In this document: piece after piece, positions 1 through 64,000 of the stretch
Position numbering within the stretch: position 1 is the stretch's first letter
Layout of the letters: every line of letters starts with the position of its first letter
Source of the DNA: a virus
Length of the DNA stretch: 64,000 bases
Virus record (IMG/VR): IMGVR_UViG_3300046779_001754
Span: 1 to 64,000 of that record
Strand: one strand, 5' to 3'
The notes under the pieces: model-generated
Database searches by the model: none
What the model was told of the DNA's origin: nothing
Seen by the model: only the letters and a program-made list of their open reading frames with translations
Position numbers and translations under genes: made by a program

Positions 1-11
1 ATAATGCAAGT

Positions 12-209
12 GTGCCCTGGCCTAAAAACGATGATCCACAAATGGATTGGGCCTGGGGAGTATATTCTCTAGAAGAATGGTTACGCCAACATGTCGGACC
101 CAGATATAAACACTGGGCCTATGACGACTGTAATGTAATGTTTAACATCGGGGTAGCATTTAGATGGGAGCGCGATCGCACTCTTTTTGTGCTGACCTGG
201 ACAAGATAA
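12..209 (+). CDS. small phage protein with C-terminal F-x2-E-x-D-x3-F-x-L-x-W motif (probably 5'-truncated by window edge)
   Basis: Frame is open to the window start; ends FRWERDRTLFVLTW, a motif shared with other small ORFs here. Confidence 0.6.
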   Translation: MPWPKNDDPQMDWAWGVYSLEEWLRQHVGPRYKHWAYDDCNVMFNIGVAFRWERDRTLFVLTWTR

Positions 210-210
210 T

Positions 211-302
211 GGAAGTGTGGCAGAGTCTGGTTTATTGCACCGGTCTTGAAAACCGACGGTTCAGAAATGGGTCCGTGAGTTCGAATCTCACCGCTTCCAC
301 CA
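211..302 (+). tRNA. tRNA-Ser(TGA)
   Basis: Cloverleaf, loop CT-TGA-AA, long variable arm, TTCGAAT, CCA. Confidence 0.93.
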
Positions 303-307
303 ATTCG

Positions 308-383
308 GCTGATGTGGCACAGTAGGTAGCGCACATCCTTGGTAAGGATGAGGTCACCAGTTCGATTCTGGTCATCAGCACCA
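308..383 (+). tRNA. tRNA-Thr(GGT)
   Basis: GCTGATG/CATCAGC acceptor stem, CATCC-TTGGTAA-GGATG, CCA. Confidence 0.95.
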
Positions 384-384
384 A

Positions 385-413
385 TTGACAATTTATATCA
401 ACTATGCTATAGT
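385..413 (+). promoter_or_regulatory. sigma70-type promoter
   Basis: TTGACA-17nt-TATAGT with extended -10 TG. Confidence 0.6.
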
Positions 414-414
414 A

Positions 415-489
415 CGGTCTGTAGCTCAGTGGAAGAGCTCTGGTCTTCGGAACCAGCTGTCGGCAGTTCGAATCTGTCCAGACCGGCCA
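415..489 (+). tRNA. tRNA-Arg(TCG)
   Basis: CGGTCTG/CAGACCG acceptor stem, CTGGT-CTTCGGA-ACCAG anticodon arm, CCA. Confidence 0.85.
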
Positions 490-490
490 A

Positions 491-567
491 CTCTGTATAG
501 CGCAGCCTGGTAGCGCACTTGCATGGGGTGCAAGGGGTCGGGAGTTCAAATCTCTCTACAGAGACCA
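491..567 (+). tRNA. tRNA-Pro(GGG)
   Basis: CTCTGTA/TACAGAG acceptor stem, CTTGC-ATGGGGT-GCAAG, CCA. Confidence 0.93.
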
Positions 568-569
568 AG

Positions 570-636
570 TATAAATATTTTTGTTGTAGTGCCTTAGGGG
601 CTACAACAAAATCTTGCTTATTTTAAGGAGAAAAAT
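570..636 (+). promoter_or_regulatory. TATAAATA late-type promoter plus ROSE-like RNA thermometer 5'UTR of dnaK
   Basis: TATAAATA 570-577; hairpin 579-611; TCTT-G-CTTA/TAAG-GAGA hairpin sequesters the SD with a bulged G (UUGCU motif). Confidence 0.7.
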
Positions 637-2511
637 ATGAGCACAATTATTGGTATTGACCTAGGTACCACAAACAGTTGCGTAGCCGTTGTTGAAAACG
701 GTGTGGCAAAAATTATTGAAAATTCTGAAGGCGCACGTACTACCCCTAGTATTGTTGCCTACACCGACGCAGAAGTTCTTGTTGGAGCCCCAGCAAAGCG
801 TCAAGCAGTAACCAATCCCCGAAATACAATCTATGCTGCCAAGCGACTAATTGGTCGTAAGTTCCGGGAACAGGCGGTACAAAAAGACATTGACCTAATG
901 CCGTATCAGATTGTAGAAGCCCAAAATGGTGACGCATGGGTCCGAGCAAACAATCAAGACCTGGCACCTCCGCAAATCTCCGCAGAAGTTCTGCGTAAGA
1001 TGAAAAAGACTGCAGAAGATTATCTTGGTCACGAAGTCACAGAAGCTGTAATCACAGTTCCTGCTTACTTTAACGATTCGCAACGTCAAGCTACAAAAGA
1101 CGCAGGTAAGATTGCAGGCCTAGATGTCAAACGTATTATCAATGAGCCTACTGCGGCTGCCCTGGCCTACGGTGTTGACAAAGCAAGTAATCGCGATCGT
1201 AAAGTTGCGGTGTATGATCTAGGTGGTGGTACATTTGATGTATCAATTATTGAAATCGCCAATGTAGACGGTGACAAACAGATTGAAGTTCTCAGCACCA
1301 ATGGTGATACATTCCTTGGTGGCGAAGACTTTGACAATCGTATCATGGATTATCTTGTTGCTGAATTTAAAAAGGAATCTGGTGTTGACCTAAGCCGGGA
1401 CGTTATGGCGCTGCAACGTCTCAAAGAAGCAGCCGAACGTACTAAAATTGAACTCAGTAACGGCTCACAGACCGATGTCAATTTGCCTTATATCACAGCC
1501 GATGCCACAGGGCCAAAGCATTTAAATATTAAGATGACTCGTGCTCGACTGGAATCCCTAGTTGAAGATCTAATTCAACGCAGTATTGAGCCATGCCGGG
1601 TTGCCATGAAGGATGCAGGTGTTACAGCCGCTGACATTGATGAAGTTATCTTAGTCGGTGGTCAAACACGTATGCCCAAAGTACAAGAAGCAGTTGAACG
1701 ACTATTTGGTCGGGCACCTCGCAAGGATGTCAATCCTGACGAAGCAGTTGCAGCAGGTGCAGCAGTACAAGGTGCAGTGCTAGGCGGTGATCGCAAAGAC
1801 GTACTGTTACTTGACGTAACACCGTTGAGCCTTGGAATTGAAACGCAAGGTGGTGTGTTTACTAAATTGATCAACAAGAACACCACTATTCCCACAAAGC
1901 ATAGTCAGGTGTTTTCAACCGCAGATGATAATCAACCTGCTGTGACAATTAAAGTTGCGCAAGGCGAACGTGAACTATTCCAGTATAACAAGCTACTAGG
2001 TGAATTCAACTTAGAAGGTATTGACCCTGCGCCACGTGGTATGCCACAGATTGAAGTTACTCTTGACATCGATGCCAATGGTATTATTCATGTATCGGCA
2101 AAAGACAAGAAAACTGGAAAAGAAAATAAAATCACTATCAAGTCAGACAGTGGTCTAAGTCAGGAAGAAATTGACCGTATGGTCCAAGATGCCGAGGCCA
2201 ATGCCGAGGCTGATAAGAAACAACGCGAGTTAATTGAAGCTCGTAACCAAGCTGAATCAGCAGTACATGGCATTCGCTCTGATCTAAAGGACACAGGGTC
2301 ACAGCTCTCTGAGAGCGAGCGTCAGACTATTGATGATGCATTAAATGAAGTAGAAAAGGCCCAAGCTCAAGATGATGTCGCAGCAATTAAGTCTGCTGTT
2401 GAAAAAGCACTTAAAGCGTCAGCTGCTTTGTTTGAGGCCAAGGCCAAGAGTCAGTCTACGTCAGATTCCGACGACACGGTAGTTGATGCCGAGTTCAAAG
2501 AATCCAAGTAG
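637..2511 (+). CDS. dnaK: molecular chaperone DnaK (Hsp70)
   Basis: [38 protein letters not shown]-terminal VVDAEF. Confidence 0.99.
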
Positions 2512-2518
2512 ATCCCCA

Positions 2519-2542
2519 GGCCCAGTGTAACTGGGCTTTTTT
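2519..2542 (+). terminator. rho-independent terminator
   Basis: GGCCCAGT-GTA-ACTGGGCT followed by T-run. Confidence 0.8.
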
Positions 2543-2558
2543 GTGAAAGGAAAGTAAA

Positions 2559-3113
2559 ATGAACGTTCTTGCATTAGACATTTCAGGGCTACCACGCAAA
2601 TGGATCAGCTTTGAGGAAGCGATCTTATATCATGCTAAAAATCAAGTCGCTTGGAGTCTAGGCGAGACAGTGGCAACGTTCCGCGGTGGTTATCAACGCG
2701 GCGGCGAGCAAAGCGTTCTAGAAACTCCAAGTATCATTGCTGTAAAAGGACAAGGTTTTAGTTTAAAACGTGCGGGTCGAGTTATCCTGACTAACCGCAC
2801 ATTGTTTGCACGTGATCTGCATGTGTGTGCATATTGCGGCGAACGACATACTACGCCAAATCTAAGTCGTGACCATGTGATTCCCCGGAGTCGCGGTGGT
2901 GAGGATATATGGACCAACGTAGTTACGTCATGTCATCGGTGTAATCATTCCAAAGGAGCTCGTACTCCCGAGGAAGCTCGTTTACACTTACGTTATGTTC
3001 CTTACGAACCTAACCATTACGAGAACTTAATTCTGCAAAATCGTAAGATACTTGCAGATCAAATGGAATACTTACTGGCAGGCGTTCCAAAAAGTTCAAG
3101 ACTATGGCAATAG
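2559..3113 (+). CDS. HNH endonuclease (McrA-like)
   Basis: RD..CAYCG, DHVIPRSRGG..W.NVVTSCHRCN..KG. Confidence 0.92.
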   Translation: MNVLALDISGLPRKWISFEEAILYHAKNQVAWSLGETVATFRGGYQRGGEQSVLETPSIIAVKGQGFSLKRAGRVILTNRTLFARDLHVCAYCGERHTTPNLSRDHVIPRSRGGEDIWTNVVTSCHRCNHSKGARTPEEARLHLRYVPYEPNHYENLILQNRKILADQMEYLLAGVPKSSRLWQ

Positions 3114-3131
3114 GTTGGTAAGTAACGGATT

Positions 3132-3206
3132 GCGGGTATAGCACAGTGGTAGTGCGACACGTTGCCAACGTGTAGGTCATCAGTTCGAATCTGATTATCC
3201 GCTCCA
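3132..3206 (+). tRNA. tRNA-Gly(GCC)
   Basis: GCGGGTA start, ACACG-TTGCCAA-CGTGT, TCCA end. Confidence 0.95.
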
Positions 3207-3214
3207 AGAATTTC

Positions 3215-3290
3215 GGGAGGTTAGCTCAGTTGGTAGAGCGTTGCCCTTACAAGGCAAATGTCGCCGGTTCGAACCCGTCACCTCCTACCA
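3215..3290 (+). tRNA. tRNA-Val(TAC)
   Basis: TTGCC-CTTACAA-GGCAA, CCA. Confidence 0.95.
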
Positions 3291-3296
3291 AACAAT

Positions 3297-3372
3297 CGCG
3301 GATTAGGGAAGTGGTCATCCCGCTAGGCTCATAACCTGGAGATCGTTGGTTCGAATCCAGCATCCGCAACCA
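3297..3372 (+). tRNA. tRNA-Met(CAT), initiator-like
   Basis: CGCGGAT start with C1:A72 mismatch, CTCATAA loop, CCA. Confidence 0.9.
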
Positions 3373-3378
3373 TTTATT

Positions 3379-3454
3379 CCGACCGTGGCCGAATGGATTA
3401 GGCAACAAGCTTCTACCTTGTACCACGTGGGTTCGAATCCTGCCGGTCGGGCCA
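3379..3454 (+). tRNA. tRNA-Arg(TCT)
   Basis: CCGACCG/CGGTCGG acceptor stem, ACAAG-CTTCTAC-CTTGT, CCA. Confidence 0.9.
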
Positions 3455-3512
3455 TAAAACCAGCTAAATATGAAACAGACTTTTTGTCTGGCATAGTTAG
3501 ACGGAGTAGACA

Positions 3513-4367
3513 TTGAAAAAAATATTAATAATCGTATTGGCCGCTCTATGTTTAGTTACTGGTGCCGAAGCAAAACAAAAAAAACATCGGCATCATCACG
3601 TAGCGACAAAAAAAGTCGCAGTGACCAAAACAAAATATAGTTCTGTTCGCACTGTAGCACCAATAAGCATATTGGCGTATGACATCAAATCTCATACCGC
3701 AGTGCATGGATATGCCACTAGTGTTGTGAGGCCAATGGCCAGTTTAACTAAGTTAATGACAGCAATGGTGAGTTTAGATGCCAATCATGACTTACAACAG
3801 TCTGTGAAATATCAAGGACGTTGGGTACCTAGAGAACAATTGTTTCAACGCCTGTTGATTAGAAGTGACAACAGTGTTGCAGAATTCTTGAGTCAAGATT
3901 ACCCTGGCGGTCGAGATGCATTTATCTCAGCGATGAATCACAAGGCAGCACGACTGGCCATGCTTGACACACACTTTGACGACCCCAGTGGTCGCATACA
4001 TACCAATGTCAGCACCGCAGAAGATGTTGGTCGTATGTTAGAAGCTGCACATGGTTATCAAACCATTCGTAGAATTTCAACCTATCAAGATTTAACAACC
4101 ACCACAGTGGTTAAACGACGCAACAAAACCACTATCAATGTTAATCATGCACCAAACACCAACACCATGGTGCTAACTGCTTTCCCTGAAGTGGTAGTAA
4201 GCAAAACTGGTTTTACCAACCCCGCAGGATACTGTGTGGGAGTTGTTGTAGAACAAAATGGACGTACCTATGTAGTAGTTGTCATGGGTGCCCATAATCG
4301 ATATGAAAGATTTGACAAAGTAAAAGATGTCATGTACAATCATATTGTTGCAGCGTCAAACACATAA
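3513..4367 (+). CDS. D-alanyl-D-alanine carboxy/endopeptidase (peptidase S11, PBP7-like), exported
   Basis: Signal peptide; SxxK (ASLTK), SxN (SDN) and KTG motifs; TTG start with GGAG SD. Confidence 0.9.
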   Translation: MKKILIIVLAALCLVTGAEAKQKKHRHHHVATKKVAVTKTKYSSVRTVAPISILAYDIKSHTAVHGYATSVVRPMASLTKLMTAMVSLDANHDLQQSVKYQGRWVPREQLFQRLLIRSDNSVAEFLSQDYPGGRDAFISAMNHKAARLAMLDTHFDDPSGRIHTNVSTAEDVGRMLEAAHGYQTIRRISTYQDLTTTTVVKRRNKTTINVNHAPNTNTMVLTAFPEVVVSKTGFTNPAGYCVGVVVEQNGRTYVVVVMGAHNRYERFDKVKDVMYNHIVAASNT

Positions 4368-4368
4368 A

Positions 4369-4446
4369 CTCGGAGTAGTTCAGCCTGGTTAGAACGCCTG
4401 CTTTGGGAGCAGGAGGTCGAGAGTTCGAATCCCTCTTCCGAGACCA
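4369..4446 (+). tRNA. tRNA-Pro(TGG)
   Basis: CCTGC-TTTGGGA-GCAGG, CCA. Confidence 0.93.
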
Positions 4447-4450
4447 AATT

Positions 4451-4666
4451 ATGACAAGACTTAACATTTGCCCCAAAGGATCCACACCATATTTTGCTAT
4501 GGGTGCCAAATCTCAACACATGAAACATGAGTTTGAAAGCTGGTGCCGTCGCAACAGTATTGGTGCTGTGAACTGGTTTGGGACTAATATTGTTGAGTTT
4601 GAACAAGAAGAAGATTTAACTTTCTTTTTGATGACTTGGCAACACGAATACGAAGTTATAAAATAA
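4451..4666 (+). CDS. small phage protein (F-x2-E-x-D-x3-F-x2-x-W family)
   Basis: ATG just after tRNA-Pro; C-terminal FEQEEDLTFFLMTW. Confidence 0.7.
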   Translation: MTRLNICPKGSTPYFAMGAKSQHMKHEFESWCRRNSIGAVNWFGTNIVEFEQEEDLTFFLMTWQHEYEVIK

Positions 4667-4667
4667 C

Positions 4668-4743
4668 GCGGGTAAAGTGTTTACGGTTACACGTCAGTCT
4701 TCCAAACTGAAATAGAGGGGTTCGAATCCCCCTTCCCGCTCCA
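4668..4743 (+). tRNA. tRNA-Gly(TCC)
   Basis: TCAGT-CTTCCAA-ACTGA, TCCA end. Confidence 0.93.
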
Positions 4744-4750
4744 AAACAAT

Positions 4751-4826
4751 GCTGGCGTAGCACAATTGGCAGTGCAACTGATTTGTAATCAGTAGGTTGA
4801 GGGTTCGATTCCTTTCGCCAGCACCA
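4751..4826 (+). tRNA. tRNA-Thr(TGT)
   Basis: GCTGGCG/CGCCAGC acceptor stem, ACTGA-TTTGTAA-TCAGT, CCA. Confidence 0.95.
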
Positions 4827-4839
4827 AATAAATATTAGT

Positions 4840-4968
4840 ATGGGCACAGAGCAGTTATATTTCATTATTGGATTTTTGCTTGGCACAATACTAACCGGTT
4901 GTATACTAGGTATCAGTTTCATACTATGGCATGAATGGTACTATAGACCAAAAAATATCGAAGAGTAA
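4840..4968 (+). CDS. 42-aa single-pass membrane peptide (not in ORF track)
   Basis: MGTEQLYFIIGFLLGTILTGCILGISFILWHEWYYRPKNIEE; TAATG overlap with next gene; TAAATA upstream. Confidence 0.65.
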   Translation: MGTEQLYFIIGFLLGTILTGCILGISFILWHEWYYRPKNIEE

Positions 4969-5597
4969 TGGGCGCTAGAAATCATCATTTAATAGTTGAC
5001 TATCTAGATCAACTGTCAGGATCAATCGTAGAAATTGGTGCAGGACGCTGTGAAGGCAGCACTGATTTCTTTGCAGGTATTGCTGCATGTAGACCTGATT
5101 TAACCTATCATAGTGTAGACTTTGATCCCGAACCTCACAAGGTCATGGGCAAGTATGCCGTTAAACTACCAAACATGACTGCACATCAAATGCTTGGTGA
5201 GCAGTTCTTAGAAGATATACTAATACCTTCGGGAGAACGTGTGTGTTGGGCGTACCTAGATAATTTTGACTGGATATATTATGCTCCTGAAGATCAACCG
5301 GTGTGGTTACAAAAACAAATCATGAGATACGCACAGTTTGATTTGATCATGAACAATGAAAATAGTCAACGTGCTCATCTAGTACAAACTCAACTCATTG
5401 CTTCTATTGCTGCCGAACGATGTGTGATACACTTTGATGATACTCGTGTTGTTAGAGCTGACCAAGAACAGGGTATTCCTAGAAGCTATGATGGCAAAGG
5501 TGGTACTGCTGTGCCCTGGTTACTGACACAGGGCTGGCGTGTAATACACGGTGACAATTCCAATGTTGCCTGTGCAAATTTTAGTATTGTTGTATGA
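4968..5597 (+). CDS. putative class I SAM-dependent methyltransferase
   Basis: IVEIGAG motif I, YLD and IHFDDT downstream motifs. Confidence 0.6.
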   Translation: MGARNHHLIVDYLDQLSGSIVEIGAGRCEGSTDFFAGIAACRPDLTYHSVDFDPEPHKVMGKYAVKLPNMTAHQMLGEQFLEDILIPSGERVCWAYLDNFDWIYYAPEDQPVWLQKQIMRYAQFDLIMNNENSQRAHLVQTQLIASIAAERCVIHFDDTRVVRADQEQGIPRSYDGKGGTAVPWLLTQGWRVIHGDNSNVACANFSIVV

Positions 5598-5904
5598 AGC
5601 AAACTGAAAAGGGTTCTGGACGTGGGTTCGACTCCCACCTGGTCCACCAAAAGCATTGGGTTCGAACCCCACCGTATGCCAAGGACACCCGAAAGGGACC
5701 AACTTACACTTGCGGACTATATGGTTAGTATGCTTTTGATGGGCCAGACAAGGCTTCGACAGGGTAATGAGTAGGCAAGCAGACAACACGAGAGTCGACT
5801 GACGTAATCAGCGAAACATAGTAACTGCAAACGCAGCTAACGACGAGGTTTTTGCTCTAGCAGCCTAACCTCCGGGGCAGTTATGCCTTGTAACCCAAAA
5901 TAAC
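5584..5904 (+). ncRNA. ssrA: circularly permuted (two-piece) tmRNA; tag (A)ANAANDEVFALAA
   Basis: T-arm plus CTGGTCC-ACCA ends at 5649; intervening segment 5650-5740; 5' acceptor half GGGCCAG at 5741 (G3:U70); tag ORF 5827-5868; outer ends approximate. Confidence 0.9.
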
Positions 5905-5930
5905 AAGCCCGCTTCGGCGGGCTTTTTCTT
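5905..5930 (+). terminator. rho-independent terminator
   Basis: AAGCCCGC-TTCG-GCGGGCTT plus T-run. Confidence 0.9.
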
Positions 5931-5941
5931 GGCCAAAAAAT

Positions 5942-6039
5942 TTGCAACCTGATTGCTAAAAATGTATAATTACTATTTGCGTAGTGCTCTTGGAGATTAC
6001 GCATACTTTCTTGCTTATTTTTAAAAGGAGAAGGCAACG
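5942..6039 (+). promoter_or_regulatory. sigma70 promoter plus ROSE-like RNA thermometer 5'UTR of groES
   Basis: TTGCAA-17-TATAAT; hairpin 5978-6003; CTTTCTT-G-CTT/AAG-GAGAAGG hairpin with bulged G over the SD. Confidence 0.7.
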
Positions 6040-7957
<1,918 letters not shown>

Positions 7958-7959
7958 AC

Positions 7960-7983
7960 AAAGCCCACTTCGGTGGGCTTTTT
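7960..7983 (+). terminator. rho-independent terminator
   Basis: AAAGCCCAC-TTCG-GTGGGCTTT plus T-run. Confidence 0.9.
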
Positions 7984-8001
7984 GTTACAATTTTTTTCGC
8001 C

Positions 8002-8047
8002 GAATCATGATTTTGTAATAATGTTGTAACATTATGATGTTTAAATA
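8002..8047 (+). promoter_or_regulatory. putative Pho box (PhoB site) and -10 element
   Basis: 11-bp periodic heptamers GAATCAT/TTGTAAT/TTGTAAC (consensus CTGTCAT), then 10 nt, then TTAAAT. Confidence 0.7.
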
Positions 8048-8081
8048 ATACTGCATTGCAATAATCATTCAAGGAGATATT

Positions 8082-9107
8082 ATGAATAAACTCGTAGCTA
8101 TTGTAGCTATTTTATTTTCAACAGTGGCATCAGCAGCAGACATCACAGGTGCCGGGGCAACTTTCCCTTACCCAATTTATGCCAAATGGGCCGAAGCATA
8201 CAAAGCAGCAACAGGCATAGGTCTTAACTATCAAAGTATAGGCTCAGGTGGTGGCATTCGTCAAATCAAAGCCAAGACAGTTGACTTTGGTGCAAGCGAC
8301 ATGCCATTGAAACCCGAAGAATTAGATCGCGACGGGTTAGTGCAATTTCCAGCAATTATCGGTGGTGTTGTTCCAGTGGTAAATCTTGATGGTGTAGAAC
8401 CAGGACAATTAAAATTAACAAGTGATGTTGTGGCAGGTATTCATCTAGGTCGAATTACTAAGTGGAACGATCGAGCAATTGTAGAATTAAATCCAGGTGT
8501 TACGCTACCGGCAATCAACATTACCGAAGTACATCGTGCAGATGGTTCAGGTACAACATTTATTTGGACAAATTATCTAAGTAAAGCTAATCCAGAGTTT
8601 GCTAAAGTAATTGGTGAAGGTACAGCAGTTAAATGGCCAGTTGGTGTTGGTGGTAAAGGTAACGAAGGTGTTGCAGCCAATGTACAACGTGTTAAAGGTT
8701 CATTTGGTTACGTTGAATATGCATACGCTAAGAAAAACAAAATTGCATGGGCACAGTTAAAGAATCGTGACGGCCACTTTGTTCAACCAGATGACAGTGC
8801 ATTTAAAGCAGCAGCGTCAGGTGCAGATTGGGCAAATGCTCCAGGCATGTATCTACTATTGACTAATCAAACAGGAAAAGATTCTTGGCCAGCAACTGGT
8901 GCAAGTTTTATTTTAATGCATAAGCAACAAGCAGATGCATTGACAGGTCGTGCTATTCTTAAATTCTTTGATTGGAGTTATCGGAATGGTGCAAAAATGA
9001 GTGAGGAACTTGAATACGTTCATATGCCTCAGTCTGTAATTAAGTTGATTCAAGACAATTGGCGTCGTGACTTCAAAGGGCCTGATGGCATAGCAGTTTG
9101 GAAATAA
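8082..9107 (+). CDS. pstS: phosphate ABC transporter substrate-binding protein PstS
   Basis: GAGATFP, YQSIGSGGG, DFGASD, RADGSGTT. Confidence 0.98.
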   Translation: MNKLVAIVAILFSTVASAADITGAGATFPYPIYAKWAEAYKAATGIGLNYQSIGSGGGIRQIKAKTVDFGASDMPLKPEELDRDGLVQFPAIIGGVVPVVNLDGVEPGQLKLTSDVVAGIHLGRITKWNDRAIVELNPGVTLPAINITEVHRADGSGTTFIWTNYLSKANPEFAKVIGEGTAVKWPVGVGGKGNEGVAANVQRVKGSFGYVEYAYAKKNKIAWAQLKNRDGHFVQPDDSAFKAAASGADWANAPGMYLLLTNQTGKDSWPATGASFILMHKQQADALTGRAILKFFDWSYRNGAKMSEELEYVHMPQSVIKLIQDNWRRDFKGPDGIAVWK

Positions 9108-9112
9108 GAAAC

Positions 9113-9155
9113 TTGACAACTGATAGTTGGAAATGTTACCATTACTGGTTGTCAA
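9113..9155 (+). promoter_or_regulatory. intergenic inverted repeat / possible sigma70 promoter
   Basis: TTGACAAC...GTTGTCAA hairpin; also TTGACA-18-TACCAT. Confidence 0.4.
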
Positions 9156-9172
9156 CAATTTAAGGATTATAT

Positions 9173-10585
9173 ATGAAAACAATTAAGAAATTAGCACTAG
9201 CAGCAACCTTGATGTCTGCATTTGTTGCATCAGCAATAGCAGATGATTACACAGATACGTTGGACATTCTTTTGCAAAAAGGAATACTAACCAAGCAAGA
9301 ACATTCTGCTAAAATTGAAGCACACAAAGATCGTTTGGAGAATACACAATTCAATTCCAGTCGTATCGACAAAGACCTAAGAGATAACAACAATTACCGT
9401 CTAAGTAAAGCGAACGATGGTGCTGTTATGGAAAATGGGTTAGGCATTAAGTCTAAAGATGGTAACACCACTGCGCAGTTTACTGGTCGTATTCATATGG
9501 ATTATAGAAATTACAGTCCAGACTATGCCGCAGGTCAAACTACAGATGGTTACCAAGATGCCATGGAAATGCGTAGAGGTCGTTTTGGTGTACGTGGGCA
9601 GATTGCTCGAGATTTCAAATATCAATTGTTAGCAAACTTTGGTAATGATGTCGGTGCTAGTAGTACATCCAGTACTATCGATGAATTCTGGGTAAACTAT
9701 GATGCCAACCCTGCTGCTCAATTTCAGTTTGGTACATTTAAGATGCCATTCAGTTTGGAACAGTTGACCAGTTCAAACAACATCGATTTCATGGAACGTA
9801 GTTTGGTTGGTCAGAACGACAGCGAATTGATTCCAGCAAAAGAAACCGGTGTAATGATTCATGGTGTTCCTGCTACAGGATTCACTTATGCACTAGCAGC
9901 AAGTCGTGGTCGTGCTAATAAATCTGCCACAGTCGATGGCGCAGATATCATTGGTCGTGTGACTACAAACATTGCTGAAGTGATTCAGAACAAAGACTTT
10001 GTTGCTCACTTAGGTGCTGCATACAGTACAGGCAACATCAAAACTGGTGTTACTGCTGCCAGTGGACGTACCGAAGCACGAAATCAAAGTGCATGGTTCA
10101 CAGGTTCAGCGATGAGTGGTGAAACAGAACGTACACGCCAAGGTCTTGAAGCAGCATTTGCTTGGAAGAATGTAAAGTTACAAGGTGAACAGTTTAATTT
10201 CAAGTATGATCCAACAACAGGTTCAGATCAAGAGATCAAAGGTCACTATGTTCAAGCTGTGTATAATCTAACAGGTGAAAGCCACAACTACAAAAATGGT
10301 ATCTTCAATTGGATCAAACCCAACGCCGCTGTAACCAGTGGTGGTCCAGGTGCATGGCAAGTTGCTGTACGTGCCAGTGAATTCAACGCCGAAGATGTTT
10401 CAGTGGCCACAGGCAAAAGCAATCGTGCTACAGCAATGACCTACGGAGTAACTTGGTTTTGGAACGACAATGTGCGTTTCATGTTAAACTATGTTGACAC
10501 TAAATTTGATGCTCCAGTAGGCACATCAGGTAGTCGTGTAAATGGCGAAAAGGCTGTAATGTTGCGTAGTCAACTTAGTTTCTAA
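9173..10585 (+). CDS. phosphate-selective porin (OprO/OprP family)
   Basis: Signal peptide, RRGRFG, QFGTFKMPFSLEQLTSS..IDFMERS, C-terminal RSQLSF; follows pstS. Confidence 0.9.
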   Translation: MKTIKKLALAATLMSAFVASAIADDYTDTLDILLQKGILTKQEHSAKIEAHKDRLENTQFNSSRIDKDLRDNNNYRLSKANDGAVMENGLGIKSKDGNTTAQFTGRIHMDYRNYSPDYAAGQTTDGYQDAMEMRRGRFGVRGQIARDFKYQLLANFGNDVGASSTSSTIDEFWVNYDANPAAQFQFGTFKMPFSLEQLTSSNNIDFMERSLVGQNDSELIPAKETGVMIHGVPATGFTYALAASRGRANKSATVDGADIIGRVTTNIAEVIQNKDFVAHLGAAYSTGNIKTGVTAASGRTEARNQSAWFTGSAMSGETERTRQGLEAAFAWKNVKLQGEQFNFKYDPTTGSDQEIKGHYVQAVYNLTGESHNYKNGIFNWIKPNAAVTSGGPGAWQVAVRASEFNAEDVSVATGKSNRATAMTYGVTWFWNDNVRFMLNYVDTKFDAPVGTSGSRVNGEKAVMLRSQLSF

Positions 10586-10654
10586 TCAATAAACGTTAAT
10601 TAAATCGGGCGCAAAGATTGGGCGATCACTGGAACCCGTAACCAGTAGCAACAC

Positions 10655-10677
10655 AGGGCTCTTCGGAGCCCTTTTTT
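10655..10677 (+). terminator. rho-independent terminator
   Basis: AGGGCTC-TTCG-GAGCCCT plus T-run. Confidence 0.9.
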
Positions 10678-10719
10678 CATAACCTCGTAACACAGTTGTA
10701 ATATCCAAAGGCTTAAATA
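10674..10719 (+). promoter_or_regulatory. second putative Pho box and -10 element
   Basis: TTTTCAT-aacc-TCGTAAC-acag-TTGTAAT, 10 nt, TTAAAT: same geometry as the pstS box. Confidence 0.65.
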
Positions 10720-10726
10720 TTTTATA

Positions 10727-11545
10727 ATGAAAACATATCGTACCATCTTTATCAGTGACGTTCACTTGGGTACTAAAGATTGCAAAGCCGAAGCTCTCAA
10801 TAATTTTCTAAAACATAACACCTGTGACACGCTGTATCTAGTTGGTGATATAATTGATGCCTGGAAGATAAAACAAAACAAATGGCGTTGGAAGCAAAGT
10901 CATACCAATGTAGTTCGTAGAATTCTAGGACATGCCAAACGCGATACCAGAGTAGTTTATGTACTAGGAAATCACGATGAATTTTTAAGACCATTCCTGC
11001 AGTACAATTTAAATTTTGGTATGGTTGAAATAACCAATCAAATTGAACATATAGGTGCAGATGGCCAACACTATCTAGTTGTACATGGAGATCTGTTTGA
11101 TGGAATCACTAGACTGGCACCATGGTTATCAATGTTAGGAGATCGTGCATATGATTTTATCCTCAGTCTTAACTCTAGATTTAATTGGCTGCGTCATAGG
11201 CTTGGTTTTGGTTATTGGAGTCTTTCTCTTTTTCTTAAGCATAGAGTCAAAAAAGCCGTAGACTTTATATTTCAATTTGAACGTAACTTAGCATTGTATT
11301 GTAAGAAGCGCGGATTTGATGGTGTAATATGCGGACACATACATCATGCAGAAATTAAACTCATAGACGGCGTTGTGTACATGAATGACGGTGACTGGGT
11401 TGAATCAATGACTGCTCTAGTAGAACACCACAGTGGCCGTTGGGAAATTGTAACTTGGATACGGGAGAAGGATGATGTGGTTGATGATATTGATAGCGGT
11501 CAACGCAAGCGATCCAAAGGACATTCCAGCAAAAGTAATGCTTGA
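10727..11545 (+). CDS. PlcP-like metallophosphoesterase (LpxH-like family, P-starvation phospholipase C)
   Basis: SDVHLG, LVGDIID, GNHD, HGDLFD, GHIH, NDGDWVES. Confidence 0.8.
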   Translation: MKTYRTIFISDVHLGTKDCKAEALNNFLKHNTCDTLYLVGDIIDAWKIKQNKWRWKQSHTNVVRRILGHAKRDTRVVYVLGNHDEFLRPFLQYNLNFGMVEITNQIEHIGADGQHYLVVHGDLFDGITRLAPWLSMLGDRAYDFILSLNSRFNWLRHRLGFGYWSLSLFLKHRVKKAVDFIFQFERNLALYCKKRGFDGVICGHIHHAEIKLIDGVVYMNDGDWVESMTALVEHHSGRWEIVTWIREKDDVVDDIDSGQRKRSKGHSSKSNA

Positions 11546-11645
11546 ATTTCCCGATCAGATTACTTGTGAGCATAGTCGACAGTCAATTAGCTATTGGATT
11601 AAATTTGATAACTTTAAGGTTGAAGCTAAATGCGTGAAGAAATGA
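11472..11645 (+). CDS. 57-aa protein with hydrophobic N-terminus and two Cys (not in ORF track)
   Basis: GGAG SD; MMWLMILIAVNASDPKDIPAK...TCEH...AKCVKK; ATGA overlap with the glycosyltransferase. Confidence 0.65.
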   Translation: MMWLMILIAVNASDPKDIPAKVMLEFPDQITCEHSRQSISYWIKFDNFKVEAKCVKK

Positions 11646-12355
11646 TCAAACTTAGTGATCTAATTACTATTGTTGTTCCTTGTAAAAATGAAGAAAATTA
11701 CATTCACCATCTATTAGATTCCTTACGCCTACAAGATATTGGCGGCACTAGAATAATAATTGCAGACTGTTCTACAGATAATACCAGACAAGTTATAAGA
11801 GACAATAGTGCTTTTTTGAATGTAGAAATCATTGAAGGAGGTCCTGTGAGTGTGGCAAAGAATCGCGGAGCTCAATTGGTCACTACACCTTATATTTTGT
11901 TCATTGATGCTGACGTGAGGTTCTTCAATCCCGCTGTTATAAAAGACGCTGTGTTTGCTGTCGAATCAAACAAGTTAGATCTAATTGGGTTGAACATCAA
12001 GTGCTACGACGGTGATTGGAGAACCGTAGTTGGCTTTGCTGCATTTAACTTTGTCAACAACATTTTAAAGCATTTTGCACCGTTTGCTGTGGGTGCGTTT
12101 ATGCTTACCCGCAGGGATAGATTTGAGGAGTATGGTGGATTTCCTGAGAGATTTTCAACCTCAGAAGATTACTTTCTATCTAGACGCTACAGTCCAAAAA
12201 AGTTTCAAATCATCAATCATTACTTTGGACAGGACAGCCGCAGATTTAGAAAAATGGGTTATTTTGGCATGGCTGCATATTTGATCAAAAACTTCATCAA
12301 TCGCAACAATCAATCTTATTGGGACAGCATAGACAACAGCAGATACTGGGCGTAA
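11642..12355 (+). CDS. glycosyltransferase family 2
   Basis: IVVPCKNEE, DCSTDNT, AKNRGA, FIDAD, ED motif. Confidence 0.93.
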   Translation: MIKLSDLITIVVPCKNEENYIHHLLDSLRLQDIGGTRIIIADCSTDNTRQVIRDNSAFLNVEIIEGGPVSVAKNRGAQLVTTPYILFIDADVRFFNPAVIKDAVFAVESNKLDLIGLNIKCYDGDWRTVVGFAAFNFVNNILKHFAPFAVGAFMLTRRDRFEEYGGFPERFSTSEDYFLSRRYSPKKFQIINHYFGQDSRRFRKMGYFGMAAYLIKNFINRNNQSYWDSIDNSRYWA

Positions 12356-12387
12356 ATGATCGATAAATATGTACATTAAGGTGATAT

Positions 12388-12513
12388 ATGGATCTGAAAA
12401 AGAACCCCCGTTGGACTAACGCTGCTGAAATTTTTGACATGGTTTTACGAGTTTGCTGGTTTATACTGCTAGTGACTTGGATTCTAGGCGAGCATAAATT
12501 AATTATTCAATAA
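12388..12513 (+). CDS. 41-aa putative membrane peptide (not in ORF track)
   Basis: AAGGTG SD; MDLKKNPRWTNAAEIFDMVLRVCWFILLVTWILGEHKLIIQ. Confidence 0.55.
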   Translation: MDLKKNPRWTNAAEIFDMVLRVCWFILLVTWILGEHKLIIQ

Positions 12514-12514
12514 A

Positions 12515-13153
12515 ATGCCCCCAAAAATTGCTTTGTTTGTACATCAACCACGATGCTCAGTGCAAAGCATAAACGGTATCATACGAGCTCTAACACCGCA
12601 TTACACGTTTAAAATTTTCACACGTCATGACTTAGAATCTGACTTTTTCAACGACGTTGACATGGTCTGCTTTCCCGGCGGCATAGGTGAATCAGACAGC
12701 TATGATTATCTAATGAAGATTCACGCCCAAAACATACGCAATTACGTGGCATCTGGGGGTAGATATCTAGGTATATGCATGGGAGCGTACTGGGCCGATA
12801 CTGACTATTTCGGTTTGCTTGATAACATTAGAGTAATTCAATATATCAAAAGCCCCGGCACCGATACTCGTAGACCACACGCCAAAGAGATGCCAGTGAG
12901 CTGGCGCGGACACGCAACTTCAATGTATTTTTACGATGGCTGCACCTACAATGGAACTGGTTACTGTGACAGAGTGGCCTGGTATCCCAACGGAGATCCC
13001 ATGGCCATCATACAAGATCGAGTGGGATTGTTGGGTTGTCATCCTGAAGCTGACCAACATTGGTACAATAGTTATACATGGATGCGACGTCGTTGGCATG
13101 GCGGCCGGCACAGTTATTTGCTCGAATTTGTTGACTCCTTGATGCAAAACTGA
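12515..13153 (+). CDS. class I glutamine amidotransferase-like (BPL_N-type) protein
   Basis: FPGG, YLGICMGAY nucleophile elbow, HPE. Confidence 0.8.
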   Translation: MPPKIALFVHQPRCSVQSINGIIRALTPHYTFKIFTRHDLESDFFNDVDMVCFPGGIGESDSYDYLMKIHAQNIRNYVASGGRYLGICMGAYWADTDYFGLLDNIRVIQYIKSPGTDTRRPHAKEMPVSWRGHATSMYFYDGCTYNGTGYCDRVAWYPNGDPMAIIQDRVGLLGCHPEADQHWYNSYTWMRRRWHGGRHSYLLEFVDSLMQN

Positions 13154-13159
13154 TATAAT
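13131..13159 (+). promoter_or_regulatory. sigma70 promoter for the tRNA(CUA) unit
   Basis: TTGACT-17-TATAAT with extended -10 TG. Confidence 0.8.
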
Positions 13160-13167
13160 TACTATAT

Positions 13168-13243
13168 GCGTTAGATGCTAATTGGGAATAGCCGGAGCTT
13201 CTAAACCTCCTTACAGCAGGTTCGAATCCTGTCTAACGCACCA
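13168..13243 (+). tRNA. amber suppressor tRNA (anticodon CTA)
   Basis: GCGTTAG/CTAACGC acceptor stem; GGAGC-TTCTAAA-CCTCC arm centres on CTA (C31:C39 mismatch); T-arm and CCA intact. Confidence 0.75.
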
Positions 13244-13249
13244 GATTTT

Positions 13250-13346
13250 AAGCCGGACCCGTAACCATATTCCGGCTCCGCTGACGCGAAAACGGGATGG
13301 GCTGCGCTCACGGGGTTTGGTAGTTTCCTGACACAAAAATAACTAC
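13250..13346 (+). ncRNA. candidate structured non-coding RNA
   Basis: GC-rich; hairpins AGCCGGA/TCCGGCT, CCG/CGG and GTAGTT/AACTAC, plus possible pseudoknots. Confidence 0.45.
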
Positions 13347-13362
13347 TTTTTAGGAAACCGAA

Positions 13363-13536
13363 GTGCGCTACTTAATAATTTTATTATTATTGGCAGGATG
13401 CTCAAGCAAGTTTGAAGATTGTATTGAGCGTGAAAAAGAAGCATTTAGACAAAGAAATCCCAGTGCTTCGTATGGACTCGTAAACTCCAAGTATCGCGAG
13501 TTCGAAACAGCATGTTCTAACTTTAAAGGAAAATAA
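13363..13536 (+). CDS. 57-aa lipoprotein (not in ORF track)
   Basis: AGGA SD, GTG start, MRYLIILLLLAG-C lipobox. Confidence 0.75.
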   Translation: MRYLIILLLLAGCSSKFEDCIEREKEAFRQRNPSASYGLVNSKYREFETACSNFKGK

Positions 13537-13537
13537 A

Positions 13538-14104
13538 ATGTCATAGATTGAATACGCATGTAGAGACCTAGTGTTTCATTTCAACAAGAAACATCTAGAA
13601 GATAATACCATTCCAATGTGGGTCGTAAAAACACACGGTGAAACTTTTTACGTAGACCACGTCACTGCTTCAATACCATGGAGTACCAAAGAGACTCCAG
13701 ACAACTCCCATACCAAAGGTAGTATCAAGTTCCGAGAATGCTTATTGACCATCAACGGGGACAATGAAGCTGAAATCTCAACCTTGACTATCATTGACAA
13801 GATACGACTACGTAATCAAAAGCTGGGAATTACTAGGATTATTTTTAGCTATGGAAGTAAGTTTCACGAATCTCTAAAACAAAACGAGTTTAAACATTCG
13901 CCATTTAAAAACGTAAGAGGCGGCTGTGGCACTAGTTTTGTAGTTTGTGACTTGTTGAAAAAGGACGAAGCTACATTTGCTACTCTCAAGTACAAAGATG
14001 GTTTTAGAATTATGAAACCCAACGAGACTTACTATCAGGCCTACGATAGTAAAGAAGTGTACATCGACGAGGATGATTATGCCCACGATGAAGACTTTGA
14101 ATAA
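13538..14104 (+). CDS. hypothetical protein with in-frame TAG at codon 3 (readthrough candidate; ORF track starts it at GTG 13571)
   Basis: AAAGGA SD, then ATG TCA TAG ATT GAA TAC GCA TGT AGA GAC CTA GTG..., in frame with the 177-aa ORF. Confidence 0.7.
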
Positions 14105-14113
14105 ATTTTTTCT

Positions 14114-14189
14114 ATTATAGCCATTAAAAAATACCATAGCAAAAACCTATGAAAAACCGTTGACAATAGGTTTTTTAAGGATATATAAT
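14114..14189 (+). promoter_or_regulatory. OxyR/LysR-like box and sigma70 promoter of ahpC
   Basis: ATAG-N7-CTAT at 14136-14150; TTGACA-18-TATAAT 14160-14189; inverted repeat AAAAACCTAT/ATAGGTTTTT. Confidence 0.6.
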
Positions 14190-14223
14190 TGCAGTGCAAC
14201 ATAAATTTTTTTTAGGAGATAAT

Positions 14224-14757
14224 ATGAAAACAGTAGGCGATAAAATTGAGAAGTTTGCCGTAACAGGCGTTAATCCAGGTAAAGATGATTTCTTTACCAT
14301 CACTGATGAATCATTTGCTGGCAAGTGGAAAGTGATTGTGTACTATCCAAAAGATTTTACATTCGTTTGCCCAACTGAAATTGTAGCATACGACAAGTTA
14401 TTCTCGGACTTTGCTGACCGTGACGCAGTATTGCTAACTGGTTCAACAGACAACGAGTTCTGCAAACTGGCATGGCAAAAGGCTCATGAAGATTTAAGCA
14501 AGATTAAGCATATTCAGTTTGCAGACACACAGCGTGGCGAACTAAGCCTGATCGAACAACTCGGTGTGTTCTATGCTCCAGCAGGTGCAGCACTTCGCGC
14601 AACATTCATCGTTGATCCGGACAACGTTATACAGCACGTTACGGTCAACAACTTGAACGTTGGTCGTAGTCCAGAAGAAACACTACGTATTCTTGACGCA
14701 TTACAAACTGGCGAGCTTTGTGCATGTAATCGTACTGTCGGCGGCGAAACTCTATAA
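14224..14757 (+). CDS. ahpC: peroxiredoxin AhpC
   Basis: YPKDFTFVCPTE, LRATFIVDP, VGRSPEE; ATG with AGGAG SD. Confidence 0.96.
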   Translation: MKTVGDKIEKFAVTGVNPGKDDFFTITDESFAGKWKVIVYYPKDFTFVCPTEIVAYDKLFSDFADRDAVLLTGSTDNEFCKLAWQKAHEDLSKIKHIQFADTQRGELSLIEQLGVFYAPAGAALRATFIVDPDNVIQHVTVNNLNVGRSPEETLRILDALQTGELCACNRTVGGETL

Positions 14758-15044
14758 TGAAAACTCTATTAGTTTTAATATTAGTTACAAACCTAAGTTT
14801 GGCCAATGACGGAGAATCATTGGCCAAACAACGTGCCTGTTTAGGATGTCACACTACAAAGCACATTGGTATAAGTTATCCTCCTGCTTTTGAGAGAGTA
14901 GCCGAAAAGCATAAAGATAACAAAGACTATGTTAAAAATGTCATAAGAAATGGCAAAGGAAAAATGCCTGCTCACCCTACACTATCTGACGCAGAAATTA
15001 ATTTACTCGCAGACTATATTTTTACATTTAAGGAAACACAATGA
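14757..15044 (+). CDS. class I c-type cytochrome (c551/c552-like)
   Basis: Signal peptide, CLGCH haem motif, GKGKMP axial Met. Confidence 0.9.
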   Translation: MKTLLVLILVTNLSLANDGESLAKQRACLGCHTTKHIGISYPPAFERVAEKHKDNKDYVKNVIRNGKGKMPAHPTLSDAEINLLADYIFTFKETQ

Positions 15045-15553
15045 GTTGGATTGATACAATCAAAGAAAGTTTACCGGACTATGCCAAAGATACTAAACTT
15101 AATTTGGATGCTGTTATTAATCGTAGCAGTTTGGATGTTGTTGAGGCCAATGCCTGCGCTCTTTCAGCCGCTATGGCCACAGGCAATGGAAAACTCGTTG
15201 CATTTATACAGTCAGGTATGGAGGATACCACTGAGCGAGATGCGGCGTTGACCGCGGCTGCAATCATGGCGCAAAACAACATATGGTACCCTTATGTTGA
15301 AATGGCCGATGACAGTAATCTTACCGGATTACCAGCACAATTGCGCATGAATGCTATTGCCTCGCATGGTGGCACCACCAAGGCTCGTTTTGAAGCATAT
15401 AGTTTAGCTGCAAGTATTGTTGGTAAGTGTCATTTCTGTGTAAAAGCACACTATGAAACATTAAAGAAAGAAGGCTACACTGTGGAACAACTTCGTGACA
15501 TTGGTCGTATTGCTGCGGTGATAACATCGGTGGCTCGAGTTCTAAATAGTTAA
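15041..15553 (+). CDS. ahpD: alkylhydroperoxidase AhpD
   Basis: LPDYAKDTKLNL, CHFCVKAH; linked to ahpC. Confidence 0.93.
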   Translation: MSWIDTIKESLPDYAKDTKLNLDAVINRSSLDVVEANACALSAAMATGNGKLVAFIQSGMEDTTERDAALTAAAIMAQNNIWYPYVEMADDSNLTGLPAQLRMNAIASHGGTTKARFEAYSLAASIVGKCHFCVKAHYETLKKEGYTVEQLRDIGRIAAVITSVARVLNS

Positions 15554-15651
15554 TTAGGTTATTTTAATGATTATACGTATGCAGACGCAGTGCAACATAC
15601 CGTAAAATTGTGATACATATGATTGCATATGTTTTTTAAAGGAGAACTAAC

Positions 15652-15726
15652 ATGGCATGGACTACACCAGCAGCTCAAGATATGCGTTTTGGTTTTGAAA
15701 TCACAATGTATATTGCCAATCGCTAA
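15652..15726 (+). CDS. pqqA: PQQ precursor peptide PqqA (not in ORF track)
   Basis: AAGGAG SD; MAWTTPAAQDMRFGFEITMYIANR with ExxxY motif; followed by terminator. Confidence 0.95.
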   Translation: MAWTTPAAQDMRFGFEITMYIANR

Positions 15727-15742
15727 TCACTGGCATTGCACC

Positions 15743-15775
15743 AAACAGGCCAAAATACTTGGCCTGTTTTCTTTT
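15743..15775 (+). terminator. terminator overlapping a promoter (TTGGCC-17-TATAAT, 15759-15787)
   Basis: AAACAGGCCAA/TTGGCCTGTTT plus T-run. Confidence 0.75.
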
Positions 15776-15797
15776 GTGTAGTATAATAAGGTCTTTA

Positions 15798-15876
15798 GGG
15801 CCGGAAGCATAAACCTGGTATAGGCGCCCGACTCATAATCGGAAGACAGAGAGTTCAAATCTCTCCCGGCCCACCA
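15798..15876 (+). tRNA. tRNA with CAT anticodon (Ile2-like or elongator Met)
   Basis: GGGCCGG/CCGGCCC acceptor stem, CCGA-CTCATAA-TCGG, CCA. Confidence 0.85.
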
Positions 15877-15909
15877 AATATATAAGTAAATATCAGTTTA
15901 AGGAAAACC

Positions 15910-16146
15910 ATGTCAAGTGAAGATCACCACGGTTTAACCAGCGAAATAGCCGCTAGAAAAATTGGATTGTTTAACACAGTTCTTGTTGCATCGCGAAGAG
16001 TACGAGAACTCAAACACGGACACGCTTCGTTGATCAAACCTGACCGTCACGGCATTAACATCACCGCACTTCGCGAAATCGAAGAAGGTAAAATTGGTTC
16101 TGAGTATCTCTACAAAGATCCCGAAGTAACCAAAAAATCACGCTAA
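15910..16146 (+). CDS. rpoZ: RNA polymerase omega subunit-like protein
   Basis: F..VLVASRRVREL..G...ITALREIEEGKI matches the omega signature. Confidence 0.8.
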   Translation: MSSEDHHGLTSEIAARKIGLFNTVLVASRRVRELKHGHASLIKPDRHGINITALREIEEGKIGSEYLYKDPEVTKKSR

Positions 16147-16154
16147 GGAAAACA

Positions 16155-16328
16155 ATGTACAAACCAGGAAAAACCTTTAATATGTCTAAACCAACGAAAT
16201 GTCTGTTGGCTCGACATAGCGGCTCTCGCAGAGCTGACATCAAGGCGTCAATGATTCAAGCCGAAATTCAAAGTCGGATTCAGGTCAAGCGCGAACGCAA
16301 CAGGGATACCAACGATGCCCGATTATAA
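16155..16328 (+). CDS. 57-aa basic hypothetical protein (not in ORF track)
   Basis: AAGGA SD; [15 protein letters not shown]...MIQAEIQS; overlaps the ahcY start. Confidence 0.6.
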
Positions 16329-17604
16329 AATTGCCGACATAGGACTTGCTGATTGGGGTCGACGAGAAATAGCAATAGCCGAACATGAGATGCCAGGACT
16401 GATGGCATTGAAACAAAAATACCAAGAAAGTCAACCTCTCAAGGGTGCCAGAATTGCCGGTAGTTTGCATATGACTATTCAAACCGCGGTGCTAGTTGAA
16501 ACCTTGATTGCATTGGGCGCCACAGTGCGTTGGTCAAGTTGCAACATATATTCCACACAAGATCATGCTGCTGCTGCCCTAGCAGCTCGAGGTATTCCGG
16601 TATTTGCCTGGAAAGGTGAAACTGAATCAGAGTATTGGTGGTGTATTGAGCAAACCCTGGAAGGCCCTGATGGTTGGCGTCCAAACCTGTTGCTTGACGA
16701 TGGACACGATTTAACTGCCTTTGTTCATGATCATAGACCTGAACTTATTGACGACATCGTCGGAGTCAGTGAAGAAACTACCACTGGTGTTCATAAGTTA
16801 ATAGAACGCATCAAGGAACGCACTCTCCTAATGCCAGCTATCAATGTCAACGATTCGGTGACTAAATCAAAGTTTGACAACTTATATGGTTGCCGCGAAA
16901 GTCTTGTGGACTCTATCAAACGTGCAACTGATGTCATGATTGCTGGCAAGATTGCTGTGGTAGCTGGCTATGGCGATGTGGGCAAAGGATCGGCCCAGGC
17001 CCTACGTGCATTGAGCGCACAGGTCTGGATCACTGAAATAGATCCCATCTGCGCACTACAAGCTGCCATGGAAGGCTATCGTATTGTCACAATGGATTAT
17101 GCCTGCGAACATGCTGACATCTTTGTCACTGCTACAGGCAACATCAATGTTATTGACTATGGTCATATGTTCCGAATGAAAAACAATGCCATTGTTTGCA
17201 ACATTGGACATTTTGATTCGGAGATTGATATTGCATCATTGAAAGACTGTCAATGGGATGAAATCAAACCCTTGGTAGATCACGTAACTATGCCAACAGG
17301 AAAGAAAATCATTGTGTTGGCCAAAGGCAGACTGGTTAACCTAGGCTGTGCCACGGGTCATCCCAGCTATGTCATGAGCACAAGTTTTGCCAATCAGGTT
17401 CTGGCTCAAATTGAACTTTGGCAGCATCCGAAGAAATACAACCAAATTGGCATTTATCTGTTGCCAAAACATGTGGATGAGGAGGTAGCGCGGTTGCATT
17501 TAAATCACGTTGGTGCTATACTAACAACTCTTACACAAGAGCAAGCCGAGTATATTGGCGTTGATATTAATGGACCGTTTAAATCAGACACGTATCGCTA
17601 TTAA
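16315..17604 (+). CDS. ahcY: S-adenosylhomocysteine hydrolase
   Basis: [45 protein letters not shown]. Confidence 0.99.
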
Positions 17605-17608
17605 TCCT

Positions 17609-17848
17609 ATGAGTAAACTTCAACTATTGCATCGCCCCTGGGTAGTTTTTGATCCTTACAACAAAGACCATAGAAAATACTACGCTGAGTTTGTGCAGTA
17701 TCGAACTTGGGGTCGTTGTCCTGTGCGCTTCTTTGTTGACGATGATTCCGGAGACCTGATTACTATGATCCAACGCAAGTTGGTGGACTATTATGTAACA
17801 CAGGAGTTCTTACGAAAACAACAAAAGTTGTTGAAAGTGCAAGCTTAA
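17609..17848 (+). CDS. hypothetical protein
   Basis: ATG after the ahcY stop, followed by terminator. Confidence 0.7.
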   Translation: MSKLQLLHRPWVVFDPYNKDHRKYYAEFVQYRTWGRCPVRFFVDDDSGDLITMIQRKLVDYYVTQEFLRKQQKLLKVQA

Positions 17849-17861
17849 CTGATTTGCAACT

Positions 17862-17885
17862 GGCCCTTGTACGCAAGGGCTTTTT
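17862..17885 (+). terminator. rho-independent terminator
   Basis: GCCCTTG-TACG-CAAGGGC plus T-run. Confidence 0.85.
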
Positions 17886-17886
17886 C

Positions 17887-17940
17887 TTGACCAATTATTT
17901 CCAATTTCGTACAATACGGGTATGGTGAACAACAAGGAGA
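17887..17940 (+). repeat. promoter/leader repeat, copy 1
   Basis: TTGACC-17-TACAAT-ACGGGTATGGTGAACAACAAGGAG. Confidence 0.85.
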
Positions 17941-17945
17941 AACAA

Positions 17946-18158
17946 GTGAATACAGTATTAGACCAGTTCCAGGAGTTGGGACTAAGTGCCAGTTTTCATT
18001 TTGCTGATGACAGCGGTCGAGAATGGGATTCAGCCCAGCGAGATAAACGTGCAGCAGAAGCGTTGTTTATTCAACATCCAGAACTTAGAGACGAAATGAT
18101 TGCAATGGCTCGCAAGTTTTTGTGGACCTTGGATGTTAAAAAGTTGTTAGATCAGTAA
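17946..18158 (+). CDS. hypothetical early protein
   Basis: GTG after the repeat SD. Confidence 0.7.
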   Translation: MNTVLDQFQELGLSASFHFADDSGREWDSAQRDKRAAEALFIQHPELRDEMIAMARKFLWTLDVKKLLDQ

Positions 18159-18168
18159 CAACTTTGAG

Positions 18169-18221
18169 TTGACCAATAACTGCCCGTTTGTTATAATACG
18201 GGTATAGTGAATAACAAGGAG
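18169..18221 (+). repeat. promoter/leader repeat, copy 2
   Basis: TTGACC-17-TATAAT-ACGGGTATAGTGAATAACAAGGAG. Confidence 0.85.
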
Positions 18222-18227
18222 CCCGAG

Positions 18228-18467
18228 ATGATACTAGCTGACGAACTTAATAAATTAGTAACACTTGACCGCAATCAACTCAGCGACATCCTTGCGCATA
18301 CCGGTTACTTTGGTATTGTTTTTAAATCTGTAAAGTTCCTGGGTCTTACCAACGGCGGTGATTTTTGCTACAGTGCAACCTACTTTGATGAAAGCGGCAC
18401 CGGCGAAGAAACTTGCAAAGTATTTGTTAGCAAAGATACAACAGGAAAAATCACAGCAGAGTTTTAA
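18228..18467 (+). CDS. hypothetical early protein
   Basis: ATG after the repeat SD. Confidence 0.75.
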   Translation: MILADELNKLVTLDRNQLSDILAHTGYFGIVFKSVKFLGLTNGGDFCYSATYFDESGTGEETCKVFVSKDTTGKITAEF

Positions 18468-18472
18468 ATCGG

Positions 18473-18525
18473 TTGGCCAATAAATCTCAATTTCGTATAA
18501 TATTGGTATAGTGAATAACAAGGAG
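18473..18525 (+). repeat. promoter/leader repeat, copy 3
   Basis: TTGGCC-17-TATAAT-ATTGGTATAGTGAATAACAAGGAG. Confidence 0.85.
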
Positions 18526-18531
18526 CCCCAA

Positions 18532-18831
18532 ATGTCCAAGCTTACCGCATATACTGTAGAGCTTTACAAATCAGATCGTCGTATTCGTAAAGACGAGCGG
18601 TATGGTCGTAATCGGGTAGGCATGCGTTTTGTTGAAGCAGTAGATTTTGCACCCAGCACCCCAGACTATATTAACACCGTTGTTGCAGATATGCAAAAAC
18701 GAGGTTTCATGGTCACTGTGTTTGAAACGTATGTTACCCGCAAGAACATGATATCAGGCAAAGAGTATCAAGAGCGTTATGACACTCCCAGCTATTGTTC
18801 ACCAAGTTCCGAACAATTTTGGAGTATGTAA
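18532..18831 (+). CDS. hypothetical early protein
   Basis: ATG after the repeat SD; C-terminal DTPSYCSPSSEQFWSM. Confidence 0.75.
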   Translation: MSKLTAYTVELYKSDRRIRKDERYGRNRVGMRFVEAVDFAPSTPDYINTVVADMQKRGFMVTVFETYVTRKNMISGKEYQERYDTPSYCSPSSEQFWSM

Positions 18832-18836
18832 GAGTG

Positions 18837-19088
18837 ATGCCCATACTTAATTGCCGACAACAATACAAAGTGTCTTTTTGGATTATTACCTTACCAATAG
18901 GTATGTATGTTCTTGTGTTATTGGTGCTGGTTAATCTAAATCCTTTTTGGTTTAGGCAAAATTTCATGGATTGGTTACTGAATCATGTCAACAATCTTGC
19001 AAGTTGGCGAAGCAAGTTATTAGAACCGTTGAAGTTCAAGATGAATCTTTTTGACACATTGAAAAAAGATTACAAAGAAGATGCTTGA
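18837..19088 (+). CDS. putative membrane protein
   Basis: Hydrophobic segment; start uncertain. Confidence 0.55.
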   Translation: MPILNCRQQYKVSFWIITLPIGMYVLVLLVLVNLNPFWFRQNFMDWLLNHVNNLASWRSKLLEPLKFKMNLFDTLKKDYKEDA

Positions 19089-19113
19089 CACAAAAAACAT
19101 AATTGCATATAAT
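19085..19113 (+). promoter_or_regulatory. sigma70 promoter
   Basis: TTGACA-17-TATAAT, perfect consensus. Confidence 0.85.
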
Positions 19114-19166
19114 AGAGTTTCAGTAGTAGATAAAAGTTTTTCCCGTAACTAGATTAGGAGATAAGT

Positions 19167-20255
19167 GTGTCAGATAACCGCACAGTAAACATTAAACAGG
19201 CACGCCGTAGCATTCTTAAAGCATTCAAAGTCAAGCGTCCTATTTTTCTCTGGGGTCCGCCCGGTATTGGTAAGAGTGATGTTGTAGCCGACATTACTCG
19301 AGAGCTTGGTGGCTTTATGATTGACCTTCGACTGGGTCAGATGGAGCCAACAGATATTCGTGGTATTCCTTATTTCAACAAGGACAAAGGTGTTATGGAT
19401 TGGGCTCCACCTATTGACCTTCCTACTGAAGAATTTGCAAGTGAATATCCTGTTGTGGTGTTGTTTATGGACGAGCTTAACTCTGCTCCGCCCAGTGTCC
19501 AGGCTGCTGCTTATCAGCTAATTCTAAACCGACGTGTAGGTAAGTATCGCTTGCCTGACAATGTTGTGATGATTGCTGCCGGTAATCGTGAGTCAGACAA
19601 AGGGGTTACGTTCCGTATGCCAACTCCGCTGGCAAATCGTTTTATCCATCAAGAGCTCAAACAAGACTTTGGTGTGTGGCAAGAGTGGGCTACTCAAAAC
19701 AAGATTCACAAAGACGTTGTAGGTTACCTGAGCTTTGCCAAGCAAGACCTATATGACTTTGATTCTAAATCTAGCTCACGTGCTTTTGCTACACCTCGTA
19801 CCTGGAGCTTTGTTAGCGAACTGCTGCAAGACGATGACCTTGACGAGGAAACAGCAACTAACCTAATTGCTGGTACTATCGGCGAAGGTCTTGCAGTTAA
19901 GTTTGCAGCACACCGTAAGATTGCAGGTAAGATGCCCAAGCCCGAAGATATTCTCAGCGGCAAGGTCACTAAACTTGAAGTCAAAGAAGTTTCAGCTATG
20001 TATTCTCTAGTGATCTCAATGTGCTATGAGCTCAAAGATGCTGTTGAGAACAAAGTCGAAGACAAGAAGTTTCATACCATGGCCGACTACTTCTTCCGTT
20101 ATATGATGGATAACTTTGAAGTTGAACTTGTGGTTATGGGTGCGCGGATTGCGTTGACTACTTACAATCTTCCATTCCAACCTACCAAGCTTACTAACTT
20201 TGATGAGTTCCATCAGCGTTACGGCAAGTACATTTTGTCTGCTTCAAGTAACTAA
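19167..20255 (+). CDS. MoxR-like AAA+ ATPase
   Basis: GPPGIGKS, LFMDELN, IAAGNR, LANRF, TPRTW. Confidence 0.92.
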   Translation: MSDNRTVNIKQARRSILKAFKVKRPIFLWGPPGIGKSDVVADITRELGGFMIDLRLGQMEPTDIRGIPYFNKDKGVMDWAPPIDLPTEEFASEYPVVVLFMDELNSAPPSVQAAAYQLILNRRVGKYRLPDNVVMIAAGNRESDKGVTFRMPTPLANRFIHQELKQDFGVWQEWATQNKIHKDVVGYLSFAKQDLYDFDSKSSSRAFATPRTWSFVSELLQDDDLDEETATNLIAGTIGEGLAVKFAAHRKIAGKMPKPEDILSGKVTKLEVKEVSAMYSLVISMCYELKDAVENKVEDKKFHTMADYFFRYMMDNFEVELVVMGARIALTTYNLPFQPTKLTNFDEFHQRYGKYILSASSN

Positions 20256-21133
20256 AACTGTGCGGGGGGTCGGGGGCTTAGGCTCTCGGCCTTTTTTCTT
20301 GATAGATCTGCGGTGGCACAATGAATGCCACAGTCCCAAAAAGGTGCATGTCTAAATGGAACAATGTGTGCAGTTACGTTATATCTTTGCAATGCAGCGG
20401 CCACAGTGTCATCAATGCAGTTTGTTACAATATTGTTCTTATCTATTATTAACATATTGAGTTCAAATACTGTTTCGTCAGGATTACCAACCCAGGATTC
20501 AAGATATTGATTTAAAAATTCTAGCGTAGGAGTGTTTCTGTAAACGTTCCAGTTGGGTTTAGTTGAGGTTTCGTTAACGTACACTACCTCGTAATCGTTG
20601 AAGTTTTTTTTATAAAAAAGCGTGAGAAGATCTGGTCTTTGATAATCTCGGCTGCTGATGATCAACCCCGGACAAGGAATAGTAAACCATCCGTCAATGT
20701 GACCAGGTTGATAAAACCTAACTATTTGATAGTCAGAGAAATGTTCCAGCACTGTTAAATCAACGTCGCGACTCAAGCATATTTTATCACCAAAATGATG
20801 TATTGAACTAGCATTAACTGTTGGTAATTTAATTGCATTAAATTCTGGAAAGTTGGCTTGATCCACAAAGATTCTATCATCAATCACAAGTATATGATCC
20901 CTAGGACTTACAATTGGACGATGGTTAAAATTACTATCACATTGTGGACGGTACACTGTAATGCCGCGATTGGTTAACCATGTGGCAAGGTCATCTAAGT
21001 CATCTTGCGTTTCGCGGACTATGGTCAACAGTTGATTACGTATGTTGGAATCTTCTACCCACTCTAAACTAGTACGGCACGTTCCGACCATGACATCAGT
21101 TAAGGGTGCCCAAGGATCATCAATAGAGAACAT
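20252..21133 (-). CDS. amidinotransferase-family protein (paralog 1)
   Basis: W.PL.DVMVG, SPRD, GHIDG, FWDCGIHCAT; start placed at MFSIDD by analogy with the paralog. Confidence 0.8.
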   Translation of the reverse strand: MFSIDDPWAPLTDVMVGTCRTSLEWVEDSNIRNQLLTIVRETQDDLDDLATWLTNRGITVYRPQCDSNFNHRPIVSPRDHILVIDDRIFVDQANFPEFNAIKLPTVNASSIHHFGDKICLSRDVDLTVLEHFSDYQIVRFYQPGHIDGWFTIPCPGLIISSRDYQRPDLLTLFYKKNFNDYEVVYVNETSTKPNWNVYRNTPTLEFLNQYLESWVGNPDETVFELNMLIIDKNNIVTNCIDDTVAAALQRYNVTAHIVPFRHAPFWDCGIHCATADLSRKKAESLSPRPPAQF

Positions 21134-21144
21134 TGTGATATTTA

Positions 21145-21357
21145 ATGGAAAAACACTACATAACTCGAACTTTTGATCCGTATGATCGTGATAAGTTTTT
21201 AGAGTTTGGTATATCCTTGCATCGAGAATTTGGGCGGTTTGGGATTCGTTGGGGTGCTGAGTATCAAGAAACTCGTGGCAATGCAAGAACAATTCGTTAT
21301 TGGTTTGCTAACGAAAATGACCGACTAATATTTGCTATAAAGTACCTACATGATTGA
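21145..21357 (+). CDS. small phage protein (F-x2-E-x-D-x3-F family)
   Basis: WFANENDRLIFAIKY. Confidence 0.65.
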   Translation: MEKHYITRTFDPYDRDKFLEFGISLHREFGRFGIRWGAEYQETRGNARTIRYWFANENDRLIFAIKYLHD

Positions 21358-21382
21358 CCATTTATTCGAACTAAGTTATAAT
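21354..21382 (+). promoter_or_regulatory. sigma70 promoter
   Basis: TTGACC-17-TATAAT. Confidence 0.8.
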
Positions 21383-21405
21383 AGTGAAACACTTGGAGGT
21401 AATAC

Positions 21406-22701
21406 ATGACTAAAAGCAGCGGCACTACAAAAAACGATAAAGAACTAGCAAAGAAATTTGCTAACCTTATTGGTCCCACAGATCCCAAACTTGATCGCGA
21501 AGTACGAGAACTTTTGATTACTGCGCGAGTTGGCTTGCTACTTAAATCTAGTTTCTTTGGAAATCTTGCAACACGATTGAAACTTGTCAATGCCGACGAA
21601 TGGTGCGCCACTGCTGCCACAGATGGTCGTAACTTTTATTACAACACTCGTTTTGTTAAAATGCTGGGCTCTCGTGAGCTAGAGTTTTTGTTTGGACACG
21701 AGGTCCTACACGTAGTTTATGATCACTTTGGTCGTCGTCACAGTCGTGATCCGCAATTATGGAACATTGCCAATGACTATGCTGTCAATGCAGACTTGAA
21801 AAAACACCGCGTTGGTGAGTTTATTACTTCGGTTCCTTGCTTGTATGACTCAAAATTTGAGGGCATGAGCTCAGAAGAAATTTACGATAATCTATACGAG
21901 AATGCCGAAAAAATTGATATTAATCAGCTGATTGATAAACTGCTTGATGATCACATGGATGGTCAAGGCGACGGCGAGGACGACAGTGAAGGCAGCAACA
22001 AAGATGGTCAAAGTGGAGGCAAGCGTCCCAAGCTAACCGACGAAGAACGCCAGGCTATCCGTGATGAGATTAAAGAAGCAGTGCTGAGTGCAGCACAGGC
22101 ATCAGATGCAGGTTCTATTCCTGTTGGTGTCAAACGCATTATTCAAAATCTCACTGAACCCAAGATGAACTGGCGTGAGATGCTACGTATGCAAATGGAG
22201 TCAACTATTAAGTCGGACTTTACATGGATGCGGGCAAGTCGCCGGGGATGGCACATGGATGCTGTGATGCCAGGTATGAAGCCCGACGAAATGATTGACA
22301 TTTGTGTTATGCTTGATGCTTCAGGTTCTATTGGTGAAGTTATGCTTAAAGACTTCCTTAGTGAAGTACAAGGCATCATGGATCAATTTGGACAGTTCCG
22401 TATTCACATTGCTACGTTTGACACCGAAGTATATAATCCTGCTAGTTACGACAGCGAGAACATGGACACTATGTTAGATTACGAAGTGTCTGGTGGTGGT
22501 GGCACTGACTTTGAATGTATGTTCCATTATCTCAAAGATCAACAAATTGAACCCAAACGATTGATTGTGTTCACTGACGGTTATCCGTTTGGTTCTTGGG
22601 GTGATGAAAACTACGCCGACACATTGTGGATCTTACACGGTACCAAGAGTATTGTTCCACCCTGGGGGCAATATGCTTACTACGAAGAGGAATCAAACTA
22701 A
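21406..22701 (+). CDS. metallopeptidase-like plus VWA domain protein (DUF2201-type MoxR partner)
   Basis: TAATDG, HEVLH, WNIANDY, DASGS MIDAS, GGGGTDF, FTDGY. Confidence 0.9.
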   Translation: MTKSSGTTKNDKELAKKFANLIGPTDPKLDREVRELLITARVGLLLKSSFFGNLATRLKLVNADEWCATAATDGRNFYYNTRFVKMLGSRELEFLFGHEVLHVVYDHFGRRHSRDPQLWNIANDYAVNADLKKHRVGEFITSVPCLYDSKFEGMSSEEIYDNLYENAEKIDINQLIDKLLDDHMDGQGDGEDDSEGSNKDGQSGGKRPKLTDEERQAIRDEIKEAVLSAAQASDAGSIPVGVKRIIQNLTEPKMNWREMLRMQMESTIKSDFTWMRASRRGWHMDAVMPGMKPDEMIDICVMLDASGSIGEVMLKDFLSEVQGIMDQFGQFRIHIATFDTEVYNPASYDSENMDTMLDYEVSGGGGTDFECMFHYLKDQQIEPKRLIVFTDGYPFGSWGDENYADTLWILHGTKSIVPPWGQYAYYEEESN

Positions 22702-22713
22702 GTCAATTTAGCC

Positions 22714-22749
22714 AAAACACCGTAGAATTTATTTTCTACGGTGTTTTTT
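22714..22749 (+). terminator. rho-independent terminator
   Basis: AAAACACCGTAGAA/TTCTACGGTGTTTT. Confidence 0.8.
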
Positions 22750-22764
22750 CGCTTAAATATCTGC

Positions 22765-23004
22765 ATGGAAAACACTGATACAAATACCCCAAATATCACA
22801 GTTCAAGACCTACAAGGCTTGAAATCGGCACTTGAAGTGGCTTGTGCTCGTGGCGCTTTTCGCGCAGAAGAAATGCAGGCAATTGGTACACTGTACAACA
22901 ATGTCGCACAGTTCTTAAATGCGATTGAACCACAGCTACAATCAGCTCCTGCTGAGCAACCTGCTGCCGCAGAACCCGAAGTTGCACCAGTTCAAGGAGA
23001 ATAA
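22765..23004 (+). CDS. hypothetical phage protein
   Basis: ITVQDL...ACARGAFRAEEM; ATG after TAAATA. Confidence 0.7.
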   Translation: MENTDTNTPNITVQDLQGLKSALEVACARGAFRAEEMQAIGTLYNNVAQFLNAIEPQLQSAPAEQPAAAEPEVAPVQGE

Positions 23005-23005
23005 A

Positions 23006-23734
23006 ATGTTTTTGAAACATATCGGACGTCACAATGATCGAAAGGTTGTTGTGATATTTAAAACCATTCCTGCCATGGATCATATGTGCTTGGTAATCTA
23101 TCCTGAGATACTACCAGCACACTGGCATGATGCTATCATGCGAGTATTAGAAAGTGACGTAGGACAACAGGCGGATGAATTTGCCGATGCACTGCATCGA
23201 AATTTCCTACCAGATGGACGCAACATTCTTGAAACTCTGCATCGTGAAGGCATGATGAAAAAAGCCAATACCGAGCAAGTTATCATGACACCAAATACCA
23301 ACAGCACAATTCGTCTTGACGAACTCAACAAAATGTTGAATGAAATGAAAATGGGCGAAGAAGCAGTAAGACGTATGGCTGAGATTGACAAAAATCGTGG
23401 CTTAGTTGATGCACCTACGAAACGTGCAGCAGAACAGGCTTACAAAGAAAGTCGCGGTGTACAACAATCACCCATGCCACAGGCTCGTGCCGGCGCAGAC
23501 TCTTTTCTTAACGATCACGATCTAGCCAATAACATGTTAGCCCAGGCACAACGCATGGAAGCCGATGCCAAAGGTCTGCTTTCCGAAGCTGCACGTATGA
23601 AGAAAGATGCCGAACGTATGTATCCAGGTGTTAATACAAGAGAAACTAAGGTATCAGTTGCTCCTGAAACCGCGGTTGCACCAGCAAAGCGTGGTCGTCC
23701 TAAAAAGGTAGCAGCCGGTCATGAATCTCAGTGA
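23006..23734 (+). CDS. hypothetical protein with C-terminal AT-hook-like motif
   Basis: AAGGAG SD; coiled-coil-like region; KRGRPKK. Confidence 0.75.
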   Translation: MFLKHIGRHNDRKVVVIFKTIPAMDHMCLVIYPEILPAHWHDAIMRVLESDVGQQADEFADALHRNFLPDGRNILETLHREGMMKKANTEQVIMTPNTNSTIRLDELNKMLNEMKMGEEAVRRMAEIDKNRGLVDAPTKRAAEQAYKESRGVQQSPMPQARAGADSFLNDHDLANNMLAQAQRMEADAKGLLSEAARMKKDAERMYPGVNTRETKVSVAPETAVAPAKRGRPKKVAAGHESQ

Positions 23735-24026
23735 TGATTTTTTAGAGAAGTGGGAACACATCATATCAGGAATTGATGAAAAAACTGCAATTCCTCTTGA
23801 GTGTATTAAAAAAGTAATCATTAAAATTGAAGGTCGTCGTCGCAAAACAATCAACCTCCAGGCCTTGAAAAAACAGGGCCTGGAATTAGATGAAATAGAG
23901 TTAGTTATATCACGTCAGCTGGCCGAGCTAGACGATCTTGTACAGGATTTAGAATTTGTACTTGACGTCAATGCAGTGGCCGAATTAGTTCAACCCGAAA
24001 CAAATAGAATACTAAGCGGATTATAA
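23721..24026 (+). CDS. hypothetical protein
   Basis: Overlapping ORF in the same operon. Confidence 0.7.
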   Translation: MNLSDDFLEKWEHIISGIDEKTAIPLECIKKVIIKIEGRRRKTINLQALKKQGLELDEIELVISRQLAELDDLVQDLEFVLDVNAVAELVQPETNRILSGL

Positions 24027-24713
24027 ATGAATGTTAAACTTGTTTCCTTCAGCCAACCAACTGAAGAATTCTCCCATCACGGCATTTCAGATGTCCAGGA
24101 ACTCATTGCCTATTGCGCCCGTGTCTCAAACCCAAGCAACCAGTTCAACACTGAAACATCGGCTAAACTTATTCGATACTTGGTCAAACATGCTCACTGG
24201 AGCCCGTTGGAAATGGTTTCGGCCTGCTGCGAAATTACCACCACCCGAGACATTGCCCGACAAATTCTTAGGCACCGAAGTTTTAGTTTCCAGGAGTTCA
24301 GTCAGCGATATGCTGACCCTACGGAGGACTTGTCGTTTGTACTCCGAGAAGCCCGACTACAGGATCCAAAAAATAGACAAGCTAGTATAGAACTTGATCT
24401 AGCCAATGACTTTGAAGCTCGAGCAATTTCTGCAGAATGGGCTAATCGTCAACAGAAAGTTATTACCGAAGCACGTATTCAATATCAATGGGCTGTAGAA
24501 AATGGTATTGCCAAAGAACAAGCTCGATCAGTATTACCTGAAGGCAACACAGTTAGTAAACTTTATATGAATGGAACTCTTCGTAGTTGGATACATTTCA
24601 TAGAACTTAGATCAGGCAATGGCACTCAAAAAGAACACCAAGAAGTTGCTCGAGCCTGTGCTGAAGTAATTGCCGCGGTGTTTCCCATGACAACAGAATT
24701 TGTCAATGGCTAA
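24027..24713 (+). CDS. thyX: FAD-dependent thymidylate synthase
   Basis: HWSPLE, RHRSFSFQEFSQRY, EQAR.VLP. Confidence 0.98.
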   Translation: MNVKLVSFSQPTEEFSHHGISDVQELIAYCARVSNPSNQFNTETSAKLIRYLVKHAHWSPLEMVSACCEITTTRDIARQILRHRSFSFQEFSQRYADPTEDLSFVLREARLQDPKNRQASIELDLANDFEARAISAEWANRQQKVITEARIQYQWAVENGIAKEQARSVLPEGNTVSKLYMNGTLRSWIHFIELRSGNGTQKEHQEVARACAEVIAAVFPMTTEFVNG

Positions 24714-25017
24714 AAACTATCTTAAATTACCCGAACGATTTGTAATGCATAATCTCAATAGGTCCTCACAGTACACTGAAAAAGTTATCTTGCATAGTTT
24801 TACCATCGGTGATGTTGAAGATCCAATGCTGTATGCAGCACCGCCTATTGGCGAATGGCAACAAACTGAAAAAGGTCAGTGGTGTATGCAGCATTGTGAA
24901 GGTGAAATAGTGTTCCACAGCATGCAAGATCACATTGGCTGGGGTTACAAAATTGTACTACAGGGCGCATTGAGCCCTAAAAATCTAACTTATTTTCAAT
25001 TAAAGTGGGGCAAATGA
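24706..25017 (+). CDS. hypothetical phage protein
   Basis: GDVEDPMLYAA; C-terminal TYFQLKW. Confidence 0.7.
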   Translation: MAKNYLKLPERFVMHNLNRSSQYTEKVILHSFTIGDVEDPMLYAAPPIGEWQQTEKGQWCMQHCEGEIVFHSMQDHIGWGYKIVLQGALSPKNLTYFQLKWGK

Positions 25018-25979
25018 AAATCCTAGTTACCGGAGGCCTGGGACTTATTGGTCACAATGTAGTACAGATTCTCAAAAAACAGGGTCATAAAGTGTCTATC
25101 ATCGACAACATGACCAACTATGGTGTAATACCCCAGAACGAACTTGATTATCTCATGCGAGAGCGCAGAGCCAAACTACCGCTGTCTGTGTGTCATTACA
25201 CCGATGATATTGCTCGAGCAGAATCAATTGACAGTATTTTTCTAGCTGAATGGCCTGATATTGTCATACACATGGCTAGTTTTCCCCGACAAAAAGTAGT
25301 CAATGCAGATCCGCGACGCGGCGCTAGAGTAATGACCGAAGGCTTGATAAACCTGTTAGAAAGTTCAGTGACTTATCAAGTAAAAAGATTTGTATACATT
25401 TCAAGTTCAATGGTCTACGGACCGTTTAATAACGACACTCGAGAAGATGCAGTTTGTCGTCCACAAGGACAATATGGTATACTAAAACTTGCCGGCGAAG
25501 ACCTAGTAAAAGATTACGCACGTCGCGGGTGTTTTGATTATACTATAATTCGCCCCAGTGCGGTATATGGACCATTAGATGTTGAGGATCGTGTTATATC
25601 ACGATTTATGATGCAGGCCATGCGTGGTGGCGTATTACAAGTAAATGGTGCCCTTGAATCATTGGACTTTACCTATGTTGATGATGCTGCCCAAGGTATA
25701 GCCGCTGCCAGCACTGCTGATACAACTGCTAATCGCACATATAATATCACTAAGAGTCACGCCTACACACTGTTGCAAGCAGCAAAAATGATCCTTCAAT
25801 TAGTAGGTAGTGGCACTATTGAAATTGGAGATCGTGATCCTGATTTTCCTAGTCGCGGGTCATTGAATTGTGATGCTGCTCGTCAAGACTTTGGTTACGA
25901 TCCACAAGTAGATGTTGCTGAAGGGTTTGAACATTATTATCAATGGTTATCGTCAAGCTCTTATCATAAATGGGCATAA
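25014..25979 (+). CDS. NAD-dependent sugar epimerase/dehydratase (extended SDR)
   Basis: ILVTGGLGLIG, SSSMVYG, YGILK. Confidence 0.93.
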   Translation: MKILVTGGLGLIGHNVVQILKKQGHKVSIIDNMTNYGVIPQNELDYLMRERRAKLPLSVCHYTDDIARAESIDSIFLAEWPDIVIHMASFPRQKVVNADPRRGARVMTEGLINLLESSVTYQVKRFVYISSSMVYGPFNNDTREDAVCRPQGQYGILKLAGEDLVKDYARRGCFDYTIIRPSAVYGPLDVEDRVISRFMMQAMRGGVLQVNGALESLDFTYVDDAAQGIAAASTADTTANRTYNITKSHAYTLLQAAKMILQLVGSGTIEIGDRDPDFPSRGSLNCDAARQDFGYDPQVDVAEGFEHYYQWLSSSSYHKWA

Positions 25980-26596
25980 AAATACTTGTTGTCAGCGCAC
26001 ATCCCGACGATGCAGAAATTGCCTGTGGTGGGACCTTGCGTCGCTACCAAGAACAAGGCGCTGAAATTGTCAGTGTAGTCGCTGTGCAGCCCAGTACTGA
26101 AGTTAATCCAAAACGAACACATGCCATTGTCAGCCAAGAACTTGAGAACAGTTACAAGTTAAGCAGATGGAATCTCAAAATATTTCCAACACCGTTGCAT
26201 TCAGGTGGTAGACCAAATCTTGTGACAGACAATGTCACAATGACCGGACTAGAAAAATTACTAGAACCCTGTGATATTGCAATTATACCCAATCCCGAAG
26301 ACAGTCATCAAGATCATAGAGCCACTTACGAACTAGCATACCCGTATGTTCGTCGACACGCACAGCAAACTTGGTTAATGCACAGTTGGCCTTATTGTCA
26401 TGATTATAATCATGCCGCTAATCATTATGTTGAAATTTCCAAGCAATGGCAATTCAAAAGACAACTGTTAGAATGCTATGCCAGCTATCTATCCACAGAA
26501 GCTGTTTCTCAAATTTACACTGCCAATCAATACTGGGCACAAAAGAATAGACAAATACTCTCAGAATGTTTTACAATAGTAAACTCTTATGAATAA
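25970..26596 (+). CDS. PIG-L/LmbE-family deacetylase
   Basis: AHPDDAEIACGG, HQDH. Confidence 0.9.
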   Translation: MGIKILVVSAHPDDAEIACGGTLRRYQEQGAEIVSVVAVQPSTEVNPKRTHAIVSQELENSYKLSRWNLKIFPTPLHSGGRPNLVTDNVTMTGLEKLLEPCDIAIIPNPEDSHQDHRATYELAYPYVRRHAQQTWLMHSWPYCHDYNHAANHYVEISKQWQFKRQLLECYASYLSTEAVSQIYTANQYWAQKNRQILSECFTIVNSYE

Positions 26597-27635
26597 GATA
26601 GAACTATTTCAAACTGCCAAAGTCTGGGACCAAATACGTGATAGAGTCTGGGAAATGACCAACGATGCGCACCAAGAAGGTCGCGCACAAAATTCACGCA
26701 TAGTAAAAAGTCTTGAAAGCAGATTGGCTACTCAGTATGGTCGTCAATATTGTGTTACAACTGCCAGTGGCACTGATGCATTGATCGTTGCAATCAAATG
26801 CCTACAGTTGCCTCCTCAAAGTCGTATTGCAGTAGGCACATATACCTTCGTTGCCACAGCTCATGCCATTGCTCGAGCAGGACACATTGCTATACCAGTA
26901 GACATCAGTGACAACTATTGTATCAATTGGCATAAAATACCACCATGTGATGCTGTTGTAGGTATTGACATATTTGGTAACTCCTGTGACTGGAATGCCA
27001 TACGTCGTCTTGGAGTTCCTGTTATCTGTGATGCTGCACAAAGTTTAGAGAGTGTGGACCGAGAAGGCTATTCAAGTTTGCAACATGGTTTCATAGCTTG
27101 TACTAGTTTTGCGCCCAGCAAACCCATTAGTAGTTTTGGTAGTGGCGGAGCCTTGTTAACCGACAATGCCACAGTCAACGATCTTGCTCAAGAATATCGA
27201 ATTCATGGTAAAACTCAAAGCGAACAGGCCTGTCGTGATTCAGGACTAAACAGTATGATCAGTAGCTTTGAAGCTGCTTGTGTTCATGCCGGCATTGAGC
27301 ACAGTCAAGCATGGCAAGATCGTAGAATTAAAATTACAGAATACCTACTGGACCGCAGTCATTACATGAGTCCTTTAGATCGTAATCTCAAAAGACACAG
27401 TTACAGTAAATTGGTTTTCCGCAGCACCGAACGCGACCGGACTATAGAAAAATTGCACATGGCTGGTATTGCCACTGCCATACACTATCCTAGGTTAATA
27501 CATCAGGAACCCTTGTATCAACAATTGGATCAATGTCCTGTTGCTAGTGCTGCTAGTCAAATGACATTTACAGTACCAAACCAACATACACTCACCGACA
27601 GTGAAGTAGAACGCATTGCTGAGGCACTACAATGA
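26589..27635 (+). CDS. DegT/DnrJ/StrS sugar aminotransferase
   Basis: SGTDAL, TFVAT, DAAQS, SFAPSK(PLP)..GSGGA. Confidence 0.92.
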   Translation: MNKIELFQTAKVWDQIRDRVWEMTNDAHQEGRAQNSRIVKSLESRLATQYGRQYCVTTASGTDALIVAIKCLQLPPQSRIAVGTYTFVATAHAIARAGHIAIPVDISDNYCINWHKIPPCDAVVGIDIFGNSCDWNAIRRLGVPVICDAAQSLESVDREGYSSLQHGFIACTSFAPSKPISSFGSGGALLTDNATVNDLAQEYRIHGKTQSEQACRDSGLNSMISSFEAACVHAGIEHSQAWQDRRIKITEYLLDRSHYMSPLDRNLKRHSYSKLVFRSTERDRTIEKLHMAGIATAIHYPRLIHQEPLYQQLDQCPVASAASQMTFTVPNQHTLTDSEVERIAEALQ

Positions 27636-28594
27636 ACATATTAATACTAGGAGGACACGGATTTATCGGACACAACGTGGCTCGCATGTTAAAAGACTGC
27701 TCCCATCAAGTCGCCACAGTTGACTGTCATCATCAATACGGGGACTATCCCTGGTGGGAATATTATCCTGTGCTAGATCAACGATTAGATCTTATAGGAA
27801 AGCATCAACATTTTCAAGGCAATGTCAGAGACGAAGCATTTATGACCATGGTGTTTGAAGAAGTGTCTCCGGATGTGGTCATAGATCTCGCTACCTATCC
27901 CAATGCTAAAATGGTCCAACGTAACATTGTTGATGCTACAGAAAACATGATCACTGCCACAGCCCTGGCTCTTAAATTGTCAACTCAATACAGTGTTCGC
28001 CGTTTTGTTCTAGCATCGTCAAGCATGGTCTATGGTGAGTTTGGTAATACTCCACCTGATGAAACTGCTGTATGTAATCCCATGACGTTGTATGGCAGTT
28101 ACAAATTGCAGTGTGAACAGATGTGCAAGATATTTGCTGCCAACTCTGGCTTAGAATATACCATATTAAGACCCAGTGCATTATATGGTACTAGAGATAT
28201 GATCGTGAGAGCGATTAGTAAGATGACTGTGTCGGCAATTACACAGGGTAAAATTGTTGTCAACGGCGCCGACAATCGACTGGATTTTAGTAATGTCATT
28301 GATGTAGCTCAGGCATTTGTCTGGGCCAGCACCGAAGCTGCTTGCGCCAATCAAATATATAACTGTACTCGAGGTCGTGGACGTCGTATTATTGAAGCAG
28401 CGGAAATTATACAACAATACATTCCGGCCAAGATTGAATTGCAACCACACGACAGTTTTTATCCCAATCGAGACACACTCAACAGTGATAAACTGCAAAA
28501 TCACACAGGATGGCGGCCATCAATAGATATTGAAACCGGTATAGGGGAATATATTCAATGGCTTCAGGATCAAAGTTATATCAATCGGCTCTAA
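27632..28594 (+). CDS. NAD-dependent sugar epimerase/dehydratase (paralog)
   Basis: ILGGHGFIG, SSSMVYG, YGSYK. Confidence 0.92.
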   Translation: MNILILGGHGFIGHNVARMLKDCSHQVATVDCHHQYGDYPWWEYYPVLDQRLDLIGKHQHFQGNVRDEAFMTMVFEEVSPDVVIDLATYPNAKMVQRNIVDATENMITATALALKLSTQYSVRRFVLASSSMVYGEFGNTPPDETAVCNPMTLYGSYKLQCEQMCKIFAANSGLEYTILRPSALYGTRDMIVRAISKMTVSAITQGKIVVNGADNRLDFSNVIDVAQAFVWASTEAACANQIYNCTRGRGRRIIEAAEIIQQYIPAKIELQPHDSFYPNRDTLNSDKLQNHTGWRPSIDIETGIGEYIQWLQDQSYINRL

Positions 28595-30188
28595 GCCAAA
28601 GTTGGAATCCATGACGTTGTTCAAACCATTGCTTTAACCATGCCCAGTCAAAGCTCAACAACAATGCATCATAACTTCCGTTGACTTCGCGATAATATTC
28701 CAAGGCATCTTGCGCACCCTGTAATACCCATTCAGCATTGTCTCCTTGAGCATGATTACACCATGTATCAAGTCTGTGTTGTATTTCAACGTCGGCGCCT
28801 AGATCAACCTCGCGACGAAGCTTTAACACTTCTCTAAATGCGCTGCGCCAGCTGACCCAAGGATCAGTGTTAAATCGTGAGATACTGGCCACGGTGGGTA
28901 CTACTTCGTGTGCCGAACTCAATGTAAAGTCCAGACCCGGCCTGGTATCCAATGTAAGTTGTCGATTGTACAAGTTAATATTCATAGCACCATATTCTAA
29001 TCCGTTCACAGGATTACGACTATAAAATATATAATGCTTTGGTGCTTGCATACGATCAGGTTGGAAATCAAACTGAAAGGTTGGCAACACTTCAGTCTTG
29101 GCAAACACAGCAAAGAACCACGGCGTTTTGCTCATATCAGCAGCAGCCTTGTAAGCAGCTTCGCGTCCCGTAACTCCGTCGCTGCGTTGGGCTCTTGGGC
29201 ATAGTTCTTGAAGATTATGCCAGTTTGCTTCGGCCATGGGTTCACCATTACTGATAAAAATCACATCTTGCAAACGATCTTCAACTATGTTGGCGTGAGA
29301 TTTGTCTATATAGGGATAATCGTATAATTGTGTTTGTATCATAGGTGCTGCCACTTGCGGTACTATCACTGCTGATGCGCCTATGCTCAACGGCATAATA
29401 GTTTTAGTTTTTCCGCGCCAAAGATTTACTGTGGGCAAAGGACGATCAATATTTGTTGTAGTAAATATTTCCAATGGTGCTTGGAAAGTATGTTCTTTTA
29501 CAACATCAATGTGCGTGTCTCTTTGATGATAATTCACAGGCATGTGATGTCTTGGCACTGCGATGTCCTGAACAAAATTCAAAGAATACCAATCTAATAA
29601 TTCAACATCGTCTAATCTTGCCTGCGCACTAGGTACATGCATATAGAATGTGTCTCCAAACTTTTGATCTCCGCTGGCAAACACATGAATCATGTCCGAC
29701 TGCCACGGCTCAGGATGCCACGAAAAATCAAAATTGGTATAATCACAGATACTGCTAGTAATCCATACATGTTCGGTCACAGCATTCTTGGCAATACGTC
29801 GCAATGTGTCAAGATAATTGTCAACGTATCGAGTGCGCTGGCTAAACTCTACAGTTGGTGGATTGAGATTGCCGTGATCAATGTAAACTATGTTATTGTC
29901 GGCTCGTCGGAGAATTTGTTGAACATGATAGTTTGTATCTTCGAAGCCTGCCGTGGGCACTAGTTGCGTTCCTCCGTCAACTTGCCACTGGCTAGGCCAT
30001 ACATGACGTTGTTCGCTTTCCCAAGGTTTTGGTTCCCAAAGAAAATCAAAGTCAGTGTAGTCCGATAAGTAGTTTACTATCCAAAAAAACCGTGTGCGGC
30101 TTTTAACCGAAGCATCAGCTAAATTTATAGCAGATTGTTCATGCGGGAACAGTCCAGGTTTACATCCAAAGTAAAATACATCAAACAT
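28581..30188 (-). CDS. putative glycosyltransferase-like protein with internally repeated domains
   Basis: Repeated DYT.FDF.W.P.PW unit; C-terminal WRSAFRE..K shared with 47237-48142; start placed at MFDVFY. Confidence 0.55.
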   Translation of the reverse strand: MFDVFYFGCKPGLFPHEQSAINLADASVKSRTRFFWIVNYLSDYTDFDFLWEPKPWESEQRHVWPSQWQVDGGTQLVPTAGFEDTNYHVQQILRRADNNIVYIDHGNLNPPTVEFSQRTRYVDNYLDTLRRIAKNAVTEHVWITSSICDYTNFDFSWHPEPWQSDMIHVFASGDQKFGDTFYMHVPSAQARLDDVELLDWYSLNFVQDIAVPRHHMPVNYHQRDTHIDVVKEHTFQAPLEIFTTTNIDRPLPTVNLWRGKTKTIMPLSIGASAVIVPQVAAPMIQTQLYDYPYIDKSHANIVEDRLQDVIFISNGEPMAEANWHNLQELCPRAQRSDGVTGREAAYKAAADMSKTPWFFAVFAKTEVLPTFQFDFQPDRMQAPKHYIFYSRNPVNGLEYGAMNINLYNRQLTLDTRPGLDFTLSSAHEVVPTVASISRFNTDPWVSWRSAFREVLKLRREVDLGADVEIQHRLDTWCNHAQGDNAEWVLQGAQDALEYYREVNGSYDALLLSFDWAWLKQWFEQRHGFQLWLRAD

Positions 30189-31287
30189 GATCAGAATTGA
30201 CGAAATATACAATCATACATTTTGGCCTTTTATTCAAAAAAACTTACCAAGAACTCGCATGTGGTATTGTGATCCACCAGGATATTCTGGTGTAGAGTAT
30301 CTCAATATTCATGATACACCAGGTGAAGACTTTTATTATGTATTCTTGTTTGATCAAGAACCAATTAATTTTCGTCGTATGCAACCAATGACACAGTATA
30401 TCTATACTAATCAAAATAATACACTTAGGAGTCCCGGTCGCGGTGCTATTGTCACAAGCGAATTTAATAGTAGCACAGTTGATAGAATATGTCAACTTTA
30501 CGACTGGGATAGTTATTACTATTTTTTCAACGGTTGGGCAGCACTTGATTGGTTTAGAGGCTATGACAAAACATTTATAACCACTCCAATTCAAGAACGT
30601 AAGATCAAACATACCTTTATATCTCCCAATCGTATTATCAGTGGTGAAAGACATCATAGACTACTGCTGTTATATCATTTGTTTAAACAGGGTCTAGGAC
30701 ATAATCTTATAAGTTGTCCGGAAAAATGCCCAGCAGGTGATATTCATACAATTGATGTTGCCAGAAGTCTTGAACACATATATTCAGACATTGTTAAAGT
30801 ATTCCAGCAAGCACAGTTACCGATGCATCTTGATAGAGATGCGCCAAGTTATGCCAGTGCTACACTAGACTTACACGATGAATCTGCTGAATGTTTATTA
30901 TATCTTGTTACGGAAACCGTGGGATCAGGACAACGTTTACACTTAACTGAAAAGATTTTCAAACCAATTTGTATGCAAATGCCGTTTGTGCTGGCCAGTA
31001 CAAAAGGAAGCTTGGCATACCTACGTAGTTACGGATTTAAAACTTTTGGTGATATATGGGACGAAAGTTATGATAACGAGCCCGATGACCGTTTACGCAT
31101 AGTTAAAATTGCCGAGTTGCTGAGATGGTTAGAAGATCAAGGTACTCGTCGTCAAGACATATTTGCACAATGTCAGGATATTATCCTACACAACTTCCAA
31201 CATTTTTATAATGGAGGCTTTGAAAAAATTCTCTGGCACGAACTGCAAGGAATGCTCAATGACATGCGAATTAAATTTAGTATTTGA
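30187..31287 (+). CDS. putative glycosyltransferase (GT10/fucosyltransferase-like motif)
   Basis: ET...LTEKIFKPI...PF...GFKTF...DESYD. Confidence 0.55.
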   Translation: MIRIDEIYNHTFWPFIQKNLPRTRMWYCDPPGYSGVEYLNIHDTPGEDFYYVFLFDQEPINFRRMQPMTQYIYTNQNNTLRSPGRGAIVTSEFNSSTVDRICQLYDWDSYYYFFNGWAALDWFRGYDKTFITTPIQERKIKHTFISPNRIISGERHHRLLLLYHLFKQGLGHNLISCPEKCPAGDIHTIDVARSLEHIYSDIVKVFQQAQLPMHLDRDAPSYASATLDLHDESAECLLYLVTETVGSGQRLHLTEKIFKPICMQMPFVLASTKGSLAYLRSYGFKTFGDIWDESYDNEPDDRLRIVKIAELLRWLEDQGTRRQDIFAQCQDIILHNFQHFYNGGFEKILWHELQGMLNDMRIKFSI

Positions 31288-32446
31288 TAATTTTGTCAAG
31301 GACAAACCTTATCCCAATCTTGTGCCCTTGCAAGATCTAAGTAGTGGATATAGTCGTCTTGGTACTGAGTATCCATATATAGTACCATTGCGTTTACTGT
31401 ATTACGCTGAAGATCATGATTTTACAATCAATGTATATTCATTGGGTGACCAATTACCTAATAAATGTTTCTACCCAATTGGGTTGGGATTTTTTAGTTT
31501 TGATATTGATTATTTTTCATTGATGTCAGTGGCAGCACTTACATTGGTACGTCAAGAAAAACTTCAAGTACTGTTCTATTACCACGAAGGTGACAATCCT
31601 TATAAACAAAAAATTAGGATTGATGAACTATGTCAAACACACAACTTGAGCACTGACTGTTATAGATTCGTCAGTGGCAATACTGCTGCTAAAAACATAT
31701 CTAAGTTTGTGTATTTTGCTGACCATGAACTATTTTATTGGCGTGCTAATAAAAATCATCAAGCATTGGTATGGAATGATTTACCTCGCAGTCGCAAGTT
31801 CACTATACTAAATCGAACTCACAAATGGTGGCGTGCAACTGTCATGGCTGATTTACATAGAGCTAGGTTACTTGATGATGCGTATTGGAGTTATAATACT
31901 ATAAGTATCAATGATCGGAGAGAAGACAATCCCATCCGTGTAGATTGGTTTCCAAATTTAAATGAACATATCACAAAGTTTGTTGCTGGAGCTCCATATC
32001 AATGTGATGATTTAAATTCTGATGAGCACAACCGCCATCACAATGTGGTGATTCCGCATTTTAGAGATAGTTATTTTCAAGTGGTTTTGGAAACAATGTT
32101 TGATGCTGATCAAAGCGGAGGAACTTTTCTCACAGAGAAAACATTCAAACCAATCAAACATGCACAACCGTTTGTATTGATTGCTCCGCCTAGAAGTTTG
32201 GCGACATTGAAAGAACTGGGTTATCAAACATTTGATGATATAATTATCAATGGGTATGATGATGTTGTAGACAATACACAACGATGGATACATGTTAGAT
32301 CAACAATATTTGCTTTGCTTGTTCAAGATTTATATCACTGGGCCGATCAATGCTATCACCAATGCATGTATAATCAGGAATTATTTCTTGCATCAAAAAT
32401 TAACCGTTTAAATAAACTAGCTTCGGATCTCACCCAAACTCTATGA
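31259..32446 (+). CDS. putative glycosyltransferase (GT10-like)
   Basis: ETMF...FLTEKTFKPI...GYQTF; start placed at MTCELN. Confidence 0.55.
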   Translation: MTCELNLVFDNFVKDKPYPNLVPLQDLSSGYSRLGTEYPYIVPLRLLYYAEDHDFTINVYSLGDQLPNKCFYPIGLGFFSFDIDYFSLMSVAALTLVRQEKLQVLFYYHEGDNPYKQKIRIDELCQTHNLSTDCYRFVSGNTAAKNISKFVYFADHELFYWRANKNHQALVWNDLPRSRKFTILNRTHKWWRATVMADLHRARLLDDAYWSYNTISINDRREDNPIRVDWFPNLNEHITKFVAGAPYQCDDLNSDEHNRHHNVVIPHFRDSYFQVVLETMFDADQSGGTFLTEKTFKPIKHAQPFVLIAPPRSLATLKELGYQTFDDIIINGYDDVVDNTQRWIHVRSTIFALLVQDLYHWADQCYHQCMYNQELFLASKINRLNKLASDLTQTL

Positions 32447-33204
32447 CTGCCACAGTTAGAAAATTAGATAAAGTATTCACAACACAACACCAAACTCGTT
32501 TTAACAATCTACTAGTCAGTGGGTGTAGTTATACCTGGAACAATTCTGATCAGCATATATGCACCTGGCCATACTATCTCAGAGATCTTGCTGGGTTCAA
32601 AGAAGTGTTTGATTGTAGCCAAGGCGGTGCTGGTAGTAATCATATATTCAATAGTGTTGTAAATGAAGTTTTGACTAATGTCAACGTTACACCCGATGAC
32701 ACTGCTATCGTTATTATGTGGTCTGGGCTTGAGCGAGTTGACTTTATTTGTACATCAGACCTAGTCAAAACTACAAGACCAAAAAGTCTAACTGGTTATT
32801 ATCAATTTGATTCACAGGATACATTTGCATCACTAAGTGTCTGGCCCAGTAGCGACGATGCATTACAAAATTTACTTAAACAATATAGAGTCACTGTTGA
32901 TTCATCGGCGCAAATTCTAGAAAGTTGCATAAAAATTTTAGCTCTTGGTAAATTTCTTGAGTCGCTTGGATACAGTTTTAGCTTTGTGAACTGGCGAGAT
33001 CAATCCTATGAAATTTCAAAATTTGAATTTGATAATACAATTACCACACAAGCAGCAGCAAGGATTGATAACATTGAAACCCTTGATGGTTTTACGTCTC
33101 GTCGAGGAACTAGAGTGCAAGACGGCCATCCCACACCTGATAGTCACTTGTCCTGGACAAGAGAAATTTTACTACCACATCTAATCAACAATCAAATAAT
33201 ATGA
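32443..33204 (+). CDS. SGNH/GDSL hydrolase-like protein
   Basis: GCSYT block, GAGS, DGHP. Confidence 0.6.
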   Translation: MTATVRKLDKVFTTQHQTRFNNLLVSGCSYTWNNSDQHICTWPYYLRDLAGFKEVFDCSQGGAGSNHIFNSVVNEVLTNVNVTPDDTAIVIMWSGLERVDFICTSDLVKTTRPKSLTGYYQFDSQDTFASLSVWPSSDDALQNLLKQYRVTVDSSAQILESCIKILALGKFLESLGYSFSFVNWRDQSYEISKFEFDNTITTQAAARIDNIETLDGFTSRRGTRVQDGHPTPDSHLSWTREILLPHLINNQII

Positions 33205-34238
33205 TTATTAATTCATTCACTAGTTGGCAACCACTTGAAGAAGTCATTGTAGGAAGAGCTTACAGCCCGGAGTATTTTGATTTCATTAGCAACAGCCAGG
33301 TACGACATCAATTACAACAAATACTTTCTGAGACTCAAGAGGATCTTGATAATCTTCAACGCACGATTGAACAGTTTGGTGCAAAAGTTCAGCGTCCTTC
33401 TTTGCCCGATCTACACTGGTTTCATGACAGTCAAATCAATAATCAAGGCGTACCATTGCCGCCACTGACTCCTAGGGATTGGCAAATTACACTTGGTAAT
33501 AAATTGCTAAGAGTATTGCCAATAGAAGAACTTAACAAAATTTGTACGGAATACGAAACTGCTGAACCAGGATCTGTTATTAATCCACATGGACGTTGGG
33601 GGTGGAATCCAGATTGCATACTCAACAGTGCTTCGGCAAGCTGTATTGTACGTGTGGGTCGTGATGTGTTCTTTGACAACAGTGACTTTTTACGTCCTGA
33701 TCAAAGTCGTTGGATAGTTGAAAATGTTCTAGGGCCTGAATATCGAATACACGAAGCAGTGACTGATGGTCACGGCGATGCTGTGTTTGCAATTCTTAAA
33801 CCCGGTGTGATACTGTCAAGTAAACATGATGTTAACTTAAACTTTGATAGAGATTTTCCTGGATGGGAAGTGTGTAGAATTTGGGATAGCAGCATTTGGG
33901 CAGCCATGGAAGTTGGCAAATTTAAGTACGATACCAATCCTGGTGCATGGTATGTGCAAGGTCAAATACCTACTCCTGAATTTACCGACTATGTTAATAC
34001 CTATCTTAATAAGTGGACTGGATATGTTGCTGAAACTGTATTTGATGTAAATTGTTTGGTACTAGATGAATCGCATGTGATTTTTTCAGCATACAATAAA
34101 ACTGTGTTTGATTTTTGTGAAAAGCATGGCATTGAACCTATTATATCAGAGCTGCGACACAGTTATTTTTGGGACGGCGGTGTAAGTTGTTGTACGCAGG
34201 ATATTAGACGAACAGGCGGATTAGAGACTTATCTCTAA
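33201..34238 (+). CDS. amidinotransferase-family protein (paralog 2)
   Basis: WQPLEEVIVG, TPRD, GHGD, FWDGGVSCCTQD. Confidence 0.85.
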   Translation: MIINSFTSWQPLEEVIVGRAYSPEYFDFISNSQVRHQLQQILSETQEDLDNLQRTIEQFGAKVQRPSLPDLHWFHDSQINNQGVPLPPLTPRDWQITLGNKLLRVLPIEELNKICTEYETAEPGSVINPHGRWGWNPDCILNSASASCIVRVGRDVFFDNSDFLRPDQSRWIVENVLGPEYRIHEAVTDGHGDAVFAILKPGVILSSKHDVNLNFDRDFPGWEVCRIWDSSIWAAMEVGKFKYDTNPGAWYVQGQIPTPEFTDYVNTYLNKWTGYVAETVFDVNCLVLDESHVIFSAYNKTVFDFCEKHGIEPIISELRHSYFWDGGVSCCTQDIRRTGGLETYL

Positions 34239-35770
34239 CTGCAGACCTTTACACCATACAACATTTCAAATCTATTGGCATCTGCACGATCATTGACCAT
34301 AGGCTCTCCACGGACATTTAAACTTGTATTGAGTAACATTGGACACCCAGTTGCTCCGTGCCATTTCTCTAAGAGCATTCTGATTCCTGAACCGTTTTTT
34401 GGAACCGTCTGTACTCTACTGGTCCCATCAACATGGCAGATAGCAGGAAAACGGTCAGGAAACCTACAACGAGCGACTGACTGCATATAATGGCTATTAC
34501 ACCACCCAGGGCTGAAATCAAAGTACTGATCAGCCATCTCCTCCAATACCACAGGGGCGAAAGGTCTAAATTTTTGTCTACGTTTAATTTCATTTACACG
34601 ATCCTTGATATCTGCACCACGTGGGTCTGCTAATAGACTACGATTACCTAGTGCCCTAGGTCCAAACTCTGCGCGACCACTAGCAACACCAACAATGCCA
34701 TCAGCCAGTAGGCTATCAAGAAGGGAATCAATAGGGTATGCGCCAGATATATCATGCCCAAGATAAGCATTGCGCCAGTTGAGACGATGACCATAGGCCA
34801 GTGCCGCAGCACCAAGGCTACTACCAGCATCACCAGGATTAGGCATAATCCATATATGTTCAAAGTATTCTCCTAGGTTTCTATTTGCTAGACAGTTAAG
34901 TGCAACGCCGCCCATAAAAACAAGATTTTCGCAACCGTTGCTGAGAGTTCTAGCCTTGCTCATTACACTTGTTATCAAACGTTCCAACACCTGTTGAGCA
35001 CAAGCAGCAGCATCTTCAGGAGGTAATTCATTCCAAATGCCCAATGGTGGCAATCCAATGTGATAGTTATCTTTGAAAGTTAGTGCATCTATATCCCTAA
35101 CTATCTGTGATTGCAATAAGTCAGCACAGTCAGTTTTTCCATATGCTGACATGCCCATGAGAATGTATTCCTCTTCCATGGGCACAAGATCGCAGTGTTT
35201 GGTCATTGCCGAATAAAACAATCCTATGCTATGAGGATATGTTTGTTTCCATAACTGTGTATATTGTGCATTGCCTTGGCTGTTGTATCTGGCACGATAA
35301 ATTGATATTGTATCAATTTCACCTATAGCATCGATCACTACCACAGTGGCGTAATCAAACGGGCTGGTTTGAAATCCAGCCGCTGCATGACTCAAATGAT
35401 GATCAAATGCCACTCGTGACACGCCCATGTCAACACAAAATTCATCGGCCCAACTATTACTATCACATAGTTGTTGATAATATTTTCCTAGATACTGATT
35501 CAAACATTGATCTATGGTGAGATTGCCCCATTGAAGTCGTTCGCCGCTGCGTAATCTACGCAACTGCTTGCGCCAAGGCTTTTCATAATATGCCACTGTT
35601 TGAATATCAAATTGCTGTATATCCTCAATGAGTCTAGGATGGATATTTGAATCATGTTTGATTTTACTATACCTTTCGCTGTGAGCAGCAAATAATATTT
35701 CGCCCTGCGGACTTACAACCGACAATGCTGCATCATGAAATCCGGCGCTGACACCTAGAATATTACTCAT
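34235..35770 (-). CDS. carbamoyltransferase (NodU/CmcH family)
   Basis: HDAA, ERYS..KH, HHLSHAA, GGVALN, EFGPRALGNRS, RPFAP, LNTSLN. Confidence 0.96.
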   Translation of the reverse strand: MSNILGVSAGFHDAALSVVSPQGEILFAAHSERYSKIKHDSNIHPRLIEDIQQFDIQTVAYYEKPWRKQLRRLRSGERLQWGNLTIDQCLNQYLGKYYQQLCDSNSWADEFCVDMGVSRVAFDHHLSHAAAGFQTSPFDYATVVVIDAIGEIDTISIYRARYNSQGNAQYTQLWKQTYPHSIGLFYSAMTKHCDLVPMEEEYILMGMSAYGKTDCADLLQSQIVRDIDALTFKDNYHIGLPPLGIWNELPPEDAAACAQQVLERLITSVMSKARTLSNGCENLVFMGGVALNCLANRNLGEYFEHIWIMPNPGDAGSSLGAAALAYGHRLNWRNAYLGHDISGAYPIDSLLDSLLADGIVGVASGRAEFGPRALGNRSLLADPRGADIKDRVNEIKRRQKFRPFAPVVLEEMADQYFDFSPGWCNSHYMQSVARCRFPDRFPAICHVDGTSRVQTVPKNGSGIRMLLEKWHGATGCPMLLNTSLNVRGEPMVNDRADANRFEMLYGVKVCS

Positions 35771-35771
35771 G

Positions 35772-35873
35772 TTATTTGTAAATGAAAGGATCTCTCTTGC
35801 GCAATTCGCGCAACTTACGTCGATAACGTATTTCTAATTTTAGTGCGTCCCACCACTTGCGTATGAACTTCAT
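35772..35873 (-). CDS. 33-aa basic peptide ending KRDPFIYK (not in ORF track)
   Basis: MKFIRKWWDALKLEIRYRRKLRELRKRDPFIYK; ATGA overlap upstream, 1 nt from the carbamoyltransferase start. Confidence 0.75.
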   Translation of the reverse strand: MKFIRKWWDALKLEIRYRRKLRELRKRDPFIYK

Positions 35874-36955
35874 TGTGTTTTCCTTGAGCTGTATGCATAT
35901 CCTGGTTTCAACATATCAATTTGTAGTTGATCGTAATTGTCGTCGCTCCAGACATAATCGTACACAGCTTGATAGCCATTGACTTCTATTGAATATATAT
36001 CTAAATGTGCACCTAGCATTTGCCATATTTGATAGGGATCATCGGTACCAAAACTAGATTCAAGTAACACTTTTCCTATAGGTAAGTGCCCTAGACTCAA
36101 TCTAGTGTCGTTGGCATCAAGACCTTGTGATATAATCCAATCGTAAAACGGTTGCATATTTTTGTTCCACCAGTCTTGATTGTGATCTACTGTGCGTCCC
36201 CACTCAATATCAAACTCTCCTGAATAATACTGTAAATGAGTAATGGCCTCACACACAGTGTCAGTTAATTTGGGAGCACCTTCATCGCGCCATACTTCAA
36301 AATATGTTTTACCAATTTGGCACCAGTGCATGTACACAGTACCAAAGTGTCGCTGGTATCCGTTGAGTCGAAACCCATTGCGATGCTGGTCAGTTAACTG
36401 ATGTCTTGGTGCATTTAACCATGTGGTTATTTGACTGGGGCGCACCCATTCAGGATCACGTTGTAATTTGCGTTGGCTTAAAATTAAACTTTCAAGTTCA
36501 TGGCAAATGTTGTTGAGTTGCCTGATAGCAAATTTTGTTTGATCGTTGGCACTGCGATAGAACGTACTGAGATTGTTAACAGTTCCTTGTAATCTTTCAA
36601 AATGATTATGTAACAGATTTAGTGTTTCGTGATTGGGTCCAAGATCTATTGCAACAACTGTGTCTGGAGTATATGATTCAGAGATACAATAATGCCCACC
36701 AAAAAAGTCGTTGATACATTGAATATGTTTGTTTAATGTGTTACACAAGTAGTCAAGGTTTCTTGCTGAGTGAGGGAAACCTAGGAAACAAAAATTTTTC
36801 TCCAACATTAGACCACGACGTAGTAAATTTTCTAGTGCTATAATCCAGTCTTGAGCAAGTTGATGATCAGCGGGTTCAATGTAATAGCTTAACTGATCAT
36901 CCTTGTCAAGAGGGTTACGCAAGGTAACTTTAACTAATGTTTTTCCACCACTCAT
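35870..36955 (-). CDS. hypothetical protein
   Basis: Long ORF within the operon; His motifs LNLLHNHFE, LNNICHELE. Confidence 0.75.
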   Translation of the reverse strand: MSGGKTLVKVTLRNPLDKDDQLSYYIEPADHQLAQDWIIALENLLRRGLMLEKNFCFLGFPHSARNLDYLCNTLNKHIQCINDFFGGHYCISESYTPDTVVAIDLGPNHETLNLLHNHFERLQGTVNNLSTFYRSANDQTKFAIRQLNNICHELESLILSQRKLQRDPEWVRPSQITTWLNAPRHQLTDQHRNGFRLNGYQRHFGTVYMHWCQIGKTYFEVWRDEGAPKLTDTVCEAITHLQYYSGEFDIEWGRTVDHNQDWWNKNMQPFYDWIISQGLDANDTRLSLGHLPIGKVLLESSFGTDDPYQIWQMLGAHLDIYSIEVNGYQAVYDYVWSDDNYDQLQIDMLKPGYAYSSRKTQ

Positions 36956-38228
36956 AAACTTTAGGCCTCTGTGAAAGTATTCGGTCCATGTCTGTTGTAC
37001 AGGGACGCATTGATTCTAATTGTAATATGCGATTTTTGCCCTTGACTACCCCGGCTGGGTATTGTTCGGGCCATTGTTCTTCAAATGTTGGTCTTGACCG
37101 TAGTTGCAGCAGCACATCTTTTATAGATCCCACTGCTGTCTCTAACAATTCATCAATCCAAGGTTCCAACAATCTACGAGGCAATATCAACGGACTCATA
37201 AAAATATCCGGACTAAAAGCAAATACAGTTTTGGCCAATATGTCAACTCCAAGGTTGTTGGCCATTTGTTGTATGGCATCTGTTTCAAACATGCCCGGTA
37301 ATGTCAATGTAAAGTCAACACGCATCTGTCTTGGATGTTGTTGGTGTTCTACTCCTTGTGAGAAGTTACGGAGCCAGTTTTGGTAGTCAAGTCCTGTGCG
37401 GACATATTCGCCAATCTCTCCGGTGCCATCAATGCTAGCGCAAATTTGCCAATCGCGTAGATGATCAAGAATATCGGTGTACAAATTAATACCCCGGTAA
37501 TTAATCCTACTAAGATTTGTGTTGTATCGAGCATAAACATGTTTTCCATCTCCTAATTCAATAATTCGTTGCATATAGCGCCAATGCTGTTCAAACATCA
37601 AGGGTTCGCCACCAACCCAATATACTTCTTCAATGCGATGCTCTTCGACTGCTTGGCTAAATTCTTGTTCTATTTGTGTGTCTTGAAACTGAGTTATTTC
37701 CCTGCGCACATCAGGAATCATCCAATTGTTATTGGGATTACTGTAGTCAACCATGTTGTATTGCCGTTGTTCTGCTTCCCAACTACTACTCAACATATCG
37801 CCACACATACGACATTTAAAATTACAAAGATTACTGAACCTATAGTCCCAAGAAATTGGCTTCATTGTGGTGTAACCAGTTTCGTCTGTGCTGGACCATA
37901 TGTCGTTGTATTTGTGTTTAAACAGATGCCAAAAATAATCTCTATAGACGTCGGTGTTGAGTAATTTATTGTTACAGACATCGCATTCGGGCATAGTGTT
38001 TCCGGCCATCATACGACGACGGACGTCTCGCATGTGTTCACTATTCCAGTGTTCTTCAAGTGTCAATGGTTGATACTGATTTGATCCTGACTTGGTATCT
38101 ATGTATTGTTGAAAATTTTGTGCGGGTTCTCGGCTAGCACAACACATACGACGTTCAGTTATTGGAGAAAGATATGTATGTACCCAAGGTGCCATACACA
38201 ATGATTCGGGCTTGTCAGGCGGCGTCAT
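36930..38228 (-). CDS. radical SAM protein with N-terminal twitch/SPASM-like domain
   Basis: CMAPW..CC..CDVC; CNFKCRMC; GGEP. Confidence 0.92.
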   Translation of the reverse strand: MTPPDKPESLCMAPWVHTYLSPITERRMCCASREPAQNFQQYIDTKSGSNQYQPLTLEEHWNSEHMRDVRRRMMAGNTMPECDVCNNKLLNTDVYRDYFWHLFKHKYNDIWSSTDETGYTTMKPISWDYRFSNLCNFKCRMCGDMLSSSWEAEQRQYNMVDYSNPNNNWMIPDVRREITQFQDTQIEQEFSQAVEEHRIEEVYWVGGEPLMFEQHWRYMQRIIELGDGKHVYARYNTNLSRINYRGINLYTDILDHLRDWQICASIDGTGEIGEYVRTGLDYQNWLRNFSQGVEHQQHPRQMRVDFTLTLPGMFETDAIQQMANNLGVDILAKTVFAFSPDIFMSPLILPRRLLEPWIDELLETAVGSIKDVLLQLRSRPTFEEQWPEQYPAGVVKGKNRILQLESMRPCTTDMDRILSQRPKVYEWWKNIS

Positions 38229-39456
38229 CGTAATATGGTCCTTGGTAATGTATAAATTTTGCCAACAATGGTGCTACATCTACAAGACTTTGCTTCCGAA
38301 GTTTATCTAAGCAATCTATTTCATAAGTCAACGTTCCGCCACGACCGCAACCCATCCACCCTTCTCGCGAATACATAAAGTCTATTATTTTTTGCAGATC
38401 ATCAACAAACTGATCTGGTATTAACTTGTTTCGCAAATACATAGCTATGCGATCTTTTACTACATCAACAACATTAGCAATACACCATACCGGTGAATCG
38501 TGTAAGTAGTTCCAATAAACAAAATCCCAAGGAAACAAACTGGCCCAGGCAGCAATTTCATCAAAGTACGCTACATTCCATATGCTTATGGTACAGCACA
38601 ACTGTAGTTGAATATTCTTTGACTGGCGGCGTAGTGTTCTAAACTTATAAAGATTAGACAACACTTCATCCCACTTTGCATTGCTGCGTTGGTATTCAAA
38701 GCGAGCACCAATATCGTCAATGCTAAAGGCAATTTCAACTGTTTTAAAATGTGGCCAAAGTTCTATACCTCGCTCGGGATATTGTGTGCCATTGGTGTTG
38801 TAATGTATCTCAATGTTGCCAGCAACTCCGCGACCTACAAGTGTTTGCAGGAAATCAAAATGCTCGGCAATCATAAATGGTTCGCCGCCAGTAAACTCAA
38901 GGTAACGTATTTGATCAGCAATGTCACTGAGTTGCTGCCAGAAGTCTGGCGATTCCCTAGGCCAACGACCTTCTCGTAACATCTGATAAGCATAGGTTTG
39001 CTTTTTGTCCAGCGACATAACAGTGCCAATCTCTTCCGAGGCATAGGTACTTGAACTCCAAGGCCCGCAGATACGACATTTTAAATTACAGATATTTCCT
39101 AATTTGAGATCTAAAAAGATCAGATCCTTGGCATCTTCGGTCCATTCAGTGTCGCCAATTATATGCTCGAGTCGATTAAGGGTGTGTTGTCGCTTGGAGG
39201 TTCCGCCCGAGTCTTCGACCGCCCAGCAACGTTCACATGTTGATGGAAGTTGATTCGCAAGGAATTCCTGTCGGAGTTTTTGCATGTGACTGCTATTTCG
39301 TATTTGATCAAAGGTCGAGGTTTTAAGGTGGAATTTGTTGTTGTTGTCATCTACAATCTCATCTTTGGCTAGACAGCACGGGCGCACTGTTCCGATAGGT
39401 GATGTTTCTAAACTTACCCAAGGTAATATGCAAAATTTATCGTGTGGAATTTTCAT
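38215..39456 (-). CDS. radical SAM protein with N-terminal twitch/SPASM-like domain
   Basis: CILPW..PCC..CERC; CNLKCRIC; GGEP. Confidence 0.92.
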   Translation of the reverse strand: MKIPHDKFCILPWVSLETSPIGTVRPCCLAKDEIVDDNNNKFHLKTSTFDQIRNSSHMQKLRQEFLANQLPSTCERCWAVEDSGGTSKRQHTLNRLEHIIGDTEWTEDAKDLIFLDLKLGNICNLKCRICGPWSSSTYASEEIGTVMSLDKKQTYAYQMLREGRWPRESPDFWQQLSDIADQIRYLEFTGGEPFMIAEHFDFLQTLVGRGVAGNIEIHYNTNGTQYPERGIELWPHFKTVEIAFSIDDIGARFEYQRSNAKWDEVLSNLYKFRTLRRQSKNIQLQLCCTISIWNVAYFDEIAAWASLFPWDFVYWNYLHDSPVWCIANVVDVVKDRIAMYLRNKLIPDQFVDDLQKIIDFMYSREGWMGCGRGGTLTYEIDCLDKLRKQSLVDVAPLLAKFIHYQGPYYDDAA

Positions 39457-40738
39457 TTAACTCTGCTAACTCGGGTATCGTATCTAGTATATTTTCATTG
39501 CGCATTTGATCTAGTTGATGTGTGCGTTCCCAAAATTTAGTTTGTAAATGTGAGTTATCCTGTGCCATCATAAAGTTTATGGCGCTTTCAAAACCTTTGG
39601 TTGCACGTTGCAATGAATCGTGTGGTCTAAGCCACTCTAAATGTTCTTCAAATCTTGCTTTTAGTTGTTCTTTGTAGGCAGCACCGGCTATGTCAATTCT
39701 ATAAAATTCTGGATCTTGTAATATATTGACATTTAGATCTTGATGACGTATAAATCCACGCTCAACCCAGTTACGATGAAAGTCAGGTAAGTGCCATGCA
39801 TTCATAATACTCAACGTTGGTGAGATATAAAAATCAACTTGCGGACAGATACGAAGCATGTCTACTCTATTCTGCTCAATTTGATCCCAGTTGGATCCTT
39901 TGCGTATGTATTCTGCATAACCTTCGGCACCATCAAGACTTGCACCTACACTGACGCTGTCAAACAATTTCCAATATTCAAAAACACTGCGATCTTTTAA
40001 TTGAGTATGCGTAAAGTTTGTGTTGTAAACTAATCTAACGTGAAATAGACTGCGATTCACAAGTTCCTCAAGGATGCGATAGTGCTCATGCATCAAGAGT
40101 GGTTCGCCACCAGCAAAATAAATTTGTTCAACATAATCTAAGTGCGGTAACAGTTGGTTGATCATATCATCTTCGTCACGTCCAGCAATGTTTAGCACTT
40201 GATGATTTTTAGCCCATTCTGCTCCAGCAAGTTTGACCTGATCTTGATACCATTGACTTGAAAATATGTGTCCACAACTACGACATTTTAAATTGCAAAG
40301 ATTACTGAAACGTATATCCCAATAGGACATTTCAAATGTGTCAAGATGGCCGTCTTCGGATGTAGCATCAATTTTATGTATGTGATGACCATGATGTTTG
40401 TTAGCACTATTTCTTCCGCTGCGAAACCCAGCAGCTTCTTGTTCGTAACAGCGGCCACAAGCTCCGTTGGGACGATCGTTCAACATATTTTGTCGCAGCT
40501 TTCGCATGGGTTGATCGTTCCAGATTTCTTCTAGAGTATTGTTTTTTGCTGAACCCACTGGCGCCCACATTTCTGCCATACAACATGGAAACACTTCGCC
40601 AGTGGGATATGAGTGCAAGTGAATCCAAGGATAAATGCAAAAAGTTTTTGACTCAGTTAACATGTATACCTTGCGTTTGTCTAACGAATCAAGAGAAATG
40701 TTTACTGGATCGGTACTGTTATAATCAAATTTTTTCAT
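39437..40738 (-). CDS. radical SAM protein with N-terminal twitch/SPASM-like domain
   Basis: CIYPW..PCC..CGRC; CNLKCRSC; GGEP. Confidence 0.92.
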   Translation of the reverse strand: MKKFDYNSTDPVNISLDSLDKRKVYMLTESKTFCIYPWIHLHSYPTGEVFPCCMAEMWAPVGSAKNNTLEEIWNDQPMRKLRQNMLNDRPNGACGRCYEQEAAGFRSGRNSANKHHGHHIHKIDATSEDGHLDTFEMSYWDIRFSNLCNLKCRSCGHIFSSQWYQDQVKLAGAEWAKNHQVLNIAGRDEDDMINQLLPHLDYVEQIYFAGGEPLLMHEHYRILEELVNRSLFHVRLVYNTNFTHTQLKDRSVFEYWKLFDSVSVGASLDGAEGYAEYIRKGSNWDQIEQNRVDMLRICPQVDFYISPTLSIMNAWHLPDFHRNWVERGFIRHQDLNVNILQDPEFYRIDIAGAAYKEQLKARFEEHLEWLRPHDSLQRATKGFESAINFMMAQDNSHLQTKFWERTHQLDQMRNENILDTIPELAELNENSTR

Positions 40739-42059
40739 ACCAATCTTTCAAAGTATCAAATGTCTGTACAAAGGTTTTACTACGACGCTGATCATATTGT
40801 GTATAAAACTTTTTAAAATCTTGTTGTAGTATTGCTTGCTCAGCTGCACCGGCATGTGGAGTTTTAACAACATCAAGATAATCCACTAATCTTTGTAAGT
40901 GATTCCACTCGTGTTCGTGAAGGTAGCTGTGACCTTTATGACGTACCATGAATTGTGAAATCTGGTCTCGGTACTGTGTGCGAAGCTCGCCTGGCAATAC
41001 CAATGGACTTTGAAAGCTAGGGAATCGTAAAATATTTAACGTAAAACTCACTGCATCATGACCAAATTCTAATTTCCAGTTCACCACACATTCTAAAAAA
41101 TCAACCAAACTTTCCAAACACAGAGCATTGATGGTTGACATAATATGTAACCCACGCAGTCGGTCGCTGTGATTGTTTAGTATAAGTTCTACACTATTAG
41201 CCCAATCGTCCCACACCAATCCGTCTCTAATATACTCTGCATGAGCTCCGATAGATTCGTTACTAGTGTATAGGTCAATGGGTGTGTCCACACTATCAAA
41301 TAAGCGATTGATATCAACGTCGTTTCCTAGGTTTGAGTTAATTGCTAGTCTTGTTTTGCTCCGGCCTTGGTTTGCTCGGAACCAGTCAAGGAGTTGCCAG
41401 GTGTACCCAGACATGAGTGGCTCACCTCCGGTAATTCGGAGTTCGTCAAGTGTTCTGTGTAAGTCTGATTCCCACCAGGCAAAGAAGGCTTCGACATAAG
41501 GATTAATCTCACCGAATTTATAAAGTTGAGAATGATCATGAGTGTGAGTAAAATGGTTCCTACCATCGCTTTCCAGTCCCACATATGGGCCGTTGTTTCG
41601 TATATCCCGAACCCAAGTGCTACTAAAGGCAGGATTGCAATAACTACAAGCAAATTGGCAAGTACGATCAAAGCTAATTTCCAAGGTTTTGAGATTGACG
41701 TCTTGGTCCGCGGGTGTGTTGAATGCACGATCTAAGTCCTCCAAAGGATAAATTTTACTTTTGTACACACGATCACTTATGGCATTGCGATTCATGTCTT
41801 CTATTTTCCAACAATATTCACAACCTGCTGGACGTTCGCCACGTTGCATTTGTTCGCGGTCTTGCTTTTTTTGTGTGGTGTTGTGCAGTAACCCAGGGTT
41901 AGCACGGAGATTATCGGCCTCCACTAAATGAGCCGGTGGATGATGGCATGATGTGGTCATGCCTGAACCCAGCCAAATGGTCGCATTATACCACTTTGCT
42001 GCACAAAAACTTTTACTTTTAGTATCAAGTATCTGCTGTCGGAACTCTAAGTCGTTCAT
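40725..42059 (-). CDS. radical SAM protein with N-terminal twitch-like domain (CxHP subtype)
   Basis: CAAKW..SCHHP..CEYC; CQFACSYC; GGEP. Confidence 0.92.
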   Translation of the reverse strand: MNDLEFRQQILDTKSKSFCAAKWYNATIWLGSGMTTSCHHPPAHLVEADNLRANPGLLHNTTQKKQDREQMQRGERPAGCEYCWKIEDMNRNAISDRVYKSKIYPLEDLDRAFNTPADQDVNLKTLEISFDRTCQFACSYCNPAFSSTWVRDIRNNGPYVGLESDGRNHFTHTHDHSQLYKFGEINPYVEAFFAWWESDLHRTLDELRITGGEPLMSGYTWQLLDWFRANQGRSKTRLAINSNLGNDVDINRLFDSVDTPIDLYTSNESIGAHAEYIRDGLVWDDWANSVELILNNHSDRLRGLHIMSTINALCLESLVDFLECVVNWKLEFGHDAVSFTLNILRFPSFQSPLVLPGELRTQYRDQISQFMVRHKGHSYLHEHEWNHLQRLVDYLDVVKTPHAGAAEQAILQQDFKKFYTQYDQRRSKTFVQTFDTLKDWYEKI

Positions 42060-42762
42060 ATATTTTAATTAATTGTTTGGCTATGTGTTGATGCCCTTGC
42101 ACATTGGGATGACAATACCCGGGTTTTACATATTGATCTAAATAATAACTTTGCTCATTCCATTGCGAATTCGTTATTACTGGTCTATCACTGTCTACAA
42201 CAGTACCCGATTGATTGTCAATTAGGGGCATAATTAATTGCGAAATACATTGATCCCTGGGCAGTAACCAAGATTCTTTGGGAACTAGATCAATCATTGT
42301 GAGGGGTTCGGTAGTGAATAAATTCACAAACCAACATTTTACACCCAAACTCTGACACCAAAGCCATAGTAAGTTTACAGCACAATCATAATTGTACAGC
42401 CTTTGTGTTGGTGTGTCAAAATATTTGTACCATAAATTGGATTCTGCGTGTACATGAGCATTGTAGTTTGGTCCAGGAATAATTTGTTCTGGAATACCTT
42501 GCTCGTTAAAAATTGCTGTTCGGTGGCTTGCACTTAGGCAAAAGAATACCTGGTCATTGGCATCTAGCTGGTTGACAATTTTTGCAAATTTCCATGGGAT
42601 GATATCTGGGCTAGATCCAGATTCACCTAAATTAACACAGTCAGCAGAGTAATGATCGCTAAACAATTTTGCAAAAACATATTGCTTTCTTTCTGCATAC
42701 GCAACTGTGAGCTCTAGCTCGTCGCCAACTAACCAGCTATCACCAAACCAATAAAATTTCAT
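42025..42762 (-). CDS. SGNH/GDSL hydrolase-like protein
   Basis: FGDSW, NLGESGSS, HPNVQGHQHIA. Confidence 0.7.
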   Translation of the reverse strand: MKFYWFGDSWLVGDELELTVAYAERKQYVFAKLFSDHYSADCVNLGESGSSPDIIPWKFAKIVNQLDANDQVFFCLSASHRTAIFNEQGIPEQIIPGPNYNAHVHAESNLWYKYFDTPTQRLYNYDCAVNLLWLWCQSLGVKCWFVNLFTTEPLTMIDLVPKESWLLPRDQCISQLIMPLIDNQSGTVVDSDRPVITNSQWNEQSYYLDQYVKPGYCHPNVQGHQHIAKQLIKIYERLRVPTADT

Positions 42763-43916
42763 AGACCAATTCCGTGATAACGCATGAACTGCAAAAACTT
42801 TTCAGGAAATTCGCGACGTACAGTTTCGCGCATATTCCACAAGTGTTTTTGATTATAATCGCATATTGGCCTTGCTGCTGCTAAAAAATCAATTAAGTTT
42901 CTTTCGCTGCTGCACAAATCTTCAACAATATGTTGAATCCTAGTCAAACGATCTAGATCGTTATCTATGGTATCAAACGATTCATCAATGATGTTTTCAA
43001 AAGTTCTGAATCCTAACTTTCTAATGTCTCGATAATAACCAGCATTTGAAACCGCTATCCAAGGATGTCCAATTGCAATAGGTTTCCAAATTTTTTCTGT
43101 TCTAAAACTGTAAGGATAGTTAAAGATAGTTTCTGTCACAAGACTGAAATAGGTATCAATGTATGGTGTATGATGCACATAAACTTCGCCCCAGTCAAAC
43201 CCATTGCCATTGTTAAATAAATCTGCCTTGGCAAAGTTGTTAGTTGGTTCAACTGCTAAATTTGGTCTATAGCGAGGCACTTCGTAACCAGCATCAAGAT
43301 ATTTTATTTCAAGAGGTTCCAACATTAGATCAATGCCATTGTACATCAACTTCATGTTTTTATGTGATCTCCCCGAACTATCAAGATTAGACCATATTGC
43401 TTGATCCAGTAATCCACTTAGTTGAAAACTTTGCAACAAGAACTTTCTATGCGGACGAAACCTGCCGTTGAGAAATAAAAATTTAAAAGGTTTGTATATC
43501 TTGGTAAAAATATCATCTGTGTAATGATGTAATATTCGGTTTTCAGGTATATCAAAAATTTTGGGTAGAAAACTTTCGTAGGGCAAATGATGAAAGCGTG
43601 GTTCAATATCTCCGCCGCCAATCAACAACATTCGTCCTTGAGCAACATATTCATCTAATTTCAATGTAGTGATTTGCCACTTCAAAGTTTCAGATCCTTC
43701 GGTGGGATTACTCAACACTATAAGTGCCTGACCGCTTTCAATGACCTCTATCACTTTTACAATGTTGTGATTAACTTGCGCTCGCCCCAACACATACACA
43801 GCATTGTTGACAATTTCTTCATCGGCAAATTGATGAATCACATAATCTGTATAGGGCGTAAGCAAATCAGTTACTTCAGAGAACCCGTCAACAATTAGTT
43901 TTTTATGACCTATCAT
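42759..43916 (-). CDS. putative glycosyltransferase (GT10-like)
   Basis: ETIF...TEKIWKPI...GFRTF..IIDESFD. Confidence 0.55.
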   Translation of the reverse strand: MIGHKKLIVDGFSEVTDLLTPYTDYVIHQFADEEIVNNAVYVLGRAQVNHNIVKVIEVIESGQALIVLSNPTEGSETLKWQITTLKLDEYVAQGRMLLIGGGDIEPRFHHLPYESFLPKIFDIPENRILHHYTDDIFTKIYKPFKFLFLNGRFRPHRKFLLQSFQLSGLLDQAIWSNLDSSGRSHKNMKLMYNGIDLMLEPLEIKYLDAGYEVPRYRPNLAVEPTNNFAKADLFNNGNGFDWGEVYVHHTPYIDTYFSLVTETIFNYPYSFRTEKIWKPIAIGHPWIAVSNAGYYRDIRKLGFRTFENIIDESFDTIDNDLDRLTRIQHIVEDLCSSERNLIDFLAAARPICDYNQKHLWNMRETVRREFPEKFLQFMRYHGIGL

Positions 43917-44953
43917 ACAAATAAATTATCTTTTTTGGTGTGTTGCTCTTGAGCATACTCATAAAATCTATTGTGATTGTGTTCAAGTGCAGGCATCATT
44001 TCATAGTACAAATTCATGATGTCATTGCTAGTCAATGTAGTAAGATATTTGATTGCAGCAATCAATGTATCGTGTACTTGGTTTTCATTTATATCTTCAA
44101 ATTTAATACCAGGAAAATAGTGATTAAAAGTTCGGAACCCGTTGTCTCGCAACCAAGCATAGGTTCGAGTATTACCGTTTATCAAGAATGGACGTTTACC
44201 AATTATGGGTTTCCACTGTGTTTCACTAACAAAAATGTCATCCCAGGGCCAAAACTCTGTGGCACCTATGATATGTAAAAAGTGATTTTGCCAAACTTCT
44301 AAGTTATGTAAACTCAAAACGTCATGAGGTATACCAAACTCATCATCACTATACCAATGACCAGTGGATCTATAATCGTCAATTCGTTCGCCAATGCTAA
44401 AATATAAGTTGTTACTGGGATCCTGGTCGTAAATTACGTTAGGTTTACCAAGTGTAATTATGCCTACTTGATCTAATTTGTTTTCTACTAGTTTACGTAC
44501 AAACTCTACTCTATGTTGCCTAGGTTTACGATTGTAGTTACAATATAACCAACGCACAGACTTCAATGTGATATCTTCAACTGTGTAGGATTTAAAACTT
44601 GTTGCTAGTATTGGAGCAAAAAAATTATAGTGATACTTGGTATCAAAGTTGCCTATTTTAAACAAACAGGGATTACCTAGATGTCTGACAATTTCACTGA
44701 TTTGTTGAGGATTGATCATTGGTGGATCAACAGTGGCCAACAAAAACAAATTGTCAAAGGTTTTGTTAAGTTTTTGATAATCTACCCAAGAGTGATTTGG
44801 GAATTGTGGGCCAAACCAAGTAAGGTTAATGATTAGATTTTGTTTATCAGCAAAGTGTAGGTTAACTTGATTCTTGAGTGATTCAATGCACTGCATTTCG
44901 TGCATGCCCCAGAGACAGTCCTGGCTGAAGTGTGTTCCAATATAATCAAGCAT
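43913..44953 (-). CDS. putative glycosyltransferase (GT10-like, divergent)
   Basis: NRKPRQHR; FVSETQWKPIIGKRPF...GFRTF. Confidence 0.5.
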   Translation of the reverse strand: MLDYIGTHFSQDCLWGMHEMQCIESLKNQVNLHFADKQNLIINLTWFGPQFPNHSWVDYQKLNKTFDNLFLLATVDPPMINPQQISEIVRHLGNPCLFKIGNFDTKYHYNFFAPILATSFKSYTVEDITLKSVRWLYCNYNRKPRQHRVEFVRKLVENKLDQVGIITLGKPNVIYDQDPSNNLYFSIGERIDDYRSTGHWYSDDEFGIPHDVLSLHNLEVWQNHFLHIIGATEFWPWDDIFVSETQWKPIIGKRPFLINGNTRTYAWLRDNGFRTFNHYFPGIKFEDINENQVHDTLIAAIKYLTTLTSNDIMNLYYEMMPALEHNHNRFYEYAQEQHTKKDNLFV

Positions 44954-46319
44954 AACTTAACGCTCTGCATTCATTCCAGAATGTTGCCATCCCAGGAAAC
45001 ACTTCAAGAAAATAGTCTCGGTTCAGACCAACTGATCTACGATCATATTCATTGAAGAATCTATAAAAGTCTGCACGATCACGTTTTATTTGTTCGGGGT
45101 CTTGTGGTTCCTGCATCCAATCAAGTGCTCGCTGCATACGTTGTACTTCATAATCTTTAAATCCCACAAAACTGTTGTCAGGCATTAGATTTTGTTGCAT
45201 GAAGTCTATGTGTTGCTGCATGCGTCGTTGATAACTTTCAGGAAGTATCTGTAGGCTTTGCCAACGTGGTTGTCGCAGAACCGGAGTGTCAAACCATATG
45301 CGTTGATAGGTGTGACTGTATCTTGAGCGAAGTTCTAATATGTAATCCAACAATTGATCTAGGCCTACCACACTGAGATTGTTGAGTGTAATGATAAAAG
45401 TAAGACTGTTTTTTGCCGGCACTTCTTCAAGGTACTGATTGATGTTGACTAGAAACTGTGTGGGATTTAGGCCTCTGCGAATGTACGCAGCCTGTTGCCA
45501 GTCTCCGGTATCAACACTGACGTATTGCATAAAATGTTCAATCTGTGTGCTGCACAGACGCTTGACGTAATCGAGGTACTTTGTGAATACCTCCCCGGGC
45601 ACACTGAAGTTCGAAGTTACGTTTAGATGCAAATCTGGTTTAGGCACAGCCAATACGTAGTCAAAAACTCTGTAAGTGTTTCGATCTAGCAGTGGCTCGC
45701 CACCAGTCATGCGGAAGTGTTGTAGCCGTGGGTATAATGTTGGCCACCATGCCCAGAAGGCATCAAGATATGGATTATCTTCTCTATTAGCAAGAGCTCG
45801 TCGACGACCGGTAAAATGGGAAGGATCATTATGAACAGTGGAAGTGGGATATCCTCCGTAGCGTCTAACTTCATCATCCCAGCTACTGCTAAACTGAGGA
45901 CTACAATAGGAGCACTTAAGATTGCAAACATTACTGAAATTGACTTCAACATAGGTTGGTATGACATCTTCATCTCCGGTTAGATTTCTAGGATCCATTG
46001 CGGCCCAGGGTTCGCCTGAACGATAGTGGCGATCACTTAACTGTCCTAGATCTTCCATGTTCCAGCAATATTGACATTCTGCAGGACGCTCGTTGCGCAG
46101 CATAATTTTGCGCTGTGATTTTTTATGCGGTGTGTTATGTAACACACTGGGATTGTCGGCTAGTAGGGCAACATCTATTTCATGTAGCGGAGGATGATAA
46201 CAACTATTGGTCATACCCGTGGTTAGATGCAGACTAACTTGTTTCCATTTAGCATAACACATTGCAGGACCAAGTTCCTGTTGTTTTTGCTGTGCTGCAC
46301 TCATAAATTCACTGCTCAT
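44946..46319 (-). CDS. radical SAM protein with N-terminal twitch-like domain (CxHP subtype)
   Basis: CYAKW..SCYHP..CQYC; CNLKCSYC; GGEP. Confidence 0.92.
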   Translation of the reverse strand: MSSEFMSAAQQKQQELGPAMCYAKWKQVSLHLTTGMTNSCYHPPLHEIDVALLADNPSVLHNTPHKKSQRKIMLRNERPAECQYCWNMEDLGQLSDRHYRSGEPWAAMDPRNLTGDEDVIPTYVEVNFSNVCNLKCSYCSPQFSSSWDDEVRRYGGYPTSTVHNDPSHFTGRRRALANREDNPYLDAFWAWWPTLYPRLQHFRMTGGEPLLDRNTYRVFDYVLAVPKPDLHLNVTSNFSVPGEVFTKYLDYVKRLCSTQIEHFMQYVSVDTGDWQQAAYIRRGLNPTQFLVNINQYLEEVPAKNSLTFIITLNNLSVVGLDQLLDYILELRSRYSHTYQRIWFDTPVLRQPRWQSLQILPESYQRRMQQHIDFMQQNLMPDNSFVGFKDYEVQRMQRALDWMQEPQDPEQIKRDRADFYRFFNEYDRRSVGLNRDYFLEVFPGMATFWNECRALSYA

Positions 46320-47244
46320 TACGCACCTTTAAAAAATCTTCAAGTGCTAGACCCATTAAAGTCTCATAGTTATGGTCTAATATGTCATTCATCTCTTGAT
46401 ACATTGCATATATCTCTTGTGTTGTCTTTGATCCAAGATATTCAAGTACACGGCTTATTTCAATGGGTTGGTGATCTGCAGGATCTTCACTGTAACCTTC
46501 GTCCCACCAACGATCAAATGTTTTAAATCCCATTGTCTTGAGGTTCTGTAGAAAATTTTGCGGACCTTGCACGATAAAAGGAGTGCGCATCGCAATTGGT
46601 CTCCAGATTTTTTCTGTGCAAAAAAATGTACTACCAGTAAAATAAGTTTCACAGACTATTTCAATAAAAAACTTTGCGTAGTATTCGGCAATGTCTAAAT
46701 GATGGTTGACAAGTATCGGATACTCAGATATAGAATCTAAAGTGATCGGAGCTTGTTGCAAAAATTCTGCAACCAATGGTAACGACTCTGCTCCGTATCT
46801 ATCAGCAAGTTTATCTAGTCCTAGATTTGATTTGTGAAAAACACTGTTTGGTCGCCAATGAAATGTTTGCAGTGTAGGATACTGTGATGCTAGAGCTGAC
46901 AAATATAATCTTGGAGCGTTACTTCGCCCAATAAAGATGCCAAATGTTTTGGCATCATGTTCTTTACCCGTGTTACCATCAAGCTGTTGTGTTGATTCAA
47001 CAAAATGCATAGGCGGTTGATACACTGTGTTGGGCCATGCGTATTCCAATGCATTGGATGTCACAATCTGGATACTGTTGGCTGTGCTGTATCTCAGCAG
47101 AGATTCAATGCCAAGACTGTCAAGGCACGGGCCTTCTGCACAAAAATCTATAACAACGTCTTGGGTGGTCCGTAGTTCGGCTGCTAGCTCATCACGGTTC
47201 CAAACCACTTCATCACTGGTATAAACTTTAATAGTTTTAGGCAT
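46309..47244 (-). CDS. putative glycosyltransferase (GT10-like)
   Basis: ETYF...TEKIWRPI..PF...GFKTF..WDEGY. Confidence 0.55.
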   Translation of the reverse strand: MPKTIKVYTSDEVVWNRDELAAELRTTQDVVIDFCAEGPCLDSLGIESLLRYSTANSIQIVTSNALEYAWPNTVYQPPMHFVESTQQLDGNTGKEHDAKTFGIFIGRSNAPRLYLSALASQYPTLQTFHWRPNSVFHKSNLGLDKLADRYGAESLPLVAEFLQQAPITLDSISEYPILVNHHLDIAEYYAKFFIEIVCETYFTGSTFFCTEKIWRPIAMRTPFIVQGPQNFLQNLKTMGFKTFDRWWDEGYSEDPADHQPIEISRVLEYLGSKTTQEIYAMYQEMNDILDHNYETLMGLALEDFLKVRNEQ

Positions 47245-48142
47245 TGCCCTCTCGTATCATTATACCTAAATTTTTCCAATTGGCTTGATAGTGGTGTTTG
47301 AAAAACTTACTATCATTGCCCATGGTAAAATTCATAGGCAGCGAAAGTTGTGTTGCAAGATCATCAGCTAGTCTGCCTGCTAGTACATCAGCAGTTTGAT
47401 CTTTGACTGTATCCCATAGTTTAATTAATTCATCAAAGTCTTGTACCTGGCGATAATCCCAGTTGGTCAACATTGTCATGTATGTGCCCATTCTAGCGCC
47501 GGCAATGGCCCAATCACCATGCGGAACATCACGACCAATGTTATGCCATATTGTTAGGTTATCTAGATTACGTTGTGCTACAAGGTCTTGAAATTCACTG
47601 ACACTGGGTCTGCGCCCACGATCCAGGCACATCTTAACCCCTTCGCGGAATCCTGCACGCCAGGCCTGAAAGTCTGTGGAATTGATATGTGTAGTTGAAT
47701 AACAATCATGCATTGCCCAATAACGTGGATCAAAACAAAACTCTACCGCAGTTTCATCTGTACCGTCACTGGCTTCGTGGGTACGCATCGTCATAACAAA
47801 CTCTCGAGTCCAGCAACTTATACCTCCGTTGCCATACATCAGTCCATTAACACTATTCCTAGCACGCCAGCGGAATACACAATCGCGGTTGGTATCATCC
47901 AATACCAGCTGACATGAAAAAAAGCTAATATCAGGGATATTGTCACCATCAATGAGCACAAAACGATCAGTGGACGAACCCATCGCTGCCGCTTTGTGAG
48001 CGGCGTCTGACCCTTTAATACCATCCACTCGTCTTGCCCAGGGTACCATGTTCCGAACATGCACCCAATTTTCCTCAGCATTTGGTTCATCATAAGTTAA
48101 AAATATACAATCTAAATCTGCAATATCAATTGTTTGATTCAT
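47237..48142 (-). CDS. putative GT-A fold glycosyltransferase
   Basis: FLTYDEPNAEENW, LIDGDN (DxD), WRAGFREGVKM. Confidence 0.6.
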   Translation of the reverse strand: MNQTIDIADLDCIFLTYDEPNAEENWVHVRNMVPWARRVDGIKGSDAAHKAAAMGSSTDRFVLIDGDNIPDISFFSCQLVLDDTNRDCVFRWRARNSVNGLMYGNGGISCWTREFVMTMRTHEASDGTDETAVEFCFDPRYWAMHDCYSTTHINSTDFQAWRAGFREGVKMCLDRGRRPSVSEFQDLVAQRNLDNLTIWHNIGRDVPHGDWAIAGARMGTYMTMLTNWDYRQVQDFDELIKLWDTVKDQTADVLAGRLADDLATQLSLPMNFTMGNDSKFFKHHYQANWKNLGIMIREGNA

Positions 48143-48461
48143 GTGTTTTTATCATCCATTTTGTGGCATTGGGATAATCACCAACTAACAATATATTGTT
48201 GGGGTGACATGCTATACCAGTGCTTCCTGGCGTTAGCTTTTTACTGATTATTCGTTTATACTTTACAAGTTCACCGTTGACCACTTTTACATGTGGACTG
48301 CCAATAAAAAATGTTTCAGAATCTACAGTAATATAGTTACCAGGTAAATCCTCCATGGTATACAATATAGGATCTCCGTTGTCATCGTAGTACAAACGAT
48401 GTTGGGGTTTATCAACACCGGGTACTGCATGTAATATATGCCAAAATTCTTCGGGTGTCAT
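48126..48461 (-). CDS. hypothetical protein
   Basis: Start MTPEEFW by ATGA overlap. Confidence 0.65.
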   Translation of the reverse strand: MTPEEFWHILHAVPGVDKPQHRLYYDDNGDPILYTMEDLPGNYITVDSETFFIGSPHVKVVNGELVKYKRIISKKLTPGSTGIACHPNNILLVGDYPNATKWMIKTHESNN

Positions 48462-49198
48462 GGTTGCCAATCTTTTGTATAGTAATGAAACGCTCCCCAC
48501 TGTGGCACGGTTTGTATCCGCAGTGGATCTGTTTCCCAGATCAACTCCTTGGTCCAATCCGCTGTGCGTATGGGAATAATATGCTGCTTCATATGCACAA
48601 TTTTAGGATAGGTGGCAAACGGCATAGTCACACGTTCGGGTCCGACAATCTGTGCAGCCATAGCATAAACAACATCTGTGCTGGGTTCATCATCAGGGAA
48701 CTTTAATAATTTACGAAACTCTGACCAATTGCCAAATATAGATCTAATCCAACGAAAAAATTCAGCGGCAGTATCACTGCGTCGCCAATAAGTCACAGCA
48801 TTGTACACATCAGGTAAATTATTCTGATCAAATAGTCGTCGATAAAATCTTACATTGCTGACGTTGTCATAGAAATCTCTACAACCTGTGCTGACAACAA
48901 CATCGCGATGCCTAAACATAGTCCACCAATGATCAATCGGTGATGCAATTAACATATCAGCTTCTAGTTTGATGGTTTCGTGATAAGGACTGAGACGATA
49001 AGCATAGTAATCCAGAGCTTGTCCTGTTTCCACAGTCTTGGGCAAGTCAGCATTGGTTAAAATAGTAATATTGACCGTGGGATGAAACTTTCTAATAGAA
49101 TCAGCTAATCGTTGGGCCAGGTCAGTGTAACAAACATCAGTGTCAAACGCTGGTATTACGTAACCTTGATTAGATGCTGGCTGCAACAATTTCTCCAA
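48458..49198 (-). CDS. putative nucleotide-diphospho-sugar transferase (GT8-like)
   Basis: SPYHETIKLEADM (DxD-like), STDVVYA, VHMK. Confidence 0.6.
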   Translation of the reverse strand: MEKLLQPASNQGYVIPAFDTDVCYTDLAQRLADSIRKFHPTVNITILTNADLPKTVETGQALDYYAYRLSPYHETIKLEADMLIASPIDHWWTMFRHRDVVVSTGCRDFYDNVSNVRFYRRLFDQNNLPDVYNAVTYWRRSDTAAEFFRWIRSIFGNWSEFRKLLKFPDDEPSTDVVYAMAAQIVGPERVTMPFATYPKIVHMKQHIIPIRTADWTKELIWETDPLRIQTVPQWGAFHYYTKDWQP

Positions 49199-49988
49199 GT
49201 TGCTGTTTATTCATAGCATGGAAGTCTAACCCTCTCCATCCAACTGACTTGGGTCGTCCAGATTTATCAATGTATTCAACTGTGTAATAGTCTTGATCAA
49301 TCTGTTGTAGTTTATCTTCAGGCATAACTGATGGCATCATACCTAGATAGTTAGAATCAGAACCACGGCTTGGGTATACTAATTTCAATGCAATACTTAA
49401 TGCAATGTCGTTACGATATGTAGGACGTTGTATTTTATAAATGTCCCTGTAGTGATCCCAATTATTTCTAATCATTTGCATAGAGTCAAAAACAAATCTT
49501 GCTTGATTGGTTCGATTGAATATCATGACTGTAGCCCATGACATTGGGTATTGATGTTCGCCAAATGTTTTTGAACTATCAAGGCGGTCTTGACTTGTTA
49601 GATCGTATGCTGTATGAAAGCACCAAAAATCTTGTCCGGGCATTAACAGCGGAGTTGACAATGAACTAGACGCTATTACATAATCAGCATCTAATACTAG
49701 AGTTCGATCCCAAGGAGTAACATTTAATGCGTTGGGTCGATTGGTATTGTACCAGTTCACTGTTTTGCCAAGATCATCAAAATACCGTTGCTCTGGATTG
49801 GGTTTATCTAAATGGATTACATGATCGAAACAGTGGTGTACAGAGTAAAGTGATGGCCCAGGATAATCAGTTACCAGTGCTACCGGTATGCACAAATGCC
49901 TGCGTATGTTTTTTGCGCTCCATGCAGCCATTCTAACATAGTCAATGTCATCGTTGTTATAGGCAAATATAAGAGCACCGGTTTTCAT
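49170..49988 (-). CDS. putative nucleotide-diphospho-sugar transferase (GT8-like)
   Basis: TPWDRTLVLDADY, RNDIALS, FHAMNK. Confidence 0.65.
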   Translation of the reverse strand: MKTGALIFAYNNDDIDYVRMAAWSAKNIRRHLCIPVALVTDYPGPSLYSVHHCFDHVIHLDKPNPEQRYFDDLGKTVNWYNTNRPNALNVTPWDRTLVLDADYVIASSSLSTPLLMPGQDFWCFHTAYDLTSQDRLDSSKTFGEHQYPMSWATVMIFNRTNQARFVFDSMQMIRNNWDHYRDIYKIQRPTYRNDIALSIALKLVYPSRGSDSNYLGMMPSVMPEDKLQQIDQDYYTVEYIDKSGRPKSVGWRGLDFHAMNKQQLGEIVAASI

Positions 49989-50296
49989 CGTTGTTGTCTC
50001 ATTTCTTCAAATTCCACAAGCCATGCATTCATTTGTTCTTGCCAACGACTAGCTGCTAGATTCCAAAGTTCCATTGTTTTTATTTTAACTGGATTCTCGT
50101 ATAAATCTAACAACACCACTTCTGCATCATCTGTAATACGACAATAACTTATAGTTGACAGTAATTCCGGGCCAGCACGCCACATGCCGCCGCGGTAGGC
50201 AAACAACATCTTGGCTTCATATTTTTCTTTGAGTAAGCGGCGAGCAGCTTCGTGGTCAAACCGAGCGCGGGCCTGCGTGATTAGATCAGAGTTCAT
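49985..50296 (-). CDS. hypothetical protein (first gene of the minus-strand modification operon)
   Basis: ATGA coupling to the next gene. Confidence 0.75.
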   Translation of the reverse strand: MNSDLITQARARFDHEAARRLLKEKYEAKMLFAYRGGMWRAGPELLSTISYCRITDDAEVVLLDLYENPVKIKTMELWNLAASRWQEQMNAWLVEFEEMRQQR

Positions 50297-50302
50297 TTGA
50301 TT

Positions 50303-50331
50303 ATTTTACAGTATTACTAGATAAAAGTAAA
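50303..50331 (-). promoter_or_regulatory. sigma70-type promoter predicting a leaderless mRNA
   Basis: Minus strand TTTACT-17-TAAAAT-6nt-ATG. Confidence 0.55.
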
Positions 50332-50352
50332 GGGCCCTAAAGCCCTTTACTT
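50321..50352 (-). terminator. terminator after the tail genes
   Basis: AAGTAAAGGGC/GCCCTTTACTT hairpin. Confidence 0.75.
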
Positions 50353-50367
50353 GACCAAAACTTTTAA

Positions 50368-51333
50368 TTAGGCTGTTGTTGCTGCTACAGTGGGAGTGCC
50401 CCAGGCTGCTGAGGTTAGATAAACGCTAGATGGTGGATAATATGTCACAACTGTAGCCGGAGCGGTACCAAATGAAATACCCGATGTTGCAGTTCCGCCC
50501 GAAACTGTGTCACCTTCGGCATTGAACCATGTAGTGGTCAAATCTAAAGTTGTAGCTGTATTACCAGTTTTTGCTTGCACTTGAATATAGTTACTGGTGT
50601 ATGGTGCAGAATCAGCAAATTGTTTGTAAATTATTTGATTTGAAGTTGTTAGCTGATACCAACCCGTTGTTGTAGTCAACGTGTTTGGAGTACCTGAACC
50701 GCCAATTTTGGTTGTACCTGTATACGCTGTGCCTGCAATAGTTTGCGCAGCATTACTAATTCGTCCCGAAATAAAGATTGCGCCGCACAGCGTTTGTGCC
50801 AAATCATTCCATTCTGGATCACCGAAGTTTCCTGTTGAACTCTTGCTAAATTGAATTTTTACAAGTCCGCCTGCGTTCCAAAAATAGCGAGCAGCAGTAG
50901 CACTAGGAAAGGTAACAGTATGAGTATAGACAATAGTTGAGTTTACACCGGTAATATTATTGGTCTGACTTGATGTGCCTGTCCATGAAGTATACTGTGT
51001 GCCTGATGCTGAAGCATTGCCTCGATATGTTGAAATGTTGGTTATATCAGTATTGACGTTAGCTAAAACTGCAATGGTATTACCAGCAACAGGAGCTGTA
51101 CGACTTGTAATCGCCACACCGGTTTGATTTGCCATTGTAGAAACTTGGTTAACCAACGTTGCCCATTGTGTAGCAGTAATAGTTGACGTTGCTGATACAG
51201 TACTTAATGCAGTTTCGCCCCAACCAAAATCACTAGAGCCCGAACCCCACACAGCATTGATATTAGCTGCGTTTGTTGAAACAAACCCATTATAATCCGT
51301 GGCTTCAATCAACCCACCTGATGAATATGTCAT
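50368..51333 (-). CDS. putative virion structural (tail-associated) protein
   Basis: Thr/Ser/Gly-rich; YFWNAGG motif; structural gene context. Confidence 0.65.
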   Translation of the reverse strand: MTYSSGGLIEATDYNGFVSTNAANINAVWGSGSSDFGWGETALSTVSATSTITATQWATLVNQVSTMANQTGVAITSRTAPVAGNTIAVLANVNTDITNISTYRGNASASGTQYTSWTGTSSQTNNITGVNSTIVYTHTVTFPSATAARYFWNAGGLVKIQFSKSSTGNFGDPEWNDLAQTLCGAIFISGRISNAAQTIAGTAYTGTTKIGGSGTPNTLTTTTGWYQLTTSNQIIYKQFADSAPYTSNYIQVQAKTGNTATTLDLTTTWFNAEGDTVSGGTATSGISFGTAPATVVTYYPPSSVYLTSAAWGTPTVAATTA

Positions 51334-51343
51334 TACTTTGTCC

Positions 51344-52747
51344 TTACTTGATTGTTACTATGGCTTCGACCATACCTTCATTTGATTCTAATTTAGACGC
51401 TAGTGCGCGACCAATAGTATTAAATGCTGTGGCTTCACCGGGGAGTGCTGCTCTAGCTAAACCATTACCGGCGCTGACTAATCTATCGCCTTTGTTAACT
51501 AAACCAACACAGCGAACTGGAACTCGCCCAGTCATTGCAACGGGTGGGTGGGTATCATCTTCGCCAGCACCACCGTTCATTAAGAAAGCTGCTCGTGTAC
51601 TTATGACCCCAAATACGTTTTCGCTCAATTCGTCAAGTGATTTAGTAATTTCTTTAACACCACCTAACTCAACAACAGTGCCTGGAGCATATTCAGTGTC
51701 AGCAGCAAAGCGTTCAGCAACGTCAGCGTAGAGTGCTGTGGTAGCTGTTGCAAACACGCGATTGAAGTAACTTGAGCTTGATCCAATATTGCCCACAGCA
51801 TTTGAGCCTGTTTTAGTGATGCTCGATACACTAACATTACTAAACACAGGAGCGGTATTACCAAAATTCACAACGCCGTTGGCACCATCAAGAGTCATAA
51901 CTGTGGTTGTAACACCACCATCGTTAACTACAAAAGCTATGTTGCCGTCTTGTGTTTGATTTTGAACAGTTACCGCAGTTCCTGAAACCGAAACTTTGAA
52001 GTCACTGTTTGTACCAACAGTGATACCATTATTACTTAAAACGCCCAGTGACACGCTCATTGTTTGTCCAGTGCCGCTATTGCGTACAAAACCTGTGCTG
52101 GTTACACCATTTAGCAACACTGCATTGGCAGCAGTACCTTGGAATAAAGGTACTTGACCACCAACAGTGCTGGCCAGTGTAATACCTGGCTTGACTGTGG
52201 TAAATCCTGGTATACCAGCTCCGGCTGGAGTAAATTCTGCGTCCTGACTAACAATACCAACAACAGTATCAGCAACAGTTATCTTGATAACAGTGTGAGT
52301 AATACCAGCTGGAGTATCTGTGATCTGCGCTGGAATGGCACCAGTAGTACCAGTACCTGCGCTACTCTGTGGTCCAACAAGAATAAATGTTGTACCGTTG
52401 TAAACGTTTAGCTGCTGGTTGATGCTATCATACCACAAGTCACCTAAAACATTGCTGGTTGGCTGTGTTGCTGATGCTGTTGCAGCTGAAATAGTTTTAA
52501 ATGTAGCACCATTGTAAACTTTGAGTAAGTTTGTGCCTTTGTCCCACCAAAGTTGCCCTGTTAAAGGATTACCTGGTGCGGTCACGCTTGCAGCGTTTTC
52601 AAGCAAATGGATAAAGTTGCCGTCTAAAAACTCGCCGTAACCAGCATAGTTTTTGCCAACTAACACCATGTTACTTTGAGTGTTGATGGTACCATCTGCA
52701 ATTGTTGCAAACGGTGTACCGTCAGTTAAGTTAATCTGATAAGCCAT
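51344..52747 (-). CDS. putative tail fibre/baseplate protein with C-terminal intramolecular-chaperone/autocleavage-like domain
   Basis: LVGKNYAGYGE, repeated GQLWWD/GDLWYD, YADVAERF...PGTVV...VAMTGRVPV...KGDRLVS. Confidence 0.7.
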   Translation of the reverse strand: MAYQINLTDGTPFATIADGTINTQSNMVLVGKNYAGYGEFLDGNFIHLLENAASVTAPGNPLTGQLWWDKGTNLLKVYNGATFKTISAATASATQPTSNVLGDLWYDSINQQLNVYNGTTFILVGPQSSAGTGTTGAIPAQITDTPAGITHTVIKITVADTVVGIVSQDAEFTPAGAGIPGFTTVKPGITLASTVGGQVPLFQGTAANAVLLNGVTSTGFVRNSGTGQTMSVSLGVLSNNGITVGTNSDFKVSVSGTAVTVQNQTQDGNIAFVVNDGGVTTTVMTLDGANGVVNFGNTAPVFSNVSVSSITKTGSNAVGNIGSSSSYFNRVFATATTALYADVAERFAADTEYAPGTVVELGGVKEITKSLDELSENVFGVISTRAAFLMNGGAGEDDTHPPVAMTGRVPVRCVGLVNKGDRLVSAGNGLARAALPGEATAFNTIGRALASKLESNEGMVEAIVTIK

Positions 52748-52794
52748 TTTCTAACCTGTCCTTGTCAGTTATTTATTGTAAAATCTACCCATAT

Positions 52795-53400
52795 TTATGC
52801 ACCATTACTTAGGTTAGTTAGGGTTTGTATGCGTAGAGTATAATCAATTTGAATCTGTCTATTAAGGCTTTTTTGCACTGGATGAAAAATAACGTGCGTA
52901 ATTAGTCTTAAATCTGTGGCAGATCCATTCCATGTTTTTAATCCCAATTCATCAAAAACATATTCGCCACTAAAATTTGTACTGTTGTCAAACGCTTGCT
53001 GGCCAGCAGGCTCGCCATAATCTAACAAACAAGTTACCAAAATATCACTATAAAACTTACCAGGGGTGTGCAACACAGACATTTTGTTATTGACTGGGTC
53101 TGAATTTTCCACACTGTTATCGTCAACTACTTTTTGATAGGTCTGGTTGTACAATGTAGCGTTTTGTCCCACAGTATTTGGTGGTAGATACGTAATAACA
53201 CCTGTGGGATCTACCGAGCTACCGCCATTACCAAAAGCCATTTGATAGATGTAACCAGTGTTTCGATCTGCTAGTGTTTGAGCCATACTCACCGAAATGT
53301 TTTCGTAGTGAATGGCGTTGTTTTTATCTACAAACATTTCCCCGTTGTTGGGGTCGTAAATCTTCAATGATCCTACGATCATAACAGGAATCTGTATCAC
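52795..53400 (-). CDS. putative structural (baseplate/tail collar) protein
   Basis: NAIHYEN, YVFDELGL, HVIFHPVQKSLNR; context. Confidence 0.6.
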   Translation of the reverse strand: MIQIPVMIVGSLKIYDPNNGEMFVDKNNAIHYENISVSMAQTLADRNTGYIYQMAFGNGGSSVDPTGVITYLPPNTVGQNATLYNQTYQKVVDDNSVENSDPVNNKMSVLHTPGKFYSDILVTCLLDYGEPAGQQAFDNSTNFSGEYVFDELGLKTWNGSATDLRLITHVIFHPVQKSLNRQIQIDYTLRIQTLTNLSNGA

Positions 53401-53543
53401 GCTCGTCCCTCCACAAAAGTTTCTTTGGTTTTTGGATCAAATATGCGCATAAACGCTTCAACATGTACAGCGCCGTTTTCGTTGGGGCGAGCATTTTTAG
53501 TTTTATCTTCCACTGCGGGTTCCGGTTTGGTTTGATTTTCCAT
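53397..53543 (-). CDS. 48-aa hypothetical protein (not in ORF track)
   Basis: MENQTKPE...RPNENGAVHVEAFMRIFDPKTKETFVEGRA; GTGA overlap; resembles the N-terminus of the next gene (KIYDPNNGEMFV). Confidence 0.7.
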   Translation of the reverse strand: MENQTKPEPAVEDKTKNARPNENGAVHVEAFMRIFDPKTKETFVEGRA

Positions 53544-53576
53544 GATATATTATTTACCTAGTATAAAATACCCCAT

Positions 53577-56500
53577 TTAAACTACTCCGCGCAAGAAGAA
53601 AGCTGCTGGATTAATTTGTTCCTGTAACGGTATGCCGTCGCTTGGAGTATTTGGTCCTGGATCGTACCATGACAAAGATCTTAGAACACCAATTGTCACA
53701 ATTACACCTTGTTTTGGTGGTTCGTAGAAAGTAATTCTAACTGGATTTGGTGAGTTTAGAATATACTGTGTTGGGGGTACTGGTATACCACCTATTAGAA
53801 CTCTAAGAGCTTCAGTATATTCGGTACTGTCAATGTCTGTAATATTAACATTTGGTGCTTCAAACACAACATTAGATCCGTTGGCAACAGTATTGGTATG
53901 AACAAATGTATCCTCGTATCCTTGCTCTAAGATACTTTCGCGTCCCATTGATATAACTTCATCGTTGACTTGATGGTCTGCTGCTGCGGTACCAGCAGTT
54001 CCGCGTAGTAGCCCCGACAACGTATTGTTTTCAATGTCACGATAACGATACATGATACGTTCGCCACCAATAGTAACAACTCCCCAGGCGTTTTGAGATA
54101 AGTTTGGTTCACCACAGGCCAGTGCATTTGCAACTTGTACAATGTCATCATCGTAGGCCAGGAATTCTCTAAGTCTAGTAGTGGTTGTTGGTAATATTCT
54201 ATAGGTTGCCTGTACACCACGCATATCCTGGAATATTCTAAATGCCATAGCTGGTGGTACCACACTACCTGTAAACAATGTTGCTACTACAACATCCAAT
54301 GGTCCAATGGTAAAATTCAAAGAAATGTACGAAGTGTAGTTAGACTCAAGGATAGTATAGTGTAATCCATTAAATAGTCTACGCCCGTTCCAGGTCACTA
54401 TCATCCTGTAAGGATTTTGGTTACCGCGGTAGAGGTCAAAATCATTGTATGATATAGTAATACCTTCGCTATAATCATAACTGCCTGGTGCTGATGGCAC
54501 TGATCCAAAGTCAAACGGGAATTCATCATACGCTTCAAAATCAACTCCGCCAACTGACACTGGTCCAACCCAAACTCGCTGAACAATATTTTGCTCGCTA
54601 GTATCATTCCAAGTTGTAACTGCAATAATGTCACCAGGTTGTAAACCAAATGACAACGATGGTCTAAAAGTGATATCGTAGTCAGTACCGTTAAATGCAA
54701 TAACATAATCTGCTCTAGTATTAACACAAACTAAAACATTGTCGTTCACTGCAGGAACATAACTTAACAGTATAGTTCTTGGGCTAAATCCATCCCATGG
54801 AACTACAACAAAATCACTTCCCAAAACCTGTGCAACGTCATTGACATAGACGTGTACTTCATTGTCGGCAATAAGACCTTGGCTAAATCCACCACGTTCA
54901 GGCATTAGGAACTCTGCACTAGAACCATCCCCACTCCATAGAATACCCTGTGATGGTCTTAGTGTGCGTCCGTTTACTTCAACCCACGCATTGTCAATGT
55001 TAGATCCCATCATACTATTGTCTAATGTGTAGGTTAGTTGAGCAGAAAATCCAGTTACTGGTGGTACAACAATATATTGTGTGACTGGTAAACTCCAAGA
55101 ATGCTGTGGAGTTTCAAAGCCCATAGCAGTCAATGTCAGAGCATCATTGCTGGTTAAAATAACGTTGAATCGTATGATTGTTGTAGCAGGACTTATGCCT
55201 TGAACGTATGTATAATCAGTACCGGCTTGCAGTAATTCACCGTTGACAAACATCACTAATTCGTAAATTTCTGCATAGGCAACATCAATTTCAACTTCAA
55301 GTCCTATGTCAGCCCCGTTGTAATTGGCCTGCAGCAATTGATTGCCGCCACCTACTTGATACACAGTGATAACAATGATGTCGTTGGGTGCAACGTTGTT
55401 GTAGACCAACACTGTTCGGTTGACCCAATCAACTGTGAAGTCAATATCAGGTATCAAATCTCTAGCTTGAGTGGCATTGCTTACTTCAACAGCACTGGGA
55501 TAAATTTCTAAGTAGTGTAACGGTCTACCAATATTACTCCAGTCAATTACAGGATTGAGCGGATTCCACTCTGCACGTAGTTGAAGTATAGTAAAGCCAA
55601 AACCAAACCCGCTCCAATCGCTGCCTGGTCGAGTATACACACGCATGTCAAGAGTATCAAATTCTTGTCCTGGTACTAGTTCCTGTGGTGCATGACTTGA
55701 ATAGGTGTCTACAAATGCACCACCGTCAACAATGACATCGCTGGCTCTAGTACCAAGATAAACGTCTAAGAAACTGCTTTCGTATTGTGCATTTAAAATT
55801 GTATCGCTGTAAGTTGGACGACCTTCAGCACCAAATTCAATGTTGTCCCAGGGAGTTACATCAAAAGGGCCATGGTCATATCCAGTGTCGTATTCAAACG
55901 GAACACCGGCAACTTGTACACCAGGGTAATCAACACCGTCAATTAACAGCGGTAATTCACGACCTGGTTGATTCACGCCAGCAACATAATAGCCCATGGT
56001 ACGGTCAACACCGCTTAGATCACCAATGGGCACTAGTACCCAATCAATAGGATCAAATGTTGGAGTGTTAACACCGGTACTGTCTGGGCTATTTGCTGCC
56101 CAAATTTTATCACCGAACCGCACTAATTGTCCGTTGTCAAATGTAATATTTGGTTCCCATTCAACAATATTGGTGTTGTACTCGCAACGGTCAAACTTAA
56201 TTGTTGTTGTAATGCTGCGAACTAGACCATTGGTCATGTAAATTGTTGCTCGAGCTCCAGTGCCATTGCCGCCAGTTATTGTAACTGTAGGAGTGGTAAT
56301 ATATCCTGCGCCAGCGTCAATCACAACAACTTCAATTACTGTGCCCGCTGAATCAATACGAGCCACTGCTGTAGCAGTACGAGCAGCATCACCAATAATA
56401 TTGACAGTTGGCACTGACGTATATCCTGATCCGCCGCTGGTAACAACAATTTGTTCTACAAACAATGTGTAGTTTTGATACCATTGATTCCAGGGCGTGG

Positions 56501-59500
56501 TTTGCCAAATTATGTTGTTGCTGAGCCTATCACTTGGTTCAGTGATTGTAGTAGCTAAAATTGGGCTCACATACTGTGGTGGTGACAATTCTGCATCGTA
56601 GTACGCTGGAACATCAAAGTCAGAAATGTCACCGGCAAAATCGTCAAAGCCGTTATATTTTAGATTGAACTCTCTAATTTGAACATGGTATGGTTTAACC
56701 TCGTTTAGATAATCCAATACAAAGTCTTGATTGTCACGACGATAAATTGGATACGGTAACAATTCTCGAATTGTGTGTTCAACATCAATTAAACTGGTCT
56801 TGAGTAACCACTGTGGTGCTAACTGTTCGGTTAAGATATAGTTAAACATCAAGGTCATCAAGGTATTACGCTCAATTAACAAATCATCAATTAATAGTTC
56901 TTCGTTAATACTTTGAATAATTTTACGAGTTTCAATTTGAGGAGTTTGATCAAAATACTGTGCATCAAACACTTCACCATCAAATCCCAATTTACCAGCA
57001 GCATAGTTCCAAATACCCGATGATATTTGAATAGTTCCGTCTTGCAAACCCACACGCTGCCATCCAGTTGAATCAAGTTGATATAATTCCCACTTGCCTT
57101 GGCTGTTACTGATTACTCGTCCCACTGTGCCCACTGGAACAACTAGTGTAATCAGCTCAGCATAGCTTGCAACTTGAACGCTCGGTGCCGTGGTACGATT
57201 AAACCCTGGAGAATACCAATCAATATAAGTCCAATACTCTTTGGTAACATAACTTTGTACTTTGATAAGAACTAAAATGTGGATGCCCAATGTATTGGCT
57301 TGTACTTCGTATATGGTCCAACGACCGTTGTTGTTACTGTCACTCAACACAAGATACTTGTATCCAACAGGCACAATGACAATATTTTGCCAGCTTAATT
57401 CTTCAAGATTGGCCACTACTTCGTTGTAGTTGCCTGCTGGTGCAGGTATTGGATCTTCACTATTAAGCAATGTCAGAGTGCGACTTTCAGCAATAGGATA
57501 TAAAGAAATAATATTGTTAGTTCTTGTAATGTAATTTTCCAATGCTGTGAAGCGGTTAGTGAACATTGACTGGCGTGGTCTAAATTGCACACCATAACGC
57601 TCGGCTGGGCTTAGATTTGGATCAGGAACTGGGCTACCTTGTGTGTCTACACCACAGAAACTATCTTGCAGTTTTCTATATAGTGTTGGAGTTAAAAAAC
57701 TTCCGGCTCGGCCCTGCGCCAAAAGTTGAAACTCAGTGTGAATATTATCATCATTTATTTGACGATCAAATTCAATGTGGACAATGGTATCATATGCGCT
57801 GAGAAAACTTTCGCAATTATATATGGCAAAACAGCTTGATGTAATTGGCGCCATAAATGGTATGCCGCTGGCAATTGGAGACTCAATATATCTCCCCACA
57901 GATTCAGCACTGAGTGTTTTATTAGCAGCAGTATTCACTGTGGTAATACCACGCACCCAGAAATAATACGACGTGATAAACGCACCCGAAGCATTTATTG
58001 AAGAACCCACTGAGTAACTCACAATTGAATATGGTGTGCCTGGGCCGGTATAATTTGCTGGTGGAACATTACTTTCAATCCACTGATAAATGTCAACACT
58101 GCTACCAGGGAACACTTGCCCCCAGCGCCGACTTGCATACACAATATCATCTTGTCCAGGTTCAACAAAACGAACAGTGGTAGTATCCCACCACATTTGT
58201 CCTACACGACTTGCACCCCAAGAATTGCCTTGATTGTTTATAGAACCGTTGTTGTATCCAGCTGGATCATATGTAGTAATATAATCAATATTTTGACGTG
58301 CTGCCCCAAGGATCTTACCTTGCAATGGATCAAAGAAATCCAAGAATGTAGTCTTGGCACTTTGCAATCTATCATAGAGCGTCACTGAGTTCAATGCATA
58401 GATGTTTACTGCTGGTTCTTCAAAGTGTTTGATGGCCCATGCTGGTGAATCATTGTAGTTCCAGAACACACTCAGTGATCCGTTATTGTTCACTGATGTA
58501 TCAAATGGTGTTCCTGGGGCACCAACAATCAGCGACGTTCCGGTATAATTGACAGATTTACCAAACAGATAATTAGACTGTGCTGCAGAATAGTATATCT
58601 GCTCTCCGTATACATAAGCACCTGGGTTTATTGATGACTCGTTGCTGGCTGGTAGATAATCATACTGATATACTACACCTGACCTTGGAATGTCATCGTA
58701 GAATCCAGTACTGCCCGCATCAAATGTTGTGTCACCGGCATCAAATGTATCTATAACATGGGGTGTACCGTATGGGGCACCAATGATTAATTCTAATCCT
58801 TTAGTGGTAATTGAACTACCAAACTGTGCTCCATCGGTGTTATATGGACTTATCAACGTTTCAATAGACTGATATGGTTCAAAACCCAATAGGTCATAAA
58901 CACTGTTGGCACCAGTACCAATGGCTCCGGGTTTTACAAATAGTTTTTGGTATGGTGTTGCTGCTTGTTTGTTGATCAAATCAATGGTTATTAATCCAGT
59001 TGATGCCGACGATGCTGCAATCACATTGGGAATACCAGCACTGTTAATTGCATCAACAAGACCACTGGGAGTGTTGTTTGGACTGACAGGCACTGCGACT
59101 TCATATCCATTGATGTTTATAGTGCAACCAGCAGTGAAAGACGACGGATGTAAGGTGCTTGAAATAGTACCATATAAACGTGCCTGATCAACTGCAATGT
59201 CTACAATACCTTGTTGCGGATTTGTCACTTGTGCGCCTGGAGCACCAACAATTGCAGCACAATCAAACAGACCATACGAAACGGCATTGCCAAAGAAACC
59301 ATTTTCACTTGCAGTGCTTGGAATAATTTTATCAGTTTGAGCAAAGATATTGGTTTCAATTGTTACAATCTCACCAAGAGTCAAAGGTTGATTAATAGTT
59401 ATGCTTGAAGCAGTCCAAGGATTACCAACATAATTCACTGTAAAAGTATTGGGGATTGATGTTCCCCATTGTGCAGTGTTGTATAGGTATTGATTGTTGA

Positions 59501-62500
59501 CCATCACTGACGGTGGGAATTGCAATGACCCGTTTACTGTAAATGTTGGATTTAAAATCAAATCTGAAGTAACAGTAAACTTTTGAATATTTCTATTAAA
59601 TGTATATGCAGTACCTGCACGTGATGTTCCATCAACTTGTTCGTAAGGACAACCAACAATAACTTCACTACCGTCTGCATTAGTAGCCACTGAGAAACCA
59701 AATTTTGCATTTTGCGCAAGACCACTCACCGACAACTTACCAGCGTATGCATAGTAAGTTCCGGCCGCAGCAAAAATTTCAGCACCGGCTGGGGGAGAGT
59801 TTACAAATACAAGATCATAATCACCTAGAGTACTGTCTGGTAAGCTACTGTCAGACTCTTCCCACTCATAATCAATCTTGGGACGTTGAATAGTACCATT
59901 TACAGTCACAGTAAATGAGTTAATGTTTTGAGCAGTGTATAGATATTGTTGAATAGGAAATCGATCTTGTATTGAAGGTCGAGATCCCGAAACACTAAAC
60001 TCAGTAATTCCGCCAGCAAATGTTGTGTCGTCAACAGTGATATAACAGTTGTCAGTGGGAGTGCTTCCGCCAATTTGAGCACCATAGATAGTTATAACTT
60101 CACCAACGCTAAAATTAAATCCTGGATTCGCTATAGTTGCCGAATACACACCGCGTGTCACATCAATATTGAATTTTGCACTTTCGCCAACTCCGGTCAC
60201 ATGCCCTGGAGGAACGTCCAAATATTGATAGAAATCTAACTGTACCAGTTGACGTCGGTTGATGTAAATGGTTTGATTGGGCCCGGTGAGAGCAGTAAAC
60301 TGGATGTATGAAAGCGTTGCTGTGTAATCAACACCTAGTCTCTGTGGACGATTTTCAATGTAAACATCAAGTTGATCTATTGAATCATACTGAATGCCAG
60401 CTGTACTGTATCTTAGAGTTTGCCCATCTGTACTGTATGTAATAACTTGTGTGGGCACCGGAACTTGTCCGTAGGCATAAACTGCGTTGCTGCCGGGAGC
60501 ACCAACATATAACCAACGCTCATCGGAGCTCATTGCAACACTTCGACCAAAGTCAGCAGGACCTGGTTGATCTAGAGCAATCAACAGTTGAGTATTTTCA
60601 AACGCTTGCAATTCACCGTTGTAGGTAAGAATCGCAGTGTATCCCACAGATCCAAAACTTGTTGGAGCACCAACTGCACCGTAAGTATTCTTACCAATAG
60701 CCAACGACAGTCCATAGCCACTGACAGCAGATGCATTCAAACTCAATGTTGAACCTTCGGCAAATAGACCTAAACTGTTTAGTGCATATTGATAAATGAT
60801 ACCTGTGCTGATGTATGGAGCGGCAGCTAGAACAATGGTGTTGTTGTTTGTTTGTGCAATAGACTCAGTCCAATAGGCATTTGCTGTTCTGGTTGGCAAC
60901 AAGAACTGGTTAAACACCCATGGTTCAGTTTTTTCTAATACTATCCATTGCCCGTCTGAATTTTTATCAATCCATAATAAACTACCAACATTTAGATTGT
61001 CAATGAACGGTAAATTTTTCGCATCACTGGCTTGGCTGACTCTTGAACTTTGTAAAATTAATCCCACACCCTGGCCAACGATGTTAGTAACTGCCTGACC
61101 CACAAATTGGTAGGCAATTGTTATGGTATTGATTGATGGAACTGTGATAACTTTATAAACGCCATTGATCGCTGCATCAAAGAATTTGATGATAATAGTG
61201 TCATTGACTTCTAATTTATGCTGAGTACTGAATGTGACAATGCTGGTTCCATCAAGATTGTCAGCAACTTCTGCAATGTATCCTGGAATATGATTGCATC
61301 GAAAAACTCCCCAATCATAGTCATTTATTTTTGCAATCCAAATATATGTACCAACGCCAATTGCTCCAAGATTAGCATTGATATTGGCACCGTCATTGAT
61401 GTCAAATACCGTGACGTCAACGTCATTTAAATTAACGTAACCAGCACTGGGTAAGTTGACATCAGTGATTTCATGCGGATCAATAGTTGGAAGAATGTTA
61501 GGTGTAGTGATCTTGTAACTTTCTCTCCATAGATCATCAATTAACACGGTCTGATCAGCTTGAGAAAATTCAAAAGGCACAATGACTTGCACAGTACTGG
61601 GGTTTGATGTCAACAATGCTTGATTTAATCGGACATCAAAGAAACTTCGGTTTGCCTGTGCTCCATAAGTTCCTTTGAGCACAGCCCAGTTTTCATAGAC
61701 AACGTAGTCTGCTGCAACGTTTTCAAAGTTTGCGTTACCAAACAAGTCAATACTGTATTTGGTACCTTTGGTACCTAGAAACTGTTGATAGACATTAACC
61801 TGGCTGGCATCACTGAGATTCAACGCAGTCATGTACTCCCTTGGACGGAAACCAATTAGTCCATAACTCAATAGATCTTGATCTCGCTCAAGGTTGGCAG
61901 TGATAATATCATATGACTGACGAATTTGATTGGCTTTGTTGGCAATATTAGGCAACAGGCCTTTTTGTATTTTATTATAGTCACTGATTAACCAATCGTT
62001 GAAATCAAATTCAGCTTTGGGTTGGACAATGTCGGCTGCGCTATAGTAAACATTCTTAAACAGTACAATTTGTCCACGAGTATACTTGACGTTTGGTGAC
62101 CATTCTTCAATATTGTTTTGATTTAAAATAAAGCCTTGTGCATCTAGCTGTCCGTTCCAGTCATCTGTGGTAGCAGCAATCATCAACAGTCGACCTTGAC
62201 GAGCAGCAGTAATTGGATCATAAATTAAATCACCAAACACACTGACATTTTTAAAAACTATGATATGCTCGTAAGCAGTGAACTTGAGATCAATTGAGTT
62301 AATAGTTTGTTCGTTTTGACTTACAATTTTAAACGAATTGTCAAATCTATCAACCACAAGATCTTGCACGTAAATTCTACGACGATTTTGATCTTGAATA
62401 ATAGTTGCTGCGCCACGATCAACAATGCTGTCTACCACAGCATCAGGACGTGTGACCATTAATGTACGTGCTGTTGGGTTAAGATTCACAATACTACCTG

Positions 62501-64000
62501 ATCCCCAACCCTGTGCGCTCCAATACAAAAATTCCTGCGCCATTTGACGCCAGCTTAGAATCATTCCGTTTTCTACGTCGTCAAACACCATGCCACGGCG
62601 AGCAAGTAATTGGCCATAGCTTATGATAAAATCGCATACCGCAGTTTCATTTGAAAACACATAGCCGTAAGGAACTTGTACTATATCGTTGGTATATGTA
62701 ATAGGAACTGTGGCAGATTTGCCACCGGCATAGATTGTTTCTTTTAGACCCGCAGGTTGGCTGATTAATATTTCAAAATATGGACGTTGAACTCCGTAGC
62801 CAAACACGCTATAACCATCATTGACTTTTTGTACAATAATTGAACTGTAAAGTATCTCGCTAAATGGTTGGTTCTTGTATAAGAACAAGTCATAGCCATC
62901 ATCAGGCAGCAACAGACTGGTGTTGACACTATTTGGACTTGGTTTCTCTATGTACATTTTTATGTACTTTTTGTCTGAGAAACTAGCCATACGATATGCC
63001 AGTTGAACGCCAATGGTTTTTAAATTTGCAGCCAATACAGTTGGTGTTTGAGTATTGCCCAGGTATGTGTTGTAATCAACAATCCAGTTAATAAAGCTGG
63101 CTTTGCTTTGGCCTTGTCCGTAGATTTGAATATTGTTGGCATCAACTCTATAACGACCGTTGTATAGATATTGATCTAATTCAGCATCGTACTTGTAGAG
63201 GTCTCGGTCAACAAACAGCGAAAAGAATTCTGCTGGTCGAGTCAAGGCCATTAAACGCATTATGGCAAACGGATAACTTGAGCTGGTTCTCCAGGCGTTT
63301 TCAACTGGACCATCATCGCCAAACTTCCAACTGCGTTGGAATGTGCTAGGAGAATACAAACCCACCACACTGTCAAGTGGCGACACCAAGTTTCCATGCG
63401 CATCCACTGGCAACACTTGTGTGAGTTCGGGTCTAGCGTATTCAGGTAAAATGTATGCACCGGCTGGATCGGCTACACGTCCTAGACTTAGATCATCCCA
63501 TAATACCATGTTACCTGACGTATAAGGTGGAAGACCGTAACGTGATTCCCACCAGTCTGGTTGTGCGGTAAATCCAAGCATCTCCCAAGGAGCCTGAGCT
63601 GGATTATAAGTATCATAGAAGTAGTTGTATATGCCGCGCCAGGCGCCCAGCAATGGTTGCCCGGTTAACTTATTTGAACTCTGACTATAGTTGTAGGTGT
63701 ATGGATTTGACGCAATATATTCCTGAGCAGCATAGTCAATCTTATTGGTTGCAACCCACGTTAGAAAATCAGCTGACAGGATACCATTAACTTCAGCAAG
63801 ACTGTATTCAGTTGTACGGAACTGTCCAGGGATGATGTCAGTGACCTTGATTGGTATTTCACTGTGTACTTTTAAATTATCGTAAATTCTTGTTTCAAAT
63901 TCTAATAGAATATCGTCGCGAATATCGTTGAATGCCACAGTGATGCTGCCGTCGTGACCACGTATAACTGTAGTTGGCTCAATATAGGTTTCGTCAACAT
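53577..64000 (-). CDS. giant virion protein (baseplate/tail; >3450 aa, 5'-truncated)
   Basis: Frame open to the window end; FG-GAP-like repeats, W.P...Y..G..V repeats, EVKPYH baseplate-like motif. Confidence 0.8.
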   Translation of the reverse strand, partial: VDETYIEPTTVIRGHDGSITVAFNDIRDDILLEFETRIYDNLKVHSEIPIKVTDIIPGQFRTTEYSLAEVNGILSADFLTWVATNKIDYAAQEYIASNPYTYNYSQSSNKLTGQPLLGAWRGIYNYFYDTYNPAQAPWEMLGFTAQPDWWESRYGLPPYTSGNMVLWDDLSLGRVADPAGAYILPEYARPELTQVLPVDAHGNLVSPLDSVVGLYSPSTFQRSWKFGDDGPVENAWRTSSSYPFAIMRLMALTRPAEFFSLFVDRDLYKYDAELDQYLYNGRYRVDANNIQIYGQGQSKASFINWIVDYNTYLGNTQTPTVLAANLKTIGVQLAYRMASFSDKKYIKMYIEKPSPNSVNTSLLLPDDGYDLFLYKNQPFSEILYSSIIVQKVNDGYSVFGYGVQRPYFEILISQPAGLKETIYAGGKSATVPITYTNDIVQVPYGYVFSNETAVCDFIISYGQLLARRGMVFDDVENGMILSWRQMAQEFLYWSAQGWGSGSIVNLNPTARTLMVTRPDAVVDSIVDRGAATIIQDQNRRRIYVQDLVVDRFDNSFKIVSQNEQTINSIDLKFTAYEHIIVFKNVSVFGDLIYDPITAARQGRLLMIAATTDDWNGQLDAQGFILNQNNIEEWSPNVKYTRGQIVLFKNVYYSAADIVQPKAEFDFNDWLISDYNKIQKGLLPNIANKANQIRQSYDIITANLERDQDLLSYGLIGFRPREYMTALNLSDASQVNVYQQFLGTKGTKYSIDLFGNANFENVAADYVVYENWAVLKGTYGAQANRSFFDVRLNQALLTSNPSTVQVIVPFEFSQADQTVLIDDLWRESYKITTPNILPTIDPHEITDVNLPSAGYVNLNDVDVTVFDINDGANINANLGAIGVGTYIWIAKINDYDWGVFRCNHIPGYIAEVADNLDGTSIVTFSTQHKLEVNDTIIIKFFDAAINGVYKVITVPSINTITIAYQFVGQAVTNIVGQGVGLILQSSRVSQASDAKNLPFIDNLNVGSLLWIDKNSDGQWIVLEKTEPWVFNQFLLPTRTANAYWTESIAQTNNNTIVLAAAPYISTGIIYQYALNSLGLFAEGSTLSLNASAVSGYGLSLAIGKNTYGAVGAPTSFGSVGYTAILTYNGELQAFENTQLLIALDQPGPADFGRSVAMSSDERWLYVGAPGSNAVYAYGQVPVPTQVITYSTDGQTLRYSTAGIQYDSIDQLDVYIENRPQRLGVDYTATLSYIQFTALTGPNQTIYINRRQLVQLDFYQYLDVPPGHVTGVGESAKFNIDVTRGVYSATIANPGFNFSVGEVITIYGAQIGGSTPTDNCYITVDDTTFAGGITEFSVSGSRPSIQDRFPIQQYLYTAQNINSFTVTVNGTIQRPKIDYEWEESDSSLPDSTLGDYDLVFVNSPPAGAEIFAAAGTYYAYAGKLSVSGLAQNAKFGFSVATNADGSEVIVGCPYEQVDGTSRAGTAYTFNRNIQKFTVTSDLILNPTFTVNGSLQFPPSVMVNNQYLYNTAQWGTSIPNTFTVNYVGNPWTASSITINQPLTLGEIVTIETNIFAQTDKIIPSTASENGFFGNAVSYGLFDCAAIVGAPGAQVTNPQQGIVDIAVDQARLYGTISSTLHPSSFTAGCTININGYEVAVPVSPNNTPSGLVDAINSAGIPNVIAASSASTGLITIDLINKQAATPYQKLFVKPGAIGTGANSVYDLLGFEPYQSIETLISPYNTDGAQFGSSITTKGLELIIGAPYGTPHVIDTFDAGDTTFDAGSTGFYDDIPRSGVVYQYDYLPASNESSINPGAYVYGEQIYYSAAQSNYLFGKSVNYTGTSLIVGAPGTPFDTSVNNNGSLSVFWNYNDSPAWAIKHFEEPAVNIYALNSVTLYDRLQSAKTTFLDFFDPLQGKILGAARQNIDYITTYDPAGYNNGSINNQGNSWGASRVGQMWWDTTTVRFVEPGQDDIVYASRRWGQVFPGSSVDIYQWIESNVPPANYTGPGTPYSIVSYSVGSSINASGAFITSYYFWVRGITTVNTAANKTLSAESVGRYIESPIASGIPFMAPITSSCFAIYNCESFLSAYDTIVHIEFDRQINDDNIHTEFQLLAQGRAGSFLTPTLYRKLQDSFCGVDTQGSPVPDPNLSPAERYGVQFRPRQSMFTNRFTALENYITRTNNIISLYPIAESRTLTLLNSEDPIPAPAGNYNEVVANLEELSWQNIVIVPVGYKYLVLSDSNNNGRWTIYEVQANTLGIHILVLIKVQSYVTKEYWTYIDWYSPGFNRTTAPSVQVASYAELITLVVPVGTVGRVISNSQGKWELYQLDSTGWQRVGLQDGTIQISSGIWNYAAGKLGFDGEVFDAQYFDQTPQIETRKIIQSINEELLIDDLLIERNTLMTLMFNYILTEQLAPQWLLKTSLIDVEHTIRELLPYPIYRRDNQDFVLDYLNEVKPYHVQIREFNLKYNGFDDFAGDISDFDVPAYYDAELSPPQYVSPILATTITEPSDRLSNNIIWQTTPWNQWYQNYTLFVEQIVVTSGGSGYTSVPTVNIIGDAARTATAVARIDSAGTVIEVVVIDAGAGYITTPTVTITGGNGTGARATIYMTNGLVRSITTTIKFDRCEYNTNIVEWEPNITFDNGQLVRFGDKIWAANSPDSTGVNTPTFDPIDWVLVPIGDLSGVDRTMGYYVAGVNQPGRELPLLIDGVDYPGVQVAGVPFEYDTGYDHGPFDVTPWDNIEFGAEGRPTYSDTILNAQYESSFLDVYLGTRASDVIVDGGAFVDTYSSHAPQELVPGQEFDTLDMRVYTRPGSDWSGFGFGFTILQLRAEWNPLNPVIDWSNIGRPLHYLEIYPSAVEVSNATQARDLIPDIDFTVDWVNRTVLVYNNVAPNDIIVITVYQVGGGNQLLQANYNGADIGLEVEIDVAYAEIYELVMFVNGELLQAGTDYTYVQGISPATTIIRFNVILTSNDALTLTAMGFETPQHSWSLPVTQYIVVPPVTGFSAQLTYTLDNSMMGSNIDNAWVEVNGRTLRPSQGILWSGDGSSAEFLMPERGGFSQGLIADNEVHVYVNDVAQVLGSDFVVVPWDGFSPRTILLSYVPAVNDNVLVCVNTRADYVIAFNGTDYDITFRPSLSFGLQPGDIIAVTTWNDTSEQNIVQRVWVGPVSVGGVDFEAYDEFPFDFGSVPSAPGSYDYSEGITISYNDFDLYRGNQNPYRMIVTWNGRRLFNGLHYTILESNYTSYISLNFTIGPLDVVVATLFTGSVVPPAMAFRIFQDMRGVQATYRILPTTTTRLREFLAYDDDIVQVANALACGEPNLSQNAWGVVTIGGERIMYRYRDIENNTLSGLLRGTAGTAAADHQVNDEVISMGRESILEQGYEDTFVHTNTVANGSNVVFEAPNVNITDIDSTEYTEALRVLIGGIPVPPTQYILNSPNPVRITFYEPPKQGVIVTIGVLRSLSWYDPGPNTPSDGIPLQEQINPAAFFLRGVV

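What the first reader, a model, noticed from the sequence alone, without database searches (positions are those of the whole stretch)
25014..50296. ~25-kb radical-SAM/glycosyltransferase modification cluster abutting the tail genes
Seen: about 25 tightly overlapping genes: 2 SDR epimerases, DegT aminotransferase, PIG-L deacetylase, amidinotransferase, carbamoyltransferase, 2 SGNH-like, 5 GT10-like, about 4 GT-A-like and 5 radical SAM proteins, with no recognisable flippase, polymerase or membrane proteins. Inference: a cytoplasmic pathway building an elaborate modified glycan on virion proteins (as in giant viruses) or on DNA, rather than an O-antigen converter. The adjacent Ser/Thr-rich tail proteins are candidate acceptors.
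Basis: inference. Interest (0 to 1): 0.82.

Follow-up and report, generated by a model that had tools for sequence, protein, structure and literature searches.

The report
Phage radical-SAM and glycosyltransferase tailoring operon
A giant freshwater phage keeps, right behind its tail-fibre genes, about 25 kb of soluble sugar-transferring, radical-SAM, carbamoyl- and amidino-adding enzymes; these most likely decorate a protein with a heavily edited sugar chain, but the product has never been seen.

Summary
Window 25005-50296 carries about 26 tightly packed soluble genes. They include 2 SDRs, a PIG-L deacetylase, a DegT aminotransferase, an amidinotransferase and a NodU/TobZ-type carbamoyltransferase. 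There are also 5 N-terminal-twitch radical SAM enzymes (NF033640), 5 paralogs with a GT-B fold, and weaker GT-A-like and SGNH-like proteins.

Only part of the block is conserved. A core spanning about 34235-50296 sits in the same order next to the same virion genes in the related phage contigs. The amino-sugar block (25005-28594) is specific to this phage.

New points:
- The core has its own terminator plus a sigma-70/T4-early-like promoter, while the neighbouring structural genes carry a late-like motif.
- An unknown 361-aa protein has a cyclophilin-like fold with an inserted helical bundle, and elsewhere it is fused to this radical SAM family.
- In one MAG the same radical SAM family is fused to TPR arrays about 60 times.
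- A conserved 33-aa micropeptide precedes the carbamoyltransferase.
- Complete relatives lack hydroxymethyl-pyrimidine and TET genes.

Best reading (about 0.45): glycosylation and radical tailoring of a protein target, probably a virion fibre protein. DNA modification is unlikely.

This scan has already reported the same operon type on other DNA (at least 8 windows). I found no paper that describes it.

The parts
25005..25979 (+). SDR, NDP-sugar 4,6-dehydratase/epimerase-like (variable accessory block)
   Evidence: Pfam Epimerase 2.4e-40. Nearest NCBIfam is dTDP-glucose 4,6-dehydratase/GalE, below cut-offs. Homologs found in 3 of 80 relatives.
25970..26596 (+). PIG-L/LmbE-type de-N-acetylase (variable)
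   Evidence: Pfam PIG-L 2.3e-14. Homologs found in 0 of 80 relatives.
26589..27635 (+). DegT/PseC-type NDP-keto-sugar aminotransferase (variable)
   Evidence: Pfam DegT 3.8e-52. Nearest NCBIfam models are PseC, LegC and WecE types, below cut-offs.
27632..28594 (+). Second SDR, paralog of 25005-25979 (37% identity)
28581..30212 (-). 543-aa protein: N-terminal twin repeat of unknown kind, plus a C-terminal domain of the 47237 family (family C)
   Evidence: BLASTP to 47237-48142 at 3e-18. No Pfam match.
30187..31287 (+). GT-B-fold paralog (family A)
   Evidence: Paralogy. Fold of family member 46309.
31163..32446 (+). GT-B-fold paralog (family A). The true start is probably downstream of the listed TTG.
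32443..33204 (+). SGNH-like protein (motif only)
   Evidence: G-C-S-Y-T block near the N-terminus. No family hit below E 0.02.
33201..34238 (+). Amidinotransferase (AGAT/StrB1/SxtG superfamily)
   Evidence: Profile A8 against PDB: 6e-25 to 6e-19, with the catalytic Cys aligned. Paralog at 20252-21292.
34235..35770 (-). NodU/TobZ-type carbamoyltransferase; last gene of the minus-strand operon
   Evidence: Pfam Carbam_trans_N 5.6e-36 and Carbam_trans_C 1.7e-48. 45% identical to Ralstonia phage RsoM2USA gp199.
35772..35873 (-). 33-aa basic micropeptide ending ...RKRDPFIYK. Its ATG overlaps the stop of 35870-36955 (ATGA). Its own stop lies 1 nt before the carbamoyltransferase ATG.
   Evidence: Present in 47 of 61 related loci with a near-invariant C-terminal half. 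An unannotated copy lies in RsoM2USA at L001:19014-19136.
35870..36955 (-). 361-aa partner protein: cyclophilin-like beta-barrel with an inserted four-helix bundle that carries most of the conserved His/Glu/Asn residues
   Evidence: AF2 model pLDDT 94.8. About 25 cyclophilins at Z 8-10. No Foldseek PDB hit. Fusion with N_Twi_rSAM in P0378.
36930..38228 (-). N-terminal-twitch radical SAM 1
   Evidence: NF033640 5e-83.
38215..39456 (-). N-terminal-twitch radical SAM 2
   Evidence: NF033640 6e-100.
39437..40738 (-). N-terminal-twitch radical SAM 3
   Evidence: NF033640 5.5e-119.
40725..42059 (-). N-terminal-twitch radical SAM 4; ortholog in RsoM2USA at 48% identity
42025..42762 (-). SGNH-like protein (F-G-D-S motif); specific to this phage
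   Evidence: Lipase_GDSL_2 at E 0.02. Homologs found in 0 of 80 relatives.
42759..43916 (-). GT-B-fold paralog (family A), conserved slot
   Evidence: Homologs in 60 of 80 loci.
43913..44953 (-). GT-B-fold paralog (family A), variable
44946..46319 (-). N-terminal-twitch radical SAM 5
   Evidence: NF033640 1.6e-87.
46309..47244 (-). GT-B-fold protein (family A; the modelled member)
   Evidence: pLDDT 90.7. Foldseek finds GT10 FucTs and SPY. VIA gives T4 BGT Z 10.1 and HpFucT Z 9.5.
47237..48142 (-). Family C protein, possibly GT-A/GT2-like (lead only)
   Evidence: Homologs in 77 of 80 loci. Atlas cluster name. No PDB profile hit.
48126..48557 (-). 143-aa conserved protein of unknown function
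   Evidence: Homologs in 56 of 80 loci. No family match.
48458..49198 (-). Family E protein, glycogenin/GT8-like (weak)
   Evidence: Profile A4 hits only glycogenins in PDB, at E 0.1-0.9.
49170..49988 (-). Family E paralog
49985..50296 (-). 103-aa first gene of the operon, function unknown
   Evidence: Homologs in 64 of 80 loci.
50303..50350 (-). 9-bp GC-rich hairpin (50350-50327) with a T tract. It overlaps a -35 TTTACT (50331-50326). A -10 TAAAAT lies at 50308-50303, 6 nt before the ATG.
   Evidence: Conserved, with compensatory stem changes, in most of the 49 distinct related sequences compared.
50368..51333 (-). Ser/Thr-rich (30%) protein; candidate acceptor. It occupies the position of PA5oct gp360 (annotated ESI-MS/MS in that record).
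51344..52747 (-). Virion fibre-region protein. The late-like motif ATAAATAA lies at 52776-52769, just upstream.
   Evidence: tblastn to PA5oct gp359, annotated 'virion structural protein, ESI-MS/MS'. Motif.

Best explanation
The block is a self-contained, fully soluble tailoring operon.

Conserved core (about 50296 down to 34235, minus strand), in order:
- a 103-aa protein
- two glycogenin-like proteins
- a 143-aa protein
- a family C protein
- a radical SAM, then a GT-B
- four more radical SAMs
- a cyclophilin-like partner protein
- a 33-aa micropeptide
- a carbamoyltransferase

The core is transcribed from its own sigma-70-type promoter, which follows a terminator.

Lineage-variable genes are plugged in around the core. 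In this phage they are extra GT-B paralogs, an amidinotransferase, SGNH-like proteins and an NDP-4-amino-6-deoxy-sugar block.

Proposed mechanism:
1. The transferases use host nucleotide sugars to build a short glycan on a protein acceptor. The most likely acceptor is the Ser/Thr-rich fibre-region protein encoded next door.
2. The five twitch radical SAM enzymes then edit the glycan or the acceptor by radical chemistry. The cyclophilin-like protein may hold the substrate for them.
3. The carbamoyltransferase, with its micropeptide, and the amidinotransferase add carbamoyl and guanidino groups.

Shown here: the family and fold assignments, the conservation, the operon structure and the fusions.

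Inferred: the glycan itself, the protein target, every reaction of the radical SAM enzymes, and the timing of expression.
For: - Families and folds.
- All five radical SAMs keep the four N-terminal Cys, the CX3CX2C motif and the GGE motif.
- No membrane segments.
- Five complete relatives have no sugar nucleotidyltransferase (PF00483). Sugars must therefore come from the host.
- The core is syntenic in the 80 best loci, and the Ser/Thr-rich gene lies upstream in 49 of 51 loci with enough flank.
- The neighbours match genes annotated as virion proteins (ESI-MS/MS) in the PA5oct record.
- A protein target is suggested by the N_Twi_rSAM family being fused to long TPR arrays about 60 times in one MAG.
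- It is also suggested by the fusion of the family to the cyclophilin-like domain in P0378.
- Many of the GT-B structural neighbours are protein glycosyltransferases: SPY, GtfA/B, SdgB, EarP and HMW1C/ApNGT.
- In cultured cyanophage S-CAM1 the homologous carbamoyltransferase sits between two tail-fibre genes together with heptose-nucleotide genes.
Against: - No glycan or modified protein has been observed.
- The operon has a terminator and a sigma-70/T4-early-like promoter. The structural genes carry the late-like RTAAATAA motif instead. It is therefore not co-regulated with its proposed acceptor.
- The GT-A-like assignments are weak.
- The GT-B model matches T4 DNA beta-glucosyltransferase as well as it matches GT10 enzymes.
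- Relatives carry a halogenase-family gene and adenylating enzymes in the same slots, which points to non-glycan chemistry.
- In Vibrio phage K566 and in RsoM2USA the radical SAM genes are not next to annotated tail genes.
- The nearest solved radical SAM relatives act on nucleotides, nucleoside sugars or peptides alike.
Confidence: 0.45

Rival explanations
1. Peptide or small-molecule (RiPP- or natural-product-like) pathway. The radical SAM enzymes and tailoring enzymes would modify a peptide, possibly the conserved 33-aa micropeptide, or a small metabolite. The glycosyltransferases would decorate that product rather than a virion protein.
For: - SPASM/twitch radical SAM enzymes are typical peptide maturases.
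- The micropeptide is conserved inside the operon, with a variable Trp/Lys/Arg-rich N-terminal half and a near-invariant C-terminal half. It also occurs in RsoM2USA.
- TPR and cyclophilin-like fusions fit peptide binding.
- Relatives carry a Trp-halogenase-family gene (4e-92) and AMP-binding ligases next to the carbamoyltransferase.
- The combination of amidinotransferase, carbamoyltransferase with a small partner, and GDSL-type protein recalls the tailoring set of the saxitoxin cluster (PMC2679770; one search hit to SxtG).
Against: - No leader peptidase, exporter or recognisable RiPP recognition element was seen.
- The micropeptide lies immediately upstream of the carbamoyltransferase in 47 of 61 related loci, as a partner subunit would. 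Earlier scan notes on other genomes also describe it as the carbamoyltransferase's partner peptide.
- Five to ten glycosyltransferase-like genes are far more than known peptide pathways use.
- No core scaffold enzymes (PKS, NRPS) are present in the window.
Confidence: 0.2
2. Host-directed modification. The enzymes would be made early from a host-type promoter and would glycosylate or edit a host protein or envelope precursor. Candidates include flagellin, pilin or a receptor. The purpose would be takeover or superinfection exclusion.
For: - The terminator plus sigma-70-type promoter resembles T4 early promoters (-35 TTTAC, -10 TATAAT-like) and is conserved in most of the 49 distinct related sequences compared.
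- There is no late-like motif inside the cluster.
- The window carries other host-directed auxiliary genes nearby, namely pstS and a chaperonin.
Against: - There is no membrane-associated step, flippase or lipid-carrier transferase.
- Linkage to the fibre genes is strict (49 of 51 loci).
- The promoter class is inferred from sequence alone.
Confidence: 0.15
3. DNA hypermodification. The GT-B paralogs would glycosylate a modified base, and the other enzymes would tailor the DNA-bound sugar, as in the T-even phages.
For: - The best VIA match of the GT-B model is T4 beta-glucosyltransferase (Z 10.1, rmsd 5.5, 240 residues aligned), and T4 alpha-glucosyltransferase scores Z 8.4.
- The phage is T4-like.
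- The enzymes are soluble.
- An early-type promoter would suit DNA modification.
Against: - Five complete relatives (345-374 kb) have at most one thymidylate-synthase-family gene. Three have a high-scoring match (352-358 bits) and two have none. This window has ThyX instead.
- No TET/JBP gene was found.
- The Z scores for T4 BGT and the GT10 enzymes are tied within 1.
- TPR and cyclophilin-like fusions of the radical SAM family do not fit a DNA substrate.
Confidence: 0.08

Closest known systems
NCBIfam NF033640, N_Twi_rSAM (twitch domain-containing radical SAM protein)
   Same: All five radical SAM proteins score 273-398 bits, above the 170-bit cut-off. They have the N-terminal four-Cys auxiliary cluster domain ahead of the CX3CX2C core.
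   Different: I found no reaction or characterised member for this family in the library. Here it appears as five old paralogs (20-31% identical) in one operon.
Virion glycosylation in mycobacteriophages (Freeman et al. 2023, Cell Host Microbe; cited in PMC12619734)
   Same: Phage-encoded soluble glycosyltransferases lie next to structural genes. The proposed acceptors are Ser/Thr-rich virion proteins.
   Different: Those phages use one or two glycosyltransferases. They have no radical SAM, carbamoyl or amidino chemistry. In that case the glycans have been observed; here nothing has.
Giant-virus fibril and capsid glycosylation clusters (Mimivirus, chloroviruses) [own knowledge]
   Same: These are virus-encoded, host-independent soluble pathways. 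They combine NDP-sugar dehydratase and aminotransferase genes with several glycosyltransferases that decorate particle proteins.
   Different: They are eukaryotic viruses, with no radical SAM array, no carbamoyltransferase-micropeptide pair, and unrelated glycosyltransferase families.
NodU/NolO/TobZ/SxtI O-carbamoyltransferases, with the small SxtJ/SxtK partners of SxtI (PMC2679770)
   Same: The two-domain carbamoyltransferase passes both Pfam cut-offs. A tiny partner ORF is translationally coupled to it.
   Different: The 33-aa peptide has no hydrophobic segment. It gave no match to Pfam-A or to DUF5989. The substrate is unknown.
T4 alpha- and beta-glucosyltransferases (DNA hydroxymethylcytosine glucosylation)
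   Same: GT-B fold, with the best VIA Z score of 10.1. T4-like phage.
   Different: The complete relatives lack a hydroxymethylase or TET route to the acceptor base. Sequence identity is 7-8%.
Carbamoyltransferase/sugar clusters of Kyanoviridae (Synechococcus phage S-CAM1, Pelagibacter phage Mosig)
   Same: In S-CAM1 a homologous carbamoyltransferase lies between tail-fibre genes with nucleotide-sugar genes. In Mosig it lies with MoaA-annotated radical SAMs, a DegT aminotransferase and a methyltransferase.
   Different: Identity is only 26-30%. No DPFIY-type micropeptide was found there, and no family A, C or E proteins.

Membership tests
NF033640 N_Twi_rSAM | Whole-protein score above the curated cut-off (170 bits) | tested here: met
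   273-398 bits for all five proteins.
NF033640 N_Twi_rSAM | Auxiliary Cys-rich (twitch/SPASM-like) domain on the N-terminal side of the CX3CX2C radical SAM core, plus a GGE SAM-binding motif | tested here: met
   Invariant C34, C53, C94, C97, then C148, C152, C155 and G210-G211-E212 in alignment A6. Pfam SPASM matches at residues 9-98.
CAZy GT10 (alpha-1,3/4-fucosyltransferases) | Match to Pfam PF00852 Glyco_transf_10 | tested here: not met
   No Pfam-A hit up to E 10 for any of the five family A proteins. PF00852 found nothing in the phage record. More than 1,300 homologs carry no Pfam domain.
CAZy GT10 (alpha-1,3/4-fucosyltransferases) | GT-B fold closest to solved GT10 structures | tested here: inconclusive
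   Foldseek top hits are mango FucT13 and H. pylori FucT at about 1e-4. VIA ties them (Z 8.8-9.5) with T4 BGT (Z 10.1).
CAZy GT8 / glycogenin | Sequence-profile similarity over the nucleotide-binding half, including the DxD motif | tested here: inconclusive
   All 19 PDB hits of profile A4 are glycogenins, but at E 0.1-0.9. An invariant Asp lies in an L-D-A-D context. PF01501 found nothing.
Amidinotransferase (AGAT/StrB1/SxtG, guanidino-group-modifying superfamily) | Significant profile match plus the conserved C-terminal catalytic Cys | tested here: met
   E 6e-25 to 6e-19. The invariant C330 aligns with the G-G-F-H-C catalytic Cys motif of AGAT. H191 and D193 are also invariant.
NodU/TobZ carbamoyltransferase | Both the Carbam_trans_N and Carbam_trans_C domains above the gathering scores | tested here: met
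   125 and 165 bits against cut-offs of 24 and 27.
Phage virion glycosylation system | Glycan present on virion proteins | not testable with these tools
   Needs glycoproteomics of particles.
Phage virion glycosylation system | Glycosyltransferase genes linked to structural genes across relatives | tested here: met
   49 of 51 loci with enough flank. Synteny shown.
T-even type DNA glycosylation | Phage-encoded route to a hydroxymethylated pyrimidine (dCMP/dUMP hydroxymethylase or TET/JBP) | tested here: not met
   Complete relatives have at most one thymidylate-synthase-family gene (three of five; none in two) and no Tet_JBP. The window has ThyX.
RiPP pathway | Precursor peptide next to its maturase, plus a recognition element and a protease or exporter | tested here: inconclusive
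   A conserved 33-aa ORF is present. No protease, exporter or recognisable recognition element was found among the Pfam results.
SxtK/DUF5989 partner of carbamoyltransferases | Match to PF19451 | tested here: inconclusive
   No match. A 33-aa query is at the limit of detection, and the resemblance (C-terminal PFIY) is recalled from memory.

The most novel reading that the evidence does not exclude
The N-terminal-twitch radical SAM family, together with its cyclophilin-like/four-helix-bundle partner, forms a new class of protein-directed radical modification enzymes. Aquatic jumbo phages would use them, layered with glycosylation, carbamoylation and amidination, to make a post-translational decoration of virion or host proteins. 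No such chemistry is known in any virus.
Probability: 0.25. Interest if true: 0.9.

Novelty: new variant of a known kind. Interest (0 to 1): 0.72.

Why it matters
The core operon is common. At least 598 viral contig stretches carry it, and its partner protein has more than 6,000 homologs. It is strictly conserved in a widespread group of 345-374 kb freshwater phages.

Several of its proteins have no Pfam family, and I found no paper describing the operon. It contains five copies of a radical SAM family for which I found no described reaction. It also contains a partner protein with a cyclophilin-like barrel and an inserted helical bundle, and a tiny peptide coupled to a carbamoyltransferase.

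If the product decorates tail fibres, it would affect adsorption, host range and resistance to degradation in lakes. It would also extend virion glycosylation far beyond the simple cases known in mycobacteriophages.

The question is testable. Cultured Ralstonia phage RsoM2USA carries the radical SAM, micropeptide and carbamoyltransferase trio. Pseudomonas phage PA5oct has the same fibre module without the operon.

Tried and rejected
Searches that found nothing:
- Megablast of the 25 kb against cultured phages: no match.
- PDB profile searches for family A, family C and the 361-aa family: nothing meaningful.
- hhalign of family C against family E: no relation.
- ESM Atlas for the 361-aa protein: no usable hit.
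- Foldseek of its model against PDB: nothing at E <= 0.001. Against BFVD: ten uncharacterised phage proteins only, including one from Atu_ph07.
- PF00852, PF01501 and PF19451 against the phage record: no matches. PF02274 found only a third amidinotransferase-like ORF outside the window.
- The T4 late promoter TATAAATA is not enriched: 1 site against 4.2 expected. A guessed CTAG-TAA motif was not general.

Searches of limited use:
- The genome-contig scan with radical SAM 3 gave only three loci, all in MAGs. One (Haliscomenobacter MAG) is a phage relative.
- Distant phages K566 and RsoM2USA share only the radical SAM with this cluster near that gene. RsoM2USA also shares the carbamoyltransferase and the micropeptide.
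- Literature searches for N-terminal-twitch radical SAM, phage carbamoyltransferase or DNA hypermodification gave nothing specific. The 'moraphage' paper (PMC12619734) concerns another lineage.
- RNA evidence: one freshwater metatranscriptome holds only a 344-nt contig on 51331-51674, so nothing can be said about the operon's expression.

Considered and rejected: an O-antigen or capsule converter. There are no membrane proteins, flippase, polymerase or lipid-carrier transferase.

Full report
**Setting.** The window is the first 64 kb of a 100-kb IMG/VR viral record that CheckV rates as about 17% complete. It encodes DnaK/GroEL-type chaperones, PstS and a large HNH protein. Related contigs that are complete measure 345-374 kb. 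It is therefore a fragment of a freshwater T4-like jumbo phage.

**Observation.**
- ORFs from 25005 to 50296 are tightly packed and mostly overlap by a few bases.
- Pfam confirms two SDRs, a PIG-L deacetylase, a DegT aminotransferase and a two-domain NodU/TobZ carbamoyltransferase.
- Five proteins are radical SAM enzymes with a SPASM-like domain at the N-terminus. All five pass the curated cut-off of NCBIfam NF033640, 'twitch domain-containing radical SAM protein'.
- The five keep four N-terminal Cys, the CX3CX2C motif and a GGE motif, although they are only 20-31% identical to each other. They are old paralogs that all look intact.
- Fifteen of the 25 listed ORFs in the range had no Pfam hit at E <= 0.01. 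All-against-all BLASTP sorts many of them into families:
  - Family A: 30187, 31163, 42759, 43913, 46309.
  - Family C: 47237 and the C-terminal half of 28581-30212.
  - Family D: 33201 and, outside the range, 20252.
  - Family E: 48458 and 49170.
- No ORF has a membrane-like hydrophobic segment.

**Identifying the unknowns.**
- Family A has more than 1,300 homologs, none with a Pfam domain. An AlphaFold model built on a 46-sequence alignment is confident (pLDDT 90.7).
  - The model has a GT-B fold. Foldseek ranks GT10 fucosyltransferases and the protein O-fucosyltransferase SPY first, at about 1e-4.
  - VIA-align gives T4 beta-glucosyltransferase Z 10.1 (rmsd 5.5, 240 residues aligned), H. 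pylori FucT Z 9.5 (rmsd 4.3, 213 aligned), and FUT11 and FUT9 at about Z 9. These scores are tied.
  - 'GT10-like' is thus right as a fold neighbourhood. Membership of GT10 is not shown, and PF00852 does not match.
- Family D is an amidinotransferase. Its profile matches AGAT at 6e-25, StrB1 at 1e-20 and SxtG at 6e-19, with the catalytic Cys aligned.
- Family E gives only glycogenin hits, and weak ones at E 0.1-0.9, over the nucleotide-binding half up to the DxD.
- Family C has only an Atlas lead: a near-identical cluster is automatically named 'Glycosyltransferase 2-like'. It has no PDB profile hit.
- The two SGNH-like calls rest on the GDS-type motif and one hit at E 0.02.

**Conservation.**
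- One radical SAM (40725-42059) has relatives in at least 598 IMG/VR stretches.
- In the 80 best loci the order is kept: fibre protein, Ser/Thr-rich protein, 103-aa protein, E, E, 143-aa protein, C, a variable slot, rSAM5, A, rSAM4 to rSAM1, the 361-aa protein, then the carbamoyltransferase.
- The five radical SAMs are found in 80 of 80 loci, family C in 77, family E in 76, the 361-aa protein in 67 and the carbamoyltransferase in 61. Several loci are cut by contig ends.
- By contrast, the SDR/PIG-L/DegT/SDR block and the SGNH-like gene at 42025 occur in 0-3 of 80 loci. The 25-kb 'cluster' is therefore a conserved core of about 16 kb plus lineage-specific accessories.
- The slots between family C and rSAM5 (5 to 5,037 nt) and after the 361-aa gene vary in size. 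In relatives these slots, and the stretch beyond the carbamoyltransferase, hold extra family A copies, amidinotransferases, another radical SAM, AMP-binding ligases and a tryptophan-halogenase-family protein at 4e-92.

**The 361-aa protein (35870-36955).**
- It has more than 6,000 homologs and 677 representatives at 50% identity, none with a Pfam domain.
- One representative, P0378, fuses this domain to an N_Twi_rSAM that is 36% identical to rSAM3. This is a Rosetta-stone link to its neighbour rSAM1.
- A model on 93 sequences is very confident (pLDDT 94.8). It has no Foldseek match in the PDB.
- The exhaustive VIA search returns about 25 cyclophilins at Z 8-10, with 131-146 residues aligned across model residues 3-328. 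Four-helix bundles match residues about 60-170.
- It is therefore a cyclophilin-like barrel with an inserted helical bundle. The insert carries most of the invariant and near-invariant residues: H116, E120, N148, H152 and E155.
- Whether it binds a peptide, a metal or a small molecule is not known.

**A clue to the substrate class.** A MAG labelled Elusimicrobia holds about 60 copies of the N_Twi_rSAM domain, many in tandem. The seven fused copies examined all carry long N-terminal TPR arrays. TPR arrays and cyclophilin-like domains are typical protein- or peptide-binding modules. This favours a protein or peptide substrate for the family. The nearest solved radical SAM structures do not help: viperin, SkfB, BlsE, YydG and MoaA are a mixture of nucleotide, sugar and peptide enzymes.

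**Micropeptide.** Earlier notes of this scan on other genomes mention a 33-residue peptide beside the carbamoyltransferase, so I checked it here.
- Positions 35873-35772 (minus strand) encode a 33-aa basic peptide. Its ATG overlaps the stop of the 361-aa gene, and its own stop lies one base before the carbamoyltransferase ATG.
- The peptide is present in 47 of 61 related loci. Its C-terminal half is near-invariant and ends RKRDPFIYK. Its N-terminal half is variable and rich in Trp, Lys and Arg.
- An unannotated copy lies in the radical SAM/carbamoyltransferase cluster of cultured Ralstonia phage RsoM2USA.
- It may be a partner subunit, as SxtJ and SxtK are thought to be for SxtI (PMC2679770). 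I could not show homology.

**Transcription units.**
- After the stop of the Ser/Thr-rich gene there is a 9-bp GC-rich hairpin with a T tract. It overlaps a -35 TTTACT, and 17 nt further on there is a -10 TAAAAT, 6 nt before the ATG of the first operon gene.
- Among the 49 distinct related sequences, most of the 45 printed keep this arrangement. The stem changes by compensatory substitutions, the -35 is TTTAC-like and the -10 is TGTAtAAT-like. A strict pattern count found the -10 in 26 of the 49 and the -35/T-tract region in 39.
- This resembles T4 early promoters (own knowledge).
- The short spacing suggests a leaderless or nearly leaderless first gene.
- In contrast, the octamer RTAAATAA occurs only twice in the 64 kb, against 9.4 expected. 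Both sites lie directly upstream of structural gene starts, at 52776-52769 and 53557-53550.
- A TAAATAA-type motif occupies the second of these positions in the related loci compared. It looks like this lineage's version of the T4 late promoter.
- The operon is thus physically linked to the fibre genes but belongs to another promoter class. This is inferred from sequence only.

**Neighbours.**
- PA5oct has the same order: giant virion protein, a protein of about 200 aa, a fibre protein, gp359, then gp360. It has no tailoring operon after gp360.
- The window's giant 3,453-aa protein has FG-GAP and weak CBM5/12 matches.
- 50368-51333 is 30% Ser+Thr against a 12% mean. It lies upstream of the core in 49 of 51 loci with enough flank.

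**DNA modification.**
- Five complete relatives have at most one thymidylate-synthase-family gene. Three have a high-scoring match (352-358 bits) and two have none. This window has ThyX.
- None of the five has a TET/JBP gene. There is thus no evident route to a hydroxymethylated base.
- They also lack a sugar-1-phosphate nucleotidyltransferase, so the pathway must draw on host nucleotide sugars.

**Related systems.**
- In cyanophage S-CAM1 a homologous carbamoyltransferase lies between two tail-fibre genes with heptose-nucleotide genes.
- In pelagiphage Mosig it lies with MoaA-annotated radical SAMs, a DegT aminotransferase and a methyltransferase.
- This scan has already reported the same operon type in at least eight other windows, with the same open question. 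I found no paper that describes it.

**Verdict.**
- About 0.45: glycosylation and radical tailoring of a protein, probably a virion fibre protein.
- About 0.20: a peptide or small-molecule product.
- About 0.15: a host-directed modification made early in infection.
- About 0.08: DNA modification.

The product, the acceptor and every radical SAM reaction remain unknown.

Noticed in passing
window 35772-35873 (-); L001:19014-19136 (+): A conserved 33-aa basic micropeptide ending RKRDPFIYK is translationally coupled between the 361-aa gene and the carbamoyltransferase. An unannotated copy exists in cultured Ralstonia phage RsoM2USA.
   Followed up: yes
G007 (MAG CAIRTQ01, labelled Elusimicrobia), e.g. 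L091:7544-18329, L093:254-13840: About 60 copies of the N_Twi_rSAM domain occur in one 2.9-Mb MAG. Many lie in tandem and the copies examined are fused to long N-terminal TPR arrays. They sit beside an asparagine-synthase-like gene and a B12-binding radical SAM gene. This is an extreme paralog expansion of unknown purpose.
   Followed up: partly
window 52769-52776 (-) and 53550-53557 (-): The octamer RTAAATAA is depleted in the window (2 sites against 9.4 expected). It occurs only directly upstream of two structural gene starts, and a TAAATAA-type motif holds the second of these positions in relatives. It is a likely late-promoter motif of this phage lineage.
   Followed up: partly
window 50296-50310 (-): The conserved -10 hexamer ends only 6 nt before the ATG of the first operon gene, and no Shine-Dalgarno sequence is visible. 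The first gene may be translated from a leaderless mRNA.
   Followed up: no
window about 53399-53543 (-): A 46-aa ORF lies between the giant gene and the 201-aa gene. Its end overlaps the GTG start of 52795-53400. It is conserved in the related loci, with a shared P-N-E-x-G ... F-D-P motif.
   Followed up: no
L074:17715-20436 (+); L032:4157-5236 (+): Relatives carry an AMP-binding ligase and a tryptophan-halogenase-family flavoenzyme (4e-92) right after the carbamoyltransferase. Another ligase lies in the slot between family C and rSAM5.
   Followed up: partly
window 28581-30212 (-), residues about 40-190: The N-terminal half of the 543-aa protein holds two copies of a repeat with the motif D-F-D-F-x-W-x-P-x-P-W. 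No family matches it.
   Followed up: no
window 20252-21292 (-); G000:C1:88729-88914 (-): A second amidinotransferase paralog lies outside the reported range. A third amidinotransferase-like ORF lies beyond the window. That makes three copies in 100 kb.
   Followed up: partly
L083:16083-17186; L082:2303-3085: Some homologs of the 361-aa and family E genes contain a single in-frame stop inside the aligned region.
   Followed up: no
window 24027-24713 (+) versus G002-G004: This phage has ThyX. Three complete relatives have a high-scoring thymidylate-synthase-family (ThyA-type) gene instead, and two have none. I did not search those two for ThyX. The thymidylate synthase type appears to be swapped within the lineage.
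   Followed up: partly
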